The translations under genes and the position numbers were made by a program. Below, piece by piece: positions 1-37,650 of a DNA stretch of 37,650 nt. The number at the start of each line of letters is the position of its first letter. Position 1 is the stretch's first letter. Below the pieces are notes generated by a model, which worked only from the letters and a program-made list of their open reading frames with translations, was not told where the DNA came from and searched no databases. Source of the DNA: a virus; the IMG/VR virus record IMGVR_UViG_3300045988_125995; one strand, 5' to 3'.

Positions 1-119
1 AGAGATCGCAAGAATTTGCGGCGAGCCTGAACAGAAGATACGGCGGGTGCTGGCCGACGGGAAAAGCCCGGCGTTCGCGCCGCTGTGCGGTATCATCACG
101 GCCTGCGGCGGCAGCGTTG
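1..119. repeat. Terminal redundancy copy 1: nt 1-119 identical to nt 37532-37650 (circular genome wrap; unique length 37,531 bp)
   Basis: Base-by-base comparison of the two window ends. The repeat lies inside an open frame that reads through the join, so it is a permutation/assembly overlap rather than att or LTR. Confidence 0.95.
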
Positions 120-409
120 ACGAGATCATAGGCGCCGCTCCGACGGAAAAGGCCGCGCCGGTGAACGATGCGCTTGTTATTCAGCTTCGCGCCGATCTGC
201 GGCACGAGCGGAAGAGAAACAGCCTTGGGTGGGTACTGTTCGCAGTGGTCGCGTTTATTGCAATAGGCGTTCTGATATACGACATCGCAAACCCGCAGTT
301 TGGCTTGGTGCGATACAACATCCAGCAGGCGGAGGCGCGAATACGCGAAACAGCGTCGCACACGCCGGTTAGCGCCGTCCGGCGCTGGGCATGTGAATTT
401 ATACTCTGA
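2..409 (+). CDS. HTH (XRE-like) regulator with one C-terminal TM helix. It is 5'-truncated in this copy; the true start is ATG 37485 across the circular join (about 151 aa).
   Basis: Frame is open from nt 2. HTH-like LTVSEIARICGEPEQKIRRVLADGKSP; hydrophobic helix WVLFAVVAFIAIGVLIY; TGA stop at 407-409. Confidence 0.7.
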   Translation, partial: EIARICGEPEQKIRRVLADGKSPAFAPLCGIITACGGSVDEIIGAAPTEKAAPVNDALVIQLRADLRHERKRNSLGWVLFAVVAFIAIGVLIYDIANPQFGLVRYNIQQAEARIRETASHTPVSAVRRWACEFIL

Positions 410-467
410 CGCGCGCAGAACGCCGCAGAACGCGACAGGCGCGGTTAAACAGGGGGGAAACAAAGAA

Positions 468-1601
468 ATGAAGTGTAAGCAATGCGGCAGGGAGATACCG
501 GAGGCCGCTATTTTCTGCTGCTGGTGCGGAGTGAAGCAGCTCAGGGAACGCAGGAAGAAGGACGCTATAAAAGTGCCGAAGCCGCGGAAGCTCCGTTCCG
601 GCGCGTGGAACATCGAACTGCGCGCCGAGGGGCAGAGCATAACCGAAGCGACGGCGGAGCTATGCGAGGCGAAAGCGCGGGCGATCCGCGCCGGTTTTAT
701 CGAGGCGAAGAAAGCCGCGCCGAAGATGACCGTTGACGCCGCACTCGAAGCCTACATCAAGAGCCGCGAGCTCCTGTCGCCGTCCACGCTGCGAGGATAT
801 GAGGCAATCCGCCGGACGCGCTTCCGGGCGATAAGCAACAAGGATATAAATGCTGTTGACTGGCAGAATGCCATAAATGCCGAAGCGAAGCTATGCTCGC
901 CGAAGACACTTAAAAATGCGTGGGGGCTGTTTTCTTCGGCGCTGAAGTCTGCGGGAGTTGAGCCGGGCGAGGTAACGCTGGCACAGGTGGCAAGCAAGGA
1001 TTTGCCTTGGCTCGACTATGAGCAGATAAAGACGTTTTTGGAGGCGGTCAAGTATGAGCCTTGCGAGCTGGGCGCGCTGCTGGCGCTTCATTCCCTGCGG
1101 CGGTCGGAAATCTATGCGCTGACGGCGGCAGATGTTGACCTTGCAAAGGGCTTGATCCGCGTCGAAGGCGCGGCGGTGCTTGATGCTGATAACAACCTGA
1201 CGCAAAAGGACACCAACAAAAACGAAACATCGCGCCGGACTGTGCCGATTATGATACCGCGACTGCGCGAGATTTTGCCGGGGGCTATGGCGGCGGCCGA
1301 CGGCGGGGCACTGGTACAGGGCAATGTTAACACGTTGTATAATCAGGTTAACCGGATTTGTGACGCCGCGGGGCTCCCTCGTGTCGGCGTCCACGGCTTG
1401 CGGCGGTCGTTTGCGTCGCTGGCGTATCATCTGCGCTGGTCGGAGCTTGAGACAATGCGGGTCGGCGGATGGTCAGATTTTAATACTATGCGCAAAATTT
1501 ATACCAAGCTTGCCGAACGAGATAAGAGCGCGGCGGCGCAGAAGATGGAGCAGTTTTATTCCGCAGAAGAGCTGGACGAGGAAGCCGAAAAACGTTCGTA
1601 A
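468..1601 (+). CDS. int: Tyrosine recombinase/integrase with N-terminal zinc ribbon
   Basis: ATG 468 follows the purine-rich tract AGGGGGGAAACAAAGAA. N-terminus CKQC...CCWC. Catalytic-type motifs LRRSEIYALT (Arg), HGLRRSFASLA (H-x-x-R) and GGWSD..MRKIYTK (Tyr). TAA stop. Confidence 0.9.
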   Translation: MKCKQCGREIPEAAIFCCWCGVKQLRERRKKDAIKVPKPRKLRSGAWNIELRAEGQSITEATAELCEAKARAIRAGFIEAKKAAPKMTVDAALEAYIKSRELLSPSTLRGYEAIRRTRFRAISNKDINAVDWQNAINAEAKLCSPKTLKNAWGLFSSALKSAGVEPGEVTLAQVASKDLPWLDYEQIKTFLEAVKYEPCELGALLALHSLRRSEIYALTAADVDLAKGLIRVEGAAVLDADNNLTQKDTNKNETSRRTVPIMIPRLREILPGAMAAADGGALVQGNVNTLYNQVNRICDAAGLPRVGVHGLRRSFASLAYHLRWSELETMRVGGWSDFNTMRKIYTKLAERDKSAAAQKMEQFYSAEELDEEAEKRS

Positions 1602-1696
1602 ATCTGTTCGTAAAATCGCATGTTAAAATGCGATTTGAAGCTATCAGAATTGACATGGGAACATCACATTTGAAAGCGGGAGAAAGCCCGAAAAAC

Positions 1697-1742
1697 ATTG
1701 AAAAACAAGAAAAATCCCGCAATCTCAATGACTGCGGGATTT
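1697..1742 (-). terminator. Hairpin plus T-run terminator for leftward transcription (weak for rightward int transcript)
   Basis: Stem AAATCCCGCA (1712-1721) / TGCGGGATTT (1733-1742). On the minus strand it is followed by TTTTTCTTGTTTTT. Confidence 0.6.
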
Positions 1743-1750
1743 GCAAAATA

Positions 1751-1776
1751 TGGTGCGCGAGGCGGGACTTGAACCC
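1751..1776 (-). other. tRNA 3'-end fragment (T-loop, acceptor 3' strand, ACCA): probable attP core for integration into a host tRNA gene
   Basis: The reverse complement reads GGGTTCAAGTCCCGCCTCGCGCACCA. No matching 5' half of a tRNA is present. It lies about 150 nt downstream of int. Confidence 0.7.
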
Positions 1777-1845
1777 AAATTTTAAAGCATATAAGTGCTG
1801 AAAAACAAAGGGAAAACTACAACGTTCGGAAAAGCGTTCGTAAAA

Positions 1846-2289
1846 TCAAAAGATTCGCTTTGCATATTCGAGCATCCAGACACCCTGCTGCTGCAAGGTC
1901 AGGCACTTTTCAAAGTCTCGGCGCATAGTCTCAAGATCTATTCGTTCAAACAATTCGCCGATTTCTTTGTCAATCTCCGGTGTGGCCTTGTGCATCGCAT
2001 GGAGTTTCTGCACATACTGGCTCGCAAGCCGCAGGGGGAAGCGCTGGGCTTCTGCGATATCCGCTTCATTGCGGGATTTTGTCGCCGTATAGCAGATAGC
2101 AAATATACCGGCTGCGGCCTTGATCTCATCGTTTGTCATGGTTGTTCCTCCTTCCGCGCCGAGGGAGGCGAGCAGCACATCCTCGACATAATTTGTGATA
2201 CTGCGGTTTTTGCTTGCGGCGGCTTCCGCGAGCCGCGCTTTGACTTCCGGCGTGATCCGGATGTACAGACGTTCGGTTTTCCCAGCCAT
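1846..2289 (-). CDS. Ribbon-helix-helix (CopG/Arc-like) domain fused in frame to a helical domain of about 100 aa of unknown function
   Basis: ATG 2289 with AAGGAG 7 nt upstream. N-terminus KTERLYIRITPEVKARLAEAAASKNRSITNYVEDVLL. Internal in-frame ATG (2139) has its own AAGGAGGA. TGA stop. Confidence 0.7.
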   Translation of the reverse strand: MAGKTERLYIRITPEVKARLAEAAASKNRSITNYVEDVLLASLGAEGGTTMTNDEIKAAAGIFAICYTATKSRNEADIAEAQRFPLRLASQYVQKLHAMHKATPEIDKEIGELFERIDLETMRRDFEKCLTLQQQGVWMLEYAKRIF

Positions 2290-2300
2290 AGGGCATCTCC

Positions 2301-2828
2301 TTATTTCTGCGTCTCGCATTCGGAGGAGTCTCCTGTGAGCTCCTGAAGCCTCTGCTTCGCGCGGGCATAGCGGGCGGAGTCGATGATGTCTGGGACGTAG
2401 CCGTACCCGCCCTCGTTATACACGTCATTCCAGTGCTTGCAGCGGCGGGCGGCTTCTTCCGGCGTCGGAATATCCGGCTGCCGTTCGGCTTTACGGATAA
2501 CATTTTGGTACCACTCAATATCTTCTTGACGCTCCTTCGCTTTCTTTTCGGCTTCCCGTTGGGCGTTCAGGCTTACGAGCCAATTCCATTCCTCGTCGGA
2601 GATCTCGTAGCACCGGTTGTAACAGCCGAGGAGCGCCCAGTAATCGCGGGTCTTCCACTCTGCCGGGATGTCCCAGTATTTGACGTAGGGGACAGGCACA
2701 CGGTTACCAGTGCCAAAAATCAGGCCGTCAGCCCATCCCGCGCGATGTTGCGCCTTCTCCTCTTCGGTCGGAAGCCGGGCTTCGATTAATTCATTGGGGT
2801 ACGCATCAAACTGCGCGAATACTTTCAT
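2301..2828 (-). CDS. Hypothetical protein (175 aa)
   Basis: ATG with GGAGCAAAAA upstream. Uninterrupted ORF packed against its neighbours. TAA stop. Confidence 0.7.
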   Translation of the reverse strand: MKVFAQFDAYPNELIEARLPTEEEKAQHRAGWADGLIFGTGNRVPVPYVKYWDIPAEWKTRDYWALLGCYNRCYEISDEEWNWLVSLNAQREAEKKAKERQEDIEWYQNVIRKAERQPDIPTPEEAARRCKHWNDVYNEGGYGYVPDIIDSARYARAKQRLQELTGDSSECETQK

Positions 2829-2947
2829 TTTTTGCTCCGGCTTTTGCTATCTTGGTTGGATTGTACGCCTTTTGTGCGTACAAGTCAATAGGCAAGGCAC
2901 ACAAAAGGCGTATTCAAAATTTGTGCGGATTGATAAGCGTACAGGGG

Positions 2948-3403
2948 CTAACGCTCCCATGACTTGCGCTCTATATCCTTCACCGCCTCGATGCCGGGGC
3001 GGGCTTTTTTTATCTCCTCGAACCGCTTTATTGCGGCGTGGCGCTCCTTGCCGGGGAACACTTCCGTTTCCGTCTCGGTCTCCGTCCCGTCGGCGTATGT
3101 GGTGATATGTCGGATATAATACTTGATGCCGCTGCATCCGTTATACCGTTCAAGCTTTACGCGGTCTTTGCTGGGCATTGTGGCAAGGGCGTTATATCTG
3201 GCGGCGAGGTCTTGCCGGTACTCTATAAGCTGCGTTGCCAGGTGCTTGCACTCTGCAATCAGCTCGGCGGCGCGGCGGTCATAGTCCCTGATTTTGTCGT
3301 AGTTGTCGCAGGCTTCAGGGCGCTTCAAATAGCCCCATATCCTTATTTCCGCTTCTTGGCTGGGGCTACCGTAGCGGGTGAACAGCTCGTCTTTATAGCT
3401 CAT
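2948..3403 (-). CDS. Hypothetical protein (151 aa); terminates with TAG
   Basis: ATG 3403 preceded by AGGAGGTAAAAAG. Stop is TAG (2948-2950); the next in-frame stop is TGA 20 codons later (2885-2887). Confidence 0.7.
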   Translation of the reverse strand: MSYKDELFTRYGSPSQEAEIRIWGYLKRPEACDNYDKIRDYDRRAAELIAECKHLATQLIEYRQDLAARYNALATMPSKDRVKLERYNGCSGIKYYIRHITTYADGTETETETEVFPGKERHAAIKRFEEIKKARPGIEAVKDIERKSWER

Positions 3404-3419
3404 CTTTTTACCTCCTGAA

Positions 3420-3680
3420 TTACCCGAAAAAGTATGTTCCGTTACGCTTGTAGCGCTCGTTCCAAAACGCGGCGGTTTCTTCTGCCTGCTTTTTGCTCGG
3501 GAAAGCGTTTGCAGCCTTCAATCCACCAATAGCGGACAGTGCCGACAATATGTTTTCATCCGGACTGACCCGCAGTACATCGGCATAATAGCCGGGGAGG
3601 TATTCGTCGGCCTTTCGCTCCGTGAATATTGACCGGTTCTTGTCCTGCTCTGCGGTATAGGCGATATAAATATAGCTCAT
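3420..3680 (-). CDS. Hypothetical protein (86 aa)
   Basis: Internal ATG 3680 with AAAGGAA upstream is preferred over the ORF-track start at 3737. TAA stop. Confidence 0.6.
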   Translation of the reverse strand: MSYIYIAYTAEQDKNRSIFTERKADEYLPGYYADVLRVSPDENILSALSAIGGLKAANAFPSKKQAEETAAFWNERYKRNGTYFFG

Positions 3681-3723
3681 AGTAATTCCTTTCTGCCCTC
3701 GTGACCTCCGGGGCGGGCGGTGT

Positions 3724-3900
3724 TTAGTTATCCTCAATATAGCTCACACTGTAAAAGGTGCAATCCTCGTGTAGCCCTATCAACCATTCTTCAAGGTCGA
3801 ATTGACGGGCGCACTCCGCAGAGTATATGCCGCCCTCTGTATAAGGAAAATTTCGGTCGACAACAGTTCCGTCTGCATATTCCGCGTAAGCATTCCACAT
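3724..3900 (-). CDS. Hypothetical small protein (58 aa)
   Basis: ATG 3900 preceded by AAAGGAGAC. TAA stop. Confidence 0.6.
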   Translation of the reverse strand: MWNAYAEYADGTVVDRNFPYTEGGIYSAECARQFDLEEWLIGLHEDCTFYSVSYIEDN

Positions 3901-3902
3901 GG

Positions 3903-4091
3903 TTAAAAGTCTCCTTTCTTTTCGTAGAGGTTGGGACAAAGGGCAAGACCGCCGTCAATACGGGGGACGCGCCTATATGCTCCGCGGTGCGGGCAATTTT
4001 CACGGGTGCAATTCGCGCAATAACACGCGACATATTCTTCATAGCTCATTTTCCATGCTGTGCGGGTTTCAAATTCTTCTTTCGTGAACAT
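3903..4091 (-). CDS. Small Cys-rich protein (62 aa), possible metal-binding
   Basis: ATG 4091 preceded by AAAGGAAG. Motif CYCANC..C.H....C. Confidence 0.6.
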   Translation of the reverse strand: MFTKEEFETRTAWKMSYEEYVACYCANCTRENCPHRGAYRRVPRIDGGLALCPNLYEKKGDF

Positions 4092-4121
4092 TTCAATCTT
4101 CCTTTCTTAGCGGGGGACGGC

Positions 4122-4622
4122 TCACGCCGTCGCCCCTATTCTTTCGTAGCCGCTGGACTCGTGCCCGGCGCGGTCTATTACCTGACTGCCGTACTTGCTG
4201 CGGATTTCGTTCATGCTGCTTTTGCCGCGGTGCCAGCCGTGCGAGTCCTCAGCATGCCGCCAGTACCAGAGCTTTTTATTGTTACTCCAACGGCATCCGG
4301 CAGCCTTCAGCGCCTCTTTATGCTCGCGGGTATTGCCGCCGATCCACAGCCAGCACCCGCACAGCTCTATTTCGAGGCCGTCGAGCTTCAAAAGCTTTTC
4401 GATGATGCCGCGGAACTCCTCCGGGCTTTCGGTCGTCTGGTGTTCCTGGTCGTGCGTCGCGTTCCAGCCGTGCTTCAGCTGCTCGAAAATTTCGTCGTGC
4501 TCGGCGTTTATGGCCTTCATTGTTTCAGTGTCGCCGCCGCGGTCGGGGTGGTACTGCATCGCCAAGCGGCGGTACTGCTTCTTGAGTTCGTCAAAGCTGC
4601 TGACGTTAACAAAGTATTTCAT
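4122..4622 (-). CDS. J-domain (DnaJ-like) protein with uncharacterised C-terminal domain
   Basis: ATG 4622 preceded by AAAGGA. J-domain signature KKQYRRLAMQYHPDRGGD (HPD motif). TGA stop. Confidence 0.8.
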   Translation of the reverse strand: MKYFVNVSSFDELKKQYRRLAMQYHPDRGGDTETMKAINAEHDEIFEQLKHGWNATHDQEHQTTESPEEFRGIIEKLLKLDGLEIELCGCWLWIGGNTREHKEALKAAGCRWSNNKKLWYWRHAEDSHGWHRGKSSMNEIRSKYGSQVIDRAGHESSGYERIGATA

Positions 4623-4645
4623 GTTTGTTGATCCTTTCACATATG

Positions 4646-4665
4646 ACATACTCAATTGAGTATGT
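4646..4665. promoter_or_regulatory. Perfect 20-bp palindrome ACATACTCAATTGAGTATGT (operator-like)
   Basis: Seen directly. It shares CATACT-N6-AGTATG with a second site at 5123-5140. It sits between the RHH gene and the J-domain gene. Confidence 0.5.
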
Positions 4666-4682
4666 ACATTTTTAAGGGACAT

Positions 4683-4874
4683 TCAGCCCCTTAAAAAGTT
4701 TTCGATTGCTTCGAGCAAAATGCTCGCTTGTGATACTCCCTCGGCTTTGCATTTGGCCCGGAAAGCTGTCACAGTGTCGCGCGGCAACTCCGCTTGTACT
4801 TTGCAATATACGCGGTCGTTATACCGGCGTTTCACTTCCGTGCTGGTGGTGGTCTTTCTTGCCGTGCGGGTCAT
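4683..4874 (-). CDS. Small ribbon-helix-helix (Arc/CopG-like) DNA-binding protein
   Basis: 63 aa. KRRYNDRVYCKVQAELPRDTVTAFRAKCKAEGVSQASILLEAIENFL fits a beta-strand/helix/helix pattern. TGA stop. Confidence 0.6.
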   Translation of the reverse strand: MTRTARKTTTSTEVKRRYNDRVYCKVQAELPRDTVTAFRAKCKAEGVSQASILLEAIENFLRG

Positions 4875-4920
4875 CTCCTTTTACGGCCGGGGCGGTTGCC
4901 CGCCCCGCCTTGGTCATGTA

Positions 4921-5073
4921 TTAGCCTTGGTTTGCTGTAGTAACATACACCTTGATCAGCTTTTTGATCTCTTCGGCGGTGTAGGTTTCTTGCTCCGGCT
5001 TTTGCTCGATGATGTCGATCAGGTCGTAAGCAACAGCCTTTCGGGCTTCCTTCATTTCCTTTTCGGTCGGCAT
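4921..5073 (-). CDS. Hypothetical small acidic protein (50 aa), first gene of the leftward accessory operon
   Basis: ATG 5073 preceded by AAAGGAG. TAA stop. Confidence 0.5.
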   Translation of the reverse strand: MPTEKEMKEARKAVAYDLIDIIEQKPEQETYTAEEIKKLIKVYVTTANQG

Positions 5074-5115
5074 TCGTTTCGCTCCTTTCGGTGTCGTTTG
5101 CCTGTTGGCATTTTT

Positions 5116-5144
5116 AAGATAGCATACTCGATGCAGTATGTCAA
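5116..5144 (-). promoter_or_regulatory. Sigma-70-type leftward promoter with an embedded operator
   Basis: On the minus strand: TTGACA (5144-5139), 17-nt spacer, TATCTT (5121-5116). The spacer contains CATACTCGATGCAGTATG (5123-5140), which is the CATACT-N6-AGTATG motif. Confidence 0.6.
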
Positions 5145-5255
5145 GCGCTTTTCGCATCTTTGTTTTAATTGCACAAAAACAAAGCATGAAAATTGTGCAT
5201 TATGCAAGAGTGACCCGCCGCGCGTATCTGGTTGTTATCTATTCGTTATCCTGTG

Positions 5256-5396
5256 CGGGATTATATATATTATACAGAGGATCGCAGGCCGAGCCGCGCC
5301 CCGGAGGGGATATATTATATACAGGCAGATATATATTTATATAATACAAGAGATATAGATAGAGAGGATGAGCGAAGATATATAAACTATAAGGGG
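5256..5396. repeat. (TA)-rich imperfect repeat array in the divergent control region
   Basis: Five units of the type ATATAT(T)ATA..ACAGAGG / ACAGGCAG / ACAAGAG / AGAGAGG / TAAGGGG, interrupted by one GC-rich block. No credible ORF. Confidence 0.6.
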
Positions 5397-5475
5397 AGGT
5401 CGCGCGCGCGGGAGGGCAGGCGTTGACATTTTGGGCGCGTTTTCGGCGATTGTGACAATTGCACAAAGTTTTCAC

Positions 5476-5504
5476 TTGACGTTTGTTCAATATGGCGATA
5501 TATT
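5476..5504 (+). promoter_or_regulatory. Sigma-70-type rightward promoter
   Basis: TTGACG (5476-5481), 17-nt spacer, TATATT (5499-5504). AATTGCACAAA box at 5457-5467 just upstream; the same box occurs at 5167-5177. Confidence 0.55.
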
Positions 5505-5955
5505 GGGAGCGAGAAGGCAAAGAGCGGCGCGAAGTTCGCACAATCCCTATTATGCGAACCAAAACGCTAGACAAAATTCCCAAAGTGTACAAAAGATGGT
5601 GCCGCCTGTGTGCCTGGCTGTGCTTGTGTGCGGCGCTCCGGCTGTTTTATGTCTGTCTGTTATCATTCAATCAGGAGGGCGGGCGGCTCAGGCGGGGCGC
5701 GGGGAAATAAGGCAGGGCGGGCGCGGTGTGCGTGTGCTTTCAGATGCAGTCGTTTCCGGCTTGGCTGCCCTCTGGGGGTGGCGGAAAAAGGGCGGGTACG
5801 CGCGCCGAGAGGGGCGTATATATACCACACACGTTTCAGAGGAGATTCCCGAAACGGGGTGGGGTAGGAGAAAACAGGGGGTAGGGTCTTTGGAAAAGGC
5901 GGCGAGAAAAAATTATAAGCCCTCTGCGGAAGCACTGGTAGAGGACGGATGGATC

Positions 5956-6072
5956 ATGTGTCCGAAATGCAGGGCGAAGCTCGGAAGGGCTGAGTATGGC
6001 GCGGTAGGCAAGGGGATAGTTCTCTATTGCCGAGGGCGTGACTGCAAGATGCCGGTGCGTGTAAAATTGTGA
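5956..6072 (+). CDS. Com-like zinc-ribbon protein (38 aa)
   Basis: MCPKCRAKLGRAEYGAVGKGIVLYCRGRDCKMPVRVKL has CxxC...CxxxxC spacing like Mu Com-family regulators. GAGGA lies 10 nt upstream of the ATG. The rest of ORF 5431-6072 is G/R-rich and not protein-like. Confidence 0.5.
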   Translation: MCPKCRAKLGRAEYGAVGKGIVLYCRGRDCKMPVRVKL

Positions 6073-6149
6073 CGTAGGCTGCGGGGGAGTCTTTCTTCCT
6101 TTCGCTTTCCCGCACTGCGGAGGGGCGGACAATGCCGCCCCTTGTATAA

Positions 6150-6224
6150 GCTGGTGTAGCTCAATGGAAGAGCGGCTGCTTCGTAAGCAGCCGGTTGAGG
6201 GTTCAAGTCCTTCTGCCAGCTCCA
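6150..6224 (+). tRNA. tRNA-Thr (anticodon CGT)
   Basis: Manual cloverleaf: acceptor GCTGGTG/TGCCAGC; D stem GCTC/GAGC; anticodon stem GCTGC/GCAGC with loop TTCGTAA (CGT at 6182-6184); T stem GAGGG/CCTTC with loop TTCAAGT; CCA encoded. Confidence 0.85.
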
Positions 6225-6227
6225 TAT

Positions 6228-6302
6228 AGCAGAGAGAGTGCTGGTGCTCCTCCGGGACTCATAATTCCGGCTACGTCGGTTCGATTCCGGCCTCTGCTAC
6301 CA
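6228..6302 (+). tRNA. tRNA-Met-like (anticodon CAT; could equally be an Ile2/lysidine type), atypical D arm
   Basis: Acceptor AGCAGAG/CTCTGCT; anticodon stem CGGGA/TTCCG with loop CTCATAA (CAT at 6260-6262); T stem GTCGG/CCGGC with loop TTCGATT; CCA encoded. A at position 8 and a weak D stem. Confidence 0.6.
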
Positions 6303-6521
6303 CACGCGACATAGGTTCGTGCTCTCCTTTCTATCAAGAAGCGACGCCGTAGGAAGCCGCTCCGCACAGCGCAGCTGCTGCGGCTCCGTCTGGAATGACG
6401 GCGGGCAAATAAGAGCTGGCAGTGAGGCTATAAGCCGCCAGCCGAACAGGCCGTGAGCCATTGACGAAGCATTGAAAAGTGCTTTGCCGGTGGCTCACAT
6501 TCTTTTCAGGGAGATAAGCGG

Positions 6522-7967
6522 TTGAAGAAGAAAGCGTCCGGAAATGTAAATATCGAGTGGGATCCGGGCGAGGTCAACCCGAAGCAGAAAGAATTCCTCG
6601 ACAGTCACACACTGTTCACCTGTTACGGCGGAGCAAAGGGCGGCGGCAAGACGCATATCGTCAGGATAAAGGCGATAGGCGCGGCGCTGGTGGGCTATCC
6701 GGGGATAAAGATACTCATAATGCGAAAGACGTATAACGAGCTGGAGGAAAACCACATCCGGCCGATACTGCGCATGGTGAGTCCGGAGCTGTTCAGCTAC
6801 AACAACACATCGCACTTGATGACCTTTGAAAACGGGTCAACCATCAAGTTCGGCCATTGGAGCGGAGAAGAGAGCTTCAACGAGTACAACGGCCTTGAAT
6901 ACGACTGGATTTTCATAGACGAGGCGACGCAGTTCACGGAGCGCGCCTTCAACTTCCTCGGCGGCTGTCTGCGAGGCGTGAACGACATTCCGAAGCGGAT
7001 GTACCTGACGTGCAACCCCGGCGGCGTAGGTCATGCCTGGGTCAAGCGGCTCTTCATCGACAGGGACTTCAAGCGAAGCGCGAACCCCGAAGAGGACGAG
7101 AATCCGGACGATTATACCTTCATCTTCGCAAAGGCGGAGGACAACACCTTCCTGCTCAAGTCCTCGCCTTTGTACCTGAAGAATCTAGCCCAGATGCCGG
7201 AGGAGCTTCGGCGCGCTTACCGTGACGGCGACTGGGACAGCATCGGCGGGAACTACTTCCCCGAAATGCTGAGTGGACGGAACGTGACGGCTCCGTTCAA
7301 GATACCGCAGCATTGGACGCGCTACCGCTCGTTTGACTACGGCCTTGATATGTTCGCCTGCTTCTGGTGGGCAGTGGACGAGGACGGGCGCTGCTGGTGC
7401 TACCGCTCGTTTGAGCATGAGGGGCTGATAGTAAAGGACGCGGCGAAGGCTGCGCTTGACCACACCCTTGCAAATGAGCAGATCATAGCGACATACGCGC
7501 CGCCCGATATGTGGAACCGGCAGAAAGAGACCGGCAAGACAATGGCGGAGTTGTTTCTCCTGAATGGCGTGAACATCGTGAGGAGCGACAATAACCGCGT
7601 ACAGGGGCACATGGTCATGAAAGACATGATGGCTCCGATAGCGCTGAAAGACCCCTATGTACAAAGCCTTTACCCCGCGGGGCAGGCTCCGGACAGACTG
7701 CCGGGGCTGATGTTCTTCGACGGGTGCAAGAAAGCAATCAGCGACCTGAAGGCGATACAGCAGGACGACAAGAACCCGAACGACTGCGCGAAAGACCCGC
7801 ACGAGATAACCCACACCGTTGACGGAATACGTTATTTCTGCGTGACGCGGGTTATAAGCGGTGAAGCCCTGCCGGAGCTTCAGCCGGAGGACGACGAGGA
7901 CGAGGACGGCGACAGCTACGAGCATTACATGTGCGGCGGCCGTGCCGACGCGAGATATTTACTGTGA
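6522..7967 (+). CDS. terL: Terminase large subunit
   Basis: TTG start 7 nt after GGGAGA. Walker A YGGAKGGGKTH; Walker B-like WIFIDEATQF; C-terminal nuclease-type region. No in-frame TAG. TGA stop. Confidence 0.9.
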   Translation: MKKKASGNVNIEWDPGEVNPKQKEFLDSHTLFTCYGGAKGGGKTHIVRIKAIGAALVGYPGIKILIMRKTYNELEENHIRPILRMVSPELFSYNNTSHLMTFENGSTIKFGHWSGEESFNEYNGLEYDWIFIDEATQFTERAFNFLGGCLRGVNDIPKRMYLTCNPGGVGHAWVKRLFIDRDFKRSANPEEDENPDDYTFIFAKAEDNTFLLKSSPLYLKNLAQMPEELRRAYRDGDWDSIGGNYFPEMLSGRNVTAPFKIPQHWTRYRSFDYGLDMFACFWWAVDEDGRCWCYRSFEHEGLIVKDAAKAALDHTLANEQIIATYAPPDMWNRQKETGKTMAELFLLNGVNIVRSDNNRVQGHMVMKDMMAPIALKDPYVQSLYPAGQAPDRLPGLMFFDGCKKAISDLKAIQQDDKNPNDCAKDPHEITHTVDGIRYFCVTRVISGEALPELQPEDDEDEDGDSYEHYMCGGRADARYLL

Positions 7968-7976
7968 GGTGACACG

Positions 7977-8375
7977 ATGGCAAAACCCGGCCCGAAGAGA
8001 AAATAGGACAGCCCTGACAAGCTGCGGGCAGCTGTCGAGGCCTACATAGAGAAGTGCGAGGCGGAAGGCATTTTCCCCGACGAAGCGGGAATGAGGCTTG
8101 AGCTTGGCGTTACGGCGCAGACCCTCGACAAATACTGCAAGGACGAGAACGCGGATGGGAAAGAGTTCCGCGAGATACTTTCGTGGGCGAAGGACAAGCG
8201 CGAAAGCTACCTCGTGCGGAAGATGACCAGCGACAACAAGGCGGCGCAGGGCTGCCTCAATGCGCTGAAGCAGCCGTCAAACGGCGGCTACATAGACCGG
8301 CCTGCCGACTCCGGCGGCGAGCGGAAGCTCACGATAAACCTTGTGGGAGTGGGCGGAGAGAGCGCCTTCAAGTAA
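7977..8375 (+). CDS. terS: Terminase small subunit-like protein, with in-frame TAG at codon 10 (8004-8006)
   Basis: ATG 7977 after GAGGTGA. Reads MAKPGPKRK[TAG]DSPDKLRAAVEAYIEKCEAEG...GVTAQTLDKYCK, the N-terminal motif plus HTH typical of TerS. The ORF-track fragment 8091-8375 is the same frame. TAA stop. Confidence 0.7.
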
Positions 8376-8386
8376 GGCGCGTATAT

Positions 8387-8470
8387 GGGCCGGTGGCAGA
8401 ATGGGATTGCGGCTGACTCTAAATCAGCTGCCTGACGGCGGAGAAGGTTCGATTCCTTCCCGGCTCACCA
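8387..8470 (+). tRNA. Amber-suppressor tRNA (anticodon CTA), class II with long variable arm and discriminator A73
   Basis: Acceptor GGGCCGG/CCGGCTC (one G-U pair); D stem GCAG/TTGC with loop AATGGGA; anticodon stem GCTGA/TCAGC with loop CTCTAAA (CTA at 8419-8421); 14-nt variable arm TGCCTGACGGCGGA; T stem GAAGG/CCTTC with loop TTCGATT; A then CCA encoded. Confidence 0.85.
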
Positions 8471-8487
8471 GAAAAAAGGAGATTACA

Positions 8488-8823
8488 TTGCTGACTATCA
8501 TACTTATCTTAATCTTTGCCGTGGTCTTCGTGGGCGCGCTTGCTGTTCTGCAACACAGCCTCTCAGGTAAAGCGGAAGAGGAAGACATGCTGGAACAGGT
8601 GGCGCGCCTTGCGAGAGCGCAGGAGCGGTTAAACACGCGGCTCGAAAAGCTGGAAGAGCAGGTCTTTCGGCAGAAGGGCGGCGAGCTTGACGAGATAAAA
8701 AGACGGCTCGAAGAGCTGGAGAGCGACACTGCGGGAGGCAACGCGGCGCTTGACCAGATGTTTCTCGCGGGGATCAACGGCATTATGAATTACGGCATGA
8801 AGGACGCAGTAAAGCGAGGCTGA
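8488..8823 (+). CDS. Membrane-anchored coiled-coil protein (about 111 aa), unknown function
   Basis: TTG start 7 nt after AAGGAG. N-terminal TM LTIILILIFAVVFVGALAVL followed by heptad-like LEKLEEQV...RLEELE. TGA stop. Confidence 0.55.
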   Translation: MLTIILILIFAVVFVGALAVLQHSLSGKAEEEDMLEQVARLARAQERLNTRLEKLEEQVFRQKGGELDEIKRRLEELESDTAGGNAALDQMFLAGINGIMNYGMKDAVKRG

Positions 8824-8826
8824 TAA

Positions 8827-10545
8827 ATGGGACAGTTTGATATTTTCTACGGCAAAAAGCTGCCTGATTAGCAGAGCGGCTGGCGGCTTTACGATGAGGC
8901 CGAACGCTTCAACTCCAACATAAACCTGCGCGAGACGGTGCGGGTGAACGAGAATTTCTACATTGGCAAGCAGTGGGAGGGCGTACAGTCCAACGGTCTG
9001 CCGACTCCGGTTTTCAACTTTATAAAGCGCGTCGTCGGCTTTGACGTGGCGACGATAACCTCGGACAACGTGAAGGTGACGGCCTCGCCGCTTGCGAACA
9101 CCGCGAACACCGACGGGCTTATAGAGCCGGTGCGGATAGTGAACGAGGAGTTTGACGCGCTGGCGGCAAGAAACAAGATATCCTCTCTGCTGAGAGAGTT
9201 TGCCCGCAATGCCGCGGTGGACGGCGACGGCTGCCTGTACACCTATTGGGACGCCGACGCGGAGACCGGCCAGCAGTCCAAGGGCATGATCCGGACGGAG
9301 ATAGTAGAAAACACGCGGGTGTACTTCGGGAACCCGAATGACCGGCGCGTACAGACCCAGCCGTGGATAATGATAGGCAGCCGCGAGATAACCCGCATCG
9401 TTCGCCGCAGGGCGAAGGAAAACGGGATGGCCGAGTGGCAGAGTATCAGCCCCGACTGCGAGGACGACAGCGTTGACACGGCGAAGGTGACGGACGACAA
9501 GACGACCGTGCTTCTGCTGCTGTGGCGCGACGAGGAGACGGGACACATATGGCAGTATGAATTCACACGCAATTCCGGTGTGACTGCCCCGATAGACACA
9601 AAGCTTTCGCTTTATCCTATCTGCTGGCTGAGCTGGGACTACGTGCAGGACTGCTATCACGGGCAGAGCATGGTGACGGGACTGACCCCGAACCAGATGT
9701 TCGTCAACAAGATTTGGGCGGCTGCGATGCTCTCGATGCTCCGCACGGCGTTCCCGAAATGGATATACGACAAGACCCGCATAAAGCGCTGGGACAACGG
9801 CGTCGGCACGGCAATCGGCATATCGGGCGGCGACGTATCAACGGTGGCGAAGGTGATAGACCCTGCCTCCATATCCCCGCAGGTGGCGCAGTTCATCGAC
9901 ATGGCGGTAAAGCAGACGGAAGAATGCCTCGGCGCTACGAGCGTTGCGCTCGGCGACACCCGCCCCGACAATACCTCCGCCATTATAGCCCTTCAGCGCG
10001 CAGCATCCACGCCGATGGAGATGACGAAGCTCAACCTTTATCAGGCGGTGGAGGACTTGTTCAGGATATACCTCGACTTCATGTCCGCCTACTACGGAGT
10101 GCGCGCGGTTGACATGGAGCCTACGCCGGAGATACGGCAGCAGTATGAATTTGCAGGGATGCCGGTTCCGGACTCCATCATTGCGGAATTCGACTTTGAC
10201 ACGTTGAAATTCCACCCGATGATGCTGAAGCTCGACGTCGGCGCAAGCTCCTACTACTCCGAGATAGCGTCAATCCAGACGCTGGATAATCTGCTAATGA
10301 ACGGGCATATCAACGCAATACAGTACCTTGAGAGAATCCCCGACGGCTATATACCGGCGCGCCGGGCATTGATAAACGAGCTGAAAGCAACGCAGGCCAT
10401 GAACGCGGTTCCGCCCGGAGCACCACCCAACGCGGCGACCGGCGACGTGGCGGCACAGGCAAAGCCGGAAATCCCCACGGGCGGCGGATTCTCTGATCTG
10501 CAACGCAAGGTGTTGGAGTCGGGATCGACTCAAGGACTTATCTGA
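8827..10545 (+). CDS. Portal protein, with in-frame TAG at codon 15 (8869-8871)
   Basis: ATG 8827 is in frame with ORF 8938-10545. Reads MGQFDIFYGKKLPD[TAG]QSGWRLYDEAERFNS..., then VNENFYIGKQWEG. About 570 aa and located next to the terminase. TGA stop. Confidence 0.8.
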
Positions 10546-10560
10546 CAGGAGGAAAAGAAA

Positions 10561-11058
10561 ATGAATGCACCTGACAAGGCGGCTGAGATAAAGGCCGCGA
10601 TAGCTGCATTTTTCGCTTTCCTGACGGCTCTCTGGGGCTGGCTGGGCTGGGCGATAATTGTGTGGCTGGGCTGCGTACTGCTGGACTATATCACCGGCAC
10701 GTGGGCGGCGAAATCCAACGGCGAATGGTCGAGCGCCGTTGCAAGAGCGGGGCTTTGGCACAAGCTGGGCGAGATAGTGGCGGTGCTGGTTGCGGCAATG
10801 TGCGATATCGCAATAGGCGTGATACTGAAAGGCTCCGGAATAGACTTCGGCATAGATTACAGTGTGTTGGTGACGCCGGTCGTGCTGCTGTGGTACATCG
10901 TAACTGAGCTGGGCTCCATTATTGAAAACGCAGGAAAGCTCGGCGCACCCATTCCCGAATGGCTGAAAAGGAGCCTGAAGAACTACAAGGATACGCTTGA
11001 CGCCAAAACCGGCGGCGGGGCGCATCTCCCCGAACACTCGGAAGAAGACAGGGAATAA
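10561..11058 (+). CDS. Holin (TcdE/phage holin family-4-like)
   Basis: Three hydrophobic helices. LDYITG..A.....WSS..........HK and TELGSIIENAGKLGAPIPEWL resemble toxin-secretion/phage-lysis holins. Confidence 0.7.
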   Translation: MNAPDKAAEIKAAIAAFFAFLTALWGWLGWAIIVWLGCVLLDYITGTWAAKSNGEWSSAVARAGLWHKLGEIVAVLVAAMCDIAIGVILKGSGIDFGIDYSVLVTPVVLLWYIVTELGSIIENAGKLGAPIPEWLKRSLKNYKDTLDAKTGGGAHLPEHSEEDRE

Positions 11059-11154
11059 GGCGAAAGCCTTTTCCCGTCTCTATAAGAATATATCCACCGG
11101 CATAGACCAATGCCGTAACATAGACCGCCGACCATAGCGGACAAGGAGAATTGA

Positions 11155-12045
11155 ATGTACGAAGAGATTAACGAAGCAGTTGAGACCGAAGGCGCTGAGG
11201 AATGGGCAGACAGCGACGCGTTCTGGGATGACGATCCCGCCGCGGAGACTGAACCCGCCGCAGAGCAGGAGGAGGCCGAGGGCGCCGAGGCTGACGAGCA
11301 GGAGGCGGAGGAGACCGATACTGCCGACGACCCTCACGACGAGGGCGCGGACGACGGAGCCGAGGAACCGGAGGGGCAGCAGGGTGAGAGCGCAGACCAG
11401 CGCTTTGAGCTCAAGCACCTTGAGGAGACACGGAGCGTTGACCGTGAAGAGGTTATAAAGCTTGCGCAGAAGGGCATGGATTACGACCGCATTCGAGAGG
11501 AACGCGACAGCATCCGCCCGGAACTGCGGCTTTACCGAGAATTCCTCAAGGAGCTTGCCGACGGCTCCGGACTGACCGTTTCGGAGCTGATAGACACGGT
11601 TCGGGCACAGCGCCTTGTGGCAAAAGAGAAGGAAAACGGCAAGGAGATGACCGAGGCCGAAGCACTGATAAAGGTGCAGCGCGAGCGCAGCGAGAAAGCC
11701 AAGAGCGCGCCCAAGGCCGAGGAAGAGGCTCCCCCGAAGGAAGAGAAGCCCGCAGAGGCTAAAGCGGAGGACTCCCGCAAGGAGAGCTTCGCACGGTTTG
11801 CAAGGGAATTCCCCGACGTCAAGGCCGAGGATATACCCGCCAAGGTATGGCAGGATTTTTCCGCCGGAAAAGGCGACCTTGCGGACATCTACGCGAGACA
11901 CGAGAACGCGGCGCTCAAGGCCAAGATTGCGGCCATGGAGCGCAACGAGGACAACAGAAAACGCTCCACGGGGAGCAGAAAAAGCAGCGGCGCAAAGGCG
12001 AAGGACATCTTCGACAGCGCATGGGAAGATTCACCCTACGACTGA
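11155..12045 (+). CDS. Scaffolding protein (acidic, coiled-coil)
   Basis: ATG after AAGGAGA. Highly E/D/A/K-rich and lies immediately upstream of the major capsid gene. Confidence 0.6.
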   Translation: MYEEINEAVETEGAEEWADSDAFWDDDPAAETEPAAEQEEAEGAEADEQEAEETDTADDPHDEGADDGAEEPEGQQGESADQRFELKHLEETRSVDREEVIKLAQKGMDYDRIREERDSIRPELRLYREFLKELADGSGLTVSELIDTVRAQRLVAKEKENGKEMTEAEALIKVQRERSEKAKSAPKAEEEAPPKEEKPAEAKAEDSRKESFARFAREFPDVKAEDIPAKVWQDFSAGKGDLADIYARHENAALKAKIAAMERNEDNRKRSTGSRKSSGAKAKDIFDSAWEDSPYD

Positions 12046-12083
12046 TTTTTCGCCTCCGGGAGCCATTAACGGAGGAAATATAA

Positions 12084-13145
12084 ATGGCAACTATAAATCT
12101 TATGGACAAGTGGGCGCCTCGCCTTGAGAAGCGCTTTACGACCGGCTCCATCACCGACAAGTGGTGCGGCACCAACTGGGAGTGGACCGGCGTTAACACC
12201 CTGAAGACTCTGACTCTGCTTACCGACCCCCTGAACGATTAGAACCCTGCGGCAAATGCGAACCGCTTCGGCACTATGACCGAGGTGGACGACGAGGCCA
12301 ACTCCTACACGCTGACCAAGAAGCGCAGCTTTGACAAAGCCTTTGACGAGACCAACGTGCAGGATCAGAACTTCCTCAAGAAGGGCGCGGCCTACCTCAA
12401 GCAGATGTGGGACGAGAGATACGTCCCTGAGATCGACACCTACCGTTTCGCCCGCTGGGCAGACGGCGCAGGTCTCGGCACTGTCGCTACGGCGGCTATC
12501 TCCAAGACCAATATCGTCGAGGCGCTGCTGAACGCTCACGCCGCGCTTGATGACGCGGGCGTCCCGATGGAAAACCGCGTTACCTTCATACGCAGCGACT
12601 ACGCTGTAAAGTACAAGCTTGCGGACGAGTTCAAGTATGAGGGCGCGAAGGAGTTCATCCAGAAACGCCAGATCGGCGAGGTCGAGGGCAGCCCGCTTAT
12701 CAAGGTTCCGAAGAACCGCTTCCCGGCCGGCGTGGCCTTCATGGTCAAGTACAAGCAGGCGACGGCAGACCCCGTAAAGATGCGTATGCTCCGCGCAAAG
12801 GACGACTCCGATGACCTGTGCGGCGTCCGTATGCAGGGTCTCGTCCGCTACGACAGCTTCGTGCTGGCGCAGAGCGCAGACGGCATCTATGTCTACGGCG
12901 AGAACGCAGGCAACGTGCTTCAGGCTCCGACCTTCTCCACCGCCTCAAACAAGGTGACTATCACGAGCGCCGACAGCGCAAGCATCAAGTACACCACTGA
13001 CGGCACCAACCCCAAGACCTCGGCGACTGCGCAGGCTTACAGCGCGGCTGTGACCATCACGGAGAACACCACGTTCAGAGCATACGCCTACGCGACCGGC
13101 AAGACCAGCTCCGCCATCGGCAGCTACGATGCGGTGAAGACCTGA
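12084..13145 (+). CDS. Major capsid protein with C-terminal Fn3/CHB_HEX_C-like decoration domain; in-frame TAG at codon 53 (12240-12242)
   Basis: ATG 12084 after GGAGGA. Reads MATINLMDKWAPRLEKRF...LLTDPLND[TAG]NPAANANRFGTMTEVDD, in frame with ORF 12276-13145, which has no SD of its own. C-terminus IKYTTDGTNPKTS...TTFRAYAYATGK. A strong terminator follows. Confidence 0.8.
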
Positions 13146-13151
13146 TCCAAT

Positions 13152-13180
13152 AAAGGGCAGAGCAATGCTCTGCCCTTTTT
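13152..13180 (+). terminator. Rho-independent terminator after the capsid gene
   Basis: AAAGGGCAGAGC-AAT-GCTCTGCCCTTTTT. Confidence 0.8.
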
Positions 13181-13199
13181 CAAAAGGAGCGAATAAAAA

Positions 13200-13634
13200 A
13201 TGACGACTGCGCAGGACGTATTTGAAGCCTCAATGGCTCTCATGGACGAGCTGAACGAGGCGAGCGGAGCCGCCGACACGGCGGACACCAAGGAATACAA
13301 AAACCGGACGCTGCCTGTCCTTAACATCCTGATAGGCGAGGTTTACCCGTATTCCGACACATACAAGAGCCGAAACGAGGGCAAGCGCCCGATCGTAACG
13401 GCGATAAGTGATTTTGACAGCAGCATCGGACTTGATGATTACATATGCCGCAGTGTGCTCCCTTACGGGCTGGCGGCACACCTGCTCATAGACGAGAACC
13501 CGGCCTCGGCAAGTTTCTTCCAGCAGCGCTACGACGAGCTGAAAGCGATGCTTCGGTTGGGCTTCCCGGAGGAATTTGAGCCGATAGAGGATATATACGG
13601 CGGGCTGGGCTGCGGCGACTTTGCCCGCTGGTGA
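13200..13634 (+). CDS. Hypothetical virion protein (144 aa), possible head-tail adaptor by position
   Basis: ATG after AAAGGAG. The position-based guess is the only evidence for function. Confidence 0.5.
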   Translation: MTTAQDVFEASMALMDELNEASGAADTADTKEYKNRTLPVLNILIGEVYPYSDTYKSRNEGKRPIVTAISDFDSSIGLDDYICRSVLPYGLAAHLLIDENPASASFFQQRYDELKAMLRLGFPEEFEPIEDIYGGLGCGDFARW

Positions 13635-13648
13635 AGCGAGGCGGATAA

Positions 13649-15466
13649 ATGGCGACTATAAGCGGCAGCACAAGCGAAAAGATATTCCAGATAAAAGCAT
13701 GGCTGGGGCTGAACGAGAACCCAGACGGCGATACCAAGCTGAAGCTTGGCGAGGCGGCGGCAATGCGTAACTTTGCCATTACGCGAGACGGGAATCTACG
13801 CCGCAGACCCGGCAGCAAGAAGATTGCAAGCCTCGGATCCTCCCCCGTGCGGGGCATGTGGACGGGCTACATAAACGGGAAAGAGGAGTTCATCGCCGCC
13901 TGCGGCGGCAAGCTCTGGCGGCTGTGGAACGCGGAGACGGGAGCCTTCACTGCGACCGAGATAGGCAGTATCGACACCACGAATGAGGTACATATGTTCG
14001 GCTTTTCCGAAATACTCTACCTCATAAACGGCAGCGAATACAAGCAGTATGACGGCACGACGCTTTCGGACGTCGGCGGGTACAGGCCGCTTGTGACGAT
14101 AGCCGTACCTCCGAGCGGCGGCGGGGAAACGCTGGAGGAGGTAAACAAGCTCGTAGGCACTCGGCGCTGCTGGATATCCCCGGACGGTAAGGCGGCGGAA
14201 TTCACGCTTCCGGAAAGCGGCTTGCAGAGCCTTGACTATGTGAAAGACCTGAAAACCGGCGAGAATTTGGCGGCGAGCGCATACACGGCAGACCTGACGG
14301 CAGGAACAGTGACCTTTACTGAAGTTCCGGCGCTCGGCGTAAACAGCCTTGAGATAGGCTGGACGATGGCGACGAACTTCCGCACACAGGTAAGCTCGAT
14401 GCGGTACAGCGAGCTTTACGACGGTGCGCAGGACACGCGGGTTTTCCTCTACGGCGACGGGAGCAATCAGGCGATATACTCAGGGCTTGACTACGACGGC
14501 AAGCCGAGGGCGGACTATTTCCCCGACCTGAACGTTGTGAACGTTGGCGATGCGAACACGCCCATCACCGGACTGATACGGCATTACTCCACGCTCGTTG
14601 CCTTCAAGTCGAGCAGCGCGTGGAGCATACGCACGAGCGAGCTTACGCTGGCCGACGGCGCAACGACGAAAGCCTTTTATGTATCGCCTATAAACAGGGC
14701 GATAGGCAACGCTGCGCTGGGGCAGACGCGCCTCGTGCTGAACTCGCCCAGAACGCTGCACGGCAAGGACGCTTTCGAGTGGCGGAACAACAGCAGCTAC
14801 TCCTCGAACCTGACGGCGGACGAGCGGCAGGCGAAGCGCATAAGTGACCGGATATACGCGACGCTGGGCGGCTTTGACCTTGCGAAATGCTACTGCTGGG
14901 ACGACAACGACAATCAGGAGTATTACATCTGCTATAACGGCAAGGCTCTTGTGCAGAACTACGCGGCGGACGCTTGGTACTGCTACGACGGCTTTGACGC
15001 GGTATGCATGGCGAACTTCCACGGCGCGCTTTACTACGGCACGTCCGGGGGCGCGATAGAGCATTTAGGCTACGAGCATATCACCGACGACGGGCGGGCT
15101 ATCGACGCATATTGGGAAAGCGGCTCGATGAGCTTTGGGCAGGATTACATGCGCAAATACTCCGCTCAGATATGGGTAGGCATAAAGCCGGAGGCAAACG
15201 GCGAAGTGACCGTTACGGCGCAGACAGACAGAAAAAGCACCTACGCCGAAAAGATTGTGGCGAGCCAGATGGCGAGCTTCAGGCGCGCGAACTTCCGGAA
15301 CTGGAGCTTTGGCACGAACCGCAAGCCGCATATGACAAGGCTGAAGATAAAGGCGAAGAAGTTCGTCTTTTATAAGCTTATATTCATGGCGGCGGAGCCT
15401 GACACGACATGCACGATACTTGCGGCGGATATGCGAGTGAGGTTTACCGGATATACGAAGGGGTGA
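13649..15466 (+). CDS. Large virion/tail structural protein (605 aa), possibly a tail tubular/nozzle-type protein
   Basis: Uninterrupted ORF in the late operon, beta-rich in composition. No tail tube, sheath or chaperone-frameshift genes are seen, which hints at a podovirus-like tail. Confidence 0.45.
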   Translation: MATISGSTSEKIFQIKAWLGLNENPDGDTKLKLGEAAAMRNFAITRDGNLRRRPGSKKIASLGSSPVRGMWTGYINGKEEFIAACGGKLWRLWNAETGAFTATEIGSIDTTNEVHMFGFSEILYLINGSEYKQYDGTTLSDVGGYRPLVTIAVPPSGGGETLEEVNKLVGTRRCWISPDGKAAEFTLPESGLQSLDYVKDLKTGENLAASAYTADLTAGTVTFTEVPALGVNSLEIGWTMATNFRTQVSSMRYSELYDGAQDTRVFLYGDGSNQAIYSGLDYDGKPRADYFPDLNVVNVGDANTPITGLIRHYSTLVAFKSSSAWSIRTSELTLADGATTKAFYVSPINRAIGNAALGQTRLVLNSPRTLHGKDAFEWRNNSSYSSNLTADERQAKRISDRIYATLGGFDLAKCYCWDDNDNQEYYICYNGKALVQNYAADAWYCYDGFDAVCMANFHGALYYGTSGGAIEHLGYEHITDDGRAIDAYWESGSMSFGQDYMRKYSAQIWVGIKPEANGEVTVTAQTDRKSTYAEKIVASQMASFRRANFRNWSFGTNRKPHMTRLKIKAKKFVFYKLIFMAAEPDTTCTILAADMRVRFTGYTKG

Positions 15467-15470
15467 AAAA

Positions 15471-16268
15471 ATGGCATTTACAAAACTGACAGAAGATATT
15501 GCATAGATAAGCAAGCTGGACGACGAGCCGAATGACGTTGACGGGCTTTCCGCCGACCAGCTGAAAGCGACGTTCGACAAGGCCGGGATTACTATCAAGA
15601 CGTGGATAAACACCGTTCTGCTCCCCGCGCTTGAGGGCAGCGCGGCTGCCGGAAACCTCGGCATAGCAGCAATATCCGGTCTTACCGGCATAGCAACTGT
15701 GCAGGCGGCGCTGGAAAAGCTTGAAGCGCAGATAAGTGAGGCGGCAGTCGGTGACATTCCAGACGCATCTCTCACAGCGGCAAAGCTGGCAGACAACGCT
15801 GTTACCGGAAGCAAGATAGCGGACGGCGCGGTAGGCTCGGCGAAGATAGCGGACGGTGCCGTGACATCGGGCAAGCTTGGCGCGGGCGCTGTAACGGCGG
15901 AGAAGATAGCAGCTCTAGCCGTTGCGACTGCGGCTATTGCGGAGCTGGCCATTACCACAGCGAAGATAGCAGACAAGGCCATTACCACAGCGAAGATAGC
16001 AGACAAGGCCGTCGGCACTTACCAGATGGACGACAGCAGCATTACGTCTGCAAAAATCAGAGGCGGAGTCGTTACAGCAGACAAGCTTGCGTCCGGCGCG
16101 GTTACTACCACAAAGCTTGGCGCGGGCGCAGTCACCGGCGAAAAGCTGGCAGCAGGTGCACCCAATACGGCAATGGCAGCGACGCGGTACAAACTGGTCA
16201 GCGGTGTACACTATGGCAGCTCTTTGCCGCCGGACATCGCAGACGACGAGCTGTTTTTCCTTGTATGA
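15471..16268 (+). CDS. Tail fibre-like protein with Ala/Gly/Val/Lys-rich ~10-residue repeats of the type (I/L)A-D/x-x-A(V/I)T-x-x-K; in-frame TAG at codon 12 (15504-15506)
   Basis: ATG 15471 after AAGGGGTG. Reads [11 protein letters not shown][TAG][27 protein letters not shown], in frame with ORF 15699-16268. Confidence 0.7.
15951..16010 (+). repeat. Perfect 30-bp tandem duplication inside the fibre repeat region
   Basis: ATTACCACAGCGAAGATAGCAGACAAGGCC occurs twice (15951-15980 and 15981-16010) and encodes [10 protein letters not shown] twice. Confidence 0.95.
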
Positions 16269-16276
16269 GGTGATGT

Positions 16277-16816
16277 ATGGCTACACTGAGTTTTGCCGTT
16301 ACGAACAGTGCTTGGAACTGGAGCGGCACGGTAAGCATTAACTACGAGGTCGAATACAACGAGGACGCGAATACGACCACGGTTACGTTCGCAGAGTCAA
16401 AGTTCACGTATTGGGGTCGCAATAACTACGGCACATCTGCCTCGGCGGATATAAGCGTTCAGGCTGCTGATAACACGGTGAGCAAGGGCGCTGCGCAGAT
16501 GTCCGCGTATGGCAACACGGCAAGCGGCTCAAAAGACTTTCCGGCTACGCCGTCGCCCACGTCTGTCACAGTGCAGCACAGCGACGCAGACGGGGAGAAG
16601 TCCATAGTCATATCGGCATCGGCTGTTGTTAAGGCGTACATGAGTTCCACCGCGACGCGCCAGACTGAAGGCACAGGTAGCGGGGCAGAAACCGTTGTGA
16701 GCGGAGAACATGCCTCGTCAAAGGCGGTAATTTACATAAACGGTACAGCCGTTAAGGCTGTGCCGTACATCGGAAAGAAAAAGGCTACGGCATACCGAGG
16801 CCGCACGAAGCTATAA
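16277..16816 (+). CDS. Virion/receptor-binding-associated protein, paralogue of 18646-19461
   Basis: N-terminal similarity of about 140 aa to the 18646 product (..TTVTF.ES.F.Y.GR..YGTSA...I.V.A.DN...G.A....YG.T..G.K.F..TPSP.S.TVQH...G.KSI.ISAS). Confidence 0.6.
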   Translation: MATLSFAVTNSAWNWSGTVSINYEVEYNEDANTTTVTFAESKFTYWGRNNYGTSASADISVQAADNTVSKGAAQMSAYGNTASGSKDFPATPSPTSVTVQHSDADGEKSIVISASAVVKAYMSSTATRQTEGTGSGAETVVSGEHASSKAVIYINGTAVKAVPYIGKKKATAYRGRTKL

Positions 16817-16825
16817 GGAGGACGC

Positions 16826-17134
16826 ATGACAATATTGCAGGGCGACGCATAGCTCATACCGATAGCATTGACAGCTGACGGCGAGCCTGTCACGGACGCG
16901 GATATTGAGGCGATGGAGGTCATTCTCGGCGGCATATCCAAGCTCTACCCGGACGAGCTGGGCTATGCCAACGGCGAGTTCCAGTTCCCGCTGACGCAGG
17001 AAGAGAGCTTCGCTATGGCAGAGGACAGATACGACCTTCTGATACGGCCTAAGTTTGCCGACGGCACCGTGTCGGGCGTACTCAAGGCAGGGGAGATAGA
17101 GGTCGTAGCGACAGACACGAGGAGAGTGCTGTGA
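16826..17134 (+). CDS. Small virion protein; in-frame TAG at codon 9 (16850-16852)
   Basis: ATG 16826 sits 4 nt after AAGGAGG. Reads MTILQGDA[TAG]LIPIALTADGEP..., in frame with ORF 16868-17134, whose TTG start has no SD. Confidence 0.65.
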
Positions 17135-17418
17135 TGAGAACCGTGACGGCAAAGATGCAGCGGGTGCGGCGGATAAGCGCCAACATTGGCGCAGGCTCAC
17201 AGCTCGCTCTTGACCTCGGAATAAAGATAACGGCCGACACGTCGCCAAAATATACCGGAGAATATGACGTGCGGCCTAAGACTTACGAGCCGGTGGTGCT
17301 GGAGACGAAGGGACGCTCAATGCTGGACGACGTGACAGTGCAGAAAATCCCGCAGTTCGAAGTTTCAAACGACGCGGGCGGGAAAACACTTATTTTGGGG
17401 GATGAATATTATGGCTAA
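17134..17418 (+). CDS. Small virion protein (94 aa)
   Basis: ATG 17134 overlaps the upstream TGA (TGATG). GGAGAG lies 7 nt upstream. TAA stop. Confidence 0.55.
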   Translation: MRTVTAKMQRVRRISANIGAGSQLALDLGIKITADTSPKYTGEYDVRPKTYEPVVLETKGRSMLDDVTVQKIPQFEVSNDAGGKTLILGDEYYG

Positions 17419-17995
17419 CTAGTTCAACAAGGTAATACTCGGTACAGAGGTAAAGCTTGACCTTACGGGCGACGACATAACCGCGGCTGACCTGAAGAAG
17501 GGTATCAAAGCGCACGACAAGAGCGGAGCGCCAATCGTCGGCACGAATACGAACGACGCGAACACCTCGGACGCGACGGCGACTGCGGCGGAAATACTCA
17601 AGGATAAAACCGCTTATGTGGCAGGTTCCAAGCTGGCCGGCACGATGCCGAACAACGGGGCAAAGACACTTGAAATAGCTACCAAGGACGGCACACCACC
17701 CATCCCCATGGGCTTTCACGACGGCAGCGGCAAGGCGCAGATAGCGGCGGCGGAGAAAGCAAAGCTTATCCCCGAAAACATCCGCGAGGGCATAACAGTG
17801 CTCGGCGTAGCCGGTTCTATGTCCGGTTCCGAAGGAATGAAGCCGCAGGCAAAGTCTGTCACTCCGAGCTTCGCAAGTCAGGAGGTTCTGCCCGACAGCG
17901 GCTACAATTGCCTGTCCTCGGTGACGGTCGCGGCGATACCTGTTTCAGAAGCAGCCAACGCGGCGGGAGGAATAACGCTCACGATAGGAGGCTGA
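17411..17995 (+). CDS. Tail fibre/spike N-terminal-module protein (paralogous N-terminus to 17997-18641); in-frame TAG at codon 4 (17420-17422)
   Basis: Reads MAN[TAG]FNKVILGTEVKLDLTGDDITAADLKKGIKAHDKSG, in frame with ORF 17618-17995. The neighbour starts MGVSKVIIDDEVKLDLTADTVEPAALKAGYTAHNAAG. Confidence 0.65.
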
Positions 17996-17996
17996 C

Positions 17997-18641
17997 ATGG
18001 GAGTAAGCAAGGTCATTATAGATGACGAAGTTAAGCTTGACCTGACGGCGGACACGGTAGAGCCGGCGGCGCTCAAAGCAGGGTATACAGCGCACAACGC
18101 AGCAGGAAACAAAATAGTGGGGACTATGTCGGCTTCGGGTGGCACTTTTAAGGTAACGGTGACGTTCTACCCCGATACACATATGTGTACTTCGGACAAA
18201 ACATTGCAGGAGGCTCTGGCCGCCTACAATGCGGGTATGCTGCCTTACGTCGAGTTTCACAGTTATGATGCCGTGGAATTCTATGAAATGCAGGCCAAGA
18301 GTGATGCCGAGATAATATTTGTGCATTACTTTATGTCGTTCAACGCCTCCAACGATGGTATTGTAATGCCCTCAATGGGGTGCTACTCCATTACCCTCAC
18401 TGACGACGGCGCAATTCTGGACGACTCCGGTTCGAGCGACGTGGTAAGCTATGTGGCAGTTAACCCAAACCTCAATGCGCCTTCAGAAGATACCGTGCCA
18501 AGTACGCAATGCGTCTCGAACGCGCTAAGCAAAAAGCTCAACAAGCAGCTTGTGGCCGGAGAAGACTACTTTGACAGTGAGGCTGCGCTGCCTGCGCCCG
18601 GAACTGTCGGGAGAATATATTTTGTAAAGGCGGAGGCGTGA
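17997..18641 (+). CDS. Tail fibre/spike protein, second copy of the N-terminal module with a different C-terminal domain
   Basis: ATG overlaps the upstream stop (TGACATG). Shares the KV...EVKLDLT..T......K.G..AH...G..IVGT motif with 17411-17995. Confidence 0.6.
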   Translation: MGVSKVIIDDEVKLDLTADTVEPAALKAGYTAHNAAGNKIVGTMSASGGTFKVTVTFYPDTHMCTSDKTLQEALAAYNAGMLPYVEFHSYDAVEFYEMQAKSDAEIIFVHYFMSFNASNDGIVMPSMGCYSITLTDDGAILDDSGSSDVVSYVAVNPNLNAPSEDTVPSTQCVSNALSKKLNKQLVAGEDYFDSEAALPAPGTVGRIYFVKAEA

Positions 18642-18645
18642 AGCC

Positions 18646-19461
18646 ATGGCGCAGCTTTCATATACCGCGGAGCTAACTGCTTATAGCTGGACAGGCTCGA
18701 CGTATATAAACTATACGGCGCGTTACGACCCAGTTGCGAATGCGACAACGGTAACATTTGAGACTTCCGAGTTCAGTTACTATGGCAGAAGCGGCTACGG
18801 TACATCGGCCGAGGCAACTATTACCGTTACAGCTTCCGACAACTCCGGCAGCAGCGGCTCGGCAACTCTGAGCACCTACGGTTCAACGAATGGCGGCACG
18901 AAGTCCTTCACGGGAACACCGTCCCCCGCGAGCATCACAGTGCAGCACGCCGCAGGCGGAGGCGCGAAGAGCATCAACATAAGCGCCAGCAGCACGATTA
19001 AAGTCTACCCGACTTCATGGCTGAAGTCGCAAAAGACGGCAACGGGCAGCGGCAGTGCGAGCGAGACGGCAGGTACGGCGTATGTATTTCACAAAAGCGT
19101 GTCTGAAGGCGTAGCACAGGCGGATGTATATGACAGAACCAACACTCGAAGTGCAAAGCTTGCGGAAGGCGATTTGCTGTGTGCTGGAGATGTAATTCAG
19201 CTTTACAGGGCAGCCGCAGACGGCTATGAGCTGACGGCGGCGCACTTCGGCGGTGGCGGTATCGTTGACGACGGAGCTACGCACACGGTTACTGGCGAGA
19301 CAACAGTAACAGTAACTGCGAAGAAATCTGTCCCGAAGGGTTACGTGAAAATCGACACCGGGCAGGCACTTGTGAACTACTGCGCGATGATAGATACCGG
19401 CACGGGGTACGTCAGGTATAGAGCTTATATAGACACCGGAACTAAAATAGTTCCGTATTGA
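18646..19461 (+). CDS. Virion/receptor-binding-associated protein, paralogue of 16277-16816 with an extra C-terminal domain
   Basis: See 16277-16816. 271 aa. TGA stop. Confidence 0.6.
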   Translation: MAQLSYTAELTAYSWTGSTYINYTARYDPVANATTVTFETSEFSYYGRSGYGTSAEATITVTASDNSGSSGSATLSTYGSTNGGTKSFTGTPSPASITVQHAAGGGAKSINISASSTIKVYPTSWLKSQKTATGSGSASETAGTAYVFHKSVSEGVAQADVYDRTNTRSAKLAEGDLLCAGDVIQLYRAAADGYELTAAHFGGGGIVDDGATHTVTGETTVTVTAKKSVPKGYVKIDTGQALVNYCAMIDTGTGYVRYRAYIDTGTKIVPY

Positions 19462-19474
19462 TAAGGAGGACAAT

Positions 19475-20245
19475 ATGGCAAAGACAAATACCGGACTCGT
19501 CGAGTACGCACTGGCGCAACTGGGCAAGCCCTACTGGTGGGGCACCTTCGGGCAGACGGCCTCGGCGGCGCTGCTCGCGCAGAAGCGTGAGCAGTACCCG
19601 GATAGGTATGACTCGTATGGCGACGAGTGCAAGAAGCAGTATGGCCAGAAGGTACATGACTGCGTCGGGCTTATCAAGGGCTATCTTTGGAGCGACACAC
19701 CGGACAGCGAGCCTATATACAAGGCGGCGCAGGACGTGGCGGTATCTGGGCTGTATCTGGTCTGCCCTGAAAGCGGCAGCATCGACACCATGCCTGACAT
19801 ACCGGGCGTGTGCGTGTTTATGCGGGACATGTCCCACGTCGGCGTTTACGTCGGCGGCGGCTACGTCGTAGAGGCAACCGGCCACGCGCGCGGCGTGGTC
19901 AAGACCAAGCTTGCAGGGCGCGGCTGGGGGCTGTGGGGCAAGCCCCGCTGGATAAGTTACGAGGCTGCTGCCACTCCAGCACAGCCTGCACAGACCGCAC
20001 AGACCACCGCCTCGGGGCTGACCGTCACCGGCCTGCCGCTGCTGCGCTACGGCGACAAGGGAGAGTGCGTCCGCTCGGCGCAGATGCTCCTCATCGGGCG
20101 CGGCTACTCCTGCGGCAGGTGCGGCGCGGACGGCGAAATAGGGCAGGACACTTTCAATGCGGCGGTGGCGTACCAGCGCGCCTGCGGCTTGCAGCAGGAC
20201 GGTATCATAGGCGCTCAGACTTGGGCGCGGCTGATAGGAGGTTAA
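19475..20245 (+). CDS. Endolysin: NlpC/P60-type peptidase plus C-terminal peptidoglycan-binding (PG_binding_1-like) domain
   Basis: LGKPYWWG...HDCVGLIKGY (Cys) and SHVGVYVGGGYVVEA (His). C-terminus GDKGECVRSAQMLL..GY.....DGEIGQDTFNAAVAYQRACGLQQDGIIGAQTW. Confidence 0.85.
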   Translation: MAKTNTGLVEYALAQLGKPYWWGTFGQTASAALLAQKREQYPDRYDSYGDECKKQYGQKVHDCVGLIKGYLWSDTPDSEPIYKAAQDVAVSGLYLVCPESGSIDTMPDIPGVCVFMRDMSHVGVYVGGGYVVEATGHARGVVKTKLAGRGWGLWGKPRWISYEAAATPAQPAQTAQTTASGLTVTGLPLLRYGDKGECVRSAQMLLIGRGYSCGRCGADGEIGQDTFNAAVAYQRACGLQQDGIIGAQTWARLIGG

Positions 20246-20248
20246 GGC

Positions 20249-21196
20249 ATGGCAACCTTTGAGGAAACCTACAGCAAGTACAATGCTGACCGTGCATCTG
20301 CTATAAACGGAATGTACGACGCTCAGAAAGCCGCTACGCTCAGTCAGCTTGAGAGCGCATAGAACCAGAACCGGCAGACACAGGAGGCGGCCAAGAACCA
20401 GATAGCGCCGACGTATCAGCAGAGGGCGAATGACCTCGCGGTGCAGTATGAGCGCAACCGCCGGAACTTCAACCAGCAGGCGGCGGGCAGCGGCCTCAAC
20501 ACCGGCACGGCGTCGCAGGCGGCGCTCGCCCAGAACAGCACTTGGCAGAGGGATTACGGCAATCTCCGCACGGCGGAGGCGGACGCACTGACGGAGGCTG
20601 ACCGGCAGATGGCGGCGCTTGAGACGCAGTACAAGTCCGCAGTTGCTCAGGCGATAGCCGAGAACGACTACAACCGCGCAAAAGCGCTCATGGACGAGTA
20701 CGGCAATCAGGAGTCCCGCGACGCGACAATGGCGAAGATACTTGCTGGCTACGGAGACTTCAGCGGCTACGCAAAGCTCTACGGCGACGACGCTGCAAAC
20801 AACATGGCGCAGTATTGGATATACTCAAACCCGCAGCTTGCTTACAGTATGGGCAAGATAAGCGCAGACGAGTATGCAAGGCTGACCGGGAAGCGCACCG
20901 GCGGCAAGGCGACCGGAGGCAAAACGCTCAGTGAGGCTTTCACTGATGATAAATATGGGCAGGATTACACCAGCAACGGTCTTAACCTCACGGATATGAT
21001 GGAACTCATCAATAAGGGCGACACGCTTTCGGCTCTCAGACAGGCAGAGGCTTTCGCCGCAGATGCCTACGCAAACCCCGACAAATACACCGACTCTCAA
21101 ATTGAGCGAATGGTCGAACTCAAAAGAATGGCGCAGAGAGGCCAGAAGATTAGCGGTTCGGTTGGCGGCGGGCGGAACCTCGACGCACTTAGATAA
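20249..21196 (+). CDS. Q/A/N-rich coiled-coil virion protein; in-frame TAG at codon 38 (20360-20362)
   Basis: ATG 20249 after AGGAGG. Reads ...ATLSQLESA[TAG]NQNRQTQEAAKNQIAPTYQQRAND, in frame with ORF 20441-21196, which starts at an internal GTG. Confidence 0.65.
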
Positions 21197-21211
21197 CAGA
21201 AAGGTGTCATT

Positions 21212-24200
21212 ATGGCAAGTAGAGAAGAAAACCTCAGATACCTTGCGGGCGGCAGTTTGCCAAAAGATACCGGAGCCGCAAACGGATCCAGTATTACTGG
21301 CACTAAGGAAGTGCAAACTGATGGACTGAGCGAAAAAGCTCGACGCAGAGAAGAGAACCTCAGATACCTTGCTACGCCTGCGGAGGACATCACTCCGAAA
21401 AACGAGACCGTCGAGAACAGCAGCTTCACGAGCAAGAGCGGCAAGTTTGACGCTTCTGCCGCGGCTCCTACCGCCGACTATACCCAGCAGCGCGCGAAGC
21501 TGCAAAAGGAGCTTGACAGGCTCGACAACGCCGCCGCATACGTGACGACCACGGAGCAGAGCGACGAGATAGACGCGCAGCGCAAGCCCATAATAGAACA
21601 GCTGCGCAAGCTCGACGAGGCGGAGGGCAAGACCGGCGTATACACCGGCGGCGACCGGCTGAAAAACGCCCTCGGCAACGCGAAGCTTGCGACTCAGCAG
21701 GGCTTGACGCAGGCTGACCACCGGATAGCCCAGACCGCCGACTGGCTCTTCGGCGGCATCGCCAAGGAGGGCAAGGCGCTTGTGAACGCTACCCTTCAGA
21801 CGATAAACCCCAACTGGGGCTTCGAGGACGAAGACCCGTGGATTACGAGATATAACAAGCGCGGGACTGAGGTGCTGGCACAGAACGACGCCGTAGCCCA
21901 GCGGCGCATTGAGGAAGGCAAGCTCAACAAGACCGCTTGGAAGTATGCCCCCGAAGTCGTGGCCGCTATCCCCGACGCTGTGCTGGCCTTTGCGACAGGC
22001 GGCGCGAGCACCGGCGCACAGGCGACGAGAGCGGGGCTTGAGACGGCTTCGGCCATAGCGCAGGGCAGCAGCGCGGCGCAAAAGCTCATCCCAATTGCGG
22101 ACGCTACGAAGAACATGATGAAGTCTCCCGCGTGGTTGAGCGCCTTTGCGCAGACCGCGGGCGGAAGCTACGAGGAGGCACTGGCCGACGGCGCGACGGA
22201 GGAGCAGGCGAACCTCTACGCGCTCCTCAACGGCTTTGCGAACGCTACGATTGAAGTCGGCGGTACTGACGAGGCGATGGGCGGTATTCAGAAGCTGCCG
22301 CAGCAGCTCAGAGACGCGCTCGAAAAGGGCAACAAGCGCGCCGTTATGCAGTGGGTACGGAGCCCGGCGGGCGAGGCGATAGAAGAAGTGCTTCAGGGTA
22401 TGGCCGAGAAGGGACTGCGCGGGCTTTATACGAACGACGTTCCGCTTTACTCGGAAACCGACGAGAACGCGGTAATAAACCCGAAGCGCGCCAAGGAAGA
22501 AGCCCTCGGCGGACTCATCGTCGGCGGTGTACTCGGCGGCGGGCAGATGGCCATACAGTCCGCTATCAACAGCGGCAGGGGGCAGAACGCGAACGGCGCC
22601 CAGACGGCGCAGGAGACGCAGAACGCGGCGGGGGATATCTCCGCACCACCCACGCAGGAGAACGCCGACACGGGCGCTTCTGCGCGGTTAAACTCCGACG
22701 TACAGACCGACGTGGACTCACAGAACGCAGAGGACATAAAAAAAGCAGCCTCCGAGGCTGCAAATGCCGATATAACGGGAGACTCGCGCGTCGCCAATGC
22801 CGAAGCCTCGCGTAGCACGTCCGAAACGAAAAATGCACTCTCTCCCGCGGCGGAAGCAGATGCTTCCAATGCCAATATAGCACCGGAAGCGCAGAATGTC
22901 AATCCCAACGTCCCCGCGCAAACGGTGGAGGAGTCCGGCGGGAAGAAGCGGAGTCAGACCGAGGCGCACACCCTCCAGACGATAGACGAGCGCCTTGACA
23001 CTCCGGCGGCGGAGCGCGAGGAGCTGTATTATATCCCGAAATCCGAGAGCGAGAGTCTGCGCGAGGCGGCGGAGCGTATACGCGAGGACATGCCCGGAGC
23101 GCGGGCGGAGCTTGCGGCGAAGGACATGTGGAGCGGGACTGACCACGACACGGCAATGGGCATACTCGGATCACTGAACCGTGAGGCCGCGCAGACCGGC
23201 AATTATGACGACTTCCGCGCATGGCGCAGGACGATACAGGAACACGGCACGGACACGGCGCGGGCTTTGCAGTCCCTCGCCAAGTACACGCGCACCGGAA
23301 CAGGGGCGATGATGGACGCGGTGGATATCATCGACAGCTCCAACATAAGCGGCGAGCTTAAATCTGCGCTCACGGCAGAGGTCGGGCGTTACTCCGAGGA
23401 GTACGACGCGGCGCGAGCCAAGGCCGAAAACGGCAATCTCGCCGACATGGCAGACCTCATAGAGCGCATGGCGAGGCGGCGCAACACTTGGACTTTCGGC
23501 AAGAACCGATACAGCAAGATCGTCCGCGAGCTCGCGTCGGACAAGTCGAACGCTGAATGGCTCACGGACTACGCATACAGGCAGATATCCGCAATAGCAA
23601 GCGACGCCGCGGTGAAGGTTCCCTTCTCGCAGAAGGTGAAGAGCGCGCAGACGACGGCACAGCTCACGAGCATCGGGACGTTTCTCCGGAACATCGGCGG
23701 CAACGTCACCTTCGGAGTGCAGGACACGCTCTCTCAAAACGGTGTAGCTCTCGCCATTGACCGCCTCATCTCGCAGGCGACGGGGAAAAGAACCGTCGGC
23801 GCGGACAAAAGCTGGTTTTCCTCCGAGGCGAGGAAGGGCGCACGGGACGCGATGCAGAAATCCATACTTGAAGTCGCGGGCGACATCGACATGAACGGCA
23901 ATGAGAACCGCTACGGAATGACGTCGAGCCGGTCATGGAGGATGAGCGGAAACGCGGCGGAGCGCTTCATGTCCCGCTGGCAGCAGCTTCTCGGCTACTC
24001 GCTGACGACCTCCGACCGCTTCTCCCGCGGCGCGATAGAGGCGGAGATCACGCGAGGGCTTGACGCTCTTGGCAACAGCGGGCTGACGGCGGAGGAAAAG
24101 GCTGCCATTGCAAAGCAAACCGCCGACTACCGCCTGTTTCAGAATCACGGCGAAGCTTACAAAGCCTCAAAGGCGATACATGACTTTTTCAACGTCGCCG

Positions 24201-26239
24201 GTTTCGGCGGCACGAGGAACGGAGCGACACGCCAGGGCGGCTTCGGTCTCGGCGACGTCGTGAACCCCTACCCCGGAGTCCCCGCAAACCTCGGCGTGAA
24301 AGCGCTGGAATACTCGCCCGCAAACGTCATAAAAGGCGGAGCGGAGATCATAAAGGTTCTGAAAGATACGAAGAACGGAAAGCTTGACGCGGCGAAGCAG
24401 CATCAGGCCGTTATGGATGTTTCCAGAGGCGTGACCGGCACGGCAATGGTGGCGCTCATGGCGGCGCTGTTCAAGGCGGGCTTTATACGCAACAGCGATG
24501 ACGAGGACGACCTCGACGCGAAGGCAAGAAACGCGGAGCGCGGACTGAGCGGAGTGCAGATAAACGTGGACGCGGCGCTCGACTGGCTGAGCGGCAAGCC
24601 CAAGCGCGAATGGCGGGAGGGCGACACGCTGGTCTCCGTAGACTGGATGGAACCGCTGAACGCCTTTATGGCGATAGGCTCGCTTATCGCAAACGACACC
24701 GATGCTGACCTCGGTTCCTACGCGGTGGACTATGCCGAGGGAGCATTTCAGGCGCTCATGGATATACCCGTAATGAGCAATCTCAAGAGCTTGGACGACA
24801 CGATCCGGTACTCCAATTCGGACAACTGGAGTGAAGCCTTAGGCGAGGGCCTGGCGGAATACGGCACGAACACGGCGACGGGCTTTATCCCTGCACCCTT
24901 CCGGCAGATCGCAAAGGCGCTTGACCCGTATTACCGCGACACCTCGGCTGACACGGCGGGGCAGAAAGCCCTGAACAAGGTGAAAAACGCCATCCCCGGC
25001 CTGCGGCAGACCCTCGACCCGAAGCTCGGCGCGACGGGAGAGCTGAAGAAATACAACGAAGGCGGCCTTCAGCACATGCTGAATTCGCTGTTTCTGCCGG
25101 GCAGCATATCTACGCTCGGCGGCAGCGAGACGGACACGGAGCTTGAAAAGCTCTACAAGGCGACCGGCATGGAGAACATATATCAGGATCGGAAAGCGCC
25201 TAAGAGCGTAAGCCTCGCCGGGGAGAAATACGAGCTGACGAACGACGAGAAGCGCAGCTATCTCCAGACGCAGGGGCAGGCCACGGAGCGGACGCTGAAA
25301 AACTTCATGGACAGCGAGCTTTACGGCATGATGACCGACAAGGAGAAGGCACAGACCATAGCGGCAATAAACGAGTATGGCCGCGAGGAGGCAAAGGCGG
25401 AGCTTTTCAAGAACCGCGGCATTGAGCGCGAGAGCGGCAACGAGGGGCTTTCAGACGTCAAAAACGTCGGGGAATACCTCGGAGCGAAGACGGCGTTCAC
25501 ACAGGCGAAGAAACAGAACGACTACTCGGCGCAGGACAAGTTTCTCAAGGTCTATGACCAGCTGACGGCGGGGACGAAGCGGATGCTTGAAAACTCCTCG
25601 GCGACGGCGCGCATGGACGACATGGCCGAGGCTTACGAGAAGGGCGGCATCCGCGCCAAGGAGTGGAACACCGTATACGAGAAGTACAAGGAACTCAACG
25701 GCACGAAGCGCAGCGGCTACACGGCATCGGACAAGGCGACGGACTTTGAGGCATGGATGGAGCGGGAGGGCTTCACCCAGGACCAGCGGAAGATGCTCGC
25801 CGATCAGTTCACGTTTTTCAGTCAGGTGCCGGGCGATGCGGGGCGCTACAACTCCCTGAAGGACGCCGGGTTCGACACCGACAGCGCATACGCGATATAC
25901 GACAAGGTGTCGTCGCTGACTGCGCCAACGGGCGAGAAGACCGTGAAGGACTGGCAGAAGCTTGAGGCCATAAACAGCCTCGATCTGACGGGCGAGGAGA
26001 AGATAAAGGCGCTCAGCGTATACTACCCGCCGAACGACGACGGCAAGGAGGACGCCATGGTTCGCCGCTACAAGGCGGCGGAGGAGCAGGGGATTTCCTT
26101 TGCGACGTGGACGAAGGCGATGAAGATCATCGCAGGCGCGGACGGCACGAGCCGGAAGGCGATATTCGCGGCGGTACAGGAGGCGGGCTACACCGAGACG
26201 GACGCGCAGATTATCTACGACATCTGGAAGCACTCGTGA
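21212..26239 (+). CDS. Giant (1675 aa) virion protein: internal/ejection or tape-measure-like
   Basis: Single uninterrupted ORF. Gly-zipper hydrophobic segments (GGLIVGGVLGGGQMAI, GTAMVALMAALFKAGF) and long helical regions. Last gene of the late operon. Confidence 0.55.
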   Translation: MASREENLRYLAGGSLPKDTGAANGSSITGTKEVQTDGLSEKARRREENLRYLATPAEDITPKNETVENSSFTSKSGKFDASAAAPTADYTQQRAKLQKELDRLDNAAAYVTTTEQSDEIDAQRKPIIEQLRKLDEAEGKTGVYTGGDRLKNALGNAKLATQQGLTQADHRIAQTADWLFGGIAKEGKALVNATLQTINPNWGFEDEDPWITRYNKRGTEVLAQNDAVAQRRIEEGKLNKTAWKYAPEVVAAIPDAVLAFATGGASTGAQATRAGLETASAIAQGSSAAQKLIPIADATKNMMKSPAWLSAFAQTAGGSYEEALADGATEEQANLYALLNGFANATIEVGGTDEAMGGIQKLPQQLRDALEKGNKRAVMQWVRSPAGEAIEEVLQGMAEKGLRGLYTNDVPLYSETDENAVINPKRAKEEALGGLIVGGVLGGGQMAIQSAINSGRGQNANGAQTAQETQNAAGDISAPPTQENADTGASARLNSDVQTDVDSQNAEDIKKAASEAANADITGDSRVANAEASRSTSETKNALSPAAEADASNANIAPEAQNVNPNVPAQTVEESGGKKRSQTEAHTLQTIDERLDTPAAEREELYYIPKSESESLREAAERIREDMPGARAELAAKDMWSGTDHDTAMGILGSLNREAAQTGNYDDFRAWRRTIQEHGTDTARALQSLAKYTRTGTGAMMDAVDIIDSSNISGELKSALTAEVGRYSEEYDAARAKAENGNLADMADLIERMARRRNTWTFGKNRYSKIVRELASDKSNAEWLTDYAYRQISAIASDAAVKVPFSQKVKSAQTTAQLTSIGTFLRNIGGNVTFGVQDTLSQNGVALAIDRLISQATGKRTVGADKSWFSSEARKGARDAMQKSILEVAGDIDMNGNENRYGMTSSRSWRMSGNAAERFMSRWQQLLGYSLTTSDRFSRGAIEAEITRGLDALGNSGLTAEEKAAIAKQTADYRLFQNHGEAYKASKAIHDFFNVAGFGGTRNGATRQGGFGLGDVVNPYPGVPANLGVKALEYSPANVIKGGAEIIKVLKDTKNGKLDAAKQHQAVMDVSRGVTGTAMVALMAALFKAGFIRNSDDEDDLDAKARNAERGLSGVQINVDAALDWLSGKPKREWREGDTLVSVDWMEPLNAFMAIGSLIANDTDADLGSYAVDYAEGAFQALMDIPVMSNLKSLDDTIRYSNSDNWSEALGEGLAEYGTNTATGFIPAPFRQIAKALDPYYRDTSADTAGQKALNKVKNAIPGLRQTLDPKLGATGELKKYNEGGLQHMLNSLFLPGSISTLGGSETDTELEKLYKATGMENIYQDRKAPKSVSLAGEKYELTNDEKRSYLQTQGQATERTLKNFMDSELYGMMTDKEKAQTIAAINEYGREEAKAELFKNRGIERESGNEGLSDVKNVGEYLGAKTAFTQAKKQNDYSAQDKFLKVYDQLTAGTKRMLENSSATARMDDMAEAYEKGGIRAKEWNTVYEKYKELNGTKRSGYTASDKATDFEAWMEREGFTQDQRKMLADQFTFFSQVPGDAGRYNSLKDAGFDTDSAYAIYDKVSSLTAPTGEKTVKDWQKLEAINSLDLTGEEKIKALSVYYPPNDDGKEDAMVRRYKAAEEQGISFATWTKAMKIIAGADGTSRKAIFAAVQEAGYTETDAQIIYDIWKHS

Positions 26240-26297
26240 GGGGCGGGGATGCGGATTCCCACGTCACTTCGCGGCAAGGCTTTGGGACTGACGCAAT

Positions 26298-26330
26298 AAA
26301 CAGCCCACGGAATAAATCCGTGGGCTGTTT
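26298..26330. terminator. Bidirectional Rho-independent terminator at the convergent late/early junction
   Basis: AAACAGCCCACGGA-ATAAA-TCCGTGGGCTGTTT: an 11-bp GC-rich stem flanked by an A-run and a T-run. Confidence 0.85.
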
Positions 26331-26332
26331 TA

Positions 26333-26692
26333 CTATCTTGAAAGCTCCTCGATGTTCACGAGCCGCTTAACAAGTATCTCGGTCAGAAACTCCTGCGTGG
26401 TGCAACCCTCCTCCTCGATGAGGGCGCGCACCTGACGATAGAGATCATCGGGGAGGTAGACAACGAGCCGGTGAGGCTTACGGCGGTTCGGGACTTTGTG
26501 CCCGTCATGCTCACCGACGAAGCGCTCAGCCAAGTGCCGCTCGGCGGCGGGGAGGAGACGGACGCCGTATTTTTCGGGGTTATCTACCATGGACTGCGTC
26601 GCCTTGCCGTACTTCGGGTACAGCTCACGCAGGGCGGAGATCATATCTTTACCGGAAACGGAGTTGGTCTCCCTGAACTGCTTATAATCCAT
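26333..26692 (-). CDS. Hypothetical protein with C-terminal RHH-like segment; terminates TAG-TAA
   Basis: ATG after AAAGGAGAAAAACA. RLVVYLPDDLYRQVRALIEEEGCTTQEFLTEILVKRL. Stop TAG (26333-26335) is immediately followed in frame by TAA (26330-26332). Confidence 0.65.
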   Translation of the reverse strand: MDYKQFRETNSVSGKDMISALRELYPKYGKATQSMVDNPEKYGVRLLPAAERHLAERFVGEHDGHKVPNRRKPHRLVVYLPDDLYRQVRALIEEEGCTTQEFLTEILVKRLVNIEELSR

Positions 26693-26852
26693 TGTTTTTC
26701 TCCTTTCGCTTTTCTAAGACGCGATATGTATCGCCATAGGCGGCGCGGCCGCAGAACTGGCAGGGCTTCTTCTCCGGAGCGCTCTTCGGCTCGACCGGCT
26801 CAAGCTCTAGCAGCAGCTCCGTTTTGCACTTGGCGCAGAGGTAAAGCGTCAC
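26682..26852 (-). CDS. Small zinc-ribbon protein (56 aa)
   Basis: GTG 26852 overlaps the upstream TGA (GTGA), with AGGGAGGG upstream. CAKC...CQFC. Confidence 0.5.
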   Translation of the reverse strand: MTLYLCAKCKTELLLELEPVEPKSAPEKKPCQFCGRAAYGDTYRVLEKRKEKNNGL

Positions 26853-27265
26853 TGCACTGCCCTCCCTGTAAGAGAGTCGAGGGACAAGCCCAGGACATCG
26901 GCGACCGAACAGGCGTCGAGCAGGTTCGGGTATGATTCGTCCGTCTCCCACTTATGCAGCGCTCGGACGGGGATGTCCGCGAGCTCGGCGATTTCCGAAA
27001 GCGACTTGTGACTGCGGATGACGGCGGCGGACAGGAGCTGCCCCAAGGTCTTGCGCGGAGTGCGCAGGGCGGGGACGATATCGCCGGGGGACACGCGCAG
27101 AGCGCCCGAAAGCTGCGCCACCGTGTCGGTATAGGCAGTGCCGCGGCGGAGGAGGCGGGACAGGTTCGACGGGTCTGTGCCGAGGGCACGGCAGATATCC
27201 GCCTGTGACAGGTCTTGCAGGCGCATTTCGGTTTTGATGCGCTTGACGTCAAGATCGTATTTCAT
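26849..27265 (-). CDS. Double-HTH XRE-family transcriptional regulator
   Basis: Two HTH_3-like units: LSQADICRALGTDPSNLSRLLRRG and KSLSEIAELADIPVRALHKWETDESYP. Confidence 0.75.
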   Translation of the reverse strand: MKYDLDVKRIKTEMRLQDLSQADICRALGTDPSNLSRLLRRGTAYTDTVAQLSGALRVSPGDIVPALRTPRKTLGQLLSAAVIRSHKSLSEIAELADIPVRALHKWETDESYPNLLDACSVADVLGLSLDSLTGRAVQ

Positions 27266-27687
27266 CTTCCGGTACTCCCGAAGCCGTTGGAGCTGCGCTC
27301 GGTCGGGTCAAGGGCTTCCACCTGCTTCAGGGCAGGGTACAGGACGGGCATTATAACGAGCTGGGATATCTTATCGCCCTTGTGAATATCATAGCCGACG
27401 GAGCTGTGATTATAGAGCTTGACGCGGATGGATCCGGTATAGCCCGCGTCGATGACGCCCTCGGAGAGAATGTCATGCTTGACATTGAGGCCGGATTTGC
27501 TCTTTATCATGCCGACGGTTCCGGGCGGGAGCGCGATATGTACGCCGGTGTCGATGGTGATGGTATTGCCGCCCCAAAGGATGGTATCTATGGGGCTGAA
27601 CAGGTCGAAGCCCGCGTCAAATTCATGCGCCTGACGGGGCATATATGCGCCGGGGCCCAGGACTACTTCAAGCGTTGGTTTATACAT
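27262..27687 (-). CDS. dut: dUTP diphosphatase
   Basis: ATG 27687 after AGGAGG. Motifs AGFDL, G.IKSKSGL, GVIDAGYTG and a C-terminal GFGSTG. Confidence 0.9.
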   Translation of the reverse strand: MYKPTLEVVLGPGAYMPRQAHEFDAGFDLFSPIDTILWGGNTITIDTGVHIALPPGTVGMIKSKSGLNVKHDILSEGVIDAGYTGSIRVKLYNHSSVGYDIHKGDKISQLVIMPVLYPALKQVEALDPTERSSNGFGSTGR

Positions 27688-28159
27688 GCTGTTCCTCCTT
27701 GACATTTGTATTTCTGCCGAGATTGCGGCGGGCATATTCGGCGAGGAGCAGCGCTTCCGCCATGCCGTCGTTTTCTATCCGGCATCTGGGGCTTGCCAGC
27801 AGCGACACGCCGGGGAAGAGCCGCTGGGCGGCACGGATGCTGGTGTGCTTATCGCTCGTGACGCCGAAAGCCTTTTTCCATCTCTGAGGCGGCACAAGCT
27901 CATACGGGAAGCGCAGAGCTTCGAGTATGCCCTGTATCCACCCGAAGCCGCAGCCGAAGTTAAACATGCTCGTGACGCCCTGTCCAGGCATTGCGGCGAC
28001 CTTCTCAAGGGCGACTATGCTTTTACCGTGGTCTATGTCCCGCAACACGTCGAGATAGCCGCGCTCGCTGAAGGGGACAGCGATGACGGGGGCGGGGGCT
28101 TCCGTATCTATGACGGCAAGCGCTCCTTTCTTGCCGGGGTCTATGCCGATATAAATCAC
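27680..28159 (-). CDS. RuvC-like Holliday-junction resolvase
   Basis: GTG start after AGGAGG. N-terminal IGIDPGKKGALAV (catalytic Asp) and C-terminal ENDGMAEALLLAEYA. Confidence 0.75.
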   Translation of the reverse strand: MIYIGIDPGKKGALAVIDTEAPAPVIAVPFSERGYLDVLRDIDHGKSIVALEKVAAMPGQGVTSMFNFGCGFGWIQGILEALRFPYELVPPQRWKKAFGVTSDKHTSIRAAQRLFPGVSLLASPRCRIENDGMAEALLLAEYARRNLGRNTNVKEEQHV

Positions 28160-28171
28160 TTATTCATCCTC

Positions 28172-28711
28172 CTATATGCACTTATCGAACTTCGTGCGGG
28201 CTTTCTGCATGCACTGGTTTACCCACTGGCGGGAAACGCCTATACGGGCGGCTATCTCTTTCTGAGAATAGCCGCAATAGGCGAACTGTACGGCTTGACG
28301 CTCTCTATCAGAGAGGGAGGCAAGGAAAGCCTTACTGTCGAGCCAGCCTGTATCGGGCTGGACGCCGTACATCTCATGCAGGGGCGAGCCTTCTCCATCC
28401 ATCGCCTGCGCATCGAGCGGGATAAGAGGCGCGGGCGGCGTCCTGTGTTGCAGGTTGGCCATCATGTGCAGGCGGCGTATCTCGTTGAGGATATACCGCA
28501 CGGCCAGAGCGTAGAGACTGCCGCGCGACGGGTCATAGACGCAGCAGGCGTGCCAGAAGGCAAGGTGGGCTTCCTGCATGACGTCATCGTCAAAGAGATA
28601 CTGCCGGTAATACTTCTTGACGACATCCCCGACGATTCGCCGGTTTTTGAGGTAGAGCGCCTCGGCCGGTGCCCACTCTGACGGGGAGGGGGGAGATGGG
28701 CTGTTACTCAT
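28172..28711 (-). CDS. Sigma-70 family (ECF-like) RNA polymerase sigma factor; terminates with TAG
   Basis: Region-2-like DDDVMQEAHLAFWHACCVYDP and region-4 HTH YSQKEIAARIGVSRQWVNQCMQKAR. TAG stop (28172-28174), then GAG GAT GAA TAA in frame. Confidence 0.8.
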   Translation of the reverse strand: MSNSPSPPSPSEWAPAEALYLKNRRIVGDVVKKYYRQYLFDDDVMQEAHLAFWHACCVYDPSRGSLYALAVRYILNEIRRLHMMANLQHRTPPAPLIPLDAQAMDGEGSPLHEMYGVQPDTGWLDSKAFLASLSDRERQAVQFAYCGYSQKEIAARIGVSRQWVNQCMQKARTKFDKCI

Positions 28712-28805
28712 CGCCGCGGCTCCCTCCGATAATGACGGCCATTATCAAGGTGCCAAGCGAGCCGCCGAGGATAAACGCCGCGAGCGCCCATAGCCAATGT
28801 ATCAT
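28704..28805 (-). CDS. Small hydrophobic peptide (33 aa)
   Basis: MIHWLWALAAFILGGSLGTLIMAVIIGGSRGDE. Its stop overlaps the sigma-factor ATG (ATGAGTAA) and its start overlaps the upstream stop. Confidence 0.4.
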   Translation of the reverse strand: MIHWLWALAAFILGGSLGTLIMAVIIGGSRGDE

Positions 28806-29191
28806 GTGTTTCTCCTTTCCGCGTCACCGTCCATTCTCGCGCTCATCGGTGGTTCGGGGAGCGGCATCCAGTGAGTGACTTCTGGCTCCCTTAGATAACT
28901 CCACCCCCACAGCGACCAATCCGACGCTTTGCTTGTCACTCCCGTAAGCCATGATGTTTCCGCTTCCATCCTCTGGTAGCTTCCGATGTACAGCATCCGG
29001 CCACTCCAGCCGTGCGCTATAACTAAAACATCTTGCTCTGGCTCCGGCAGCTTGTCTTTGACGCTGATCCAGCCCTCCGGCGCAACGTCGGCGGCGGGGA
29101 TATTGGCCATTTCGGCTTTCAGACGCTTATCTTCAGGGCGCATTATATGTGCCACGCGCAGTGCCGCCTCTCGTTCTATGTATTCAGCCAT
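28802..29191 (-). CDS. DUF551-like phage protein
   Basis: WISVKDKLPE...VLV and the C-terminal signature THWMPLPEPP. Confidence 0.7.
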   Translation of the reverse strand: MAEYIEREAALRVAHIMRPEDKRLKAEMANIPAADVAPEGWISVKDKLPEPEQDVLVIAHGWSGRMLYIGSYQRMEAETSWLTGVTSKASDWSLWGWSYLREPEVTHWMPLPEPPMSARMDGDAERRNT

Positions 29192-29203
29192 TGTCAGCCC
29201 TTC

Positions 29204-29446
29204 TCAATACTTCGGGCACACAGGTGTGTCGCCAACATTCCGGCTCTTTTCCAGCTCTGTAAGTCTGCGGTCAATGTCGCCGAAAGCATTGCTCATGCGC
29301 CGTTCGATGTTCTCTATACGTTCGTTGCGCCAACGCTCCTCGTCACGGTCGCACATCATCTTGTCAAACTGCGCCCTTTCTTCTGCTCTGGTTTTCTCAA
29401 CTGCTTCTTCGATTGCTTCGTTATACTGCTTTTTTGTGATTATCAT
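29204..29446 (-). CDS. Hypothetical coiled-coil protein (80 aa)
   Basis: Compact ORF overlapping the upstream gene's stop. Charged, helical composition. Confidence 0.55.
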   Translation of the reverse strand: MIITKKQYNEAIEEAVEKTRAEERAQFDKMMCDRDEERWRNERIENIERRMSNAFGDIDRRLTELEKSRNVGDTPVCPKY

Positions 29447-29877
29447 ATTCTGTTTCCTTTCTCGCTTTCGCGTTTAAAAATTACTATTATTGACGGGAAC
29501 GGAGCCGAATTTTTTGCATCTCCAAACTTTAGCCGCCCCTTTATGAAGCGGATCTCCGTCTTGCCGTATATGTAATCGTGAAACCATTTTGTATCCGTGC
29601 GCGCCGGGAGAAGCATTACGACGGTGCAGCGGCTTTCCGCTGCCTTGCGAACCCATTTGCCAATCTCGCGGCCATATGGCGGGTTGCACCAGCATACGCC
29701 CGTCCACTCCTGCGCAAGCCCGTCTTGTTCCGGCGAGTAAAACTCCTTGCACTTTGCGTTATCAGCTGTGGCGCATACGTCGCAAGTAAAACCAAACTCC
29801 GCATCCAGCGCCAAAAACAGCTCCGGCGGCGTTGCCCACTCGCACGTCGCGGACGAGAACATCAAGTCTTTATCCAT
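29443..29877 (-). CDS. DNA N6-adenine methyltransferase (phage Dam-type)
   Basis: ATG 29877 overlaps the upstream TAA (ATGGATAA). FSSATCEWATP, CWCNPPYGRE (NPPY motif) and LLPARTDTKWFH. Confidence 0.8.
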   Translation of the reverse strand: MDKDLMFSSATCEWATPPELFLALDAEFGFTCDVCATADNAKCKEFYSPEQDGLAQEWTGVCWCNPPYGREIGKWVRKAAESRCTVVMLLPARTDTKWFHDYIYGKTEIRFIKGRLKFGDAKNSAPFPSIIVIFKRESEKGNRI

Positions 29878-30565
29878 TCCCTCTCTCACCTCCACCCCAC
29901 TGTGCCGCCATCGCCTCAGCTATGCCGGGGAATGTTTTGCTTCGTACTTTGGCACTTCGGCTATATGTATCTGCCCACGTGCGAGCCTTGCCCGATGGCA
30001 TACGCCCGTACAATTCCGCATTGTTCGGCTTCGGCAGTCCGTTCTCTTGCAGCTTAGGCAGGTTAAACAGCCATAGGCACGTAGCCTTTGTCACATAATT
30101 CTCGGTGTCTTCAGTCGACGCGGCAAACATATACGGGTGTATTATCTGGTCAGGCTTGCGATATGCCCCGTTCATAAATCCGACAGGATTTTCTATCGCT
30201 ATTCGTTCGGCGTTGGCTGTTAAAAATCGCATGAAAAATACAGCGCCCTTTGCCCGCTCCTCCCACCGTGCGGTTACCTTCTCAGCCGGAGTGCATCTGA
30301 GCGAGAAATGCCGCGTGGCTACGTTGCTGAGATAAGTGCATGGGGGGTGTGCAATGAGCAAGTCCCATTTGCCGATATCATGGGGCACTCCGTCACAGGT
30401 GGTGATAGTTCCGCCCTGTATGGCTTCGAGCGCATCACCCTTGATACGCCATTCGGGATGCCCTCCGGAGCAGTCCTGTATATCGCAGCTGTACGCCTCG
30501 TGGCCTCGCTCGCGGAACGCGATGCACACGCGCTGCGACTCCTCGCAGGCTATGAGTACCTTCAT
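29870..30565 (-). CDS. C5-cytosine-methyltransferase-like protein (short, no obvious target-recognition domain)
   Basis: IAHPPCTYLS (PC motif IV-like), AIENPVG (ENV motif VI-like) and N-terminal VLIACEESQ in place of FxGxG. Confidence 0.5.
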   Translation of the reverse strand: MKVLIACEESQRVCIAFRERGHEAYSCDIQDCSGGHPEWRIKGDALEAIQGGTITTCDGVPHDIGKWDLLIAHPPCTYLSNVATRHFSLRCTPAEKVTARWEERAKGAVFFMRFLTANAERIAIENPVGFMNGAYRKPDQIIHPYMFAASTEDTENYVTKATCLWLFNLPKLQENGLPKPNNAELYGRMPSGKARTWADTYSRSAKVRSKTFPGIAEAMAAQWGGGERGNG

Positions 30566-31276
30566 CGGCTCACGACCTCCAGCAGCTCCACGCGCTCACA
30601 GCGTATCTTGCCGTCCGAGTTATACGGGACACACACGCCGCAGAGCCATTCCCAGCGGATCAGCACCTTCCAGATAGCGCCGCCTCGCCAGCCGTAATGA
30701 CTCTTCACCCAGTCGAGGGGCGCGACGTTTATGCCGCATCCGCATTCGTCGCAGCGGTTGAAGTTGACGTTCTCGGTTATCACACTGCCCTCCGCGATCG
30801 TCCAGCTTTCAGGCGCGGCGTACTCGGAGTTGAAGGTTTTATATGCTATGTAGCCGTCGGCGACGCGCTCAAAATGAGCGTCAATGAAATTAACGGCAGA
30901 AAGAAGTTCTTTTGCCCCGCTGAGGTCTGCATAGCTGAGGTCTGCATAGCTGAGGTCTGCCCCTCTGAGGGTCTGCCCCTCTGAGGGTTGCCCCGCTGAG
31001 GTTTGCCTTGCTGAGGTCTGCCCCGCTGAGGGTTGCCCCGCTGAGGTTTGCCTTGCTGAGGTCTGCCTTGCTGAGGTCTGCCCCGCTGAGGTCTGCCCCT
31101 CTGAGGGTTGCCCCGCTGAGGTTTGCCTTGCTGAGGTCTGCCCCTCTGAGGGTTGCCCCGCTGAGGTTTGCCTTGCTGAGGTCTGCCCCGCTGAGGTCTG
31201 CTCTTACTCCGCCCTTTTCATCGTTAAGCCACAGCTTATGCGCGGCCAGTATTTCTGCAAGTTTTTCAGGTGTCAT
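30562..31276 (-). pseudogene. Pentapeptide-repeat protein gene with C-terminal Cys-rich domain. The frame is broken by one extra nt in repeat unit 30961-30976 (pseudogene, sequencing error or +1 frameshift).
   Basis: Frame A (31276-30890) encodes about 17 A(D/N/T)LxG/K/Y units, then nonsense PQRGRPQLCRPQ. Frame B continues ADLSYADLSYADLSGAKELL... to TGA 30562 and has no start codon of its own before GTG 30783. Confidence 0.7.
30916..31203 (-). repeat. 15-nt periodic tandem repeat array (coding pentapeptide repeats), with one 16-nt unit
   Basis: Units such as CCCGCTGAGGTCTGC, CTTGCTGAGGTCTGC and CCCTCTGAGGGTTGC. The unit CCCTCTGAGGGTCTGC (30961-30976) is 16 nt. Confidence 0.9.
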
Positions 31277-31287
31277 ATGTGTTCTCC

Positions 31288-32046
31288 TTAAATTTTCTTT
31301 AAGATGTCCTTCAGCTCGCCCATGTCGATCTGTTCCACGGGGCGGGCGTCGTATTCGGCGCGGGTGACGACGCGGTTACGCGAGTTGGGCAGGGGAGGGA
31401 GGCCCCAACGGTTCCGGCTGCATTTCCGGATGGTAAGCGCCCAATCGCGCCAGCCGTTGCGATTATGCGTCCCCTGCGCGCTCTCGTCCACGTACTGGAT
31501 GCAGCGGGCAAGCTCCGCTTTGCCGAGTTCCGCCTCCAAGGCGGCGAACTCCTCGTCAGTCAGCTTGACCCATTTGTATTTCCCGTGCGAGCGGCGCGCC
31601 TCGCGCGCATTCTCTTTCGTATTCGGATTCTCTTTTGGATTCGTATTTGGATTCGTATTCTCTTTGGATTCAGGCGGTGACTCACCGTGACTCACGGTGG
31701 ATGACGGTGGGTCAGCAAGTTCCGGCGCGGGGAAGCGGGATTTCTTGGTTTGGATTCTCTGGTGCGACTCCCATGTTGGGAAGTATAGGTAGGGCTTTCC
31801 GTCTACTTTGTAGAGGCCAACGCAGCCTATACCCGCCAAAGCTCTCAGAGCGGCATCTATGTCCGTGACCGTTATTCTGTCCCGCAGGGGGAAGCAAGAC
31901 CCTTTTATTATCGCGGGTCTTGCGTCGCCCCGCCCGAAATCGTCCACATACGTAATCAACGAAATCCAGAGCCGGAACTGGAAGTCCGTCATCTTATTCA
32001 CGTCTTCCGAACTGTGAATGCTTTCCTTGATTATCCTATTTGGCAT
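31288..32046 (-). CDS. Replisome organiser / DnaD-like replication initiation protein
   Basis: N-terminus FQFRLWISLITYVDDFGRGDARPAIIKGSCFP is typical of the phage replisome-organiser N domain. Low-complexity NPNTNPKENPN linker. C-terminal conserved phage domain. Confidence 0.7.
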   Translation of the reverse strand: MPNRIIKESIHSSEDVNKMTDFQFRLWISLITYVDDFGRGDARPAIIKGSCFPLRDRITVTDIDAALRALAGIGCVGLYKVDGKPYLYFPTWESHQRIQTKKSRFPAPELADPPSSTVSHGESPPESKENTNPNTNPKENPNTKENAREARRSHGKYKWVKLTDEEFAALEAELGKAELARCIQYVDESAQGTHNRNGWRDWALTIRKCSRNRWGLPPLPNSRNRVVTRAEYDARPVEQIDMGELKDILKKI

Positions 32047-32098
32047 ATCGCACCGCCTTTACAGACGGCAGACTGCCGTTATGCGGTCTGCTCATGGG

Positions 32099-32305
32099 TT
32101 ATGCGTCGTGAAGGATCTCTTCGACGTCGGCGATGGTGCGGGTGAGTTCCTTTACCCGCTTTTCGAGCCCTTCACGGGCTGACCGCTCGATGTCAAGCTT
32201 GCTTTGCAGTTCGGCGGCTTTGCGCGTGGCACCGAAAAGGGATTTGACGCAGGCTTCATAGCGTTCCTGAAGATTGCGGAAGGTTTTGTTTGTTACCATT
32301 TTCAT
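32099..32305 (-). CDS. Hypothetical coiled-coil protein (68 aa)
   Basis: Compact ORF with helical, charged composition. TAA stop. Confidence 0.5.
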   Translation of the reverse strand: MKMVTNKTFRNLQERYEACVKSLFGATRKAAELQSKLDIERSAREGLEKRVKELTRTIADVEEILHDA

Positions 32306-32323
32306 TATCCTTTCTATCGTTAA

Positions 32324-32683
32324 TCAGAAGGGCAGGGGCAGCTCACCGAACGAGTCGTCGGGAATCTCGTCGAAACCGGCGTCCGGCTGGACGTTCTGCG
32401 CCTTATATGCGGGGTATGACATGGTGGGAGTGATGCGGGCATTGACGTTTACTTCGTCGCGCCAGTTGCCGCGCGGGTCTTTGCGTGAGGTGAACTTGAC
32501 GGACTGGATAGCATCGACGCGGAAGCTGCCGCCCTCGGTGACGCCGGAGGGCGAATTGGTCGGCCAGATGGTGATCTGCTTGCGGCCTTTGCCCTCCTCC
32601 TGAACTACGACAAGCTCGTAATTATCACCGGAGCGGGCGCGGACGGCGGAATAGGTCTCGCCGGTTTTCAGCTCAATTGGCAT
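32324..32683 (-). CDS. SSB-like protein with acidic C-terminal tip
   Basis: ATG 32683 after AAGGAGG. The C-terminus DEIPDDSFGELPLPF resembles the SSB protein-interaction tail. Sits in the recombination module. Confidence 0.5.
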   Translation of the reverse strand: MPIELKTGETYSAVRARSGDNYELVVVQEEGKGRKQITIWPTNSPSGVTEGGSFRVDAIQSVKFTSRKDPRGNWRDEVNVNARITPTMSYPAYKAQNVQPDAGFDEIPDDSFGELPLPF

Positions 32684-33416
32684 TCGCTTCGCCTCCTTCA
32701 TCTGCTCCCGCGAGGGCGGAGAGCTTTTCGCAGATGGACTCATAATCCTTCTGCCTTATGTCCTTGGTGCTGGCAAAGCCCATGGCGACGATGCGCTGCT
32801 TGGCCTGCCCGGAGGTCAGCCCGGCCTCGCCCGCGATGGCGTAAAGACGCATGATCTGCTTCTTTGTGATGGGGCTTTCGGGGTCGGTCGGGGCGATGAC
32901 GGCCTCGGCGTTCTGCATGAAGTCCTCGTTCTCCATATCCTGAGAGAACATACCGGAGCAGCCGGAAAGGGCTATTGCCGCGCCGACAAGGGCGCGCTTC
33001 TGCGCCATTTTGAGAGTGCCGTTTGCGGCGTCCCACGGAGAATTGAAGCCGTTGCGCTTCTCGTTGGTATTCGCGGAGCCGTAAGACGAGGTGATGATGT
33101 ACTCGGTGCCGTCGATGATCTTGACGAGATCACAGCGGACGGCATAATAGAATAGGGGGTCTTTGCCGATCTGCTCGATCTTGCTTTCGATGGTGTAATG
33201 CTGGGTGAGGCCGTAGGCAAGGGCGATCTTCTCCGCGCCGGGCTTATAAAGGCTCGGTTTTTTTGTTTTCGGAATGACGCCGAAGTCTACGTCACGCTCC
33301 AGCTTTACGGGAGGGAGAGCGGAGTTTGCGGTGACGAGGTAATTCTTGCCCTTGGGGGCGATGCTTGCGGGCGGCGGGGTAAAGCTGTACGCCGCAAGCG
33401 CGGTAGTTTCGTTCAT
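32673..33416 (-). CDS. Putative ssDNA-annealing recombinase (family unresolved)
   Basis: Lies between the exonuclease and the SSB-like gene. PSLYKPGAEKIALAYGL and LKMAQKRALVGAAI resemble annealase cores. C-terminal helical tail. Confidence 0.45.
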   Translation of the reverse strand: MNETTALAAYSFTPPPASIAPKGKNYLVTANSALPPVKLERDVDFGVIPKTKKPSLYKPGAEKIALAYGLTQHYTIESKIEQIGKDPLFYYAVRCDLVKIIDGTEYIITSSYGSANTNEKRNGFNSPWDAANGTLKMAQKRALVGAAIALSGCSGMFSQDMENEDFMQNAEAVIAPTDPESPITKKQIMRLYAIAGEAGLTSGQAKQRIVAMGFASTKDIRQKDYESICEKLSALAGADEGGEANAN

Positions 33417-34042
33417 TCATATCCTCCTATGAGTTTGGTTATTTTCAGGAGCCGGTCAAAGACCTCGGCGGGGTCGGCTCCGCGAAAATGCTTCTGGACT
33501 ATCTGCTGCTGGGAGAGGACGCGGAAGGAGCCGTCCCGCCGGAGCTGCACGCCGATGCGCCTTGAAGGGTGAACGGCGGGAAGGGCGGGGGACTCCGCGC
33601 CGAGGTAGCCTTGCAGCTGAAGCGCGAGGGATATCTGGGAGAGTCTGTCCATGTCTACGGTAGTCTTTAGATCCGCAATGCACGGGCGGCCTTGGACAGT
33701 GCCGAAGCGGTCGAGCGTTCCGGCGTAATCCTCGGTATAAATGGGCTGCTCGATCATCGACCAGTCGGGGCGGTTGGTATCGAGAAAAGCGAGGTAAGCC
33801 CTGACGTAGCCCGCGAGGGCGGGGTCAACATCCAGCTCCGCGAGGTGTACGCCGTAGTCGATACACTGGCAATACTCATGGATGAGGGAGCCGCGGCGCG
33901 CCGCCTGCGCGACAAGGGCGGAGTTCACGCTGCCGTATTTGACGGCGGTGACGGGGGCGCATATCTCCGTGACGGAGGGGACGCGGCGCCCGTCGAGCGT
34001 ATAGGTATGTGTATCGGGATCAAATAACAATCTCTTCGCCAT
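33413..34042 (-). CDS. PD-(D/E)XK (Cas4/RecB-like) exonuclease
   Basis: THTYTLDGRRVPSVTEI, GSLIHEY and GTLDRF...CIADLKT (D..D.K catalytic arrangement). Confidence 0.75.
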   Translation of the reverse strand: MAKRLLFDPDTHTYTLDGRRVPSVTEICAPVTAVKYGSVNSALVAQAARRGSLIHEYCQCIDYGVHLAELDVDPALAGYVRAYLAFLDTNRPDWSMIEQPIYTEDYAGTLDRFGTVQGRPCIADLKTTVDMDRLSQISLALQLQGYLGAESPALPAVHPSRRIGVQLRRDGSFRVLSQQQIVQKHFRGADPAEVFDRLLKITKLIGGYE

Positions 34043-34493
34043 GGCAAACGCGGAAGCCGCAATACTGGGCTATCTGGTCGAACGAGGTGTCGAGTGCGTT
34101 CTCGATGCTCTCACGGGCACAGGCTGCGCAGACGCAGCCCTCCTCACCCTCGTAATACTTATCCTCGAGAGCTTCACCGCAGACGTCACAGACGCGGCAG
34201 TCGGTATCTTCGGGCGGCTGCCCTGCGGCGGTAAGGGTTACGTCAAGATTGCGGTCGAGCCAATTCTGCATAAGTTTCGTTCCTTTCCCGATATGGTAGA
34301 TTACGGCGCGTCTGACGGTGGGGAAGTTCCCGAGGGGCAAGGGGAGGTAGCGGGTGCAGTTCTCGTCCGGAGCACAGCCGCGGCGTTTATGCGTGATATA
34401 GCAGAAATCGCAGGTCTGAGTCCTTGCGCAGAACCAGATGCAGGTCTCATGTCCGGGGCAGAGGTTTGGATTACGCCAACGAAGATATCTCAT
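34020..34493 (-). CDS. Cys-rich (multi-CxxC) protein, unknown function
   Basis: ATG 34493 after GGGAGGA. Many Cys pairs: CPGHETCIWFC, CDFC, CRVCDVC, CVCAAC. Confidence 0.55.
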   Translation of the reverse strand: MRYLRWRNPNLCPGHETCIWFCARTQTCDFCYITHKRRGCAPDENCTRYLPLPLGNFPTVRRAVIYHIGKGTKLMQNWLDRNLDVTLTAAGQPPEDTDCRVCDVCGEALEDKYYEGEEGCVCAACARESIENALDTSFDQIAQYCGFRVCHGEEIVI

Positions 34494-34738
34494 GCCCGTA
34501 TATCCTCCCGCAGGTCGGCGGTGTCCAGCTTGAAGAAGCGGTAGAGCCGTTTTATCTGGCCGAGCGGCCAAGCGTCGGTATGCTTGGCGAGCATACGGGA
34601 GAGGGTGGCGACACTGACGCCCAGGGCGGCGGCCATTGCCTCAAGCGAGGTATCGGTGGCGTCCTTGCGTTCAAGGATCGTCGCCTTTATGGGGTCGCGC
34701 TTCGGGGCGGCGAGCTTATCAAAGCGGGTGCGCGGCAT
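34490..34738 (-). CDS. Small HTH DNA-binding protein (Cro/excisionase-like candidate)
   Basis: SLEAMAAALGVSVATLSRMLAKH. 82 aa, early in the leftward operon. Confidence 0.55.
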   Translation of the reverse strand: MPRTRFDKLAAPKRDPIKATILERKDATDTSLEAMAAALGVSVATLSRMLAKHTDAWPLGQIKRLYRFFKLDTADLREDIRA

Positions 34739-34875
34739 TACTTATCCACCTCCGCAGAAACGGTGATGATCTTCGCGGCCAGAGGCAGGCAGAGGACGCA
34801 GAGGACGGCGAGGGTCAGAATCTCATTATTGAACAGTACGCAGAGGGCAAGCGCGGGGACTATGTATTTCTTCAC
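34738..34875 (-). CDS. Small membrane peptide (45 aa)
   Basis: GTG 34875 after AAAGGATGA. VKKYIVPALALCVLFNNEILTLAVLCVLCLPLAA. The TAA stop overlaps the next ATG. Confidence 0.4.
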   Translation of the reverse strand: MKKYIVPALALCVLFNNEILTLAVLCVLCLPLAAKIITVSAEVDK

Positions 34876-34889
34876 GGGGTATCATCCTT

Positions 34890-35051
34890 TCATTTGGAAA
34901 TTTGCACATGGCCTGTCACGGCCTGGCAGCGGTAGCAATACATATGCTTCTTGTGGCCTTTTGAGGTAGCGCGGGAATACTTGGGGATAACGGCGGTCGT
35001 GCCGCATTTCATGCAGCGGAACACGCGCCAGAACACATGCCGCCTACGCAT
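34890..35051 (-). CDS. Small zinc-ribbon protein (53 aa)
   Basis: MRRRHVFWRVFRCMKCGTTAV...YCYRCQAVTGH. It has no SD of its own. An SD-driven 11-codon leader ORF (35079-35044, TAG stop) overlaps its ATG. Confidence 0.5.
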   Translation of the reverse strand: MRRRHVFWRVFRCMKCGTTAVIPKYSRATSKGHKKHMYCYRCQAVTGHVQISK

Positions 35052-35097
35052 GGCGGGGCGAGGTCTTAGTTGATCTCATAATCTCTCCTTTCCTGAG

Positions 35098-35123
35098 TGA
35101 AATCTCATAAATATGAGATTTCA
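35098..35123. promoter_or_regulatory. Perfect 12-bp-arm palindrome TGAAATCTCATA-AA-TATGAGATTTCA (operator)
   Basis: Seen directly. It abuts the -35 of the rightward promoter at 35126 and lies just upstream of the leftward Zn-ribbon leader. Confidence 0.65.
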
Positions 35124-35125
35124 AG

Positions 35126-35154
35126 TTGACAGGCCGGAGGAGGCGGTATAGAAT
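35126..35154 (+). promoter_or_regulatory. Sigma-70-type rightward promoter
   Basis: TTGACA (35126-35131), 17-nt spacer, TAGAAT (35149-35154). Confidence 0.6.
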
Positions 35155-35267
35155 GGAAGCGCCAACAACCAATCGCATACTGCCTCCGGGCACTGCCTTT
35201 GCTCCGGCTTTACTGCCGGGGTGGGGTGGGTGCGCCTGCTGGGGTGTACTAGAAAAGAGGACTTGCG

Positions 35268-35480
35268 ATGAGTTCACCGAAACTGCCGAAACCGGGGAGC
35301 ATTGAATGGAATACTCAGCAACAGATAGCGGCAAAGAACTTCAGTGACGCCGAAAAGCGGCGAAAAGAAGAACTGCGCCTGCGCCGACAAGAAAGCCGGA
35401 GATTCTGGATTCAAACCGCGTTATCAGCTCTTGCTGCGCTTTCCGCTCTTGCTGGAGTAATTCTTCAACTCTGTCGATAG
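35268..35480 (+). CDS. Possible small tail-anchored protein (70 aa), antisense to 35341-35568; ends with TAG
   Basis: ATG after AAGAGGA and downstream of the 35126 promoter. It overlaps a better-supported minus-strand gene. Confidence 0.3.
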   Translation: MSSPKLPKPGSIEWNTQQQIAAKNFSDAEKRRKEELRLRRQESRRFWIQTALSALAALSALAGVILQLCR

Positions 35481-35568
35481 TGTCGGCGGTGTGCGCCTGA
35501 ACCATCTGCGCGGCATTCAGCGCCGCGGCAAGGTCTTCGGACATGTTGGGCGAAGGATTTGTTGCCAT
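35341..35568 (-). CDS. Small coiled-coil protein with C-terminal TM helix (75 aa), first gene after the leftward promoter
   Basis: ATG after AAAGGAGGAAAGCTC. A consensus promoter lies about 25 nt upstream. TGA stop. Confidence 0.55.
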   Translation of the reverse strand: MATNPSPNMSEDLAAALNAAQMVQAHTADTIDRVEELLQQERKAQQELITRFESRISGFLVGAGAVLLFAAFRRH

Positions 35569-35590
35569 GAGCTTTCCTCCTTTCGTAGGT

Positions 35591-35619
35591 ATTATATCTC
35601 AATATTACGTAGATTTCAA
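35591..35619 (-). promoter_or_regulatory. Near-consensus leftward early promoter
   Basis: On the minus strand: TTGAAA (35619-35614), 17-nt spacer, TATAAT (35596-35591). Confidence 0.7.
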
Positions 35620-35646
35620 TCTAAAATCTCAACAATTCATAGATTT
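35611..35646. promoter_or_regulatory. Operator half-site cluster AGATTT-N7-AAATCT-N11-AGATTT overlapping the -35 of the leftward promoter
   Basis: AGATTT at 35611-35616, AAATCT at 35624-35629 and AGATTT at 35641-35646. The same hexamers build the palindromes at 35098-35123 and 36892-36914. Confidence 0.5.
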
Positions 35647-35710
35647 GGAAGTAAAAACAAAAGCACAGTAGTAAAACTGTGCAAATTTAACAAAAAGGGA
35701 GAAAAGATGT

Positions 35711-36520
35711 ATGGAGAGATTTCTGGCATGGGTAGTTACGGCAATGTTCTCTTGGTTCTTCCGCCTCGTTGCTGTGCCTATTTTTACGTTAGCATTCCGC
35801 ATCGGGGATAAAGTTTATTTCCACAGTGAAGCGTTATTCTGGGTAATTGTCTTTTTGGAAGGTTCAACGATACTTGGACTGCTGGTAACCGGAATAGTTT
35901 TCGGGTGCAATTTCGTCGTAAAAGCATCGCAGAAGATGTGCAGAAGTGTAAAAGGCACAAGATATACGGTTATCGGTATTGTATGTATTGCGAATTATGC
36001 CGTGCTGCTGTTCGGCGCAGCCGAGGGGGTTGCCAAAGTTCCTACGGCGCATATCTGCGCTTACATTGCATGTATTTTATACAACATCGCACTAATCGTG
36101 ATTGGCCGAACCCAAGCCAAAGAGGATAGAGAAGCAAACCCAGAAGAAGAAAAGACGAAGGCCAGTAGCCCGGTGCAGGCGTCTGGGGGCACATATAGCG
36201 TGAAAAATGAATTTGTAGATTCTTTATTGTCTGACAATCCTATGCTCACCAGAGCGGAGGCAGAGAACTTTTACCATGTCATTATGGTTGACCGGACGAG
36301 AGGGAAAGAAGCGGCAATTGCGAGCTTTTCAGACATGGTTCACAAAATTGCCGAGGGGGACTTGCTCCGCGCGACATTCGTTGTCTCGTATCTGTGCGGT
36401 GCTCTGGCTGCTTGCGAAGTTTTGACAAAAGAAGAGTCTGACTCACTATCTGAGAAATATAGAAATGCATTACTTGACTTATTGGAACAGGAACGGAAGG
36501 AAGAGCAAACACAAGCATGA
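35711..36520 (+). CDS. Membrane protein (about 4 TM helices) with a soluble helical C-terminal domain; AT-rich accessory gene coupled to the repressor gene
   Basis: GGGAGA upstream. Hydrophobic segments in residues 1-135. The stop overlaps the next ATG (ATGA). Visibly lower GC than the flanking genome. Confidence 0.65.
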   Translation: MERFLAWVVTAMFSWFFRLVAVPIFTLAFRIGDKVYFHSEALFWVIVFLEGSTILGLLVTGIVFGCNFVVKASQKMCRSVKGTRYTVIGIVCIANYAVLLFGAAEGVAKVPTAHICAYIACILYNIALIVIGRTQAKEDREANPEEEKTKASSPVQASGGTYSVKNEFVDSLLSDNPMLTRAEAENFYHVIMVDRTRGKEAAIASFSDMVHKIAEGDLLRATFVVSYLCGALAACEVLTKEESDSLSEKYRNALLDLLEQERKEEQTQA

Positions 36521-36834
36521 CAAGGTTTTTTGAGCAATACACGAAGCTGTGCAAAGAGCGCAGCATGAGCGCGAACGGCGTGGCAAAGGAAATAGGTTTA
36601 CCTTCGTCCTCCGTGACGTATTGGAAGCGTGGGAGCCTCCCCCAGCAAAAGACGTTAGAAAGAGTCGCCGAGTATTTCGGCGTGTCCACGGACTACCTCC
36701 TCGGCTACACCGACGAGAAAGAAAATCCCGTGAGTGCTCGCGCGGAGCTGGACAAGCTCATTGACGGCATGGGGCGCGACGAGCTGATAGACTTCATCGC
36801 AAAGGCGACGGAAAAGCTGCGCGAACAAAAATAA
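36517..36834 (+). CDS. XRE-family HTH repressor (CI-like candidate)
   Basis: MSANGVAKEIGLPSSSVTYWKRGSLPQQKTLERVAEYFGVSTDYLLG is a classic HTH_3 domain. 105 aa with a terminator downstream. Confidence 0.8.
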   Translation: MTRFFEQYTKLCKERSMSANGVAKEIGLPSSSVTYWKRGSLPQQKTLERVAEYFGVSTDYLLGYTDEKENPVSARAELDKLIDGMGRDELIDFIAKATEKLREQK

Positions 36835-36856
36835 GCCCCGCCGAAGCGGGGCTTTA
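36834..36856 (+). terminator. Hairpin terminator after the repressor gene
   Basis: AGCCCCGC-CGAA-GCGGGGCT followed by TT(A). Confidence 0.5.
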
Positions 36857-36888
36857 GACGAGCCGGTCAGACATCTGCTTATTCCGAG

Positions 36889-36917
36889 TTCATAGATTTA
36901 AAGGGGAAATCTATAAT
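36889..36917 (+). promoter_or_regulatory. Operator ATAGATTT-N7-AAATCTAT overlapping a TATAAT -10 box
   Basis: Inverted repeat at 36892-36899 / 36907-36914. TATAAT at 36912-36917, with a weak -35 TTCATA 17 nt upstream. Confidence 0.45.
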
Positions 36918-36931
36918 AAGGAGGAAGCTGA

Positions 36932-37033
36932 ATGTTCAAGATATTCAAACGCCGTATTCGGGTACGCTTCGTACTTCGGAACGGCAAATATCTGGCCATT
37001 GCGAACAGGTACACAAGAAACCTGTTCCGGTGA
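36932..37033 (+). CDS. Small basic peptide (33 aa)
   Basis: ATG after AAGGAGGAAGCTGA. MFKIFKRRIRVRFVLRNGKYLAIANRYTRNLFR. TGA stop. Confidence 0.35.
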   Translation: MFKIFKRRIRVRFVLRNGKYLAIANRYTRNLFR

Positions 37034-37079
37034 TCGGGTGGAGCGGCGGAGTAACGCCGCCGCTCTGCGGCTCGTCCGG

Positions 37080-37190
37080 TCAGCGATTAATAAGGGACAG
37101 TATCTCCGCCGCCTGTTCTTCTGTCATGGTGGCGACAAGTGCGCGGGCTTCTGCTCTGAGGTCGTCTAGCTCTGGTTCTGTATTTTCCAT
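37080..37190 (-). CDS. Small acidic helical peptide (36 aa)
   Basis: ATG 37190 after AGGAGGGCAAG. MENTEPELDDLRAEARALVATMTEEQAAEILSLINR. Convergent with 36932-37033; a GC hairpin at 37041-37065 lies between them. Confidence 0.4.
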   Translation of the reverse strand: MENTEPELDDLRAEARALVATMTEEQAAEILSLINR

Positions 37191-37484
37191 CTTGCCCTCC
37201 TATGCAATATCCCAACGGGATATTTCCGCGTGTTTTTTTATCTTGCGTATAGCATAACAGGTTTAAGCGAACAAGTCAAGTATAACCGAATAAGTTTTTA
37301 TATGCCAAATTTTGTATTGCGATTTCCAGCTCCTATGCGTGGGGCTGATTACAAGGTATCATGCAGACGAGGGGAAAGCAAGAAACAAGTTTGAATTAAC
37401 GGCGGTCAGTTTTGCCGCCGTTTTTGCACAGGGATATATCAAATTTGAAAAGGGGGAAGATATGTGCTTGAACCATGCGAGATA

Positions 37485-37650
37485 ATGGAACGAGTACGGG
37501 AACTGGTGGACGGCAGCGGGCTGACGGTGTCAGAGATCGCAAGAATTTGCGGCGAGCCTGAACAGAAGATACGGCGGGTGCTGGCCGACGGGAAAAGCCC
37601 GGCGTTCGCGCCGCTGTGCGGTATCATCACGGCCTGCGGCGGCAGCGTTG
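37485..37650 (+). CDS. N-terminal part of the HTH/TM regulator that continues across the circular join into nt 120-409
   Basis: ATG 37485 gives MERVRELVDGSGLTVSEIARICGEPEQK..., in frame with nt 2-409 when 37532-37650 is superimposed on 1-119. Confidence 0.7.
   Translation, partial: MERVRELVDGSGLTVSEIARICGEPEQKIRRVLADGKSPAFAPLCGIITACGGSV
37532..37650. repeat. Terminal redundancy copy 2 (identical to nt 1-119)
   Basis: Base-by-base identity with the window start. Confidence 0.95.

Follow-up and report, generated by a model that had tools for sequence, protein, structure and literature searches.

The window, i.e., the whole stretch of 37,650 nucleotides analysed here, contains a complete temperate podophage of the gut of roughly 37.5 kb, whose temperate lifestyle is marked by an integrase gene free of TAG (300-1601, + strand; PHROG 1, E = 8.5e-43). 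Relatives of the phage occur in Oscillospiraceae MAGs, and a member of this family is presumed to be the host, which would use the standard code as judged from the standard-code relatives. Two tRNA genes recognized by ARAGORN, tRNA-Thr(CGU) and tRNA-Met(CAU) (6150-6302, + strand; Rfam at gathering score confirms the Thr tRNA alone), lie directly 5' of the late genes, which run on the + strand from 6522 to 26239 and start with terL (6522-7967; Pfam Terminase_3/Terminase_6N). A phage sigma-70-family factor encoded on the - strand (28172-28711; Pfam Sigma70_r4/r4_2) likely drives late transcription. Its gene ends with a TAG, followed by another in-frame stop 4 codons on, and TAG serves as stop in three of the early genes, which are tightly packed and leave no space for TAG-bearing extensions, limiting TAG recoding to the late genes. 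None of the late genes terminates in TAG, and neither a release factor nor an aminoacyl-tRNA synthetase is encoded in the phage genome.

If TAA and TGA alone are taken as stops, the late operon contains exactly seven intragenic in-frame TAGs among 6,425 late codons (about 1.1 per 1000), which are located between codons 4 and 53 and occur once per gene. The affected genes, all on the + strand, code for the TerS of the GP3_package family (7977-8375, ATG at 7977; TAG at 8004-8006, codon 10), a P22-like portal assigned by Pfam (8827-10545, ATG at 8827; TAG at 8869-8871, codon 15), the major capsid protein (MCP) of the N4-gp56 family with a C-terminal Ig-like domain (12084-13145, ATG at 12084; TAG at 12240-12242, codon 53), a fibre-like protein (15471-16268, ATG at 15471; TAG at 15504-15506, codon 12), a 102-aa protein of the virion module (16826-17134, ATG at 16826; TAG at 16850-16852, codon 9), a first spike N-module paralog (17411-17995, ATG at 17411; TAG at 17420-17422, codon 4), which has its N-terminal ~45 aa in common with a second paralog at 17997-18641, and a coiled-coil late protein (20249-21196, ATG at 20249; TAG at 20360-20362, codon 38). 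The 12 remaining late genes are free of TAG in the window; besides terL, they include those for a holin (Phage_holin_4_1; 10561-11058, Pfam E = 4e-34), an acidic scaffold-like protein as judged from position and composition (11155-12045), a 605-aa tail protein (13649-15466), an endolysin with NlpC/P60-like and PG_binding_1 domains (Pfam; 19475-20245) and a 1675-aa virion protein (21212-26239), all on the + strand. The scan confirms what a previous sequence-only reading had described, namely, single TAGs close to the 5' ends of a subset of late genes, and the gated and ungated genes named there match this inventory. It also holds that each of the seven genes yields just a peptide of 3-52 aa if the TAG is not suppressed.

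In the gap that separates terS from the following late gene, ARAGORN detects an amber-suppressor tRNA with the anticodon CUA (8387-8470, + strand), which is located 11 nt 3' of terS and 6 nt 5' of the ribosome-binding site of the following gene. This tRNA(CUA) of 84 nt forms a class II cloverleaf with a 14-nt variable arm, G1-C72, A73 and an encoded CCA, and reaches 56 bits against the Rfam tRNA model (threshold, 29 bits). It is present in every locus of the clade which covers the terS-portal junction, but in none of seven such outgroup loci, and varies within the clade only by an exchange of G2 for A, which converts the G2.U71 pair to A2-U71 and keeps the 2-71 pair. The closest outgroup locus, L101 (MCP 74% identical), contains neither the tRNA(CUA) nor any TAG. 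The tRNA(CUA) thus co-occurs perfectly with the TAGs. A scan restricted to the sigma-70 consensus revealed no promoter-like site 5' of the tRNA gene; since the phage has a sigma factor of its own, such a scan leaves room for a dedicated tRNA promoter inside terS. As judged from its location inside the late operon and the lack of a promoter-like site of its own, the tRNA(CUA) probably shares a transcript with its client genes.

All seven TAGs are real sense codons within genes, because the upstream ATGs are preceded by Shine-Dalgarno motifs in 7/7 cases, homology to standard-code relatives extends 5' of the TAG in all seven genes, and the tRNA(CUA) co-occurs with them. The next in-frame starts, 6-65 codons downstream of the TAGs, lack a Shine-Dalgarno motif, and no in-frame start at all is present within 64 codons 3' of the TAG in the fibre-like gene or within 65 codons in that of spike paralog 1. 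The Pfam match of TerS (residues 8-94) crosses the TAG, the next in-frame start being at 8091, and alignments also run across the TAG in the portal (from residue 3, with L101) and the fibre-like protein (from residue 1-2, with L009, L007, L101 and L102). Residues 1-52 of the MCP are conserved among relatives, while alignments of the 102-aa protein, whose ATG follows a strong Shine-Dalgarno motif (AGGAGG), start at residue 3 (L011/L091) and those of the coiled-coil protein at residues 14-19 (L012/L095 and L089). The TAG of the latter is retained in an allele of just 77% identity (L005), and that of spike paralog 1 is kept in the clade while the residues around it vary. Standard-code gene callers shorten or split the TAG-bearing genes, reducing the portal to 533 aa and cutting the MCP into 52 + 289 aa.

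The alignments further point to tyrosine as the most likely reading of TAG. At four of the seven sites, Tyr is the conserved residue, although just 20% of the codons one step away from TAG encode it: Tyr is found at MCP site 53 in 113/114 homologs (encoded by TAT in the 99%-identical L083/L084), at the terS site in the closest outgroup (TAT), at the site of the 102-aa protein in L011/L091 (TAC) and at the coiled-coil site in L012/L095 and L089. The portal site is occupied by Cys in L101 and by His or Ala in others, and the fibre-like site by Ile in the aligned relatives. As a control, the same alignment method applied to an unrelated second lineage with a Leu-like tRNA(CUA) placed its TAGs mostly opposite Leu, so the method discriminates. 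The anticodon arm of the tRNA(CUA) is identical to that of a phage tRNA-Tyr(GUA) in 22/23 positions, its loop (CUCUAAA) differing from a Tyr(GUA) loop at position 34 alone. The D-arm, with a loop of 7 nt, is short and rather resembles that of Leu tRNAs, and the global similarity to Tyr and Leu tRNAs is equal, so the backbone alone does not separate Tyr from Leu; charging with Tyr by the host TyrRS is most likely.

The N-terminal bias of the TAGs is far above chance, as the sequence-only reading had held against random drift. A permutation test yields a probability for all seven falling within the first 53 codons of 3.5e-6 if positions are drawn from all Tyr-like codons, 2.4e-6 if drawn from all single-step neighbour codons, and 8-9e-5 if one Tyr codon is drawn within each of the seven genes; 16-18% are expected in this region, and 7/7 are observed. 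The occurrence of only one TAG per gene is not significant by itself (P about 0.12 by permutation, and about 0.28 with TAGs confined to 5' windows). Across the clade, 8/9 distinct TAG sites are located within 53 codons (KS P = 1.5e-5), and TAG is absent from the variable cassette genes (505 and 794 codons) of relatives. A similar bias is present in the unrelated Leu-type lineage, in which 11 of 16 TAG sites lie no further than 20% into the gene (P = 5e-5) and no site recurs from one of its four sublineages to another, whereas densely recoded phages lack it: 582 TAGs in other phage loci with tRNA(CUA) are uniformly spread, 13.6% of them lying in the first 53 codons.

Among close relatives, two of the TAGs have been lost, namely, at MCP codon 53 and at codon 4 of the spike gene (CAC or CAT in L083/L084/L090, with a spike module 94-97% identical), and two others have been gained, both in the gene for the 1675-aa protein: one at codon 39 in L004/L006 and one mid-gene at codon 482 in L083, where the window has CTG and CAG, respectively. 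With 2/7 variable sites against 50/181 for ordinary Tyr codons, the TAG positions show no extra conservation in a comparison of related genomes. Because of the gains in the large protein, the list of ungated genes is not fixed, and the gates prove both fluid and dispensable.

The reading we favour, at even confidence, is a sparse amber recoding via a phage suppressor tRNA, with the 5' bias resulting from position-dependent selection under leaky suppression. The Tyr-charged tRNA(CUA) would decode the seven UAGs as sense and, since the phage encodes neither a release factor nor a synthetase, would have to compete with the host RF1, so that each UAG would act as a leaky valve where some ribosomes pass and others release the short peptide. 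With suppression probably being incomplete, a UAG would be tolerated only where failure is cheap, i.e., where little synthesis is wasted and no long capsid, portal or fibre fragments poison assembly, and TAGs would consequently cluster at the 5' ends; such a cheap failure may be the selective reason for the clustering, and the site turnover is consistent with weak selection. The output of the seven packaging and virion proteins would scale with the level of tRNA(CUA) and depend absolutely on this tRNA, whose position in the late operon would establish a self-contained feed-forward threshold or attenuator, making late-operon output increase more than linearly as late transcription rises. We infer a threshold rather than an early-to-late timer, because the tRNA gene is embedded in the late operon by spacers of 11 and 6 nt and lacks a promoter-like site. 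As a counterpoint, the main cost of a UAG, a reduced full-length yield, is independent of position, so that the cheap-failure argument holds only if waste or the toxicity of truncated products matters. Two observations may be recorded beside this scheme: the TAG at codon 482 of a relative runs against cheap failure, and it is odd, and at variance with mere tolerance, that the MCP as the most abundant virion protein has a TAG.

The sequence-only reading had seen a translational gate in this pattern. Formulated as an adaptive checkpoint, it states that 5' TAGs were selected because they keep assembly and packaging off until the suppressor tRNA accumulates and silent in the lysogen, with a clean off-state, which is possible but seems rather unlikely to us. 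It would agree with the significant 5' bias and its recurrence in a second lineage, with TAGs in proteins nucleating assembly and packaging (portal, MCP and TerS), with the persistence of the coiled-coil TAG in the divergent allele and the new TAG at codon 39 of another late gene, with the bldA/TTA system as a functional analogue, and with a published hypothesis for recoded phages and prophages. However, the tRNA(CUA) lies within the operon of its clients and, if co-transcribed, cannot be an independent signal accumulating earlier, nor is any such signal evident, so the proposal that assembly awaits suppressor-tRNA accumulation is weakened. Moreover, near-identical relatives do without the MCP and spike gates and show no other visible change, the sites are conserved no better than synonymous Tyr codons, and no functional logic divides gated from ungated genes. 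Since holin and endolysin lack a TAG, which is the opposite of the published recoding rationale, a prophage is unprotected from the most dangerous leaky products. The gate reading is supported in part, by the short peptides expected without suppression, the tRNA(CUA), its likely Tyr reading and the bias; position-dependent purifying selection under leaky suppression accounts for the pattern without a checkpoint.

Two further mechanisms were considered. It is doubtful that the phage took up the tRNA for other reasons and that the TAGs are effectively neutral passengers which now make it indispensable, and equally doubtful that the 5' bias would then have a mutational or tolerance cause instead of selection on cost. 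The turnover, which is comparable to that of synonymous Tyr codons, the rarity of TAG as a stop already in the family (5/72 outgroup late-gene stops) and the emergence of new TAGs by single steps at variable sites (from CAG at codon 482) fit such a ratchet, but pure neutrality predicts a uniform spread, which is rejected, and four of the seven TAGs stand at conserved Tyr positions rather than in tolerant N-terminal tails. A polarity switch is improbable in each of its parts: that early termination in the absence of the tRNA bares the mRNA and lets Rho stop transcription, with 5' TAGs maximising polarity; that the location of the tRNA gene 3' of the gate at terS codon 10 creates a positive feedback on tRNA synthesis; and that the late operon, including the ungated lysis genes, becomes all-or-none. 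Such a switch is suggested by geometry alone, the first TAG being located 380 nt 5' of the tRNA gene and the TAGs extending along 12 kb of a single operon, and by the classical polarity gradient with nonsense-codon position in the lac operon of E. coli. It presumes, however, that Rho acts in this way in the host, presumably one of the Oscillospiraceae, and operon structure and promoters are putative.

A generic 5' ramp, in which TAG as the rarest "Tyr codon" follows a gathering of rare codons in the first 30-50 codons, is very improbable and largely refuted as the cause of the bias: GC3 is indeed lower in the first 53 codons (0.66 vs 0.74) and rare codons are slightly more common there (4.35% vs 3.56%), but this enrichment of other rare codons is just 1.2-fold and not significant (P = 0.23) and cannot yield 7/7 with 16-18% expected. 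That the TAGs are ordinary stops in spurious 5' extensions of genes with true starts downstream is refuted and almost certainly wrong, even though chance alone predicts an in-frame stop just 5' of a gene start, standard-code callers do produce the shorter genes, and several other upstream in-frame TAGs in the window and its relatives are such extensions (e.g., 17985 and 19391-19448), since residues are conserved 5' of all seven TAGs, the MCP would be deprived of 64 conserved residues, the downstream start candidates lack Shine-Dalgarno motifs or are absent for 64-65 codons in two genes, near-identical genomes have sense codons at the same sites, and a dedicated tRNA(CUA) exists.

TAG recoding with phage suppressor tRNAs is known from the crAss-like, Lak, Garnet and Topaz clades (Borges et al., bioRxiv 10.1101/2021.08.26.457843; Peters et al., PMC9523058), and its use for gating late genes and silencing prophages is an already published hypothesis (Borges et al., bioRxiv 10.1101/2021.08.26.457843). 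The phage described here shares with these gut phages the in-frame TAGs in phage genes together with a host inferred to use the standard code, the phage-encoded tRNA(CUA), the limitation of TAGs to late genes with a TAG-free integrase, the ancestral scarcity of TAG stops, and the hypothesis of post-transcriptional late-gene control and a lysogeny switch; like the Topaz prophage, it is temperate and has relatives in Oscillospiraceae MAGs. In contrast, it contains just 7 TAGs in 37.5 kb instead of many per gene, TAG is most likely read as Tyr instead of Gln, the TAGs are strictly 5'-proximal instead of uniformly spread as in other tRNA(CUA) phage loci, recoding spares the lysis genes, a module with a release factor or synthetase is absent, and TAG is still used as stop in three early genes. 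New, then, are the sparse use of TAG, its probable reading as Tyr and its strictly 5' location, while late-gene regulation by recoding is not, and this phage would probably escape methods that rely on increased coding density. N-terminal in-frame stops in integrases of recoded phages have been explained as start miscalls, which likewise put a TAG in frame no more than a few dozen codons behind the apparent start, but homology, Shine-Dalgarno motifs and near-identical sense alleles place the TAGs inside genes here.

The bldA tRNA-Leu(UAA) of Streptomyces is similar in that one scarce tRNA makes a few TTA-bearing genes translationally conditional, usually via just one TTA each (the case for 92% of TTA-bearing ORFs; PMC10327506) at mostly poorly conserved sites, several conserved TTAs being located near the 5' end at nt 16-165 (PMC10327506). 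It differs in being a chromosomal developmental regulator, in the nature of TTA as a sense codon, where failure means stalling rather than release-factor termination, and in its regulation apart from its clients, whereas the phage tRNA(CUA) sits in the client operon. A structural counterpart is provided by suppressor tRNA-Tyr of the supF type from E. coli, which has the same CUA anticodon, class II fold, G1-C72 and A73 and likewise competes with RF1. Unlike this laboratory mutant, the phage tRNA(CUA) has a short, rather Leu-like D-arm and a presumed Tyr charging, and occurs naturally as a conserved component of a wild phage, where seven essential genes need it.

When only TAA and TGA are admitted as stops across the late operon, the 6,425 late codons contain exactly seven in-gene TAGs, one in each of seven genes: at codon 10 of terS, codon 15 of the portal gene, codon 53 of the major capsid protein (MCP) gene, codon 12 of a fibre-like gene, codon 9 of the gene for a 102-aa protein, codon 4 of spike N-module 1 and codon 38 of a coiled-coil protein gene. 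All seven belong to late genes, and the remaining 12 late genes, holin and endolysin included, contain none, which bears out the sequence-only reading in its claim of a single N-terminal TAG in seven late genes, although the occurrence of one TAG per gene, taken alone, is not significant. No common motif, shared context or downstream element is found at the TAGs, and the following bases are G, C, A, A, C, T and A. Gene calling with the standard code truncates the portal, TerS and fibre proteins at their N-termini and splits the major capsid gene, but does not yield a highly fragmented annotation. As a terminator, TAG is used by none of the 19 late genes and by three early genes on the minus strand, namely those at 28172-28711 (sigma factor), 26333-26692 and 2948-3403. 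In-frame back-up stops follow 3 codons on (sigma factor), immediately (a tandem stop) and 20 codons on, respectively, so that late amber suppression would add short tails to these proteins. The late genes give no evidence that TAG stops were removed adaptively, because such stops are already rare in the outgroups (5/72, 7%), and against this baseline the 0/19 count is not significant and uninformative.

The seven genes are part of a circularly closed genome with a unique part of about 37,531 bp, as shown by an exact 119-bp direct repeat at its ends (bases 1-119 and 37532-37650). An integrase gene (300-1601) and an early block on the minus strand, encoding Dam, dUTPase, HTH proteins and a sigma-70-family factor, accompany a single long late operon on the plus strand (about 6.1 to 26.2 kb). 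In order along this operon lie the genes for tRNA-Thr, tRNA-Met, terL, terS, a tRNA(CUA), a small membrane/coiled-coil protein (8488-8823, the second such gene, 3' of the suppressor tRNA), a P22-like portal, the holin, the scaffold, an N4-gp56-type MCP, tail and fibre proteins, the endolysin, the coiled-coil protein and a 1675-aa protein. The holin gene (10561-11058) is located within the head module, flanked by portal and scaffold, 8.4 kb away from the endolysin gene (19475-20245). The C-terminus of the MCP (12939-13145) represents a CHB_HEX_C_1/Fn3_assoc Ig-like domain, which is missing in shorter members of the N4-gp56 family (about 275 aa). The tRNA-Thr(CGU) and tRNA-Met(CAU) genes (6150-6302) directly precede terL; the latter is called by ARAGORN but stays under the Rfam gathering score, and in some relatives the Thr and Met genes are separated by a further odd tRNA-like gene whose anticodon loop is irregular (L001:3669-3741, L005:3392-3464).

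Near-identical contigs of 36-39 kb are seen repeatedly in human gut metagenomes, and Oscillospiraceae MAGs hold relatives, but only distant ones. Close relatives are absent from the cultured-phage databases, where only distant portals like that of Bacillus phage Page are found, and a sequence search of TerS against the PDB matched nothing useful. One clade member, L090, lies on a contig (JABLTO010088334.1, 55.5 kb) that exceeds the phage in length by about 18 kb, and may represent an integrated copy flanked by host DNA. Some clade members have an interrupted terL: the terL match in locus L002 (1160-3625) is broken by about 1 kb, and the terL product called in locus L105 (1-1715) has 634 aa and matches LAGLIDADG_3, suggesting that the insertion in the latter is an intein or homing endonuclease.

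In-frame stops close to an N-terminus are usually explained in the literature by a miscalled start, but the seven TAGs are sense codons. Homology to standard-code relatives passes through all of them and is matched on both sides: the 52 residues ahead of the TAG are conserved in the MCP, the Pfam model match of TerS spans the site, and the alignments of the portal, fibre, 102-aa and coiled-coil proteins begin at residues 1-19. Moreover, a Shine-Dalgarno motif precedes all seven upstream ATGs, whereas the next in-frame starts, located 6-65 codons downstream, lack one, and sense codons occupy two of the seven sites in near-identical genomes. A start-call artefact is ruled out by these three lines of evidence.

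The seven codons are probably decoded by the tRNA(CUA) encoded at 8387-8470, for which ARAGORN gives a canonical class II cloverleaf carrying G1-C72, A73, U35, A36 and an encoded CCA, and which scores 56 bits against the Rfam tRNA model. Its variable arm measures 14 nt, its T-loop has the canonical sequence GGTTCGATTCC and its D-loop contains GG; within the clade of close relatives it varies only by a change of G2 to A, which turns a G.U into an A-U pair. The label tRNA-Pyl assigned by ARAGORN reflects the CUA anticodon only, since a pyrrolysine tRNA would need a 3-nt variable loop and atypical T- and D-loops and is thus excluded by the length of the variable arm and by the ordinary loops observed; no pyl genes are present among the called genes. 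The tRNA gene starts 11 nt past terS and ends 6 nt ahead of the next ribosome-binding site. No sigma-70-like promoter was detected upstream of it in a scan that is of limited value for a phage with its own sigma factor. Both the TAGs and the tRNA(CUA) are present in every clade locus covering the terS-portal junction and neither is found in any of the seven corresponding outgroup loci, among them that of the closest outgroup, L101, whose MCP is 74% identical. A match to this tRNA was not found in cultured-phage databases. Its anticodon arm is identical to that of a phage tRNA-Tyr(GUA) in 22 of 23 positions (three further exact matches to the arm proved not to be tRNAs), while over its full length it is as similar to Leu as to Tyr tRNAs (identity about 0.65-0.70), so the backbone alone does not separate the two.

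The residues at homologous sites indicate that the seven UAGs are likely read as Tyr and that the tRNA is probably charged with it. Of 114 MCP homologs, 113 have Tyr at site 53, which is encoded by TAT in L083 and L084, two relatives with MCPs 99% identical to that of the phage; site 10 of TerS is Tyr in L101, and the sites of the 102-aa and coiled-coil proteins are Tyr in several outgroups. The other sites are variable in relatives, with Cys, His or Ala in the portal, Ile in the fibre and His in the spike protein. Because just 20% of the codons a single step away from TAG code for Tyr, the presence of Tyr at all four conserved sites favours Tyr insertion. Reading as Gln (genetic code 15) is rejected by the alignment of the sites with Tyr and by the class II structure of the tRNA, which does not fit Gln. 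As a check of the method, the TAGs of a second lineage align mostly with Leu.

The confinement of all seven TAGs to the first 53 codons of their genes had been claimed to exceed random drift, and the permutation proposed for it upholds this (P from 2.4e-6 to 9e-5). The probability is 3.5e-6 if the TAGs are drawn from Tyr-like codons, 2.4e-6 if drawn from all neighbour codons and 8-9e-5 if a single Tyr codon is taken from each of the seven genes. A generic rare-codon ramp does not explain the bias, as the first 53 codons show no more than a 1.2-fold excess of other rare codons, which is not significant (P = 0.23). Full-text searches of the literature did not find recoded phage stops described as biased towards the 5' end.

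The loci of the clade keep the seven sites even in alleles of just 77-90% identity, with the exceptions of MCP-53 and of spike-4, which is CAC or CAT in L083, L084 and L090. Additional TAGs occur in the gene of the large virion protein (21212-26239 in the window), at codon 39 in L004 and L006 (CTG in the window) and at codon 482, within a low-complexity linker, in L083 (CAG in the window). This protein is a mosaic within the clade, with 33-94% identity depending on the segment, and its L083 allele (18187-21062) has a PBECR3 match. No TAGs are found in the variable fibre cassettes of the relatives, including genes of 505 and 794 codons. Over the clade, 8 of 9 distinct TAG sites lie within the first 53 codons (KS P = 1.5e-5). 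The comparison with relatives suggested by the sequence-only reading thus finds most TAG positions kept, two lost (MCP-53, spike-4) and two gained (codons 39 and 482), and the uniform scatter along the genes which that reading had named as contrary evidence is not seen, codon 482 being the one mid-gene site. Extra conservation of the TAG sites as a sign of selection gives no signal, since 2 of 7 TAG sites vary compared with 50 of 181 ordinary Tyr codons, a comparison without power.

A view on other phages shows that the 5' bias is absent from densely recoded phages and present in an unrelated Leu-type lineage. In 59 other viral loci with a similar tRNA(CUA), the 582 in-frame TAGs counted in long ORFs, most of them supplied by TAG-dense loci and the loci mostly coming from contigs of >80 kb, fall evenly into the deciles, 13.6% of them among the first 53 codons. 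The unrelated sparse group (IMG/VR loci L026, L054/L108, L113/L114 and L109; regions L026:3443-8796 and L054:422-9368) encodes a Leu-like tRNA(CUA) adjoining the packaging genes and contains 16 homology-anchored TAG sites in genes for a phosphoesterase-like protein, a protein of roughly 290 aa, terL and portal. None of these sites is common to the sublineages, and Leu, Ile or Val is the residue aligned with most of them. Of the 16, 11 are located in the first 20% of the gene (P = 5e-5), an estimate that is conservative because anchoring by tblastn under-detects TAGs very near the start.

Since no release factor or synthetase genes are present in the phage, its tRNA must compete with host RF1, which would make each UAG a leaky valve, and the position of the tRNA gene, wedged into the late operon with no promoter-like site upstream, indicates that valve and key probably share one transcript. 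For the seven packaging and virion proteins, such an arrangement would act as a feed-forward threshold or attenuator, not as an early-to-late timer. The 5' placement is best explained by position-dependent selection, as a ribosome aborted early would waste little and leave no long, assembly-poisoning fragments. We give this overall account, in which expression, charging and efficiency are inferred, an even chance of being correct. A positively selected translational checkpoint that makes particle assembly depend on accumulation of the suppressor tRNA, as favoured by the sequence-only reading and already published for late genes of recoded phages (Borges et al., bioRxiv 10.1101/2021.08.26.457843), accommodates the significant 5' bias, but is rather unlikely in view of the ungated holin and endolysin genes, of the MCP and spike gates missing from near-identical genomes, and of TAG sites showing no extra conservation. 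It is also doubtful that 5'-proximal placement is a general, functional rule of incipient, sparse phage recoding. If true, the early UAGs would each serve as an early-abort valve operated by the tRNA. As the tRNA is encoded downstream of the first valve within one operon with it, a positive-feedback, all-or-none switch of the late operon could arise from the valves together, possibly strengthened by Rho polarity. This switch would filter out late transcription that leaks in lysogens, and phages recoded densely and uniformly would represent a later stage of the same path. The Rho-polarity or positive-feedback switch taken by itself is an attractive extension of the leaky valves, but a highly improbable one.

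The case shows that phage recoding can take a minimal form that is missed by coding-density screens and standard gene callers. The clade illustrates how a change of the code may begin, with tRNA and all seven sites appearing together and sites coming and going between near-identical genomes, nearly all of them where failed suppression is cheapest. If general, the 5' rule would provide a quantitative prediction on the cost of ambiguous decoding, and annotators should not dismiss an N-terminal in-frame TAG accompanied by a tRNA(CUA) as a start miscall. For engineering, it suggests an early amber codon as a natural design for tRNA-dependent kill-switches.

The phage belongs to the broad phenomenon of stop-codon recoding with suppressor tRNAs. 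It differs from the phage recoding described so far in its sparseness (7 codons) and strict 5' placement, in the likely insertion of Tyr instead of Gln, as judged from the aligned residues, and in leaving the lysis genes unrecoded, which are especially recoded in the described cases. In employing one conditional codon per client gene and one dedicated tRNA, it resembles the bldA/TTA gating of Streptomyces, where client genes mostly contain a single such codon and the sites are mostly poorly conserved, several of the conserved ones being 5'-proximal (PMC10327506). In the bldA type, the tRNA is regulated independently of its clients and later than these; the tRNA(CUA) of the phage is encoded within the client operon and is probably transcribed with it.

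Follow-up and report, generated by a model that had tools for sequence, protein, structure and literature searches.

A tyrosine-type suppressor tRNA probably decodes sparse, 5'-proximal TAG codons in the late genes of a temperate gut phage

Seven late genes of a complete, circularly closed and otherwise intact temperate gut phage genome of 37,531 bp each carry a single in-frame TAG, amounting to 0.11% of late codons. The window analysed is the whole 37,650-nucleotide record IMGVR_UViG_3300045988_125995. The late virion genes are quite probably conditional, at the level of translation, on a phage-encoded tRNA-Tyr-like suppressor that reads UAG as tyrosine. As judged from the DNA, the decoding steps of this explanation are well supported; the regulatory purpose of the TAG gating is a hypothesis whose chances fall just short of even. 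Stop-codon recoding in gut phages is already known, and what is new is most likely a sparse, oddly placed, tyrosine-type variant of it.

All seven TAG coordinates and codon numbers given in the initial annotation were borne out (Table 1). Each UAG falls between a well-placed Shine-Dalgarno (SD)-ATG and the conserved protein body. The upstream ATGs have the good SD sequences claimed for them, with anti-SD pairing of -6.9 to -12.2 kcal/mol, where -6 is reached by just 13% of all late-region start-like triplets. The claim that the internal starts of the standard code lack an SD holds for most of them, five of seven pairing at -1.8 kcal/mol or weaker, but not throughout, as the values range from +0.3 to -6.3. 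Homologue alignments span the TAG site in terS, the portal, the major capsid protein (MCP), the fibre, g16826 and g20249, in agreement with the view that a genuine family N-terminus precedes the TAG. The phrog_422 match covers MCP residues 1-274, the phrog_606 match covers TerS residues 2-86, alignments with more than 40 portal homologues cross the site, and fibre homologues align across it from residue 1. The phrog_13589 match of g17411 begins at residue 5.

Table 1. Late-region features and TAG stops outside the late operon, in window coordinates.
Feature	Position	Strand	In-frame TAG	Anti-SD pairing (kcal/mol)	Remarks
TAG stop of 151-aa gene (2948-3403)	2948..2950	-			next in-frame stop 21 codons on
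Late gene block	6522..26239	+			packaging, virion and lysis; contains tRNA(CUA) and all seven TAGs
Small terminase terS, 132 aa	7977..8375	+	8004-8006, codon 10	-6.9	
Amber-suppressor tRNA, anticodon CUA	8387..8470	+			ARAGORN; Rfam tRNA model 56 bits, E 1e-9
Portal, 572 aa	8827..10545	+	8869-8871, codon 15	-7.8	P22_portal-like
Major capsid protein, 353 aa	12084..13145	+	12240-12242, codon 53		
Tail-fibre-like protein, 265 aa	15471..16268	+	15504-15506, codon 12		
Virion-module protein g16826, 102 aa	16826..17134	+	16850-16852, codon 9	-12.2	
Tail-module protein g17411, 194 aa	17411..17995	+	17420-17422, codon 4		
Late protein g20249, 315 aa	20249..21196	+	20360-20362, codon 38	-10.9	
Codon 39 of 1675-aa gene	21326..21328	+			CTG here; TAG in relatives L004/L006
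TAG stop of 119-aa gene (26333-26692)	26333..26335	-			TAA immediately after
TAG stop of sigma-70-like factor gene (28172-28711)	28172..28174	-			backup TAA after three sense codons

The late block comprises 19 plus-strand genes that end in TGA (12) or TAA (7). The observation that none ends in TAG is thus correct as a count; as evidence it is weak (P about 0.2), because only 7.9% of late-gene stops in relatives that lack the suppressor are TAG. With TAG as sense, the seven genes gain N-terminal extensions that total 1,086 nt, just 2.9% of the 37,531 bp, and no large genome-wide rise in coding density or gene length is seen. The summed length of ORFs of at least 100 codons does not discriminate, because freeing any stop codon raises it. 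TerL, the holin, the scaffold, the endolysin and the 1675-aa gene have no in-frame TAG in the genome under study, and no minus-strand gene requires one. Homology, SD placement and the recurrence of the TAGs support the earlier reading of TAG as a sense codon in the late module, as opposed to pseudogenisation or internal starts.

The suppressor tRNA gene is 84 nt long and of class II, with a long variable arm (3-bp), a G1-C72 pair, discriminator A73 and an encoded CCA. This build, together with an anticodon one base away from GUA, is that of a tRNA-Tyr-derived amber suppressor. Escherichia coli supF (su3+) is likewise a class II tRNA-Tyr with A73 and a CUA anticodon one base off GUA, and inserts tyrosine at UAG in competition with RF1. 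Whereas supF arose in the laboratory by mutation of a host gene, tRNA(CUA) is a natural, conserved phage gene on which seven essential genes would depend, and its body resembles known tRNA-Tyr only weakly. A cognate suppressor tRNA is encoded by approximately 35-50% of reported stop-codon-recoded phages. The gene lies within the late operon, 380 nt past the first TAG, 11 nt past the terS stop and 17 nt ahead of the next ORF, whose SD starts 6 nt past the CCA. No sigma-70-like promoter was found directly upstream, and no ribozyme or other Rfam family adjoins the gene in 8300-8700 at E<=10 with Rfam 15, which may lack a theta-ribozyme model. The gene is kept in all 17 lineage assemblies that cover the site, and the acceptor stem varies among them between G2:U71 and A2:U71 with pairing preserved.

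From established knowledge, the host would be an Oscillospiraceae bacterium with the standard code, in which RF1 terminates at UAG; without enough phage tRNA, the gated genes would therefore yield peptides of 3 to 52 residues. Seven virion genes would thus be conditional on a phage product. Since tRNA(CUA) would have to be excised from the late transcript that also carries the gated genes, their output would depend twice on late transcription (mRNA times tRNA). This double dependence might damp leaky expression in the lysogen and make virion proteins appear later than TerL, and the 5' placement of the TAGs would make failed read-through cheap, with no long truncated subunits to poison assembly. 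By analogy only, the Streptomyces bldA tRNA-Leu(UAA) gates genes with a rare TTA codon, so that one tRNA gene makes a small gene set conditional through one special codon each; there a rare sense codon serves a cellular developmental regulon, whereas here it is a stop codon in a phage. Several observations argue against regulation. The tRNA is apparently co-transcribed with its targets, so that no separate early switch is evident. The holin and endolysin lack TAG, whereas other recoded phages are reported to show a lysis-biased pattern. Relatives tolerate changes of TAG to TAT and to CAC or CAT. Weak purifying selection alone would also give a 5' bias.

This bias is strong. None of the seven TAGs lies beyond codon 53 (hypergeometric P 3.5e-6, with seven TAGs among 261 Tyr-like codons; Fisher combined P 3e-4). 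An eighth 5'-proximal TAG, at codon 39 of the 1675-aa gene in L004 and L006, is a lineage-specific gain. The phage is found in many gut metagenomes. In-frame TAGs and tRNA(CUA) co-occur in 17 of 17 assemblies of the lineage, and neither was found in about 90 Oscillospiraceae prophage relatives. The TAGs are retained in 17-18 separate assemblies from different samples, at 88-98% nucleotide identity and despite flanking substitutions, and are thus not assembly errors. Turnover is nevertheless visible among these genomes: TAG gives way to TAT, CAC or CAT, and in the 1675-aa gene relatives have gained TAGs at codons 39 and 482.

The most serious competitor, with a sizeable chance somewhat below one half, is near-neutral codon capture, which disputes the function of the TAGs and not their decoding. 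With a tyrosine suppressor at hand, a change of TAY to TAG would be almost synonymous and would survive where incomplete suppression costs least, that is, at 5' ends; the pattern would therefore be a by-product of drift and weak selection. The turnover at TAG sites fits this account, as do the small share of Tyr-like codons that became TAG (7/261), the ungated lysis genes and the location of the tRNA in the operon of its targets. However, drift leaves unexplained why the tRNA would have been taken up, and maintained in 17/17 genomes, when no TAG yet needed it. At four of the seven sites, moreover, an essential protein has a conserved Tyr or Tyr/Phe position at which TAG persists in nearly all sampled genomes. 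Unrelated lightly recoded phages also seem, anecdotally, to have an early first TAG.

A stronger form of the regulatory hypothesis, in which 5' ambers and an operon-embedded suppressor tRNA constitute a threshold or positive-feedback switch, is unlikely. Long stretches of exposed, untranslated mRNA are the classical setting for the strongest nonsense polarity and mRNA decay. Without the tRNA, ribosomes would halt at terS codon 10 and, in the other gated genes, at codons 4-53; long untranslated mRNA would be exposed, and the late operon downstream, tRNA gene included, would be transcribed less or become less stable. Accumulating tRNA would then allow read-through and restore translation and transcript integrity, and the cell would commit to virions. 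Such a switch, if true, would make the 5'-proximal amber design general among lightly recoded phages, as hinted by contigs L017, L027, L040, L050 and L065.

The residue inserted at UAG is most likely tyrosine, as suggested by the alignment columns. The MCP column is Tyr in 119/119 database homologues and 67/70 loci; the site is TAC in L008, L009, L013 and L016 and alternates between TAG and TAT inside the lineage, with TAT in the 97%-identical L014 and L015. The nearest suppressor-less homologue of terS, in L016, reads KRKY. The g16826 site lies in QGDA-Y/F/C (Y12, F5, C5, L2) and the g20249 site reads Y27, F9, A1. Tyrosine is thus the commonest residue at three sites besides the MCP and dominates four of the six testable ones. 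The portal column varies (P, A, C, V, H, Y and others), with Pro most frequent. The fibre column is Ile or Val in 31 of 34 homologues and His in the highest-identity alignment (L072, 64%). At the g17411 site, L014/L015 have CAC and L395 has CAT. Over six sites, the summed column log2-likelihood is -18.6 for Tyr and -25.8 for Phe, with all other residues at -40 or below. New TAGs in relatives, which replaced CTG and CAG codons, argue against tyrosine, as do the fibre and portal columns.

The tRNA itself was compared with profile HMMs from which the anticodon arm was masked, after this arm had served to pick the Tyr training set (held-out accuracy about 97%). The ranking is Tyr > Ser > Leu in five of five splits. 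The Tyr score, 17-21 bits, is half the approximately 40 bits typical of true members, so that tRNA(CUA) is only weakly Tyr-like. A close GUA parent was not found; outside the anticodon arm, the best GUA match reaches 74% identity. There is good support for the predicted charging with tyrosine by the host TyrRS, as in a natural supF, and UAG would thus be read as Tyr.

Charging with leucine or serine instead is quite unlikely. Neither LeuRS nor SerRS recognises the anticodon, and a few features would suit such an identity: in the set of class II tRNAs compared, A73 is as frequent in tRNA-Leu as in tRNA-Tyr (94% each), the D-arm UGGCAGAAUGGG resembles by eye that of a Leu or Ser tRNA, the score of the Ser HMM lies just 0-4 bits under Tyr, the fibre column is Ile/Val, and the extra TAG of L004/L006 stands at a Leu codon. 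However, Leu gives the lowest HMM score (8-13 bits versus about 44 for true tRNA-Leu), A73 occurs in 5% of class II tRNA-Ser, for which 84 nt is short, and the invariant capsid Tyr and three Tyr/Phe positions would all be substituted. The interchange of TAG and TAT at the MCP site within the lineage also favours tyrosine.

Ordinary genetic code 15, with TAG as glutamine as in the crAss-like, Lak, Garnet and Topaz phages, is very improbable. TAG to Gln and TGA to Trp are the only reassignments reported for phages whose code differs from that of the host (Borges et al., preprint, 10.1101/2021.08.26.457843), which leaves Gln as the sole amber reading on record, and one new TAG in L014 stands in place of a CAG codon. 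Yet Gln is aligned with a TAG only once in about 380 homologue columns (the L072 portal), its likelihood lies more than 20 log2 units under that of Tyr, and tRNA(CUA) is a class II tRNA of 84 nt whereas tRNA-Gln is class I and the class I CUA tRNAs of other phages measure 75-76 nt. The columns, together with TAT in L014/L015, thus make the usual assignment of TAG to Gln inapplicable. The least probable alternative, that the TAGs are real stops (in pseudogenes, assembly errors or proteins truncated to internal ATG, GTG or TTG starts), accords with the truncated products of standard gene callers, such as a 289-aa capsid call recorded in 146 blocks of the assembly collection, but not with identical TAGs in 17-18 assemblies of different samples, homology and strong SDs upstream of the TAGs with most internal starts lacking one, a cognate suppressor tRNA, and a closed, otherwise intact genome.

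Outside the late operon, three minus-strand genes still end in TAG, so that the meaning of TAG is split by module. The stop of the 151-aa gene is conserved in L001, L004, L006 and L014, and the sigma-70-like factor contains Sigma70_r2 and Sigma70_r4 domains. In NCBI genetic code 29 (Mesodinium nuclear), TAG is also Tyr, but there TAA is Tyr as well and the code is genome-wide and eukaryotic, whereas here TAA stays a stop and TAG would have two meanings in one 37.5-kb genome.

The phage shares several traits with code 15 gut phages (10.1101/2021.08.26.457843; PMC9523058): a standard-code host, TAG as sense in late genes, a CUA suppressor tRNA (often encoded in those phages), an integrase without in-frame TAG, some non-late genes that still stop at TAG, and a proposed role in control of late gene expression. 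It differs in the probable use of Tyr instead of Gln, in its lysis genes, which are not recoded, and in the sparseness of its TAGs, which in heavily recoded loci occur throughout (median relative position 0.44). Computational hints of Tyr-type phage suppressors already existed: of 180 phage tRNA-Sup genes, 1.1% were assigned a predicted Tyr isotype by Kienbeck et al. (2024, PMC10879173), with neither alignment evidence for Tyr decoding nor a codon-position analysis. Their theta-ribozyme-linked tRNA-Sup genes are likewise gut-phage suppressors, but have an HDV-like ribozyme within approximately 5 nt of the tRNA 3' end, whereas no ribozyme adjoins tRNA(CUA), with just 17 nt before the next ORF. 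The initial annotation described this genome as a compact case of known recoding; it is instead a distinct variant, with probable Tyr decoding, its own tRNA, a 5' bias and a split TAG meaning. That reading had overlooked tRNA(CUA), the likely Tyr identity, the 5' bias of the codons it listed and the TAG stops outside the late operon.

Phage stop-codon reassignments, so far Gln and Trp, may thus extend to TAG as Tyr, in a near-minimal case of one tRNA gene and seven codons. The standard code could be restored by seven TAG to TAC changes or by a single change in the anticodon, so that the regulatory hypothesis is directly testable; this bears on why phages recode stops and whether recoding regulates late genes. 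With a gain of only about 1.1 kb, the phage would probably be missed by coding-density screens, and default re-annotation of TAG as Q would mistranslate it. Public protein sets already carry its capsid protein as the 289-aa fragment. A rule of 5'-end placement, if general, would inform on the cost or purpose of recoding. In the five unrelated contigs named above, all of low GC, the first TAG seemingly lies within about 20 codons of the start, an anecdotal observation.

All seven in-frame TAG codons of the late module lie at the positions and codon numbers reported in the initial annotation (see Table), and its reading of TAG as a sense codon there is supported. The capsid protein aligns with phrog_422 from residue 1 and the small terminase (TerS) with phrog_606 from residue 2, and homologue alignments cross the TAG site in terS, portal, capsid, fibre, gene 16826 and gene 20249. 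The codons are kept in 17-18 independently assembled relatives (88-98% nucleotide identity) in which flanking codons are substituted, and are thus neither errors nor recent lesions. The seven upstream ATGs pair with the anti-Shine-Dalgarno sequence at -6.9 to -12.2 kcal/mol, and a duplex energy of -6 is reached by only 13% of the late-region triplets that resemble starts. The downstream starts reported by a standard-code ORF finder range from +0.3 to -6.3 kcal/mol, with five of the seven at -1.8 or weaker. It is true that no late gene ends in TAG (12 TGA, 7 TAA), but this carries little weight as evidence for recoding. TAG accounts for only 42 of 533 late-gene stops (7.9%) in relatives without the suppressor tRNA, so that 0 of 19 has a probability of about 0.2. 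The nucleotide context of the seven TAGs gave no clear signal, the next base being A in three cases, C in two, and G and T in one apiece. Four candidates for further in-frame TAGs on the minus strand (33413-34237, 29443-30090, 2301-3140 and 26330-26848) were rejected as recoding sites, being explained by ordinary starts downstream of the TAG.

The initial annotation lacked a cognate tRNA. One with anticodon CUA is present in the late operon, 11 nt 3' of the terS stop codon and 17 nt 5' of the next ORF. This suppressor is an 84-nt class II tRNA with a 3-bp variable arm, G1-C72, A73 and an encoded CCA. No sigma-70-like promoter was found directly upstream of it, and candidate promoters lie at about 5.3-6.1 kb, upstream of the large terminase gene (terL) and of two further phage tRNAs; the suppressor is therefore probably processed from the late transcript. 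Each of the 17 assemblies of this lineage covering the site has it, and its variation there includes a change from G2:U71 to A2:U71 that keeps the pair. We also inspected about 90 more distant relatives, comprising 80 prophages or contigs (nearly all of them from genomes of Oscillospiraceae or other Clostridia, portal identity 50-68%) and several viral contigs. Neither a CUA tRNA in the fetched flanks nor a late gene with an in-frame TAG was found among them, which argues for a joint origin of tRNA and TAGs in a single young lineage. A cognate tRNA is present, seven essential virion or packaging genes depend on it, and tRNA and TAGs strictly co-occur. A BLAST search of the suppressor against phage records and E. 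coli genomes returned no match. The 111-aa protein encoded directly 3' of the suppressor has a transmembrane helix at its N-terminus and a coiled-coil-like tail. At its position, the relative L016, which has no suppressor, carries a 99-aa ORF with the tRNA absent.

Table. Coordinates of features in the window and in other fetched contigs.
Feature	Contig	Position	Strand	Remarks
terS TAG	window	8004	+	codon 10
portal TAG	window	8869	+	codon 15
capsid TAG	window	12240	+	codon 53
fibre TAG	window	15504	+	codon 12
gene 16826 TAG	window	16850	+	codon 9
gene 17411 TAG	window	17420	+	codon 4
gene 20249 TAG	window	20360	+	codon 38
suppressor tRNA (CUA)	window	8387-8470	+	ARAGORN; Rfam tRNA model 56 bits
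ORF 3' of suppressor	window	8488-8823	+	111 aa; TTG start, AAGGAG 7 nt upstream
gene ending in TAG	window	26333-26692	-	next in-frame stop immediate (TAG TAA)
sigma-70-like factor, ending in TAG	window	28172-28711	-	regions 2 and 4; TAG GAG GAT GAA TAA, stop after three sense codons
gene ending in TAG	window	2948-3403	-	next in-frame stop 21 codons later; TAG conserved in four relatives
tyrosine-type integrase	window	300-1601
minus-strand block	window	about 1.8-5.2 kb	-
minus-strand block	window	about 26.3-34.7 kb	-
late block	window	6522-26239	+	terL to end of 1675-aa gene
tRNA-Thr(CGU)	window	6150-6224
tRNA-Met(CAU)-like	window	6228-6302
early-TAG gene	L017	993-1787	-
early-TAG gene	L040	5163-5957	-
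early-TAG gene	L065	5428-6222	-
early-TAG gene	L065	11894-13366	-
early-TAG gene	L050	2438-3910	+
early-TAG gene	L027	1449-2036	+
early-TAG gene	L027	4100-4597	+
CUA tRNA	L203	3842-3931		90 nt, long variable arm
UUA (ochre) suppressor-like tRNA	L203	4060-4131		130 nt downstream
longer terL	L388	3788-5692
longer terL	L395	1716-3620
AcrIC5-like gene	L388	1515-1712	-	65 aa

Judged from alignments and tRNA features, TAG is most likely read as Tyr. The capsid column is Tyr in 119 of 119 database homologues and 67 of 70 loci, and the codon is TAT in L014 and L015, lineage members that are 97% identical. Tyr also prevails at gene 20249 (27 Tyr, 9 Phe, 1 Ala) and gene 16826 (12 Tyr, 5 Phe, 5 Cys, 2 Leu). 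The nearest TerS homologue reads KRKY across the site, and Tyr is found there in four other homologues. The portal column is variable and mostly Pro, and the fibre column is Ile or Val in 31 of 34 sequences, with His in L072, the highest-identity alignment. The gene 17411 site is CAC in L014/L015 and CAT in L395. Over six sites together, Tyr reaches a column log2-likelihood of -18.6 and Phe one of -25.8, and no other residue exceeds -40. Contigs of viral and metagenome origin were scanned for the same anticodon arm with GUA, and no close tRNA-Tyr(GUA) parent was found among hundreds of tRNA-Tyr genes; the best GUA match is 74% identical outside the arm, no advance on the 70-71% that Leu and Ser tRNAs reach. 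Since plain similarity cannot assign the isotype, we used the discriminator base and isotype profile HMMs with the 17-nt anticodon arm removed, which were about 97% accurate on held-out tRNAs. Among unique sequences from the fetched loci (166 Tyr, 77 Leu, 81-82 Ser), A73 is shared by 94% of the class II Tyr and 94% of the Leu tRNAs, against 5% of those for Ser. The HMMs ranked the suppressor as Tyr (17-21 bits), then Ser (16-17), then Leu (8-13) in five of five splits, with scores about half those of true members. Leu or Ser at TAG is unlikely, and Gln is essentially excluded.

TAG makes up 7 of 6,425 late codons and 7 of 261 Tyr-like codons, never more than one to a gene. Of the 19 late genes 7 carry it, and it is absent from TerL, holin, scaffold, endolysin and the 1675-aa gene. 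None of the seven TAGs lies beyond codon 53, and in five of the genes no Tyr-like codon precedes it. This 5' bias has a hypergeometric P of 3.5e-6, for a threshold picked after the data were seen, and 3e-4 by a threshold-free Fisher combination. Codon 39 of the 1675-aa gene is TAG in L004/L006 and CTG in the window, and its codon 482 is TAG in L014 and CAG in the window; 5'-proximal sites are eight of nine in the family. Heavily recoded contigs (L031, L034, L056, L018) carry TAGs along whole genes, with a median relative position of 0.44 in those fetched. Class I CUA suppressor tRNAs of 75-76 nt occur in the unrelated low-GC phage contigs L017, L027, L040, L050 and L065. These lightly recoded contigs also have genes with a strong Shine-Dalgarno sequence and ATG whose first in-frame TAG is at codon 2-23, such as 'MFCLNYYPSQKYIx' and the signal peptide 'MKNKFVxTCLIAS'. 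Placement of amber codons near the 5' end may be general in lightly recoded phages. The L203 viral contig encodes both a CUA tRNA and a UUA suppressor-like tRNA, so that two stop codons may be suppressed in this phage.

TAG is the stop codon of three minus-strand genes outside the late block, and its meaning in this genome therefore differs between modules. Under suppression the sigma-70-like factor, possibly the late-gene activator, would be four residues longer. We propose that the suppressor would be charged by the host TyrRS and compete with RF1, and that the seven proteins would be made only when the phage tRNA is abundant. Because the tRNA comes from the same transcript, output of the gated proteins would depend on late transcription twice, which would filter out leaky expression in the lysogen and make virion proteins appear later than TerL. 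A codon near the start would make failed read-through cheap and leave no long truncated subunits. We give such a regulatory role of the TAG/suppressor pairing slightly less than an even chance. An only slightly less probable alternative is near-neutral codon capture, in which nothing but the cost of incomplete suppression shapes the pattern: TAG sites turn over among relatives, the lysis genes have no TAG, and a separate control on the tRNA is not obvious. A more speculative form of the regulatory reading has nonsense polarity coupling translation to transcript integrity; with the tRNA gene 3' of the first TAG, the outcome would be a switch with positive feedback.

Recoding of this kind is known from the alternatively coded gut phages described by Borges et al. 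(10.1101/2021.08.26.457843) and others. Where the phage code differs from that of the host, only TAG to Gln and TGA to Trp were described there. Annotation tools assume Gln for TAG. In Kienbeck et al. (PMC10879173), 1.1% of 180 phage suppressor tRNAs were predicted to be of Tyr isotype, a result not taken further there; no ribozyme of the type which that paper reports adjoins the suppressor in the window. We found no paper on alignment-backed Tyr decoding or on recoded stops being concentrated at 5' ends. The finding is sharper than first stated, combining a Tyr-type phage amber suppressor, seven 5'-proximal virion UAGs and TAG as a stop outside the late block. Being small and tractable, this phage lends itself to tests of why stop codons are recoded in phages.

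Bases 1-119 of the window are identical to 37532-37650 (119-bp overlap), which makes it a circularly closed phage genome with a unit of 37,531 bp. The two minus-strand blocks encode a HicB-like protein, a DnaJ-domain protein, an HTH regulator, a dUTPase, the sigma-70-like factor and a Dam methylase. The order terL then terS (6522-8375) is the reverse of the usual one. In relatives L388 and L395 terL is 634 aa, compared with 481 aa, and has a weak LAGLIDADG_3 match, which suggests an inserted homing endonuclease or intein. Of the two tRNA genes just upstream of terL, the tRNA-Met(CAU)-like one has an irregular D-arm and falls below the Rfam gathering score; between the two, many relatives have a further tRNA-like element whose anticodon loop is aberrant. 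An early-region gene of L388, a close relative, has a precomputed Pfam match to AcrIC5, an anti-CRISPR family. The late region had no megablast match in 50,697 GenBank phage records, and an exact 28-nt suppressor query for a lysogen was absent from 185,579 species-representative genomes. The portal relatives point to a host at family level only. A public contig of 75,191 bp (the source of L390) was rejected as an integrated prophage with host flanks; at about twice the genome length, it probably arose as a concatemer in assembly. In public protein collections the capsid is listed as an N-terminally truncated 289-aa call (12276-13145), in one cluster of 98 member sequences, and its TAT variant at the full length of 353 aa, in a 56-member cluster. 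The exact truncated sequence occurs in 146 blocks of the assembly collection, and the phage is common in public gut assemblies.

Follow-up and report, generated by a model that had tools for sequence, protein, structure and literature searches.

The late genes of a gut phage carry in-frame TAG codons, and the question raised by this locus is which amino acid, if any, is inserted at them. The window, that is, the whole stretch of DNA analysed (37,650 nucleotides, IMGVR_UViG_3300045988_125995), corresponds to a tailed phage of ~38 kb, which is regarded as temperate because it encodes an integrase. TAG to Gln was the only amber reassignment reported in the phage literature searched, in agreement with the remark of a preliminary description that amber-recoded phages are assumed to insert Gln. 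The same description nevertheless preferred Tyr, with Leu as the main alternative. Our analysis supports Tyr, and we consider it very probable that the phage decodes TAG as Tyr through its own CUA suppressor tRNA; this decoding may also gate the virion genes.

Exactly one in-frame TAG is present in each of seven plus-strand late genes, which encode the small terminase (TerS), the portal, the major capsid protein, a tail fibre and three tail-region proteins. The other 12 of the 19 late genes are TAG-free, so that the density is 7 TAGs per 6428 late-gene codons, and all seven TAGs fall inside the first 15% of the respective reading frames. Both flanks of each TAG are homologous to full-length proteins of relatives, the profile or homologue matches cross the TAG or begin at it, and readthrough leads to tightly packed genes. 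The TAGs are in frame, with conserved coding sequence on either side, and open reading frames called with the standard code would lose the conserved N-termini of the affected genes. Among the 19 late genes, none uses TAG as a stop, and all finish with TGA or TAA. Two minus-strand genes seemingly terminate at TAG; the phage sigma-factor gene apparently does so, implying that TAG is still a stop outside the late module.

Table. Features of the window discussed in the text, with the position of each in-frame TAG.
Feature	Coordinates	Strand	In-frame TAG	Assignment and remarks
Integrase	300..1601	+	none	phrog_1, E = 8.5e-43
Small terminase, terS	7977..8375	+	codon 10, 8004-8006	GP3_package, phrog_606
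Amber suppressor tRNA	8387..8470	+		anticodon CUA; ARAGORN; Rfam tRNA 56 bits
Portal	8827..10545	+	codon 15, 8869-8871	P22_portal, phrog_156
Holin-like gene	10561-11058		none
Major capsid	12084..13145	+	codon 53, 12240-12242	phrog_422
Tail fibre-like	15471..16268	+	codon 12, 15504-15506	phrog_892 and others
Gene 16826	16826..17134	+	codon 9, 16850-16852	small virion/tail protein, family unassigned
Gene 17402	17402..17995	+	codon 7, 17420-17422	tail-region, phrog_13589
PG_binding-domain gene	19475-20245		none
Gene 20249	20249..21196	+	codon 38, 20360-20362	family unassigned; upstream of 1675-aa tail protein
Phage sigma-factor gene	28172..28711	-		apparent TAG end; TAA three codons further on

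The alignments equate the TAG positions with Tyr residues of relatives. The capsid, which ends in a C-terminal Fn3-associated/CHB_HEX_C domain, reads PLND[TAG]NPAANANRFGT, and its TAG column is Tyr in all 119 full-length homologues, with TAT or TAC as the codon in each of 96 loci. The TAG codon itself is TAT in L001, L002, L261, L263 and L264, at protein identities of 90-98%. In terS (PKRK[TAG]DSPDKLRAAVEAYIEKCE), the codon is TAC in L263 and TAT in L119, with the flank AKPGPKRK_; four further nearest homologues have Tyr, and distant ones Ile, Val or Phe. The terS of L263 bears an independent TAG at codon 64, in a column composed of Tyr (26), Phe (19) and Ala (1). The portal TAG is likewise TAC in L263, within identical flanks (KKLPD[Y]QSGWRLYDE), while the deep column, tallied over 120 proteins, is variable (Cys, Val, Pro, Glu, Ile, Asn and one Tyr); the near-identical portal cluster P0121, with 162 members, is a shortened standard-code call of 533 aa. 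The fibre TAG is TAT in L263 and L264 (KLTEDIA[Y]ISKLDDEPN), as well as in L121 and L122, and more distant fibre homologues have Ile (48), Val (7), Asn (7), Phe (3) or Thr (3).

The site of gene 16826 (QGDA[TAG]LIPIALT) is TAC in six of six informative loci, and the homologues P0248, P0249, L263 and L264 read MTILQGDA[Y]LIP; 13 further database clusters of this gene are N-terminally shortened standard-code calls of 73-89 aa. At gene 20249 (LESA[TAG]NQN), Tyr is found in 37 of the 42 informative loci, as TAT or TAC, and Gly or Ala in the remainder. In gene 17402, the profile match begins at the TAG, and the codon is CAC (His) in L001 and L002, so this site is uninformative for Tyr versus other residues. 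The preliminary description had argued for an aromatic residue from four of these contexts (terS, capsid, genes 16826 and 20249), partly on the basis of family motifs. All four contexts are present in the sequence, and the alignments bear the reasoning out: the motif is GPK(P/R)K[Y] in the nearest TerS homologues, ND[Y]...ANRFGT in the aligned capsids, QGDA[Y] in the homologues of gene 16826 and (L/K)xxA[Y](N/D)QN in those of gene 20249.

Thus, within the suppressor-bearing clade, TAG is exchanged with TAT or TAC between identical flanks at five sites (terS TAC, portal TAC, capsid TAT, fibre TAT and gene 16826 TAC). L119, L121 and L122, which have TAT at the terS and fibre sites, are without the suppressor tRNA. 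Of the sense codons in the late genes that lie one step from TAG, 20% encode Tyr, and under this share, Tyr ancestry at at least five of the seven TAG sites has P = 0.005. Gln and Leu are both absent from the seven columns as tallied by tblastn, and from the tallies of 119 capsid and 120 portal proteins. A Codetta-style likelihood, in which profile emissions were summed over the seven columns, gave log10 values of -4.96 for Tyr, -8.31 for Phe, -9.12 for Leu and -12.43 for Gln, corresponding to a posterior of 0.9994 for Tyr.

The tRNA is as real as had been proposed: both ARAGORN and Rfam detect it, with a CUA anticodon, a class II structure, a 14-nt variable region, A73, G1-C72, G2.U71 and an encoded CCA. 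The label 'Pyl' that ARAGORN attaches to it comes from the anticodon table only. Among the relatives fetched, the gene is restricted to TAG-carrying genomes. A73, G1-C72 and U35 are common to the window tRNA and all copies from relatives; between copies, G2.U71 changes to A2-U71 with pairing kept, and the L263 copy has two double changes in the T stem that also keep pairing. The gene exists and evolves as a tRNA. Its variable region has the modal length of phage tRNA-Tyr (21 of 45) and forms a 3-bp GCC/GGC stem, and the motif UGCC...GGC agrees with the phage tRNA-Tyr consensus. Bacterial Tyr identity depends on A73, G1-C72 and U35 (PMC9976931), all of which the suppressor has. In other parts the molecule is atypical. 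Its D-arm of 15 nt is below those of all 94 phage Tyr and Leu references, its U8-G9 and D-loop AAUGGGA are Leu-like, and its 15-48 pair is A-A. The best global alignment to a phage tRNA-Tyr gives 37 of 84, and that to tRNA-Leu(CAA) gives 36; no close GUA parent was found among the phage tRNA-Tyr aligned.

Isotype covariance models, in line with the isotype-specific scoring that the preliminary description had suggested for this tRNA, place Tyr 13-14 bits ahead of Leu. The window tRNA scores 71.3 bits with the Tyr model, 58.1 with Leu and 57.0 with Ser, although the Tyr model is biased, as 41 of its 44 training sequences have the suppressor's anticodon stem and were collected by that pattern. 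The L263 variant scores 66.8, 52.4 and 50.4 bits, respectively. In controls, 12 of 12 held-out class II tRNAs were correctly assigned. On the biased Tyr model, Leu tRNAs sharing the suppressor's anticodon stem still reach 58-68 bits. An HMM built without the anticodon arm, a weak classifier, gave the order Tyr (22.3 bits), Ser (18.8 bits) and Leu (11.3 bits). A naive-Bayes isotype classifier proved unreliable.

The Leu alternative would derive the suppressor from tRNA-Leu(CAA) by A35U, a change of the supP type, with a leucyl-tRNA synthetase that ignores the anticodon. As far as the tRNA is concerned, the preliminary description was right to regard it as a fair rival. A73 and the U8-G9 and D-loop features resemble phage tRNA-Leu (AAUGGUAG). 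A phage tRNA-Leu(CAA), L154, is one base away, and its alignment to the suppressor is roughly as good as that of the best tRNA-Tyr. Among the class II CUA suppressors of other phages, there are ones that score as Leu. With U44.G paired, the layout of the variable arm would be Leu-like too (0 unpaired 5', 4 pairs, 2 unpaired 3'), and this pair is kept as U-A in L263. However, the suppressor's Leu-model score lies within the range of true tRNA-Tyr (48.7-59.3 bits) and outside that of tRNA-Leu (65-89 bits). Leu identity further involves the A15-U48 tertiary pair besides A73 (PMC9976931), and the suppressor has A15/A48, whereas 41 of the 49 phage tRNA-Leu have A15/U48. In the proteins, the deep terS and fibre columns are hydrophobic (Ile, Val, Phe), and L006 and L008 have a TAG opposite a CTG (Leu) codon of the window, in a hypervariable N-terminal stretch. 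Against this, the seven columns contain no Leu across hundreds of homologues, Tyr is essentially invariant in three of them, the five exchanges between close relatives are with TAY, and the likelihood of Leu is 4.2 log10 units under that of Tyr. The alignments and covariance models thus rule against Leu as the meaning of TAG, and we regard it as very unlikely.

Ambiguous charging, or charging with Phe, His, Ser or pyrrolysine, could be proposed on the basis of the atypical tRNA body, the 'Pyl' label and the Ser-model score of 57 bits; the Tyr-like columns would then reflect the easy origin of TAG from TAY, which takes one mutational step. For pyrrolysine, the structure argues otherwise: in tRNA-Pyl, the variable loop has 3 nt, the D-loop is short and a single base separates the acceptor stem from the D stem, whereas the suppressor has a 14-nt variable region, a 7-nt D-loop and two bases (U8 and G9) at that position. 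No pyl genes were found among the phage ORFs searched. Nor does the suppressor, with A73 and 14 nt, look like the 53 phage tRNA-Ser, whose variable regions span 15-23 nt and which have G73 in 37 cases, and the only Ser found in the seven columns belongs to the variable portal site. Phe falls 3.3 log10 units below Tyr. A non-conservative residue at the invariant capsid Tyr would not be expected to persist beside TAT alleles, and charging of this kind is highly improbable.

Gln is the default assumption in the literature, being the 'code 15' reading usually given to recoded gut phages, and one within-clade exchange fits it, in that L001 has TAG where six relatives have CAG, within a low-complexity linker of the 1675-aa protein where the frame continues. 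Columns dominated by Gln were looked for as counter-evidence to Tyr, but Gln is missing from all seven, and its likelihood is 7.5 log10 units under that of Tyr. Bacterial tRNA-Gln belongs to class I, unlike the class II suppressor with its A73. Moreover, Gln would have to replace the invariant capsid Tyr in strains 98% identical to TAT strains, which makes this reading scarcely credible.

That the TAGs are real stops, with downstream starts or broken genes and an irrelevant tRNA, is exceedingly improbable: standard-code callers do yield short versions (P0003, 289 aa; P0121, 533 aa; P0241, 88 aa) and TAG does seem to end the two minus-strand genes, but conserved homology crosses or reaches each TAG, the 64 N-terminal residues that the capsid would lose are conserved in 119 homologues, capsid differences from relatives are synonymous on both sides of the TAG, seven virion genes would be broken at one codon type in at least 8 independent assemblies, and the CUA tRNA is confined, among the relatives fetched, to exactly the TAG-bearing genomes.

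With TAG read as Tyr, the suppressor would represent a bacterial tRNA-Tyr-like molecule with CUA in place of GUA, a one-base change as in E. coli supF. The host tyrosyl-tRNA synthetase would probably charge it; the known determinants for Tyr in bacteria (A73, U35, G1-C72 and the long variable arm) are retained, and the charged tRNA would insert Tyr at UAG. Since each of the seven virion genes has a single early UAG, synthesis of the full-length proteins would require the suppressor tRNA and would occur only in its presence; in a lysogen or in early infection, ribosomes would stop after 6-52 codons. The tRNA gene lies within the late block, between terS and the portal gene, with no promoter match directly upstream, and may be co-transcribed with the late transcript. 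The tRNA could act as a translational gate on virion production. On balance, we favour the view that this is a natural temperate Firmicutes phage lineage in which UAG means Tyr, and in which sparing 'amber gates' lock virion production until the tRNA is made. If so, this would be the first TAG to Tyr decoding reported for a bacterial virus, as far as our literature search reached.

The suppressor tRNA shares with E. coli supF (su3+, tyrT) the class II structure, A73, G1-C72, U35, A36 and the replacement of GUA by CUA. At UAG, supF competes with release factor 1 and incorporates Tyr. However, supF arose in the laboratory by mutation of a cellular gene, whereas the tRNA gene of the window occurs naturally in phages, is conserved and goes together with TAGs in essential virion genes. 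Its D-arm is also shorter than that of supF and Leu-like in sequence, and no GUA parent was found among the phage tRNA-Tyr aligned. Tyr is assigned to TAA and TAG in the Mesodinium nuclear code 29, and to TAA in the flatworm mitochondrial code 14. These codes and the window, as interpreted here, both assign Tyr to a stop codon that differs from TAY at one position, but the former are eukaryotic or organellar and genome-wide, whereas the latter would be a virus-encoded switch in a standard-code host.

The closest biological parallel is with the TAG-recoded temperate gut phages of the Garnet, Amethyst and Topaz clades, which have suppressor tRNAs and in which no reassignments other than TAG to Gln and TGA to Trp were observed (Borges et al., bioRxiv 10.1101/2021.08.26.457843). 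The code 15 phages of that study and the window have in common a standard-code host, a phage-encoded tRNA(CUA), in-frame TAGs confined to the late structural module, a TAG-free integrase, TAG as a stop elsewhere, and a proposed switch between lysogeny or early infection and the late phase. In contrast to them, the window probably uses Tyr rather than Gln, with a class II tRNA, and its holin-like and PG_binding-domain genes are without TAG. It has seven TAGs, one per gene and near the 5' end, whereas the genes of the code 15 phages are heavily fragmented; the Garnet and Topaz trait, with most late genes fragmented by many TAGs, is absent here. The genome is also larger than those of Topaz (~38 kb versus 22-24 kb). 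Class II CUA tRNAs are encoded by other phages as well, on IMG/VR contigs L244, L246/L250, L247, L248/L254, L255 and L258. Unlike the suppressor of the window, they are Ser-like (L244, 70.5 bits; L258, 63.3 bits) or Leu-like (L255, 76.0 bits; L246, 61.7 bits; L248, 60.9 bits) where the covariance models assign them, and most belong to tRNA arrays, the contigs of several measuring 90-200 kb. Together with these Ser- and Leu-like suppressors, Tyr decoding in the window, if correct, would mean that phage amber recoding is not uniformly Gln.

The window, 37,650 bases long, is a temperate tailed phage with a G+C content of about 57%. Relatives of its capsid gene are found in Oscillospiraceae, Sporobacter and Papillibacter genomes and MAGs, and therefore the host is probably a Clostridia species using the standard code, an assignment made through relatedness to prophages only. 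All of the evidence considered here is metagenomic sequence. When TAA and TGA are taken as the only stop codons, exactly one in-frame TAG occurs in each of seven late genes (table), and the four TAG contexts quoted in the preliminary description match the window exactly.

Features of the window and the Tyr codons found at the TAG sites in the related locus L263
Feature	Position (strand)	Remark	L263 codon	L263 context
Integrase	300-1601	without in-frame TAG		
ORF, 151 aa	2948-3403 (-)	apparent TAG end; TGA 21 codons downstream		
Thr(CGT) and Met(CAT) tRNA genes	6150-6302	directly upstream of large terminase		
Late block, 19 genes	6522 (large terminase) to 26239 (1675-aa tail protein) (+)			
terS	TAG 8004 (+)	codon 10	TAC	AKPGPKRK[Y]DSPDKLRAA
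Suppressor tRNA	8387-8470	detected by both ARAGORN and Rfam		
ORF, 111 aa	8488-8823	between suppressor tRNA and portal gene		
Portal	TAG 8869 (+)	codon 15	TAC	KKLPD[Y]QSGWRLYDE
Major capsid	TAG 12240 (+)	codon 53	TAT	
Tail fibre-like	TAG 15504 (+)	codon 12	TAT	KLTEDIA[Y]ISKLDDEPN
Gene 16826	TAG 16850 (+)	codon 9	TAC	MTILQGDA[Y]LIP
Gene 17402	TAG 17420 (+)	codon 7		
Gene 20249	TAG 20360 (+)	codon 38		
Sigma factor	28172-28711 (-)	apparent TAG end; TAA three codons downstream		
Repressors, replication initiator, methyltransferase, exonuclease	minus strand			

Reading through the TAGs yields abutting genes, and the family profiles span or begin at the TAG (GP3_package residues 8-94, phrog_422 residues 1-274 and phrog_13589 residues 7-195), and standard-code gene calls would lose the conserved N-termini. 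Unless UAG is suppressed, none of the seven virion genes can give its full-length product. The TAG comes early in all seven, no further than 15% into the ORF (codons 7-53; Fisher combined P of about 5e-4), and in five genes no Tyr-type codon precedes it. A failure of suppression therefore costs only 6-52 codons, and this placement suggests that stopping early is selected for in the absence of the tRNA. An eighth early TAG was observed in two related loci (L006 and L008), at codon 39 of the 1675-aa protein.

The preliminary description had proposed that TAG is read as Tyr, with Leu as the main alternative to it and Gln as the usual assumption. At the capsid site, Tyr occupies the TAG column in 119/119 full-length homologues from a large protein collection, and each of the 96 related loci that carry a sense codon at this position uses TAT or TAC. 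The closest relatives provide the most telling alignment evidence. Two loci of about 97% DNA identity that carry the tRNA (L001 and L002) have TAT at the capsid site. L263, which bears a variant of the same tRNA and a capsid protein 91% identical, has a Tyr codon at five of the sites, with identical flanking residues. Three loci without the suppressor (L119, L121 and L122; capsid identity of about 75%) have TAT at both the terS and fibre sites. The column of gene 20249 is Tyr in 37 of the 42 informative loci, and a TAG specific to L263, at terS codon 64, falls in a column of 26 Tyr, 19 Phe and 1 Ala.

Tabulating the residues aligned to the TAGs, together with Codetta-style inference, supported the Tyr assignment. 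Neither Gln nor Leu was tallied by tblastn in any of the seven columns, nor was either present in the capsid and portal protein counts. Profile emission probabilities, for which only the homologues were used, were added up across the seven columns, and the log10 likelihood was -4.96 for Tyr, -8.31 for Phe, -9.12 for Leu and -12.43 for Gln, giving Tyr a posterior of 0.9994 under a flat prior. TAG arises easily from TAY whatever its meaning. Of the sense codons in these genes that lie one step from TAG, 20% are Tyr codons, and the probability of at least five Tyr ancestries among seven is 0.005. Furthermore, if TAG gave a non-conservative residue at the invariant capsid Tyr, its persistence beside TAT alleles in near-identical strains would be unexpected. 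The alignments show that the suppressed positions correspond to Tyr in relatives.

Several sites fit less well. The deep portal column is a variable position (Cys, Val, Pro, Glu and others, with one Tyr) and is uninformative, and the gene 17402 site is His in L001 and L002. The sole data in the alignments favouring Leu or Gln are TAGs in relatives: in L006 and L008, TAG replaces CTG in a hypervariable stretch, and in L001 it stands where six relatives keep CAG (APPT[Q]ENAD), in a linker of low complexity within its counterpart of the 1675-aa protein. The L001 frame stays open for several hundred codons past this site, up to the end of the fetched locus. We read these TAGs as new nonsense mutations, made tolerable by the suppressor and by the lack of constraint at these positions. 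The L001 TAG (within L001:18187-21062) is directly followed by an inserted segment of about 600 bases; the gene caller splits the protein in two at this point, and the call downstream of the TAG has a PBECR3 Pfam match. In L263, the portal gene is called in three pieces (L263:1355-3745), with an in-frame TAA in the alignment; a frameshift or faulty assembly may be the cause, or the locus could be a damaged prophage.

The suppressor tRNA has a CUA anticodon, a variable region of 14 nt, A73, the G1-C72 pair and an encoded CCA. Among the fetched relatives, it is confined to those in which the TAGs are present as well. Its copies differ by changes that preserve pairing (G2.U71 to A2-U71, G27-C43 to G.U, and two double T-stem changes in L263), showing that it evolves as a working tRNA. 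Taken by itself, the tRNA body indicates the amino acid less clearly than the alignments do. According to PMC9976931, bacterial Tyr identity rests on A73, U35, G1-C72 and a long variable arm, and the suppressor carries all four. The 14-nt variable length is the mode of phage tRNA-Tyr and under the minimum of phage tRNA-Ser (n=53), and the variable-arm motif UGCC...GGC agrees with the phage tRNA-Tyr consensus. As for Leu, U8-G9 and the D-loop AAUGGGA are Leu-like, and a phage tRNA-Leu(CAA), likewise one base from CUA, gives an alignment roughly as good as that of the best tRNA-Tyr. Against Leu, the suppressor has A at position 48 and so lacks the A15-U48 identity pair. One U.G pair decides whether the variable arm has a Tyr-like (1/3/4/3) or a Leu-like (0/4/4/2) layout, which is therefore ambiguous.

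Isotype-specific scoring favoured Tyr. We built home-made covariance models, with rough E-values, from phage class II tRNAs labelled by anticodon (44 Tyr, 49 Leu and 53 Ser). The window tRNA scored 71.3 bits on the Tyr model, which is biased since its training set was gathered with the suppressor's own anticodon stem, as compared to 58.1 bits for Leu and 57.0 for Ser; on the same models, the L263 variant scored 66.8, 52.4 and 50.4 bits, respectively. All 12 held-out tRNAs (1 Tyr, 6 Leu and 5 Ser) were assigned correctly, with margins of at least 16 bits. In a cross-check on the Tyr model, tRNA-Leu sharing the same stem reached 58-68 bits; the Leu model gave them 83-89 bits and gave true tRNA-Tyr 49-59 bits. 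The Leu-model score of the suppressor lies within this last range, and thus it behaves as a tRNA-Tyr on the Leu model. HMMs lacking the anticodon arm gave 22.3 bits for Tyr, 18.8 for Ser and 11.3 for Leu, which is not decisive. A naive-Bayes position model ranked Tyr over Ser over Leu by 4-7 bits (134/147 correct in leave-one-out), and is given little weight because it called an E. coli tRNA-Tyr as Ser. Pairwise ranking against 707 phage tRNAs also favoured Tyr, but is biased, as the loci were collected by a shared anticodon stem. A BLAST search of the tRNA against GenBank phages returned weak partial matches only, the best annotated being Bacillus phage tRNA-Tyr at E = 0.7, which is too weak to be of use. 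The identity elements and model scores support a putative derivation from tRNA-Tyr, but a GUA parent of the suppressor was not found. Ser-type and tRNA-Pyl identities were both considered and rejected.

The CUA tRNA is supplied by the phage itself, and the host TyrRS would charge it, as with supF in E. coli. The tRNA gene is located inside the late block, between terS and a small membrane/coiled-coil ORF. The promoter scan found no sigma-70-like match directly upstream of the tRNA, which would probably be produced from the late transcript, and the TAGs may act as gates that hold the virion proteins off until the suppressor is made. Two features fit such a gate: the early TAG positions, and the pattern of TAG use, in which the integrase has no in-frame TAG, none of the 19 late genes stops at TAG, and two minus-strand genes appear to end in TAG with a further stop shortly after. 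Since TAG accounts for only 7/261 of the Tyr-type codons in the late genes, the arrangement is sparse, suppressor-dependent gating and not a wholesale code change. Once the suppressor is made, the two minus-strand genes outside the late block that appear to end in TAG, the sigma factor and the 151-aa ORF, would gain read-through extensions.

The surroundings of the tRNA gene showed further features. The adjacent 111-aa ORF, which lacks a PHROG match, has a TTG start behind a good ribosome-binding site, and in its product a coiled-coil-like region comes after a hydrophobic N-terminal stretch. An Rfam scan detected tRNAs only, with no theta or HDV-like ribozyme beside the suppressor. The Thr(CGT) and Met(CAT) tRNA genes are also present in most close relatives; in the full-window scan, the latter was below the Rfam tRNA threshold and gave a weak tRNA-Sec-like match (29.6 bits).

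Entries in the public protein collection show the clade to be common and systematically mis-annotated. Public gene callers using the standard code produced the truncated clusters P0003 (289 aa, 98 members), P0121 (533 aa, 162 members) and P0241 (88 aa, 82 members), and the collection thus holds hundreds of such calls. For the capsid site both alleles are present, the full-length Tyr form (P0001) with 56 members beside the truncated P0003, while the near-identical entries for the portal (P0121) and gene 16826 (P0241-P0247) are all truncated. For this clade, standard-code pipelines would truncate terS, portal, capsid and tail proteins, and those with TAG as Gln (e.g. Prodigal code 15, Mgcod) would place the wrong residue at conserved positions. 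A single gate near the start of each affected gene would be a minimal switch and would ease testing of recoding as a lysis-lysogeny or late-gene switch, and a natural Tyr-inserting amber suppressor working in Clostridia could serve genetics in those organisms.

The phage resembles the TAG-recoded temperate gut phages of Borges et al. in its suppressor tRNA, recoded late module and standard-code integrase. Membership of the Topaz clade was rejected, as size and TAG density differ from that clade as described. Borges et al. (bioRxiv 10.1101/2021.08.26.457843) found no reassignments other than TAG to Gln and TGA to Trp in phages with a code unlike that of the host, and suggested that the Gln and Trp synthetases lend themselves intrinsically to repurposing by phages; further papers re-predicted genes with TAG as Gln by default. 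In PMC and bioRxiv we found no report of TAG as Tyr in a phage, although absence there is no proof. If the Tyr reading is true, this clade would add TyrRS to the synthetases that phages can co-opt. Class II CUA tRNAs are also present on other IMG/VR phage contigs, and the covariance models scored these tRNAs as Ser-like (L244:2333-2420, L258:7958-8044 and, weakly, L247:1773-1861) or Leu-like (L255:3759-3840; L248:422-508, same as L254; L246:14016-14098, same as L250), and phage amber suppressors may therefore insert several different amino acids. The phenomenon itself is known, and by analogy the window tRNA would work like supF; what is new is the amino acid, the tRNA class and the layout of one gate per gene.

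What the first reader, a model, noticed from the sequence alone, without database searches (positions are those of the whole stretch)
8387..8470. Phage-encoded class-II suppressor tRNA(CTA) between terS and portal
A complete cloverleaf with anticodon loop CTCTAAA (anticodon CTA at 8419-8421) sits 11 nt after the terS stop and 17 nt before the next gene. It therefore lies inside the late transcription unit that needs it.

It has a 14-nt variable arm (TGCCTGACGGCGGA, internal GCC/GGC stem), a G1-C72 pair, discriminator A73 and an encoded CCA. In bacteria a long variable arm is restricted to Leu, Ser and Tyr tRNAs, so this suppressor is not derived from tRNA-Gln or tRNA-Trp. A73 argues against Ser, which normally has G73.

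The T arm GAAGGTTCGATTCCTTC and the anticodon stem-loop resemble bacterial tRNA-Tyr. The TGGCAGAATGGG D region also resembles tRNA-Leu.

terS itself carries a TAG at codon 10, so the tRNA gene is co-transcribed directly behind a gene that depends on it.
Basis: partly seen in the sequence, partly recalled or inferred. Interest (0 to 1): 0.85.

Follow-up and report, generated by a model that had tools for sequence, protein, structure and literature searches.

The report
Phage tyrosine-inserting amber suppressor tRNA
A common 37.6-kb temperate gut phage carries its own tRNA that most likely reads the stop codon TAG as tyrosine, and seven of its virion genes each hold one early TAG, so they can only be made when that tRNA is present.

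Summary
ARAGORN and Rfam (56 bits) both call a tRNA at 8387-8470 with anticodon CTA, a long variable arm, A73 and an encoded CCA. A sister lineage keeps it through two compensatory T-stem pair changes.

It is needed. Seven + strand late genes (terS, portal, major capsid, a fibre-like protein and three others) each carry one in-frame TAG. Conserved coding sequence lies on both sides of the TAG in six of them; the seventh has only three codons upstream and leans on one homologue and a paralogue.

The inserted residue is most likely tyrosine:
- The capsid TAG column is Tyr in 119 of 119 homologues.
- The terS column is Tyr in 52 of 82.
- Two further sites are mostly Tyr.
- Near-identical or sister genomes have TAT or TAC exactly where the window has TAG, in capsid, terS and portal.
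- No column holds Gln.

One site (fibre) is Ile in all relatives.

All seven TAGs lie in the first 15% of their genes (P about 1e-6). No late gene ends in TAG, while three of the roughly 30 other genes do.

This is the known phage stop-codon recoding strategy, but in a new variant: TAG to Tyr, sparse N-terminal ambers, a small high-GC temperate phage, and relatives that look like evolutionary intermediates. The regulatory purpose, charging and expression are all untested.

The parts
8387..8470 (+). tRNA with anticodon CUA (amber suppressor): long variable arm, A73, encoded CCA
   Evidence: ARAGORN. Rfam tRNA model 56 bits. Pair-preserving and compensatory changes in relatives.
8419..8421 (+). 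Anticodon CTA inside the loop CTCTAAA
   Evidence: ARAGORN places the anticodon at position 33 of the tRNA.
6522..7967 (+). Terminase large subunit. It has no TAG and lies upstream of terS and the tRNA.
   Evidence: Pfam Terminase_3 and Terminase_6N. No in-frame TAG.
7977..8375 (+). Terminase small subunit with an in-frame TAG at 8004-8006 (codon 10 of 132)
   Evidence: Pfam GP3_package and phrog_606 both span the TAG. The TAG column is Tyr in 52 of 82 homologues and Phe in 12. Sister lineage L308 has TAC there.
8488..8823 (+). 111-aa membrane/coiled-coil ORF, starting 17 nt after the tRNA. It has no TAG.
   Evidence: Conserved in relatives.
8827..10545 (+). Portal protein with an in-frame TAG at 8869-8871 (codon 15 of 572)
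   Evidence: Pfam P22_portal and phrog_156. Homologues align on both sides of the TAG. Sister lineage L308 has TAC (Tyr) at this codon; tRNA-less L309 has TGT.
12084..13145 (+). Major capsid protein with an in-frame TAG at 12240-12242 (codon 53 of 353)
   Evidence: phrog_422. 119 of 119 full-length homologues have Tyr in the TAG column. Relatives L001 and L002, whose capsid gene is 98.6% identical, have TAT there.
15471..16268 (+). Tail-fibre-like protein with an in-frame TAG at 15504-15506 (codon 12 of 265)
   Evidence: PHROG tail-fibre families. The N-terminal motif is conserved across the TAG. The column is Ile or Val in relatives, so this site does not support Tyr.
16826..17134 (+). 102-aa late protein with an in-frame TAG at 16850-16852 (codon 9)
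   Evidence: AGGAGG ribosome-binding site plus ATG. The TAG is conserved in 8 relatives. The four best homologues from genomes without the tRNA have 'GDAY'.
17411..17995 (+). 194-aa late protein (phrog_13589) with an in-frame TAG at 17420-17422 (codon 4)
   Evidence: L001 and L002 have CAC here. The paralogue at 17997 starts at the equivalent position.
20249..21196 (+). 315-aa late protein with an in-frame TAG at 20360-20362 (codon 38)
   Evidence: The TAG column is Tyr in 30 of 34 relatives from genomes without the tRNA. The TAG is conserved in 7 close relatives.
28172..28711 (-). Phage sigma-70-family factor, a candidate driver of late transcription. It ends in TAG, followed by 3 codons and then TAA.
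   Evidence: Pfam Sigma70_r2 and Sigma70_r4. Stop context. Its role in late transcription is inferred.
6150..6302 (+). Two further phage tRNAs, Thr(CGT) and Met(CAT), just upstream of terL
   Evidence: ARAGORN. Rfam detects the Thr tRNA.

Best explanation
The element is a functional phage tRNA with anticodon CUA. It reads UAG as a sense codon, most likely tyrosine, after charging by the host tyrosyl-tRNA synthetase, much like the laboratory suppressor supF.

Seven late genes each contain exactly one in-frame TAG within their first 4-53 codons: terS, portal, major capsid, a fibre-like protein and three further late-module proteins of unknown role. Full-length virion proteins therefore cannot be made unless this tRNA is present and charged. 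Genes outside the late module contain no internal TAG, and three of them use TAG as a true stop. The phage thus runs two readings of TAG: stop outside the late module, Tyr in the late module.

The tRNA gene lies inside the late gene block, 11 nt after terS. It is probably released from the late transcript by RNase P and 3' trimming; the CCA is already encoded.

Shown here:
- the tRNA and its conservation;
- the seven internal TAGs;
- the Tyr correspondence;
- the N-terminal bias.

Inferred:
- charging by TyrRS;
- co-transcription with the late genes;
- that the early ambers act as a translational gate or dependency that holds back structural proteins until the suppressor has accumulated. This is the model proposed for recoded phages in bioRxiv 10.1101/2021.08.26.457843.
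For: The tRNA is real: with covariation.

The TAGs are internal to genes. Homologous sequence continues on both sides of the TAG in capsid, terS, portal, fibre, g16826 and g20249. Each proposed start has a ribosome-binding site. Six of the seven TAGs are kept in every close relative that covers them; only the capsid and g17411 codons vary, both in L001/L002.

Evidence for Tyr:
- Capsid column: Tyr in 119 of 119 homologues.
- terS column: Tyr 52, Phe 12 of 82. The nearest homologue reads PGPKRKYDSPDKL.
- g20249 column: Tyr in 30 of 34.
- g16826 column: Tyr in the four best homologues.
- TAG in the window corresponds to TAT in the capsid of L001/L002.
- TAG corresponds to TAC in terS and portal of sister lineage L308.
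- A crude likelihood over the seven sites gives Tyr -7.0 against -14.2 for the next residue; no Gln occurs in any column.

tRNA features:
- A73, G1-C72 and U35 are present. These are the bacterial Tyr determinants listed in PMC9976931, and the long variable arm fits bacterial tRNA-Tyr.
- With the anticodon left free, 118 of 120 genomic tRNAs sharing this anticodon stem, a long arm and the T loop are tRNA-Tyr(GTA).

Distribution of TAG:
- All 7 TAGs, against 254 TAT/TAC codons in 19 late genes, lie in the first 15% of their gene. P is about 4e-7 to 4e-6.
- No late gene ends in TAG, and no gene outside the late module has an internal TAG.

Evolutionary order:
- The closest tRNA-less relative, L309, has ordinary sense codons at the four sites it covers, and only 9 nt between terS and the next ORF.
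- Sister lineage L308 has the tRNA but Tyr codons in terS and portal.
Against: - There are no expression, charging or proteomic data.
- The D arm (4-bp stem, 7-nt loop, A15) is unlike bacterial class-II tRNAs. It is identical to that of a class-I tRNA-Ala, so isotype assignment from the body is ambiguous.
- The fibre TAG column is Ile or Val in all relatives.
- The portal and g17411 columns are variable.
- The gate is not indispensable. The capsid site is polymorphic: the full-length TAT allele cluster has 56 members and the truncated TAG allele cluster 98. Sister lineage L308 has Tyr codons in terS and portal although it carries the tRNA.
- The tRNA gene lies downstream of the terS TAG and within the same block as the genes it would 'release'. 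That is an odd layout for a simple timer.
- Homologue counts are not independent.
Confidence: 0.72

Rival explanations
1. Neutral ratchet. The suppressor reads TAG as Tyr, but the seven ambers have no regulatory role. Once the tRNA was present, TAT/TAC to TAG mutations became tolerable and drifted in. They survive only near N-termini, because incomplete suppression late in a gene would waste more synthesis and yield poisonous truncated virion proteins.
For: - Sister lineage L308 has the tRNA but Tyr codons in terS and portal.
- The capsid TAG/TAT polymorphism is common.
- Relative L001 has an extra mid-gene TAG in the tape-measure gene where the window has CAG.
- Relative L315 has a TAG inside a terL intein.

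Together these suggest that TAGs come and go. The acquisition-first path is the one proposed in bioRxiv 10.1101/2021.08.26.457843.
Against: - The positional bias is very strong (P about 1e-6).
- There is exactly one TAG per affected gene, in 7 of 19 late genes spread along the whole late block.
- Six of the seven sites are retained in every close relative that covers them.
- This model does not explain why a suppressor was acquired and kept in the first place.

It shares the decoding mechanism with the best explanation and differs only on purpose.
Confidence: 0.3
2. The suppressor inserts another amino acid, such as Leu, Ser or Gln. The TAGs sit at former Tyr codons only because TAT/TAC to TAG is a single-base change.
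For: - A73 is shared with tRNA-Leu. The D region (A14, A15, GG) resembles tRNA-Leu, and so does the variable stem of the one Leu(TAA) tRNA found.
- The fibre column is Ile or Val, and some distant terS homologues have Ile or Leu, where Leu would be conservative.
- CUA suppressors are often glutaminylated in E. coli, as noted in bioRxiv 10.1101/2021.08.26.457843.
Against: - An invariant Tyr (119 of 119 in capsid) would be replaced by a non-conservative residue.
- The E. coli Leu elements A15-U48 and A20a are absent: the base before the T stem is A, and the 7-nt D loop has no insertion.
- A73 replaces the G73 of tRNA-Ser, and the variable stem has only 3 bp.
- No Gln occurs in any TAG column.
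Confidence: 0.1
3. The TAGs are real stops. The code-11 annotation (terS 94 aa, portal 533-535 aa, capsid 289 aa) would be correct, and the tRNA a relic or a pyrrolysine tRNA, as ARAGORN labels it.
For: Public gene calls truncate these genes in this way. ARAGORN prints 'tRNA-Pyl'.
Against: - The segments upstream of the TAGs are conserved protein sequence, in frame and with ribosome-binding sites.
- The truncated versions would lack conserved N-terminal parts.
- The tRNA has G18G19, a TTCGA T loop and a 14-nt variable arm. From my own recollection, tRNA-Pyl has none of these; I did not compare it with a reference tRNA-Pyl sequence.
- None of the roughly 25 window proteins scanned against Pfam or PHROGs is Pyl-related.
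Confidence: 0.02

Closest known systems
Phage-encoded Sup-tRNA(CUA) with TAG recoding ('genetic code 15') in crAss-like, Lak and other gut phages (bioRxiv 10.1101/2021.08.26.457843; PMC9523058)
   Same: The phage carries its own CUA suppressor. In-frame TAGs are confined to structural/late genes, while the other genes use the standard code. The host is presumed to use the standard code. A path in which the tRNA is acquired before recoding was proposed there, and the same kind of intermediates are seen here.
   Different: - TAG means Gln in those phages. The authors state they observe only TAG to Gln and TGA to Trp. Here the codon evidence says Tyr and no column holds Gln.
- Those phages are mostly large, low-GC and virulent, with many TAGs per gene. 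This one is a 37.6-kb, 57% GC temperate phage with 7 TAGs in all, one per gene, all near the N-terminus.
supF / su3+ (E. coli tyrT amber suppressor, tRNA-Tyr with anticodon CUA)
   Same: It is a long-arm tRNA with A73, G1-C72, U35 and A36, and C34 in place of G34, that inserts Tyr at UAG. The anticodon loop CUCUAAA and the T arm are closely similar (my recollection of the E. coli sequence, not tested here).
   Different: supF is a laboratory point mutant of a chromosomal gene with a typical class-II D arm. The phage tRNA is natural and phage-borne, has a class-I-like D arm, and blastn finds no match to it in E. coli genomes.
Nuclear codes that read TAG as Tyr (NCBI table 29, Mesodinium)
   Same: UAG is decoded as tyrosine.
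   Different: That is a genome-wide reassignment of both TAA and TAG in a eukaryote. Here the reading is conditional, supplied by a virus, and affects seven codons. This comparison rests on my own knowledge and was not tested.
Other long-arm CTA tRNAs in IMG/VR viral contigs
   Same: 46 ARAGORN-confirmed CTA tRNAs with long variable arms were found by one pattern scan.
   Different: They belong to other sequence families. Some look Leu-like (L231, L284) and one Ser-like (L248), by my own reading of the sequences. None is related to this tRNA apart from copies from the same phage lineage. Their decoding was not analysed.

Membership tests
tRNA (Rfam RF00005) | Covariance-model score above the gathering threshold, with a complete cloverleaf | tested here: met
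   56.0 bits against a threshold of 29, covering model positions 1-71. ARAGORN cloverleaf.
Class-II (long variable arm) tRNA | Variable region longer than 10 nt that forms its own stem-loop | tested here: met
   14-nt region with a GCC/GGC stem and UGAC loop. The stem is kept in sister lineage L308 with a different loop.
Class-II (long variable arm) tRNA | Typical class-II D arm: 3-bp stem and an enlarged D loop | tested here: not met
   The D stem has 4 bp and the loop 7 nt. The identical D arm occurs in a class-I tRNA-Ala. The 118 tRNA-Tyr found have a different D arm, CCCGAGCGGCCAAAGGG.
Bacterial tRNA-Tyr identity set (PMC9976931) | Discriminator A73 | tested here: met
   A at 8467, before the CCA. 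Determinant listed.
Bacterial tRNA-Tyr identity set (PMC9976931) | G1-C72 first pair | tested here: met
Bacterial tRNA-Tyr identity set (PMC9976931) | U35 in the anticodon | tested here: met
   The anticodon is C34 U35 A36. G34 is replaced by C, as in amber suppressors.
Bacterial tRNA-Tyr identity set (PMC9976931) | Actual aminoacylation by TyrRS | not testable with these tools
   This needs in vitro charging or mass spectrometry.
E. coli-type tRNA-Leu identity (PMC9976931) | A73 together with the A15-U48 pair, G18G19 and A20a in the D loop | tested here: not met
   A73, A15 and the GG are present. However, the base before the T stem is A rather than U, and the 7-nt D loop has no 20a insertion.
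tRNA-Ser identity | G73 and a long variable stem | tested here: not met
   The discriminator is A73 and the variable stem has 3 bp. tRNA-Ser carries G73, which the review lists as an antideterminant against LeuRS and TyrRS. Size of the extra arm as the major Ser element.
tRNA-Pyl (the ARAGORN label) | Pyl-type tRNA architecture together with pyl genes | tested here: not met
   The tRNA has a long variable arm, G18G19 and a TTCGA T loop. That tRNA-Pyl lacks these features is my own recollection, not compared with a reference sequence here. None of the roughly 25 window proteins scanned against Pfam or PHROGs is Pyl-related.
Genetic code 15 (TAG = Gln) phage | In-frame TAGs align with Gln in homologues | tested here: not met
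   There are 0 Gln in the seven TAG columns. Tyr dominates four of them, and TAT/TAC replaces TAG in close relatives.
Stop-codon-recoded phage with a standard-code non-late module | Internal TAGs only in late/structural genes, with TAG still used as a stop elsewhere | tested here: met
   7 of 19 late genes have an internal TAG and none ends in TAG. Three genes outside the late module end in TAG and none has an internal TAG.

The most novel reading that the evidence does not exclude
The seven N-terminal ambers and the tRNA could form a self-reinforcing commitment switch.

An amber codon near the start of a gene releases the ribosome and leaves a long stretch of untranslated mRNA. That is the classical condition for Rho-dependent polarity, which is strongest for promoter-proximal nonsense codons. 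The first amber (terS codon 10) lies upstream of the tRNA gene itself.

- With little suppressor, transcription and translation would die out in terS, so little tRNA and few downstream virion genes would be expressed.
- Once some tRNA accumulates, read-through would protect the transcript, make more tRNA, and open the whole late block.

This would be a natural bistable 'amber lock' on virion production in a temperate phage. It would also be the first documented TAG to Tyr code in a bacterial virus, with relatives at each step: no tRNA, tRNA without the ambers tested, and tRNA with ambers.
Probability: 0.15. Interest if true: 0.85.

Novelty: new variant of a known kind. Interest (0 to 1): 0.66.

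Why it matters
1. It adds a reading of the genetic code, UAG as Tyr, that a survey of recoded gut phages did not find. That survey reported only TAG to Gln and TGA to Trp.

2. It shows that recoding is not restricted to large, low-GC, heavily recoded virulent phages. A small, 57% GC temperate phage uses only seven amber codons. The phage is common in gut metagenomes: its exact integrase occurs in 39 sample blocks, on contigs of about 37.5 kb.

3. Annotation pipelines fail on it in either mode.
   - Code 11 truncates terS, portal and capsid, and calls a spurious ORF across the tRNA.
   - Code 15 would put Gln at an invariant Tyr.

4. The related lineages offer a rare stepwise view of how a stop codon becomes a sense codon: one without the tRNA, one with the tRNA but Tyr codons at the two sites its contig covers, and one with the tRNA plus ambers. 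One site is still polymorphic.

5. The strict N-terminal placement suggests a design rule for translational gating. It could be tested directly, and is of interest for amber-based control circuits.

Tried and rejected
- **Megablast of 6-14 kb against GenBank phages:** no match. tblastn of terL: the best hit is 45% identity to uncultured human-faecal phages. No cultured relative was found, so the host remains unknown.

- **blastn of the tRNA:** only weak partial hits to phage tRNAs (Tyr and Lys) and none to E. coli genomes. This was not usable for isotyping.

- **Search for the D arm with a free anticodon:** besides the same phage, it returned only a class-I tRNA-Ala. The D arm therefore says nothing about isotype.

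- **The single genome-contig scan:** It did not reveal prophage copies or the host.

- **The metagenome scan:** it gave only four more contigs of the same lineage.

- **Body similarity ranking:** it favours tRNA-Tyr for the variable arm, T arm and acceptor half. The reference set is heavily biased towards Tyr, so I count it as weak support.

- **Promoter and terminator scan:** nothing separates the tRNA from terL and terS. The phage has its own sigma factor, so a sigma-70 scan says little.

- **Pyl reading:** rejected (see the membership test).

- **Search for N-terminal TAGs in the minus-strand and other non-late genes:** none found.

- **Survey of other phages with long-arm CTA tRNAs:** it was too noisy to generalise. 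One lineage (L258/L283) shows one or two TAGs per late gene but was not resolved.

- **The last homologue search, on the fibre N-terminus:** it confirmed Ile, not Tyr, at that column.

- **tRNAscan-SE isotype models:** not available.

Full report
**1. The observation**

ARAGORN finds three tRNAs in the window: Thr(CGT) at 6150-6224, Met(CAT) at 6228-6302, and a tRNA with anticodon CTA at 8387-8470. It labels the last one 'Pyl' only because of the anticodon.

Rfam's tRNA model scores the CTA tRNA at 56 bits against a gathering score of 29, E = 1.3e-9, over the full model. The alignment shows an 11-nt insertion in the variable region.

The cloverleaf has these features:
- a 7-bp acceptor stem with G1-C72 and G2.U71;
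- a 4-bp D stem with the 7-nt loop AAUGGGA;
- the anticodon loop CUCUAAA;
- a 14-nt variable region with a GCC/GGC stem;
- the T arm GAAGG-UUCGAUU-CCUUC;
- A73 and an encoded CCA.

The next gene, however, is a small 111-aa ORF (8488-8823), and the portal follows at 8827.

**2. What the window is**

The window is a complete temperate phage genome.
- The exact integrase protein (468-1601) is on record in 39 sample blocks of public assemblies. In 34 of them it sits on contigs of 20-50 kb. The four contigs shown are 37.4-37.8 kb, and at least one is labelled as a gut metagenome.
- The + strand from 6.5 to 26.2 kb is the late block. It runs terL, terS, the tRNA, a small ORF, portal, holin, a scaffold-like protein, major capsid, further virion proteins, a probable endolysin (a PG_binding_1 hit on its L001 orthologue) and a very long (1,675-aa) ORF I take to be the tape-measure protein.
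- The minus strand from 26.3 to 34.7 kb holds the presumed early genes. Pfam hits on window proteins: a sigma-70-family factor, dUTPase and an HTH regulator. A Dam-type methylase and a DUF551 protein are identified from precomputed Pfam hits on the orthologues in relative L316. Replication and recombination roles for the remaining genes are my reading of the translations, not database hits.
- GenBank phages hold nothing close. The best terL hit is 45% identity to uncultured human-faecal phages. The host was not identified.

**3. The tRNA is needed**

Translating the late block shows seven genes that each contain exactly one in-frame TAG. In each case the TAG closes what would otherwise be a non-coding gap:

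| Gene | TAG position | Codon |
|---|---|---|
| terS | 8004 | 10 |
| portal | 8869 | 15 |
| major capsid | 12240 | 53 |
| fibre-like protein | 15504 | 12 |
| g16826 | 16850 | 9 |
| g17411 | 17420 | 4 |
| g20249 | 20360 | 38 |

- Every proposed start has a ribosome-binding site.
- Homologues from phages without any CTA tRNA align on both sides of the TAG in six of the seven genes. The TAGs are therefore internal, not stops followed by new starts. g17411 has only three codons upstream of its TAG and rests on one homologue and a paralogue.
- Six of the seven sites keep TAG in every close relative that covers them (7-8 contigs at 90-99% nucleotide identity). The two exceptions are noted in section 4.
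- None of about 70 more distant relatives (capsid identity 58% or less) has a CTA tRNA.

**4. Which amino acid**

*Codon-level evidence*

| Site | Residues in the TAG column of homologues |
|---|---|
| capsid | Tyr in 119 of 119 full-length homologues |
| terS | Tyr 52, Phe 12, Ile 8, Leu 4 of 82; the nearest homologue (83% identity) reads PGPKRK-Y-DSPDKL with identical flanks |
| g20249 | Tyr in 30 of 34 |
| g16826 | Tyr in the four best homologues |
| portal | variable: Cys, Glu, His, Phe and others |
| g17411 | variable |
| fibre | Ile or Val in all relatives |

More direct still are the codon replacements in close relatives:
- L001 and L002, whose capsid gene is 98.6% identical and which carry an identical tRNA, have TAT where the window's capsid has TAG.
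- Sister lineage L308 (83.7% identity) has TAC at both the terS and the portal sites.
- L001 and L002 have CAC at the g17411 site. That is two steps from TAG by way of TAC.

A crude likelihood over the seven columns puts Tyr 7 log10 units ahead of any other residue. Gln is absent from every column.

*tRNA-level evidence*
- The tRNA carries A73, G1-C72 and U35. The identity review PMC9976931 lists these as bacterial Tyr determinants. Its long variable arm also fits bacterial tRNA-Tyr.
- It lacks the G73 of tRNA-Ser, and it lacks the A15-U48 and A20a elements of E. coli tRNA-Leu.
- A genome scan with the anticodon left free, for this anticodon stem plus a long arm plus the T loop, returned tRNA-Tyr(GTA) in 118 of 120 cases.

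*Caveats*
- The D arm is class-I-like. It is identical to that of a jumbo-phage tRNA-Ala.
- Homologue counts are not independent.
- No charging data exist.

I put Tyr at about 0.8.

**5. The pattern of TAG use**
- The late genes hold 254 TAT/TAC codons and 7 TAGs. All 7 TAGs lie within the first 15% of their gene, or the first 53 codons. If TAGs were random draws from the Tyr positions, P would be 4e-7 to 4e-6. The threshold was chosen after seeing the data, but the effect is large.
- No late gene ends in TAG.
- Outside the late block no gene has an internal TAG. Three genes end in TAG: 2948-3403; 26333-26692, where the TAG is followed directly by TAA; and the sigma factor, where three codons and then TAA follow.

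The genome is thus split into a standard-code part and a part that depends on the suppressor. The same split is described for recoded gut phages.

**6. Evolutionary order**
- L309, the closest lineage without the tRNA (capsid 74% identity), has terS and the next ORF only 9 nt apart. It has TAT, TGT, TAC and ATT at the terS, portal, capsid and fibre sites.
- L308 has the tRNA at the same place. Its T stem carries two compensatory pair changes. It still has Tyr codons in terS and portal.
- The window's lineage has the ambers. The capsid site is still polymorphic in public data: the full-length TAT allele cluster has 56 members and the truncated TAG allele cluster 98.

This fits the order 'tRNA first, ambers later', with TAC/TAT to TAG as the usual step.

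**7. How it most likely works**

*Shown:* a conserved CUA tRNA; seven late genes that cannot yield full-length protein without amber read-through; a Tyr correspondence; N-terminal placement of the ambers.

*Inferred:*
- The tRNA is cut out of the late transcript. No promoter-like or terminator-like site separates it from terL and terS, but the phage sigma factor's promoters are unknown.
- It is charged by the host TyrRS.
- The early ambers make synthesis of terS, portal, capsid and the four other proteins conditional on the suppressor level. That would act as a translational gate or dependency.

The main rival for the purpose is a neutral ratchet with position-dependent purifying selection. 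Three observations support it: the gates are dispensable in relatives; L001 has an extra mid-gene TAG in the tape-measure gene; and L315 has a TAG inside a terL intein.

A more speculative reading links the N-terminal position to Rho polarity. Because the terS amber precedes the tRNA gene, this would create positive feedback.

**8. Comparison with what is known**

The strategy, a phage Sup-tRNA(CUA) with in-frame TAGs in late genes, is known (bioRxiv 10.1101/2021.08.26.457843; PMC9523058; PMC13037316). Those reports assign TAG to Gln. The first states that only TAG to Gln and TGA to Trp were seen.

Full-text searches for TAG or amber reassigned to tyrosine in phages found nothing beyond a simulated TAA-to-Tyr code in a gene-finder paper. 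The searched library does not cover most subscription journals.

Long-arm CTA tRNAs as such are not unique to this phage. One pattern scan found 46 in IMG/VR contigs.

**9. Verdict**

This is a new variant of a known kind. Interest is about 0.66.

Noticed in passing
L315 5067-6087 (contig JABLTO010088334.1); insertion point corresponds to window ~6650 in terL: One close relative has an in-frame intein of about 340 aa in the terL P-loop (GGGK|T). It has a LAGLIDADG_3 domain and resembles DnaB mini-inteins (6bs8, E = 2e-11). The intein itself contains an in-frame TAG ('DLPIPP*TLGALLGDG'), so in that genome terL would also need the suppressor.
   Followed up: partly
L001 about 19639-19641 (corresponds to window codon 482 of the tape-measure gene, 21212-26239): Relative L001 has TAG where the window has CAG (Gln), and the reading frame continues beyond it. 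This is a mid-gene amber at a non-Tyr codon. Gene callers split the tape-measure gene there.
   Followed up: partly
L308 1594-1760 (sister lineage, Logan SRR30347321): In the sister lineage the portal start ATG is ACG, preceded by TGA TAG, yet the conserved portal N-terminus continues in frame. How that portal is initiated is unclear.
   Followed up: no
window 6150-6302; L003, L007, L314 and L315 between the two tRNAs: The phage also carries tRNA-Thr(CGT) and an odd tRNA-Met(CAT) with a weak D arm, just upstream of terL. Several relatives have an insertion of about 250-320 bp between them, holding a degenerate tRNA-like element to which ARAGORN gives a 2-nt anticodon.
   Followed up: no
window about 5960-6072 (+): A small Cys-rich ORF that looks like a zinc ribbon (…MCPKCRAKLGRAEYGAVGKGIVLYCRGRDCKMPVRVKL) ends just before the tRNA pair and the late block. 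A sigma-70-like promoter match lies at 6038-6067. It could be a late-gene regulator.
   Followed up: no
window 8341-8823 (+); L001 6318-6740: Standard gene calling produces a spurious 140-160-aa ORF that runs straight through the tRNA gene. It also truncates terS to 94 aa, portal to 533-535 aa and capsid to 289 aa. Public protein clusters hold these truncated forms.
   Followed up: yes
Loci L207-L307 from IMG/VR (for example L231, L284, L248, L258/L283): 46 other long-variable-arm CTA tRNAs occur in unrelated viral contigs. By my reading of the sequences, some have clearly Leu-like or Ser-like bodies. L258/L283 (47% GC) shows one or two in-frame TAGs per late gene, including terL. TAG may therefore be read as residues other than Gln in several phage groups.
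   Followed up: partly
window 30890-31276 (-): A pentapeptide-repeat protein (ADLSGADLSKANLSGATL repeats) sits among the minus-strand genes. Its length varies between relatives: 73-78 aa in L316 and L319.
   Followed up: no
window 28172-28711 (-) and 26333-26692 (-): Two of the three genes that end in TAG have a back-up stop within four codons: TAG-TAA, and TAG followed by three codons and TAA. This would limit the damage from read-through once the suppressor is expressed. With only three cases it may be chance.
   Followed up: partly
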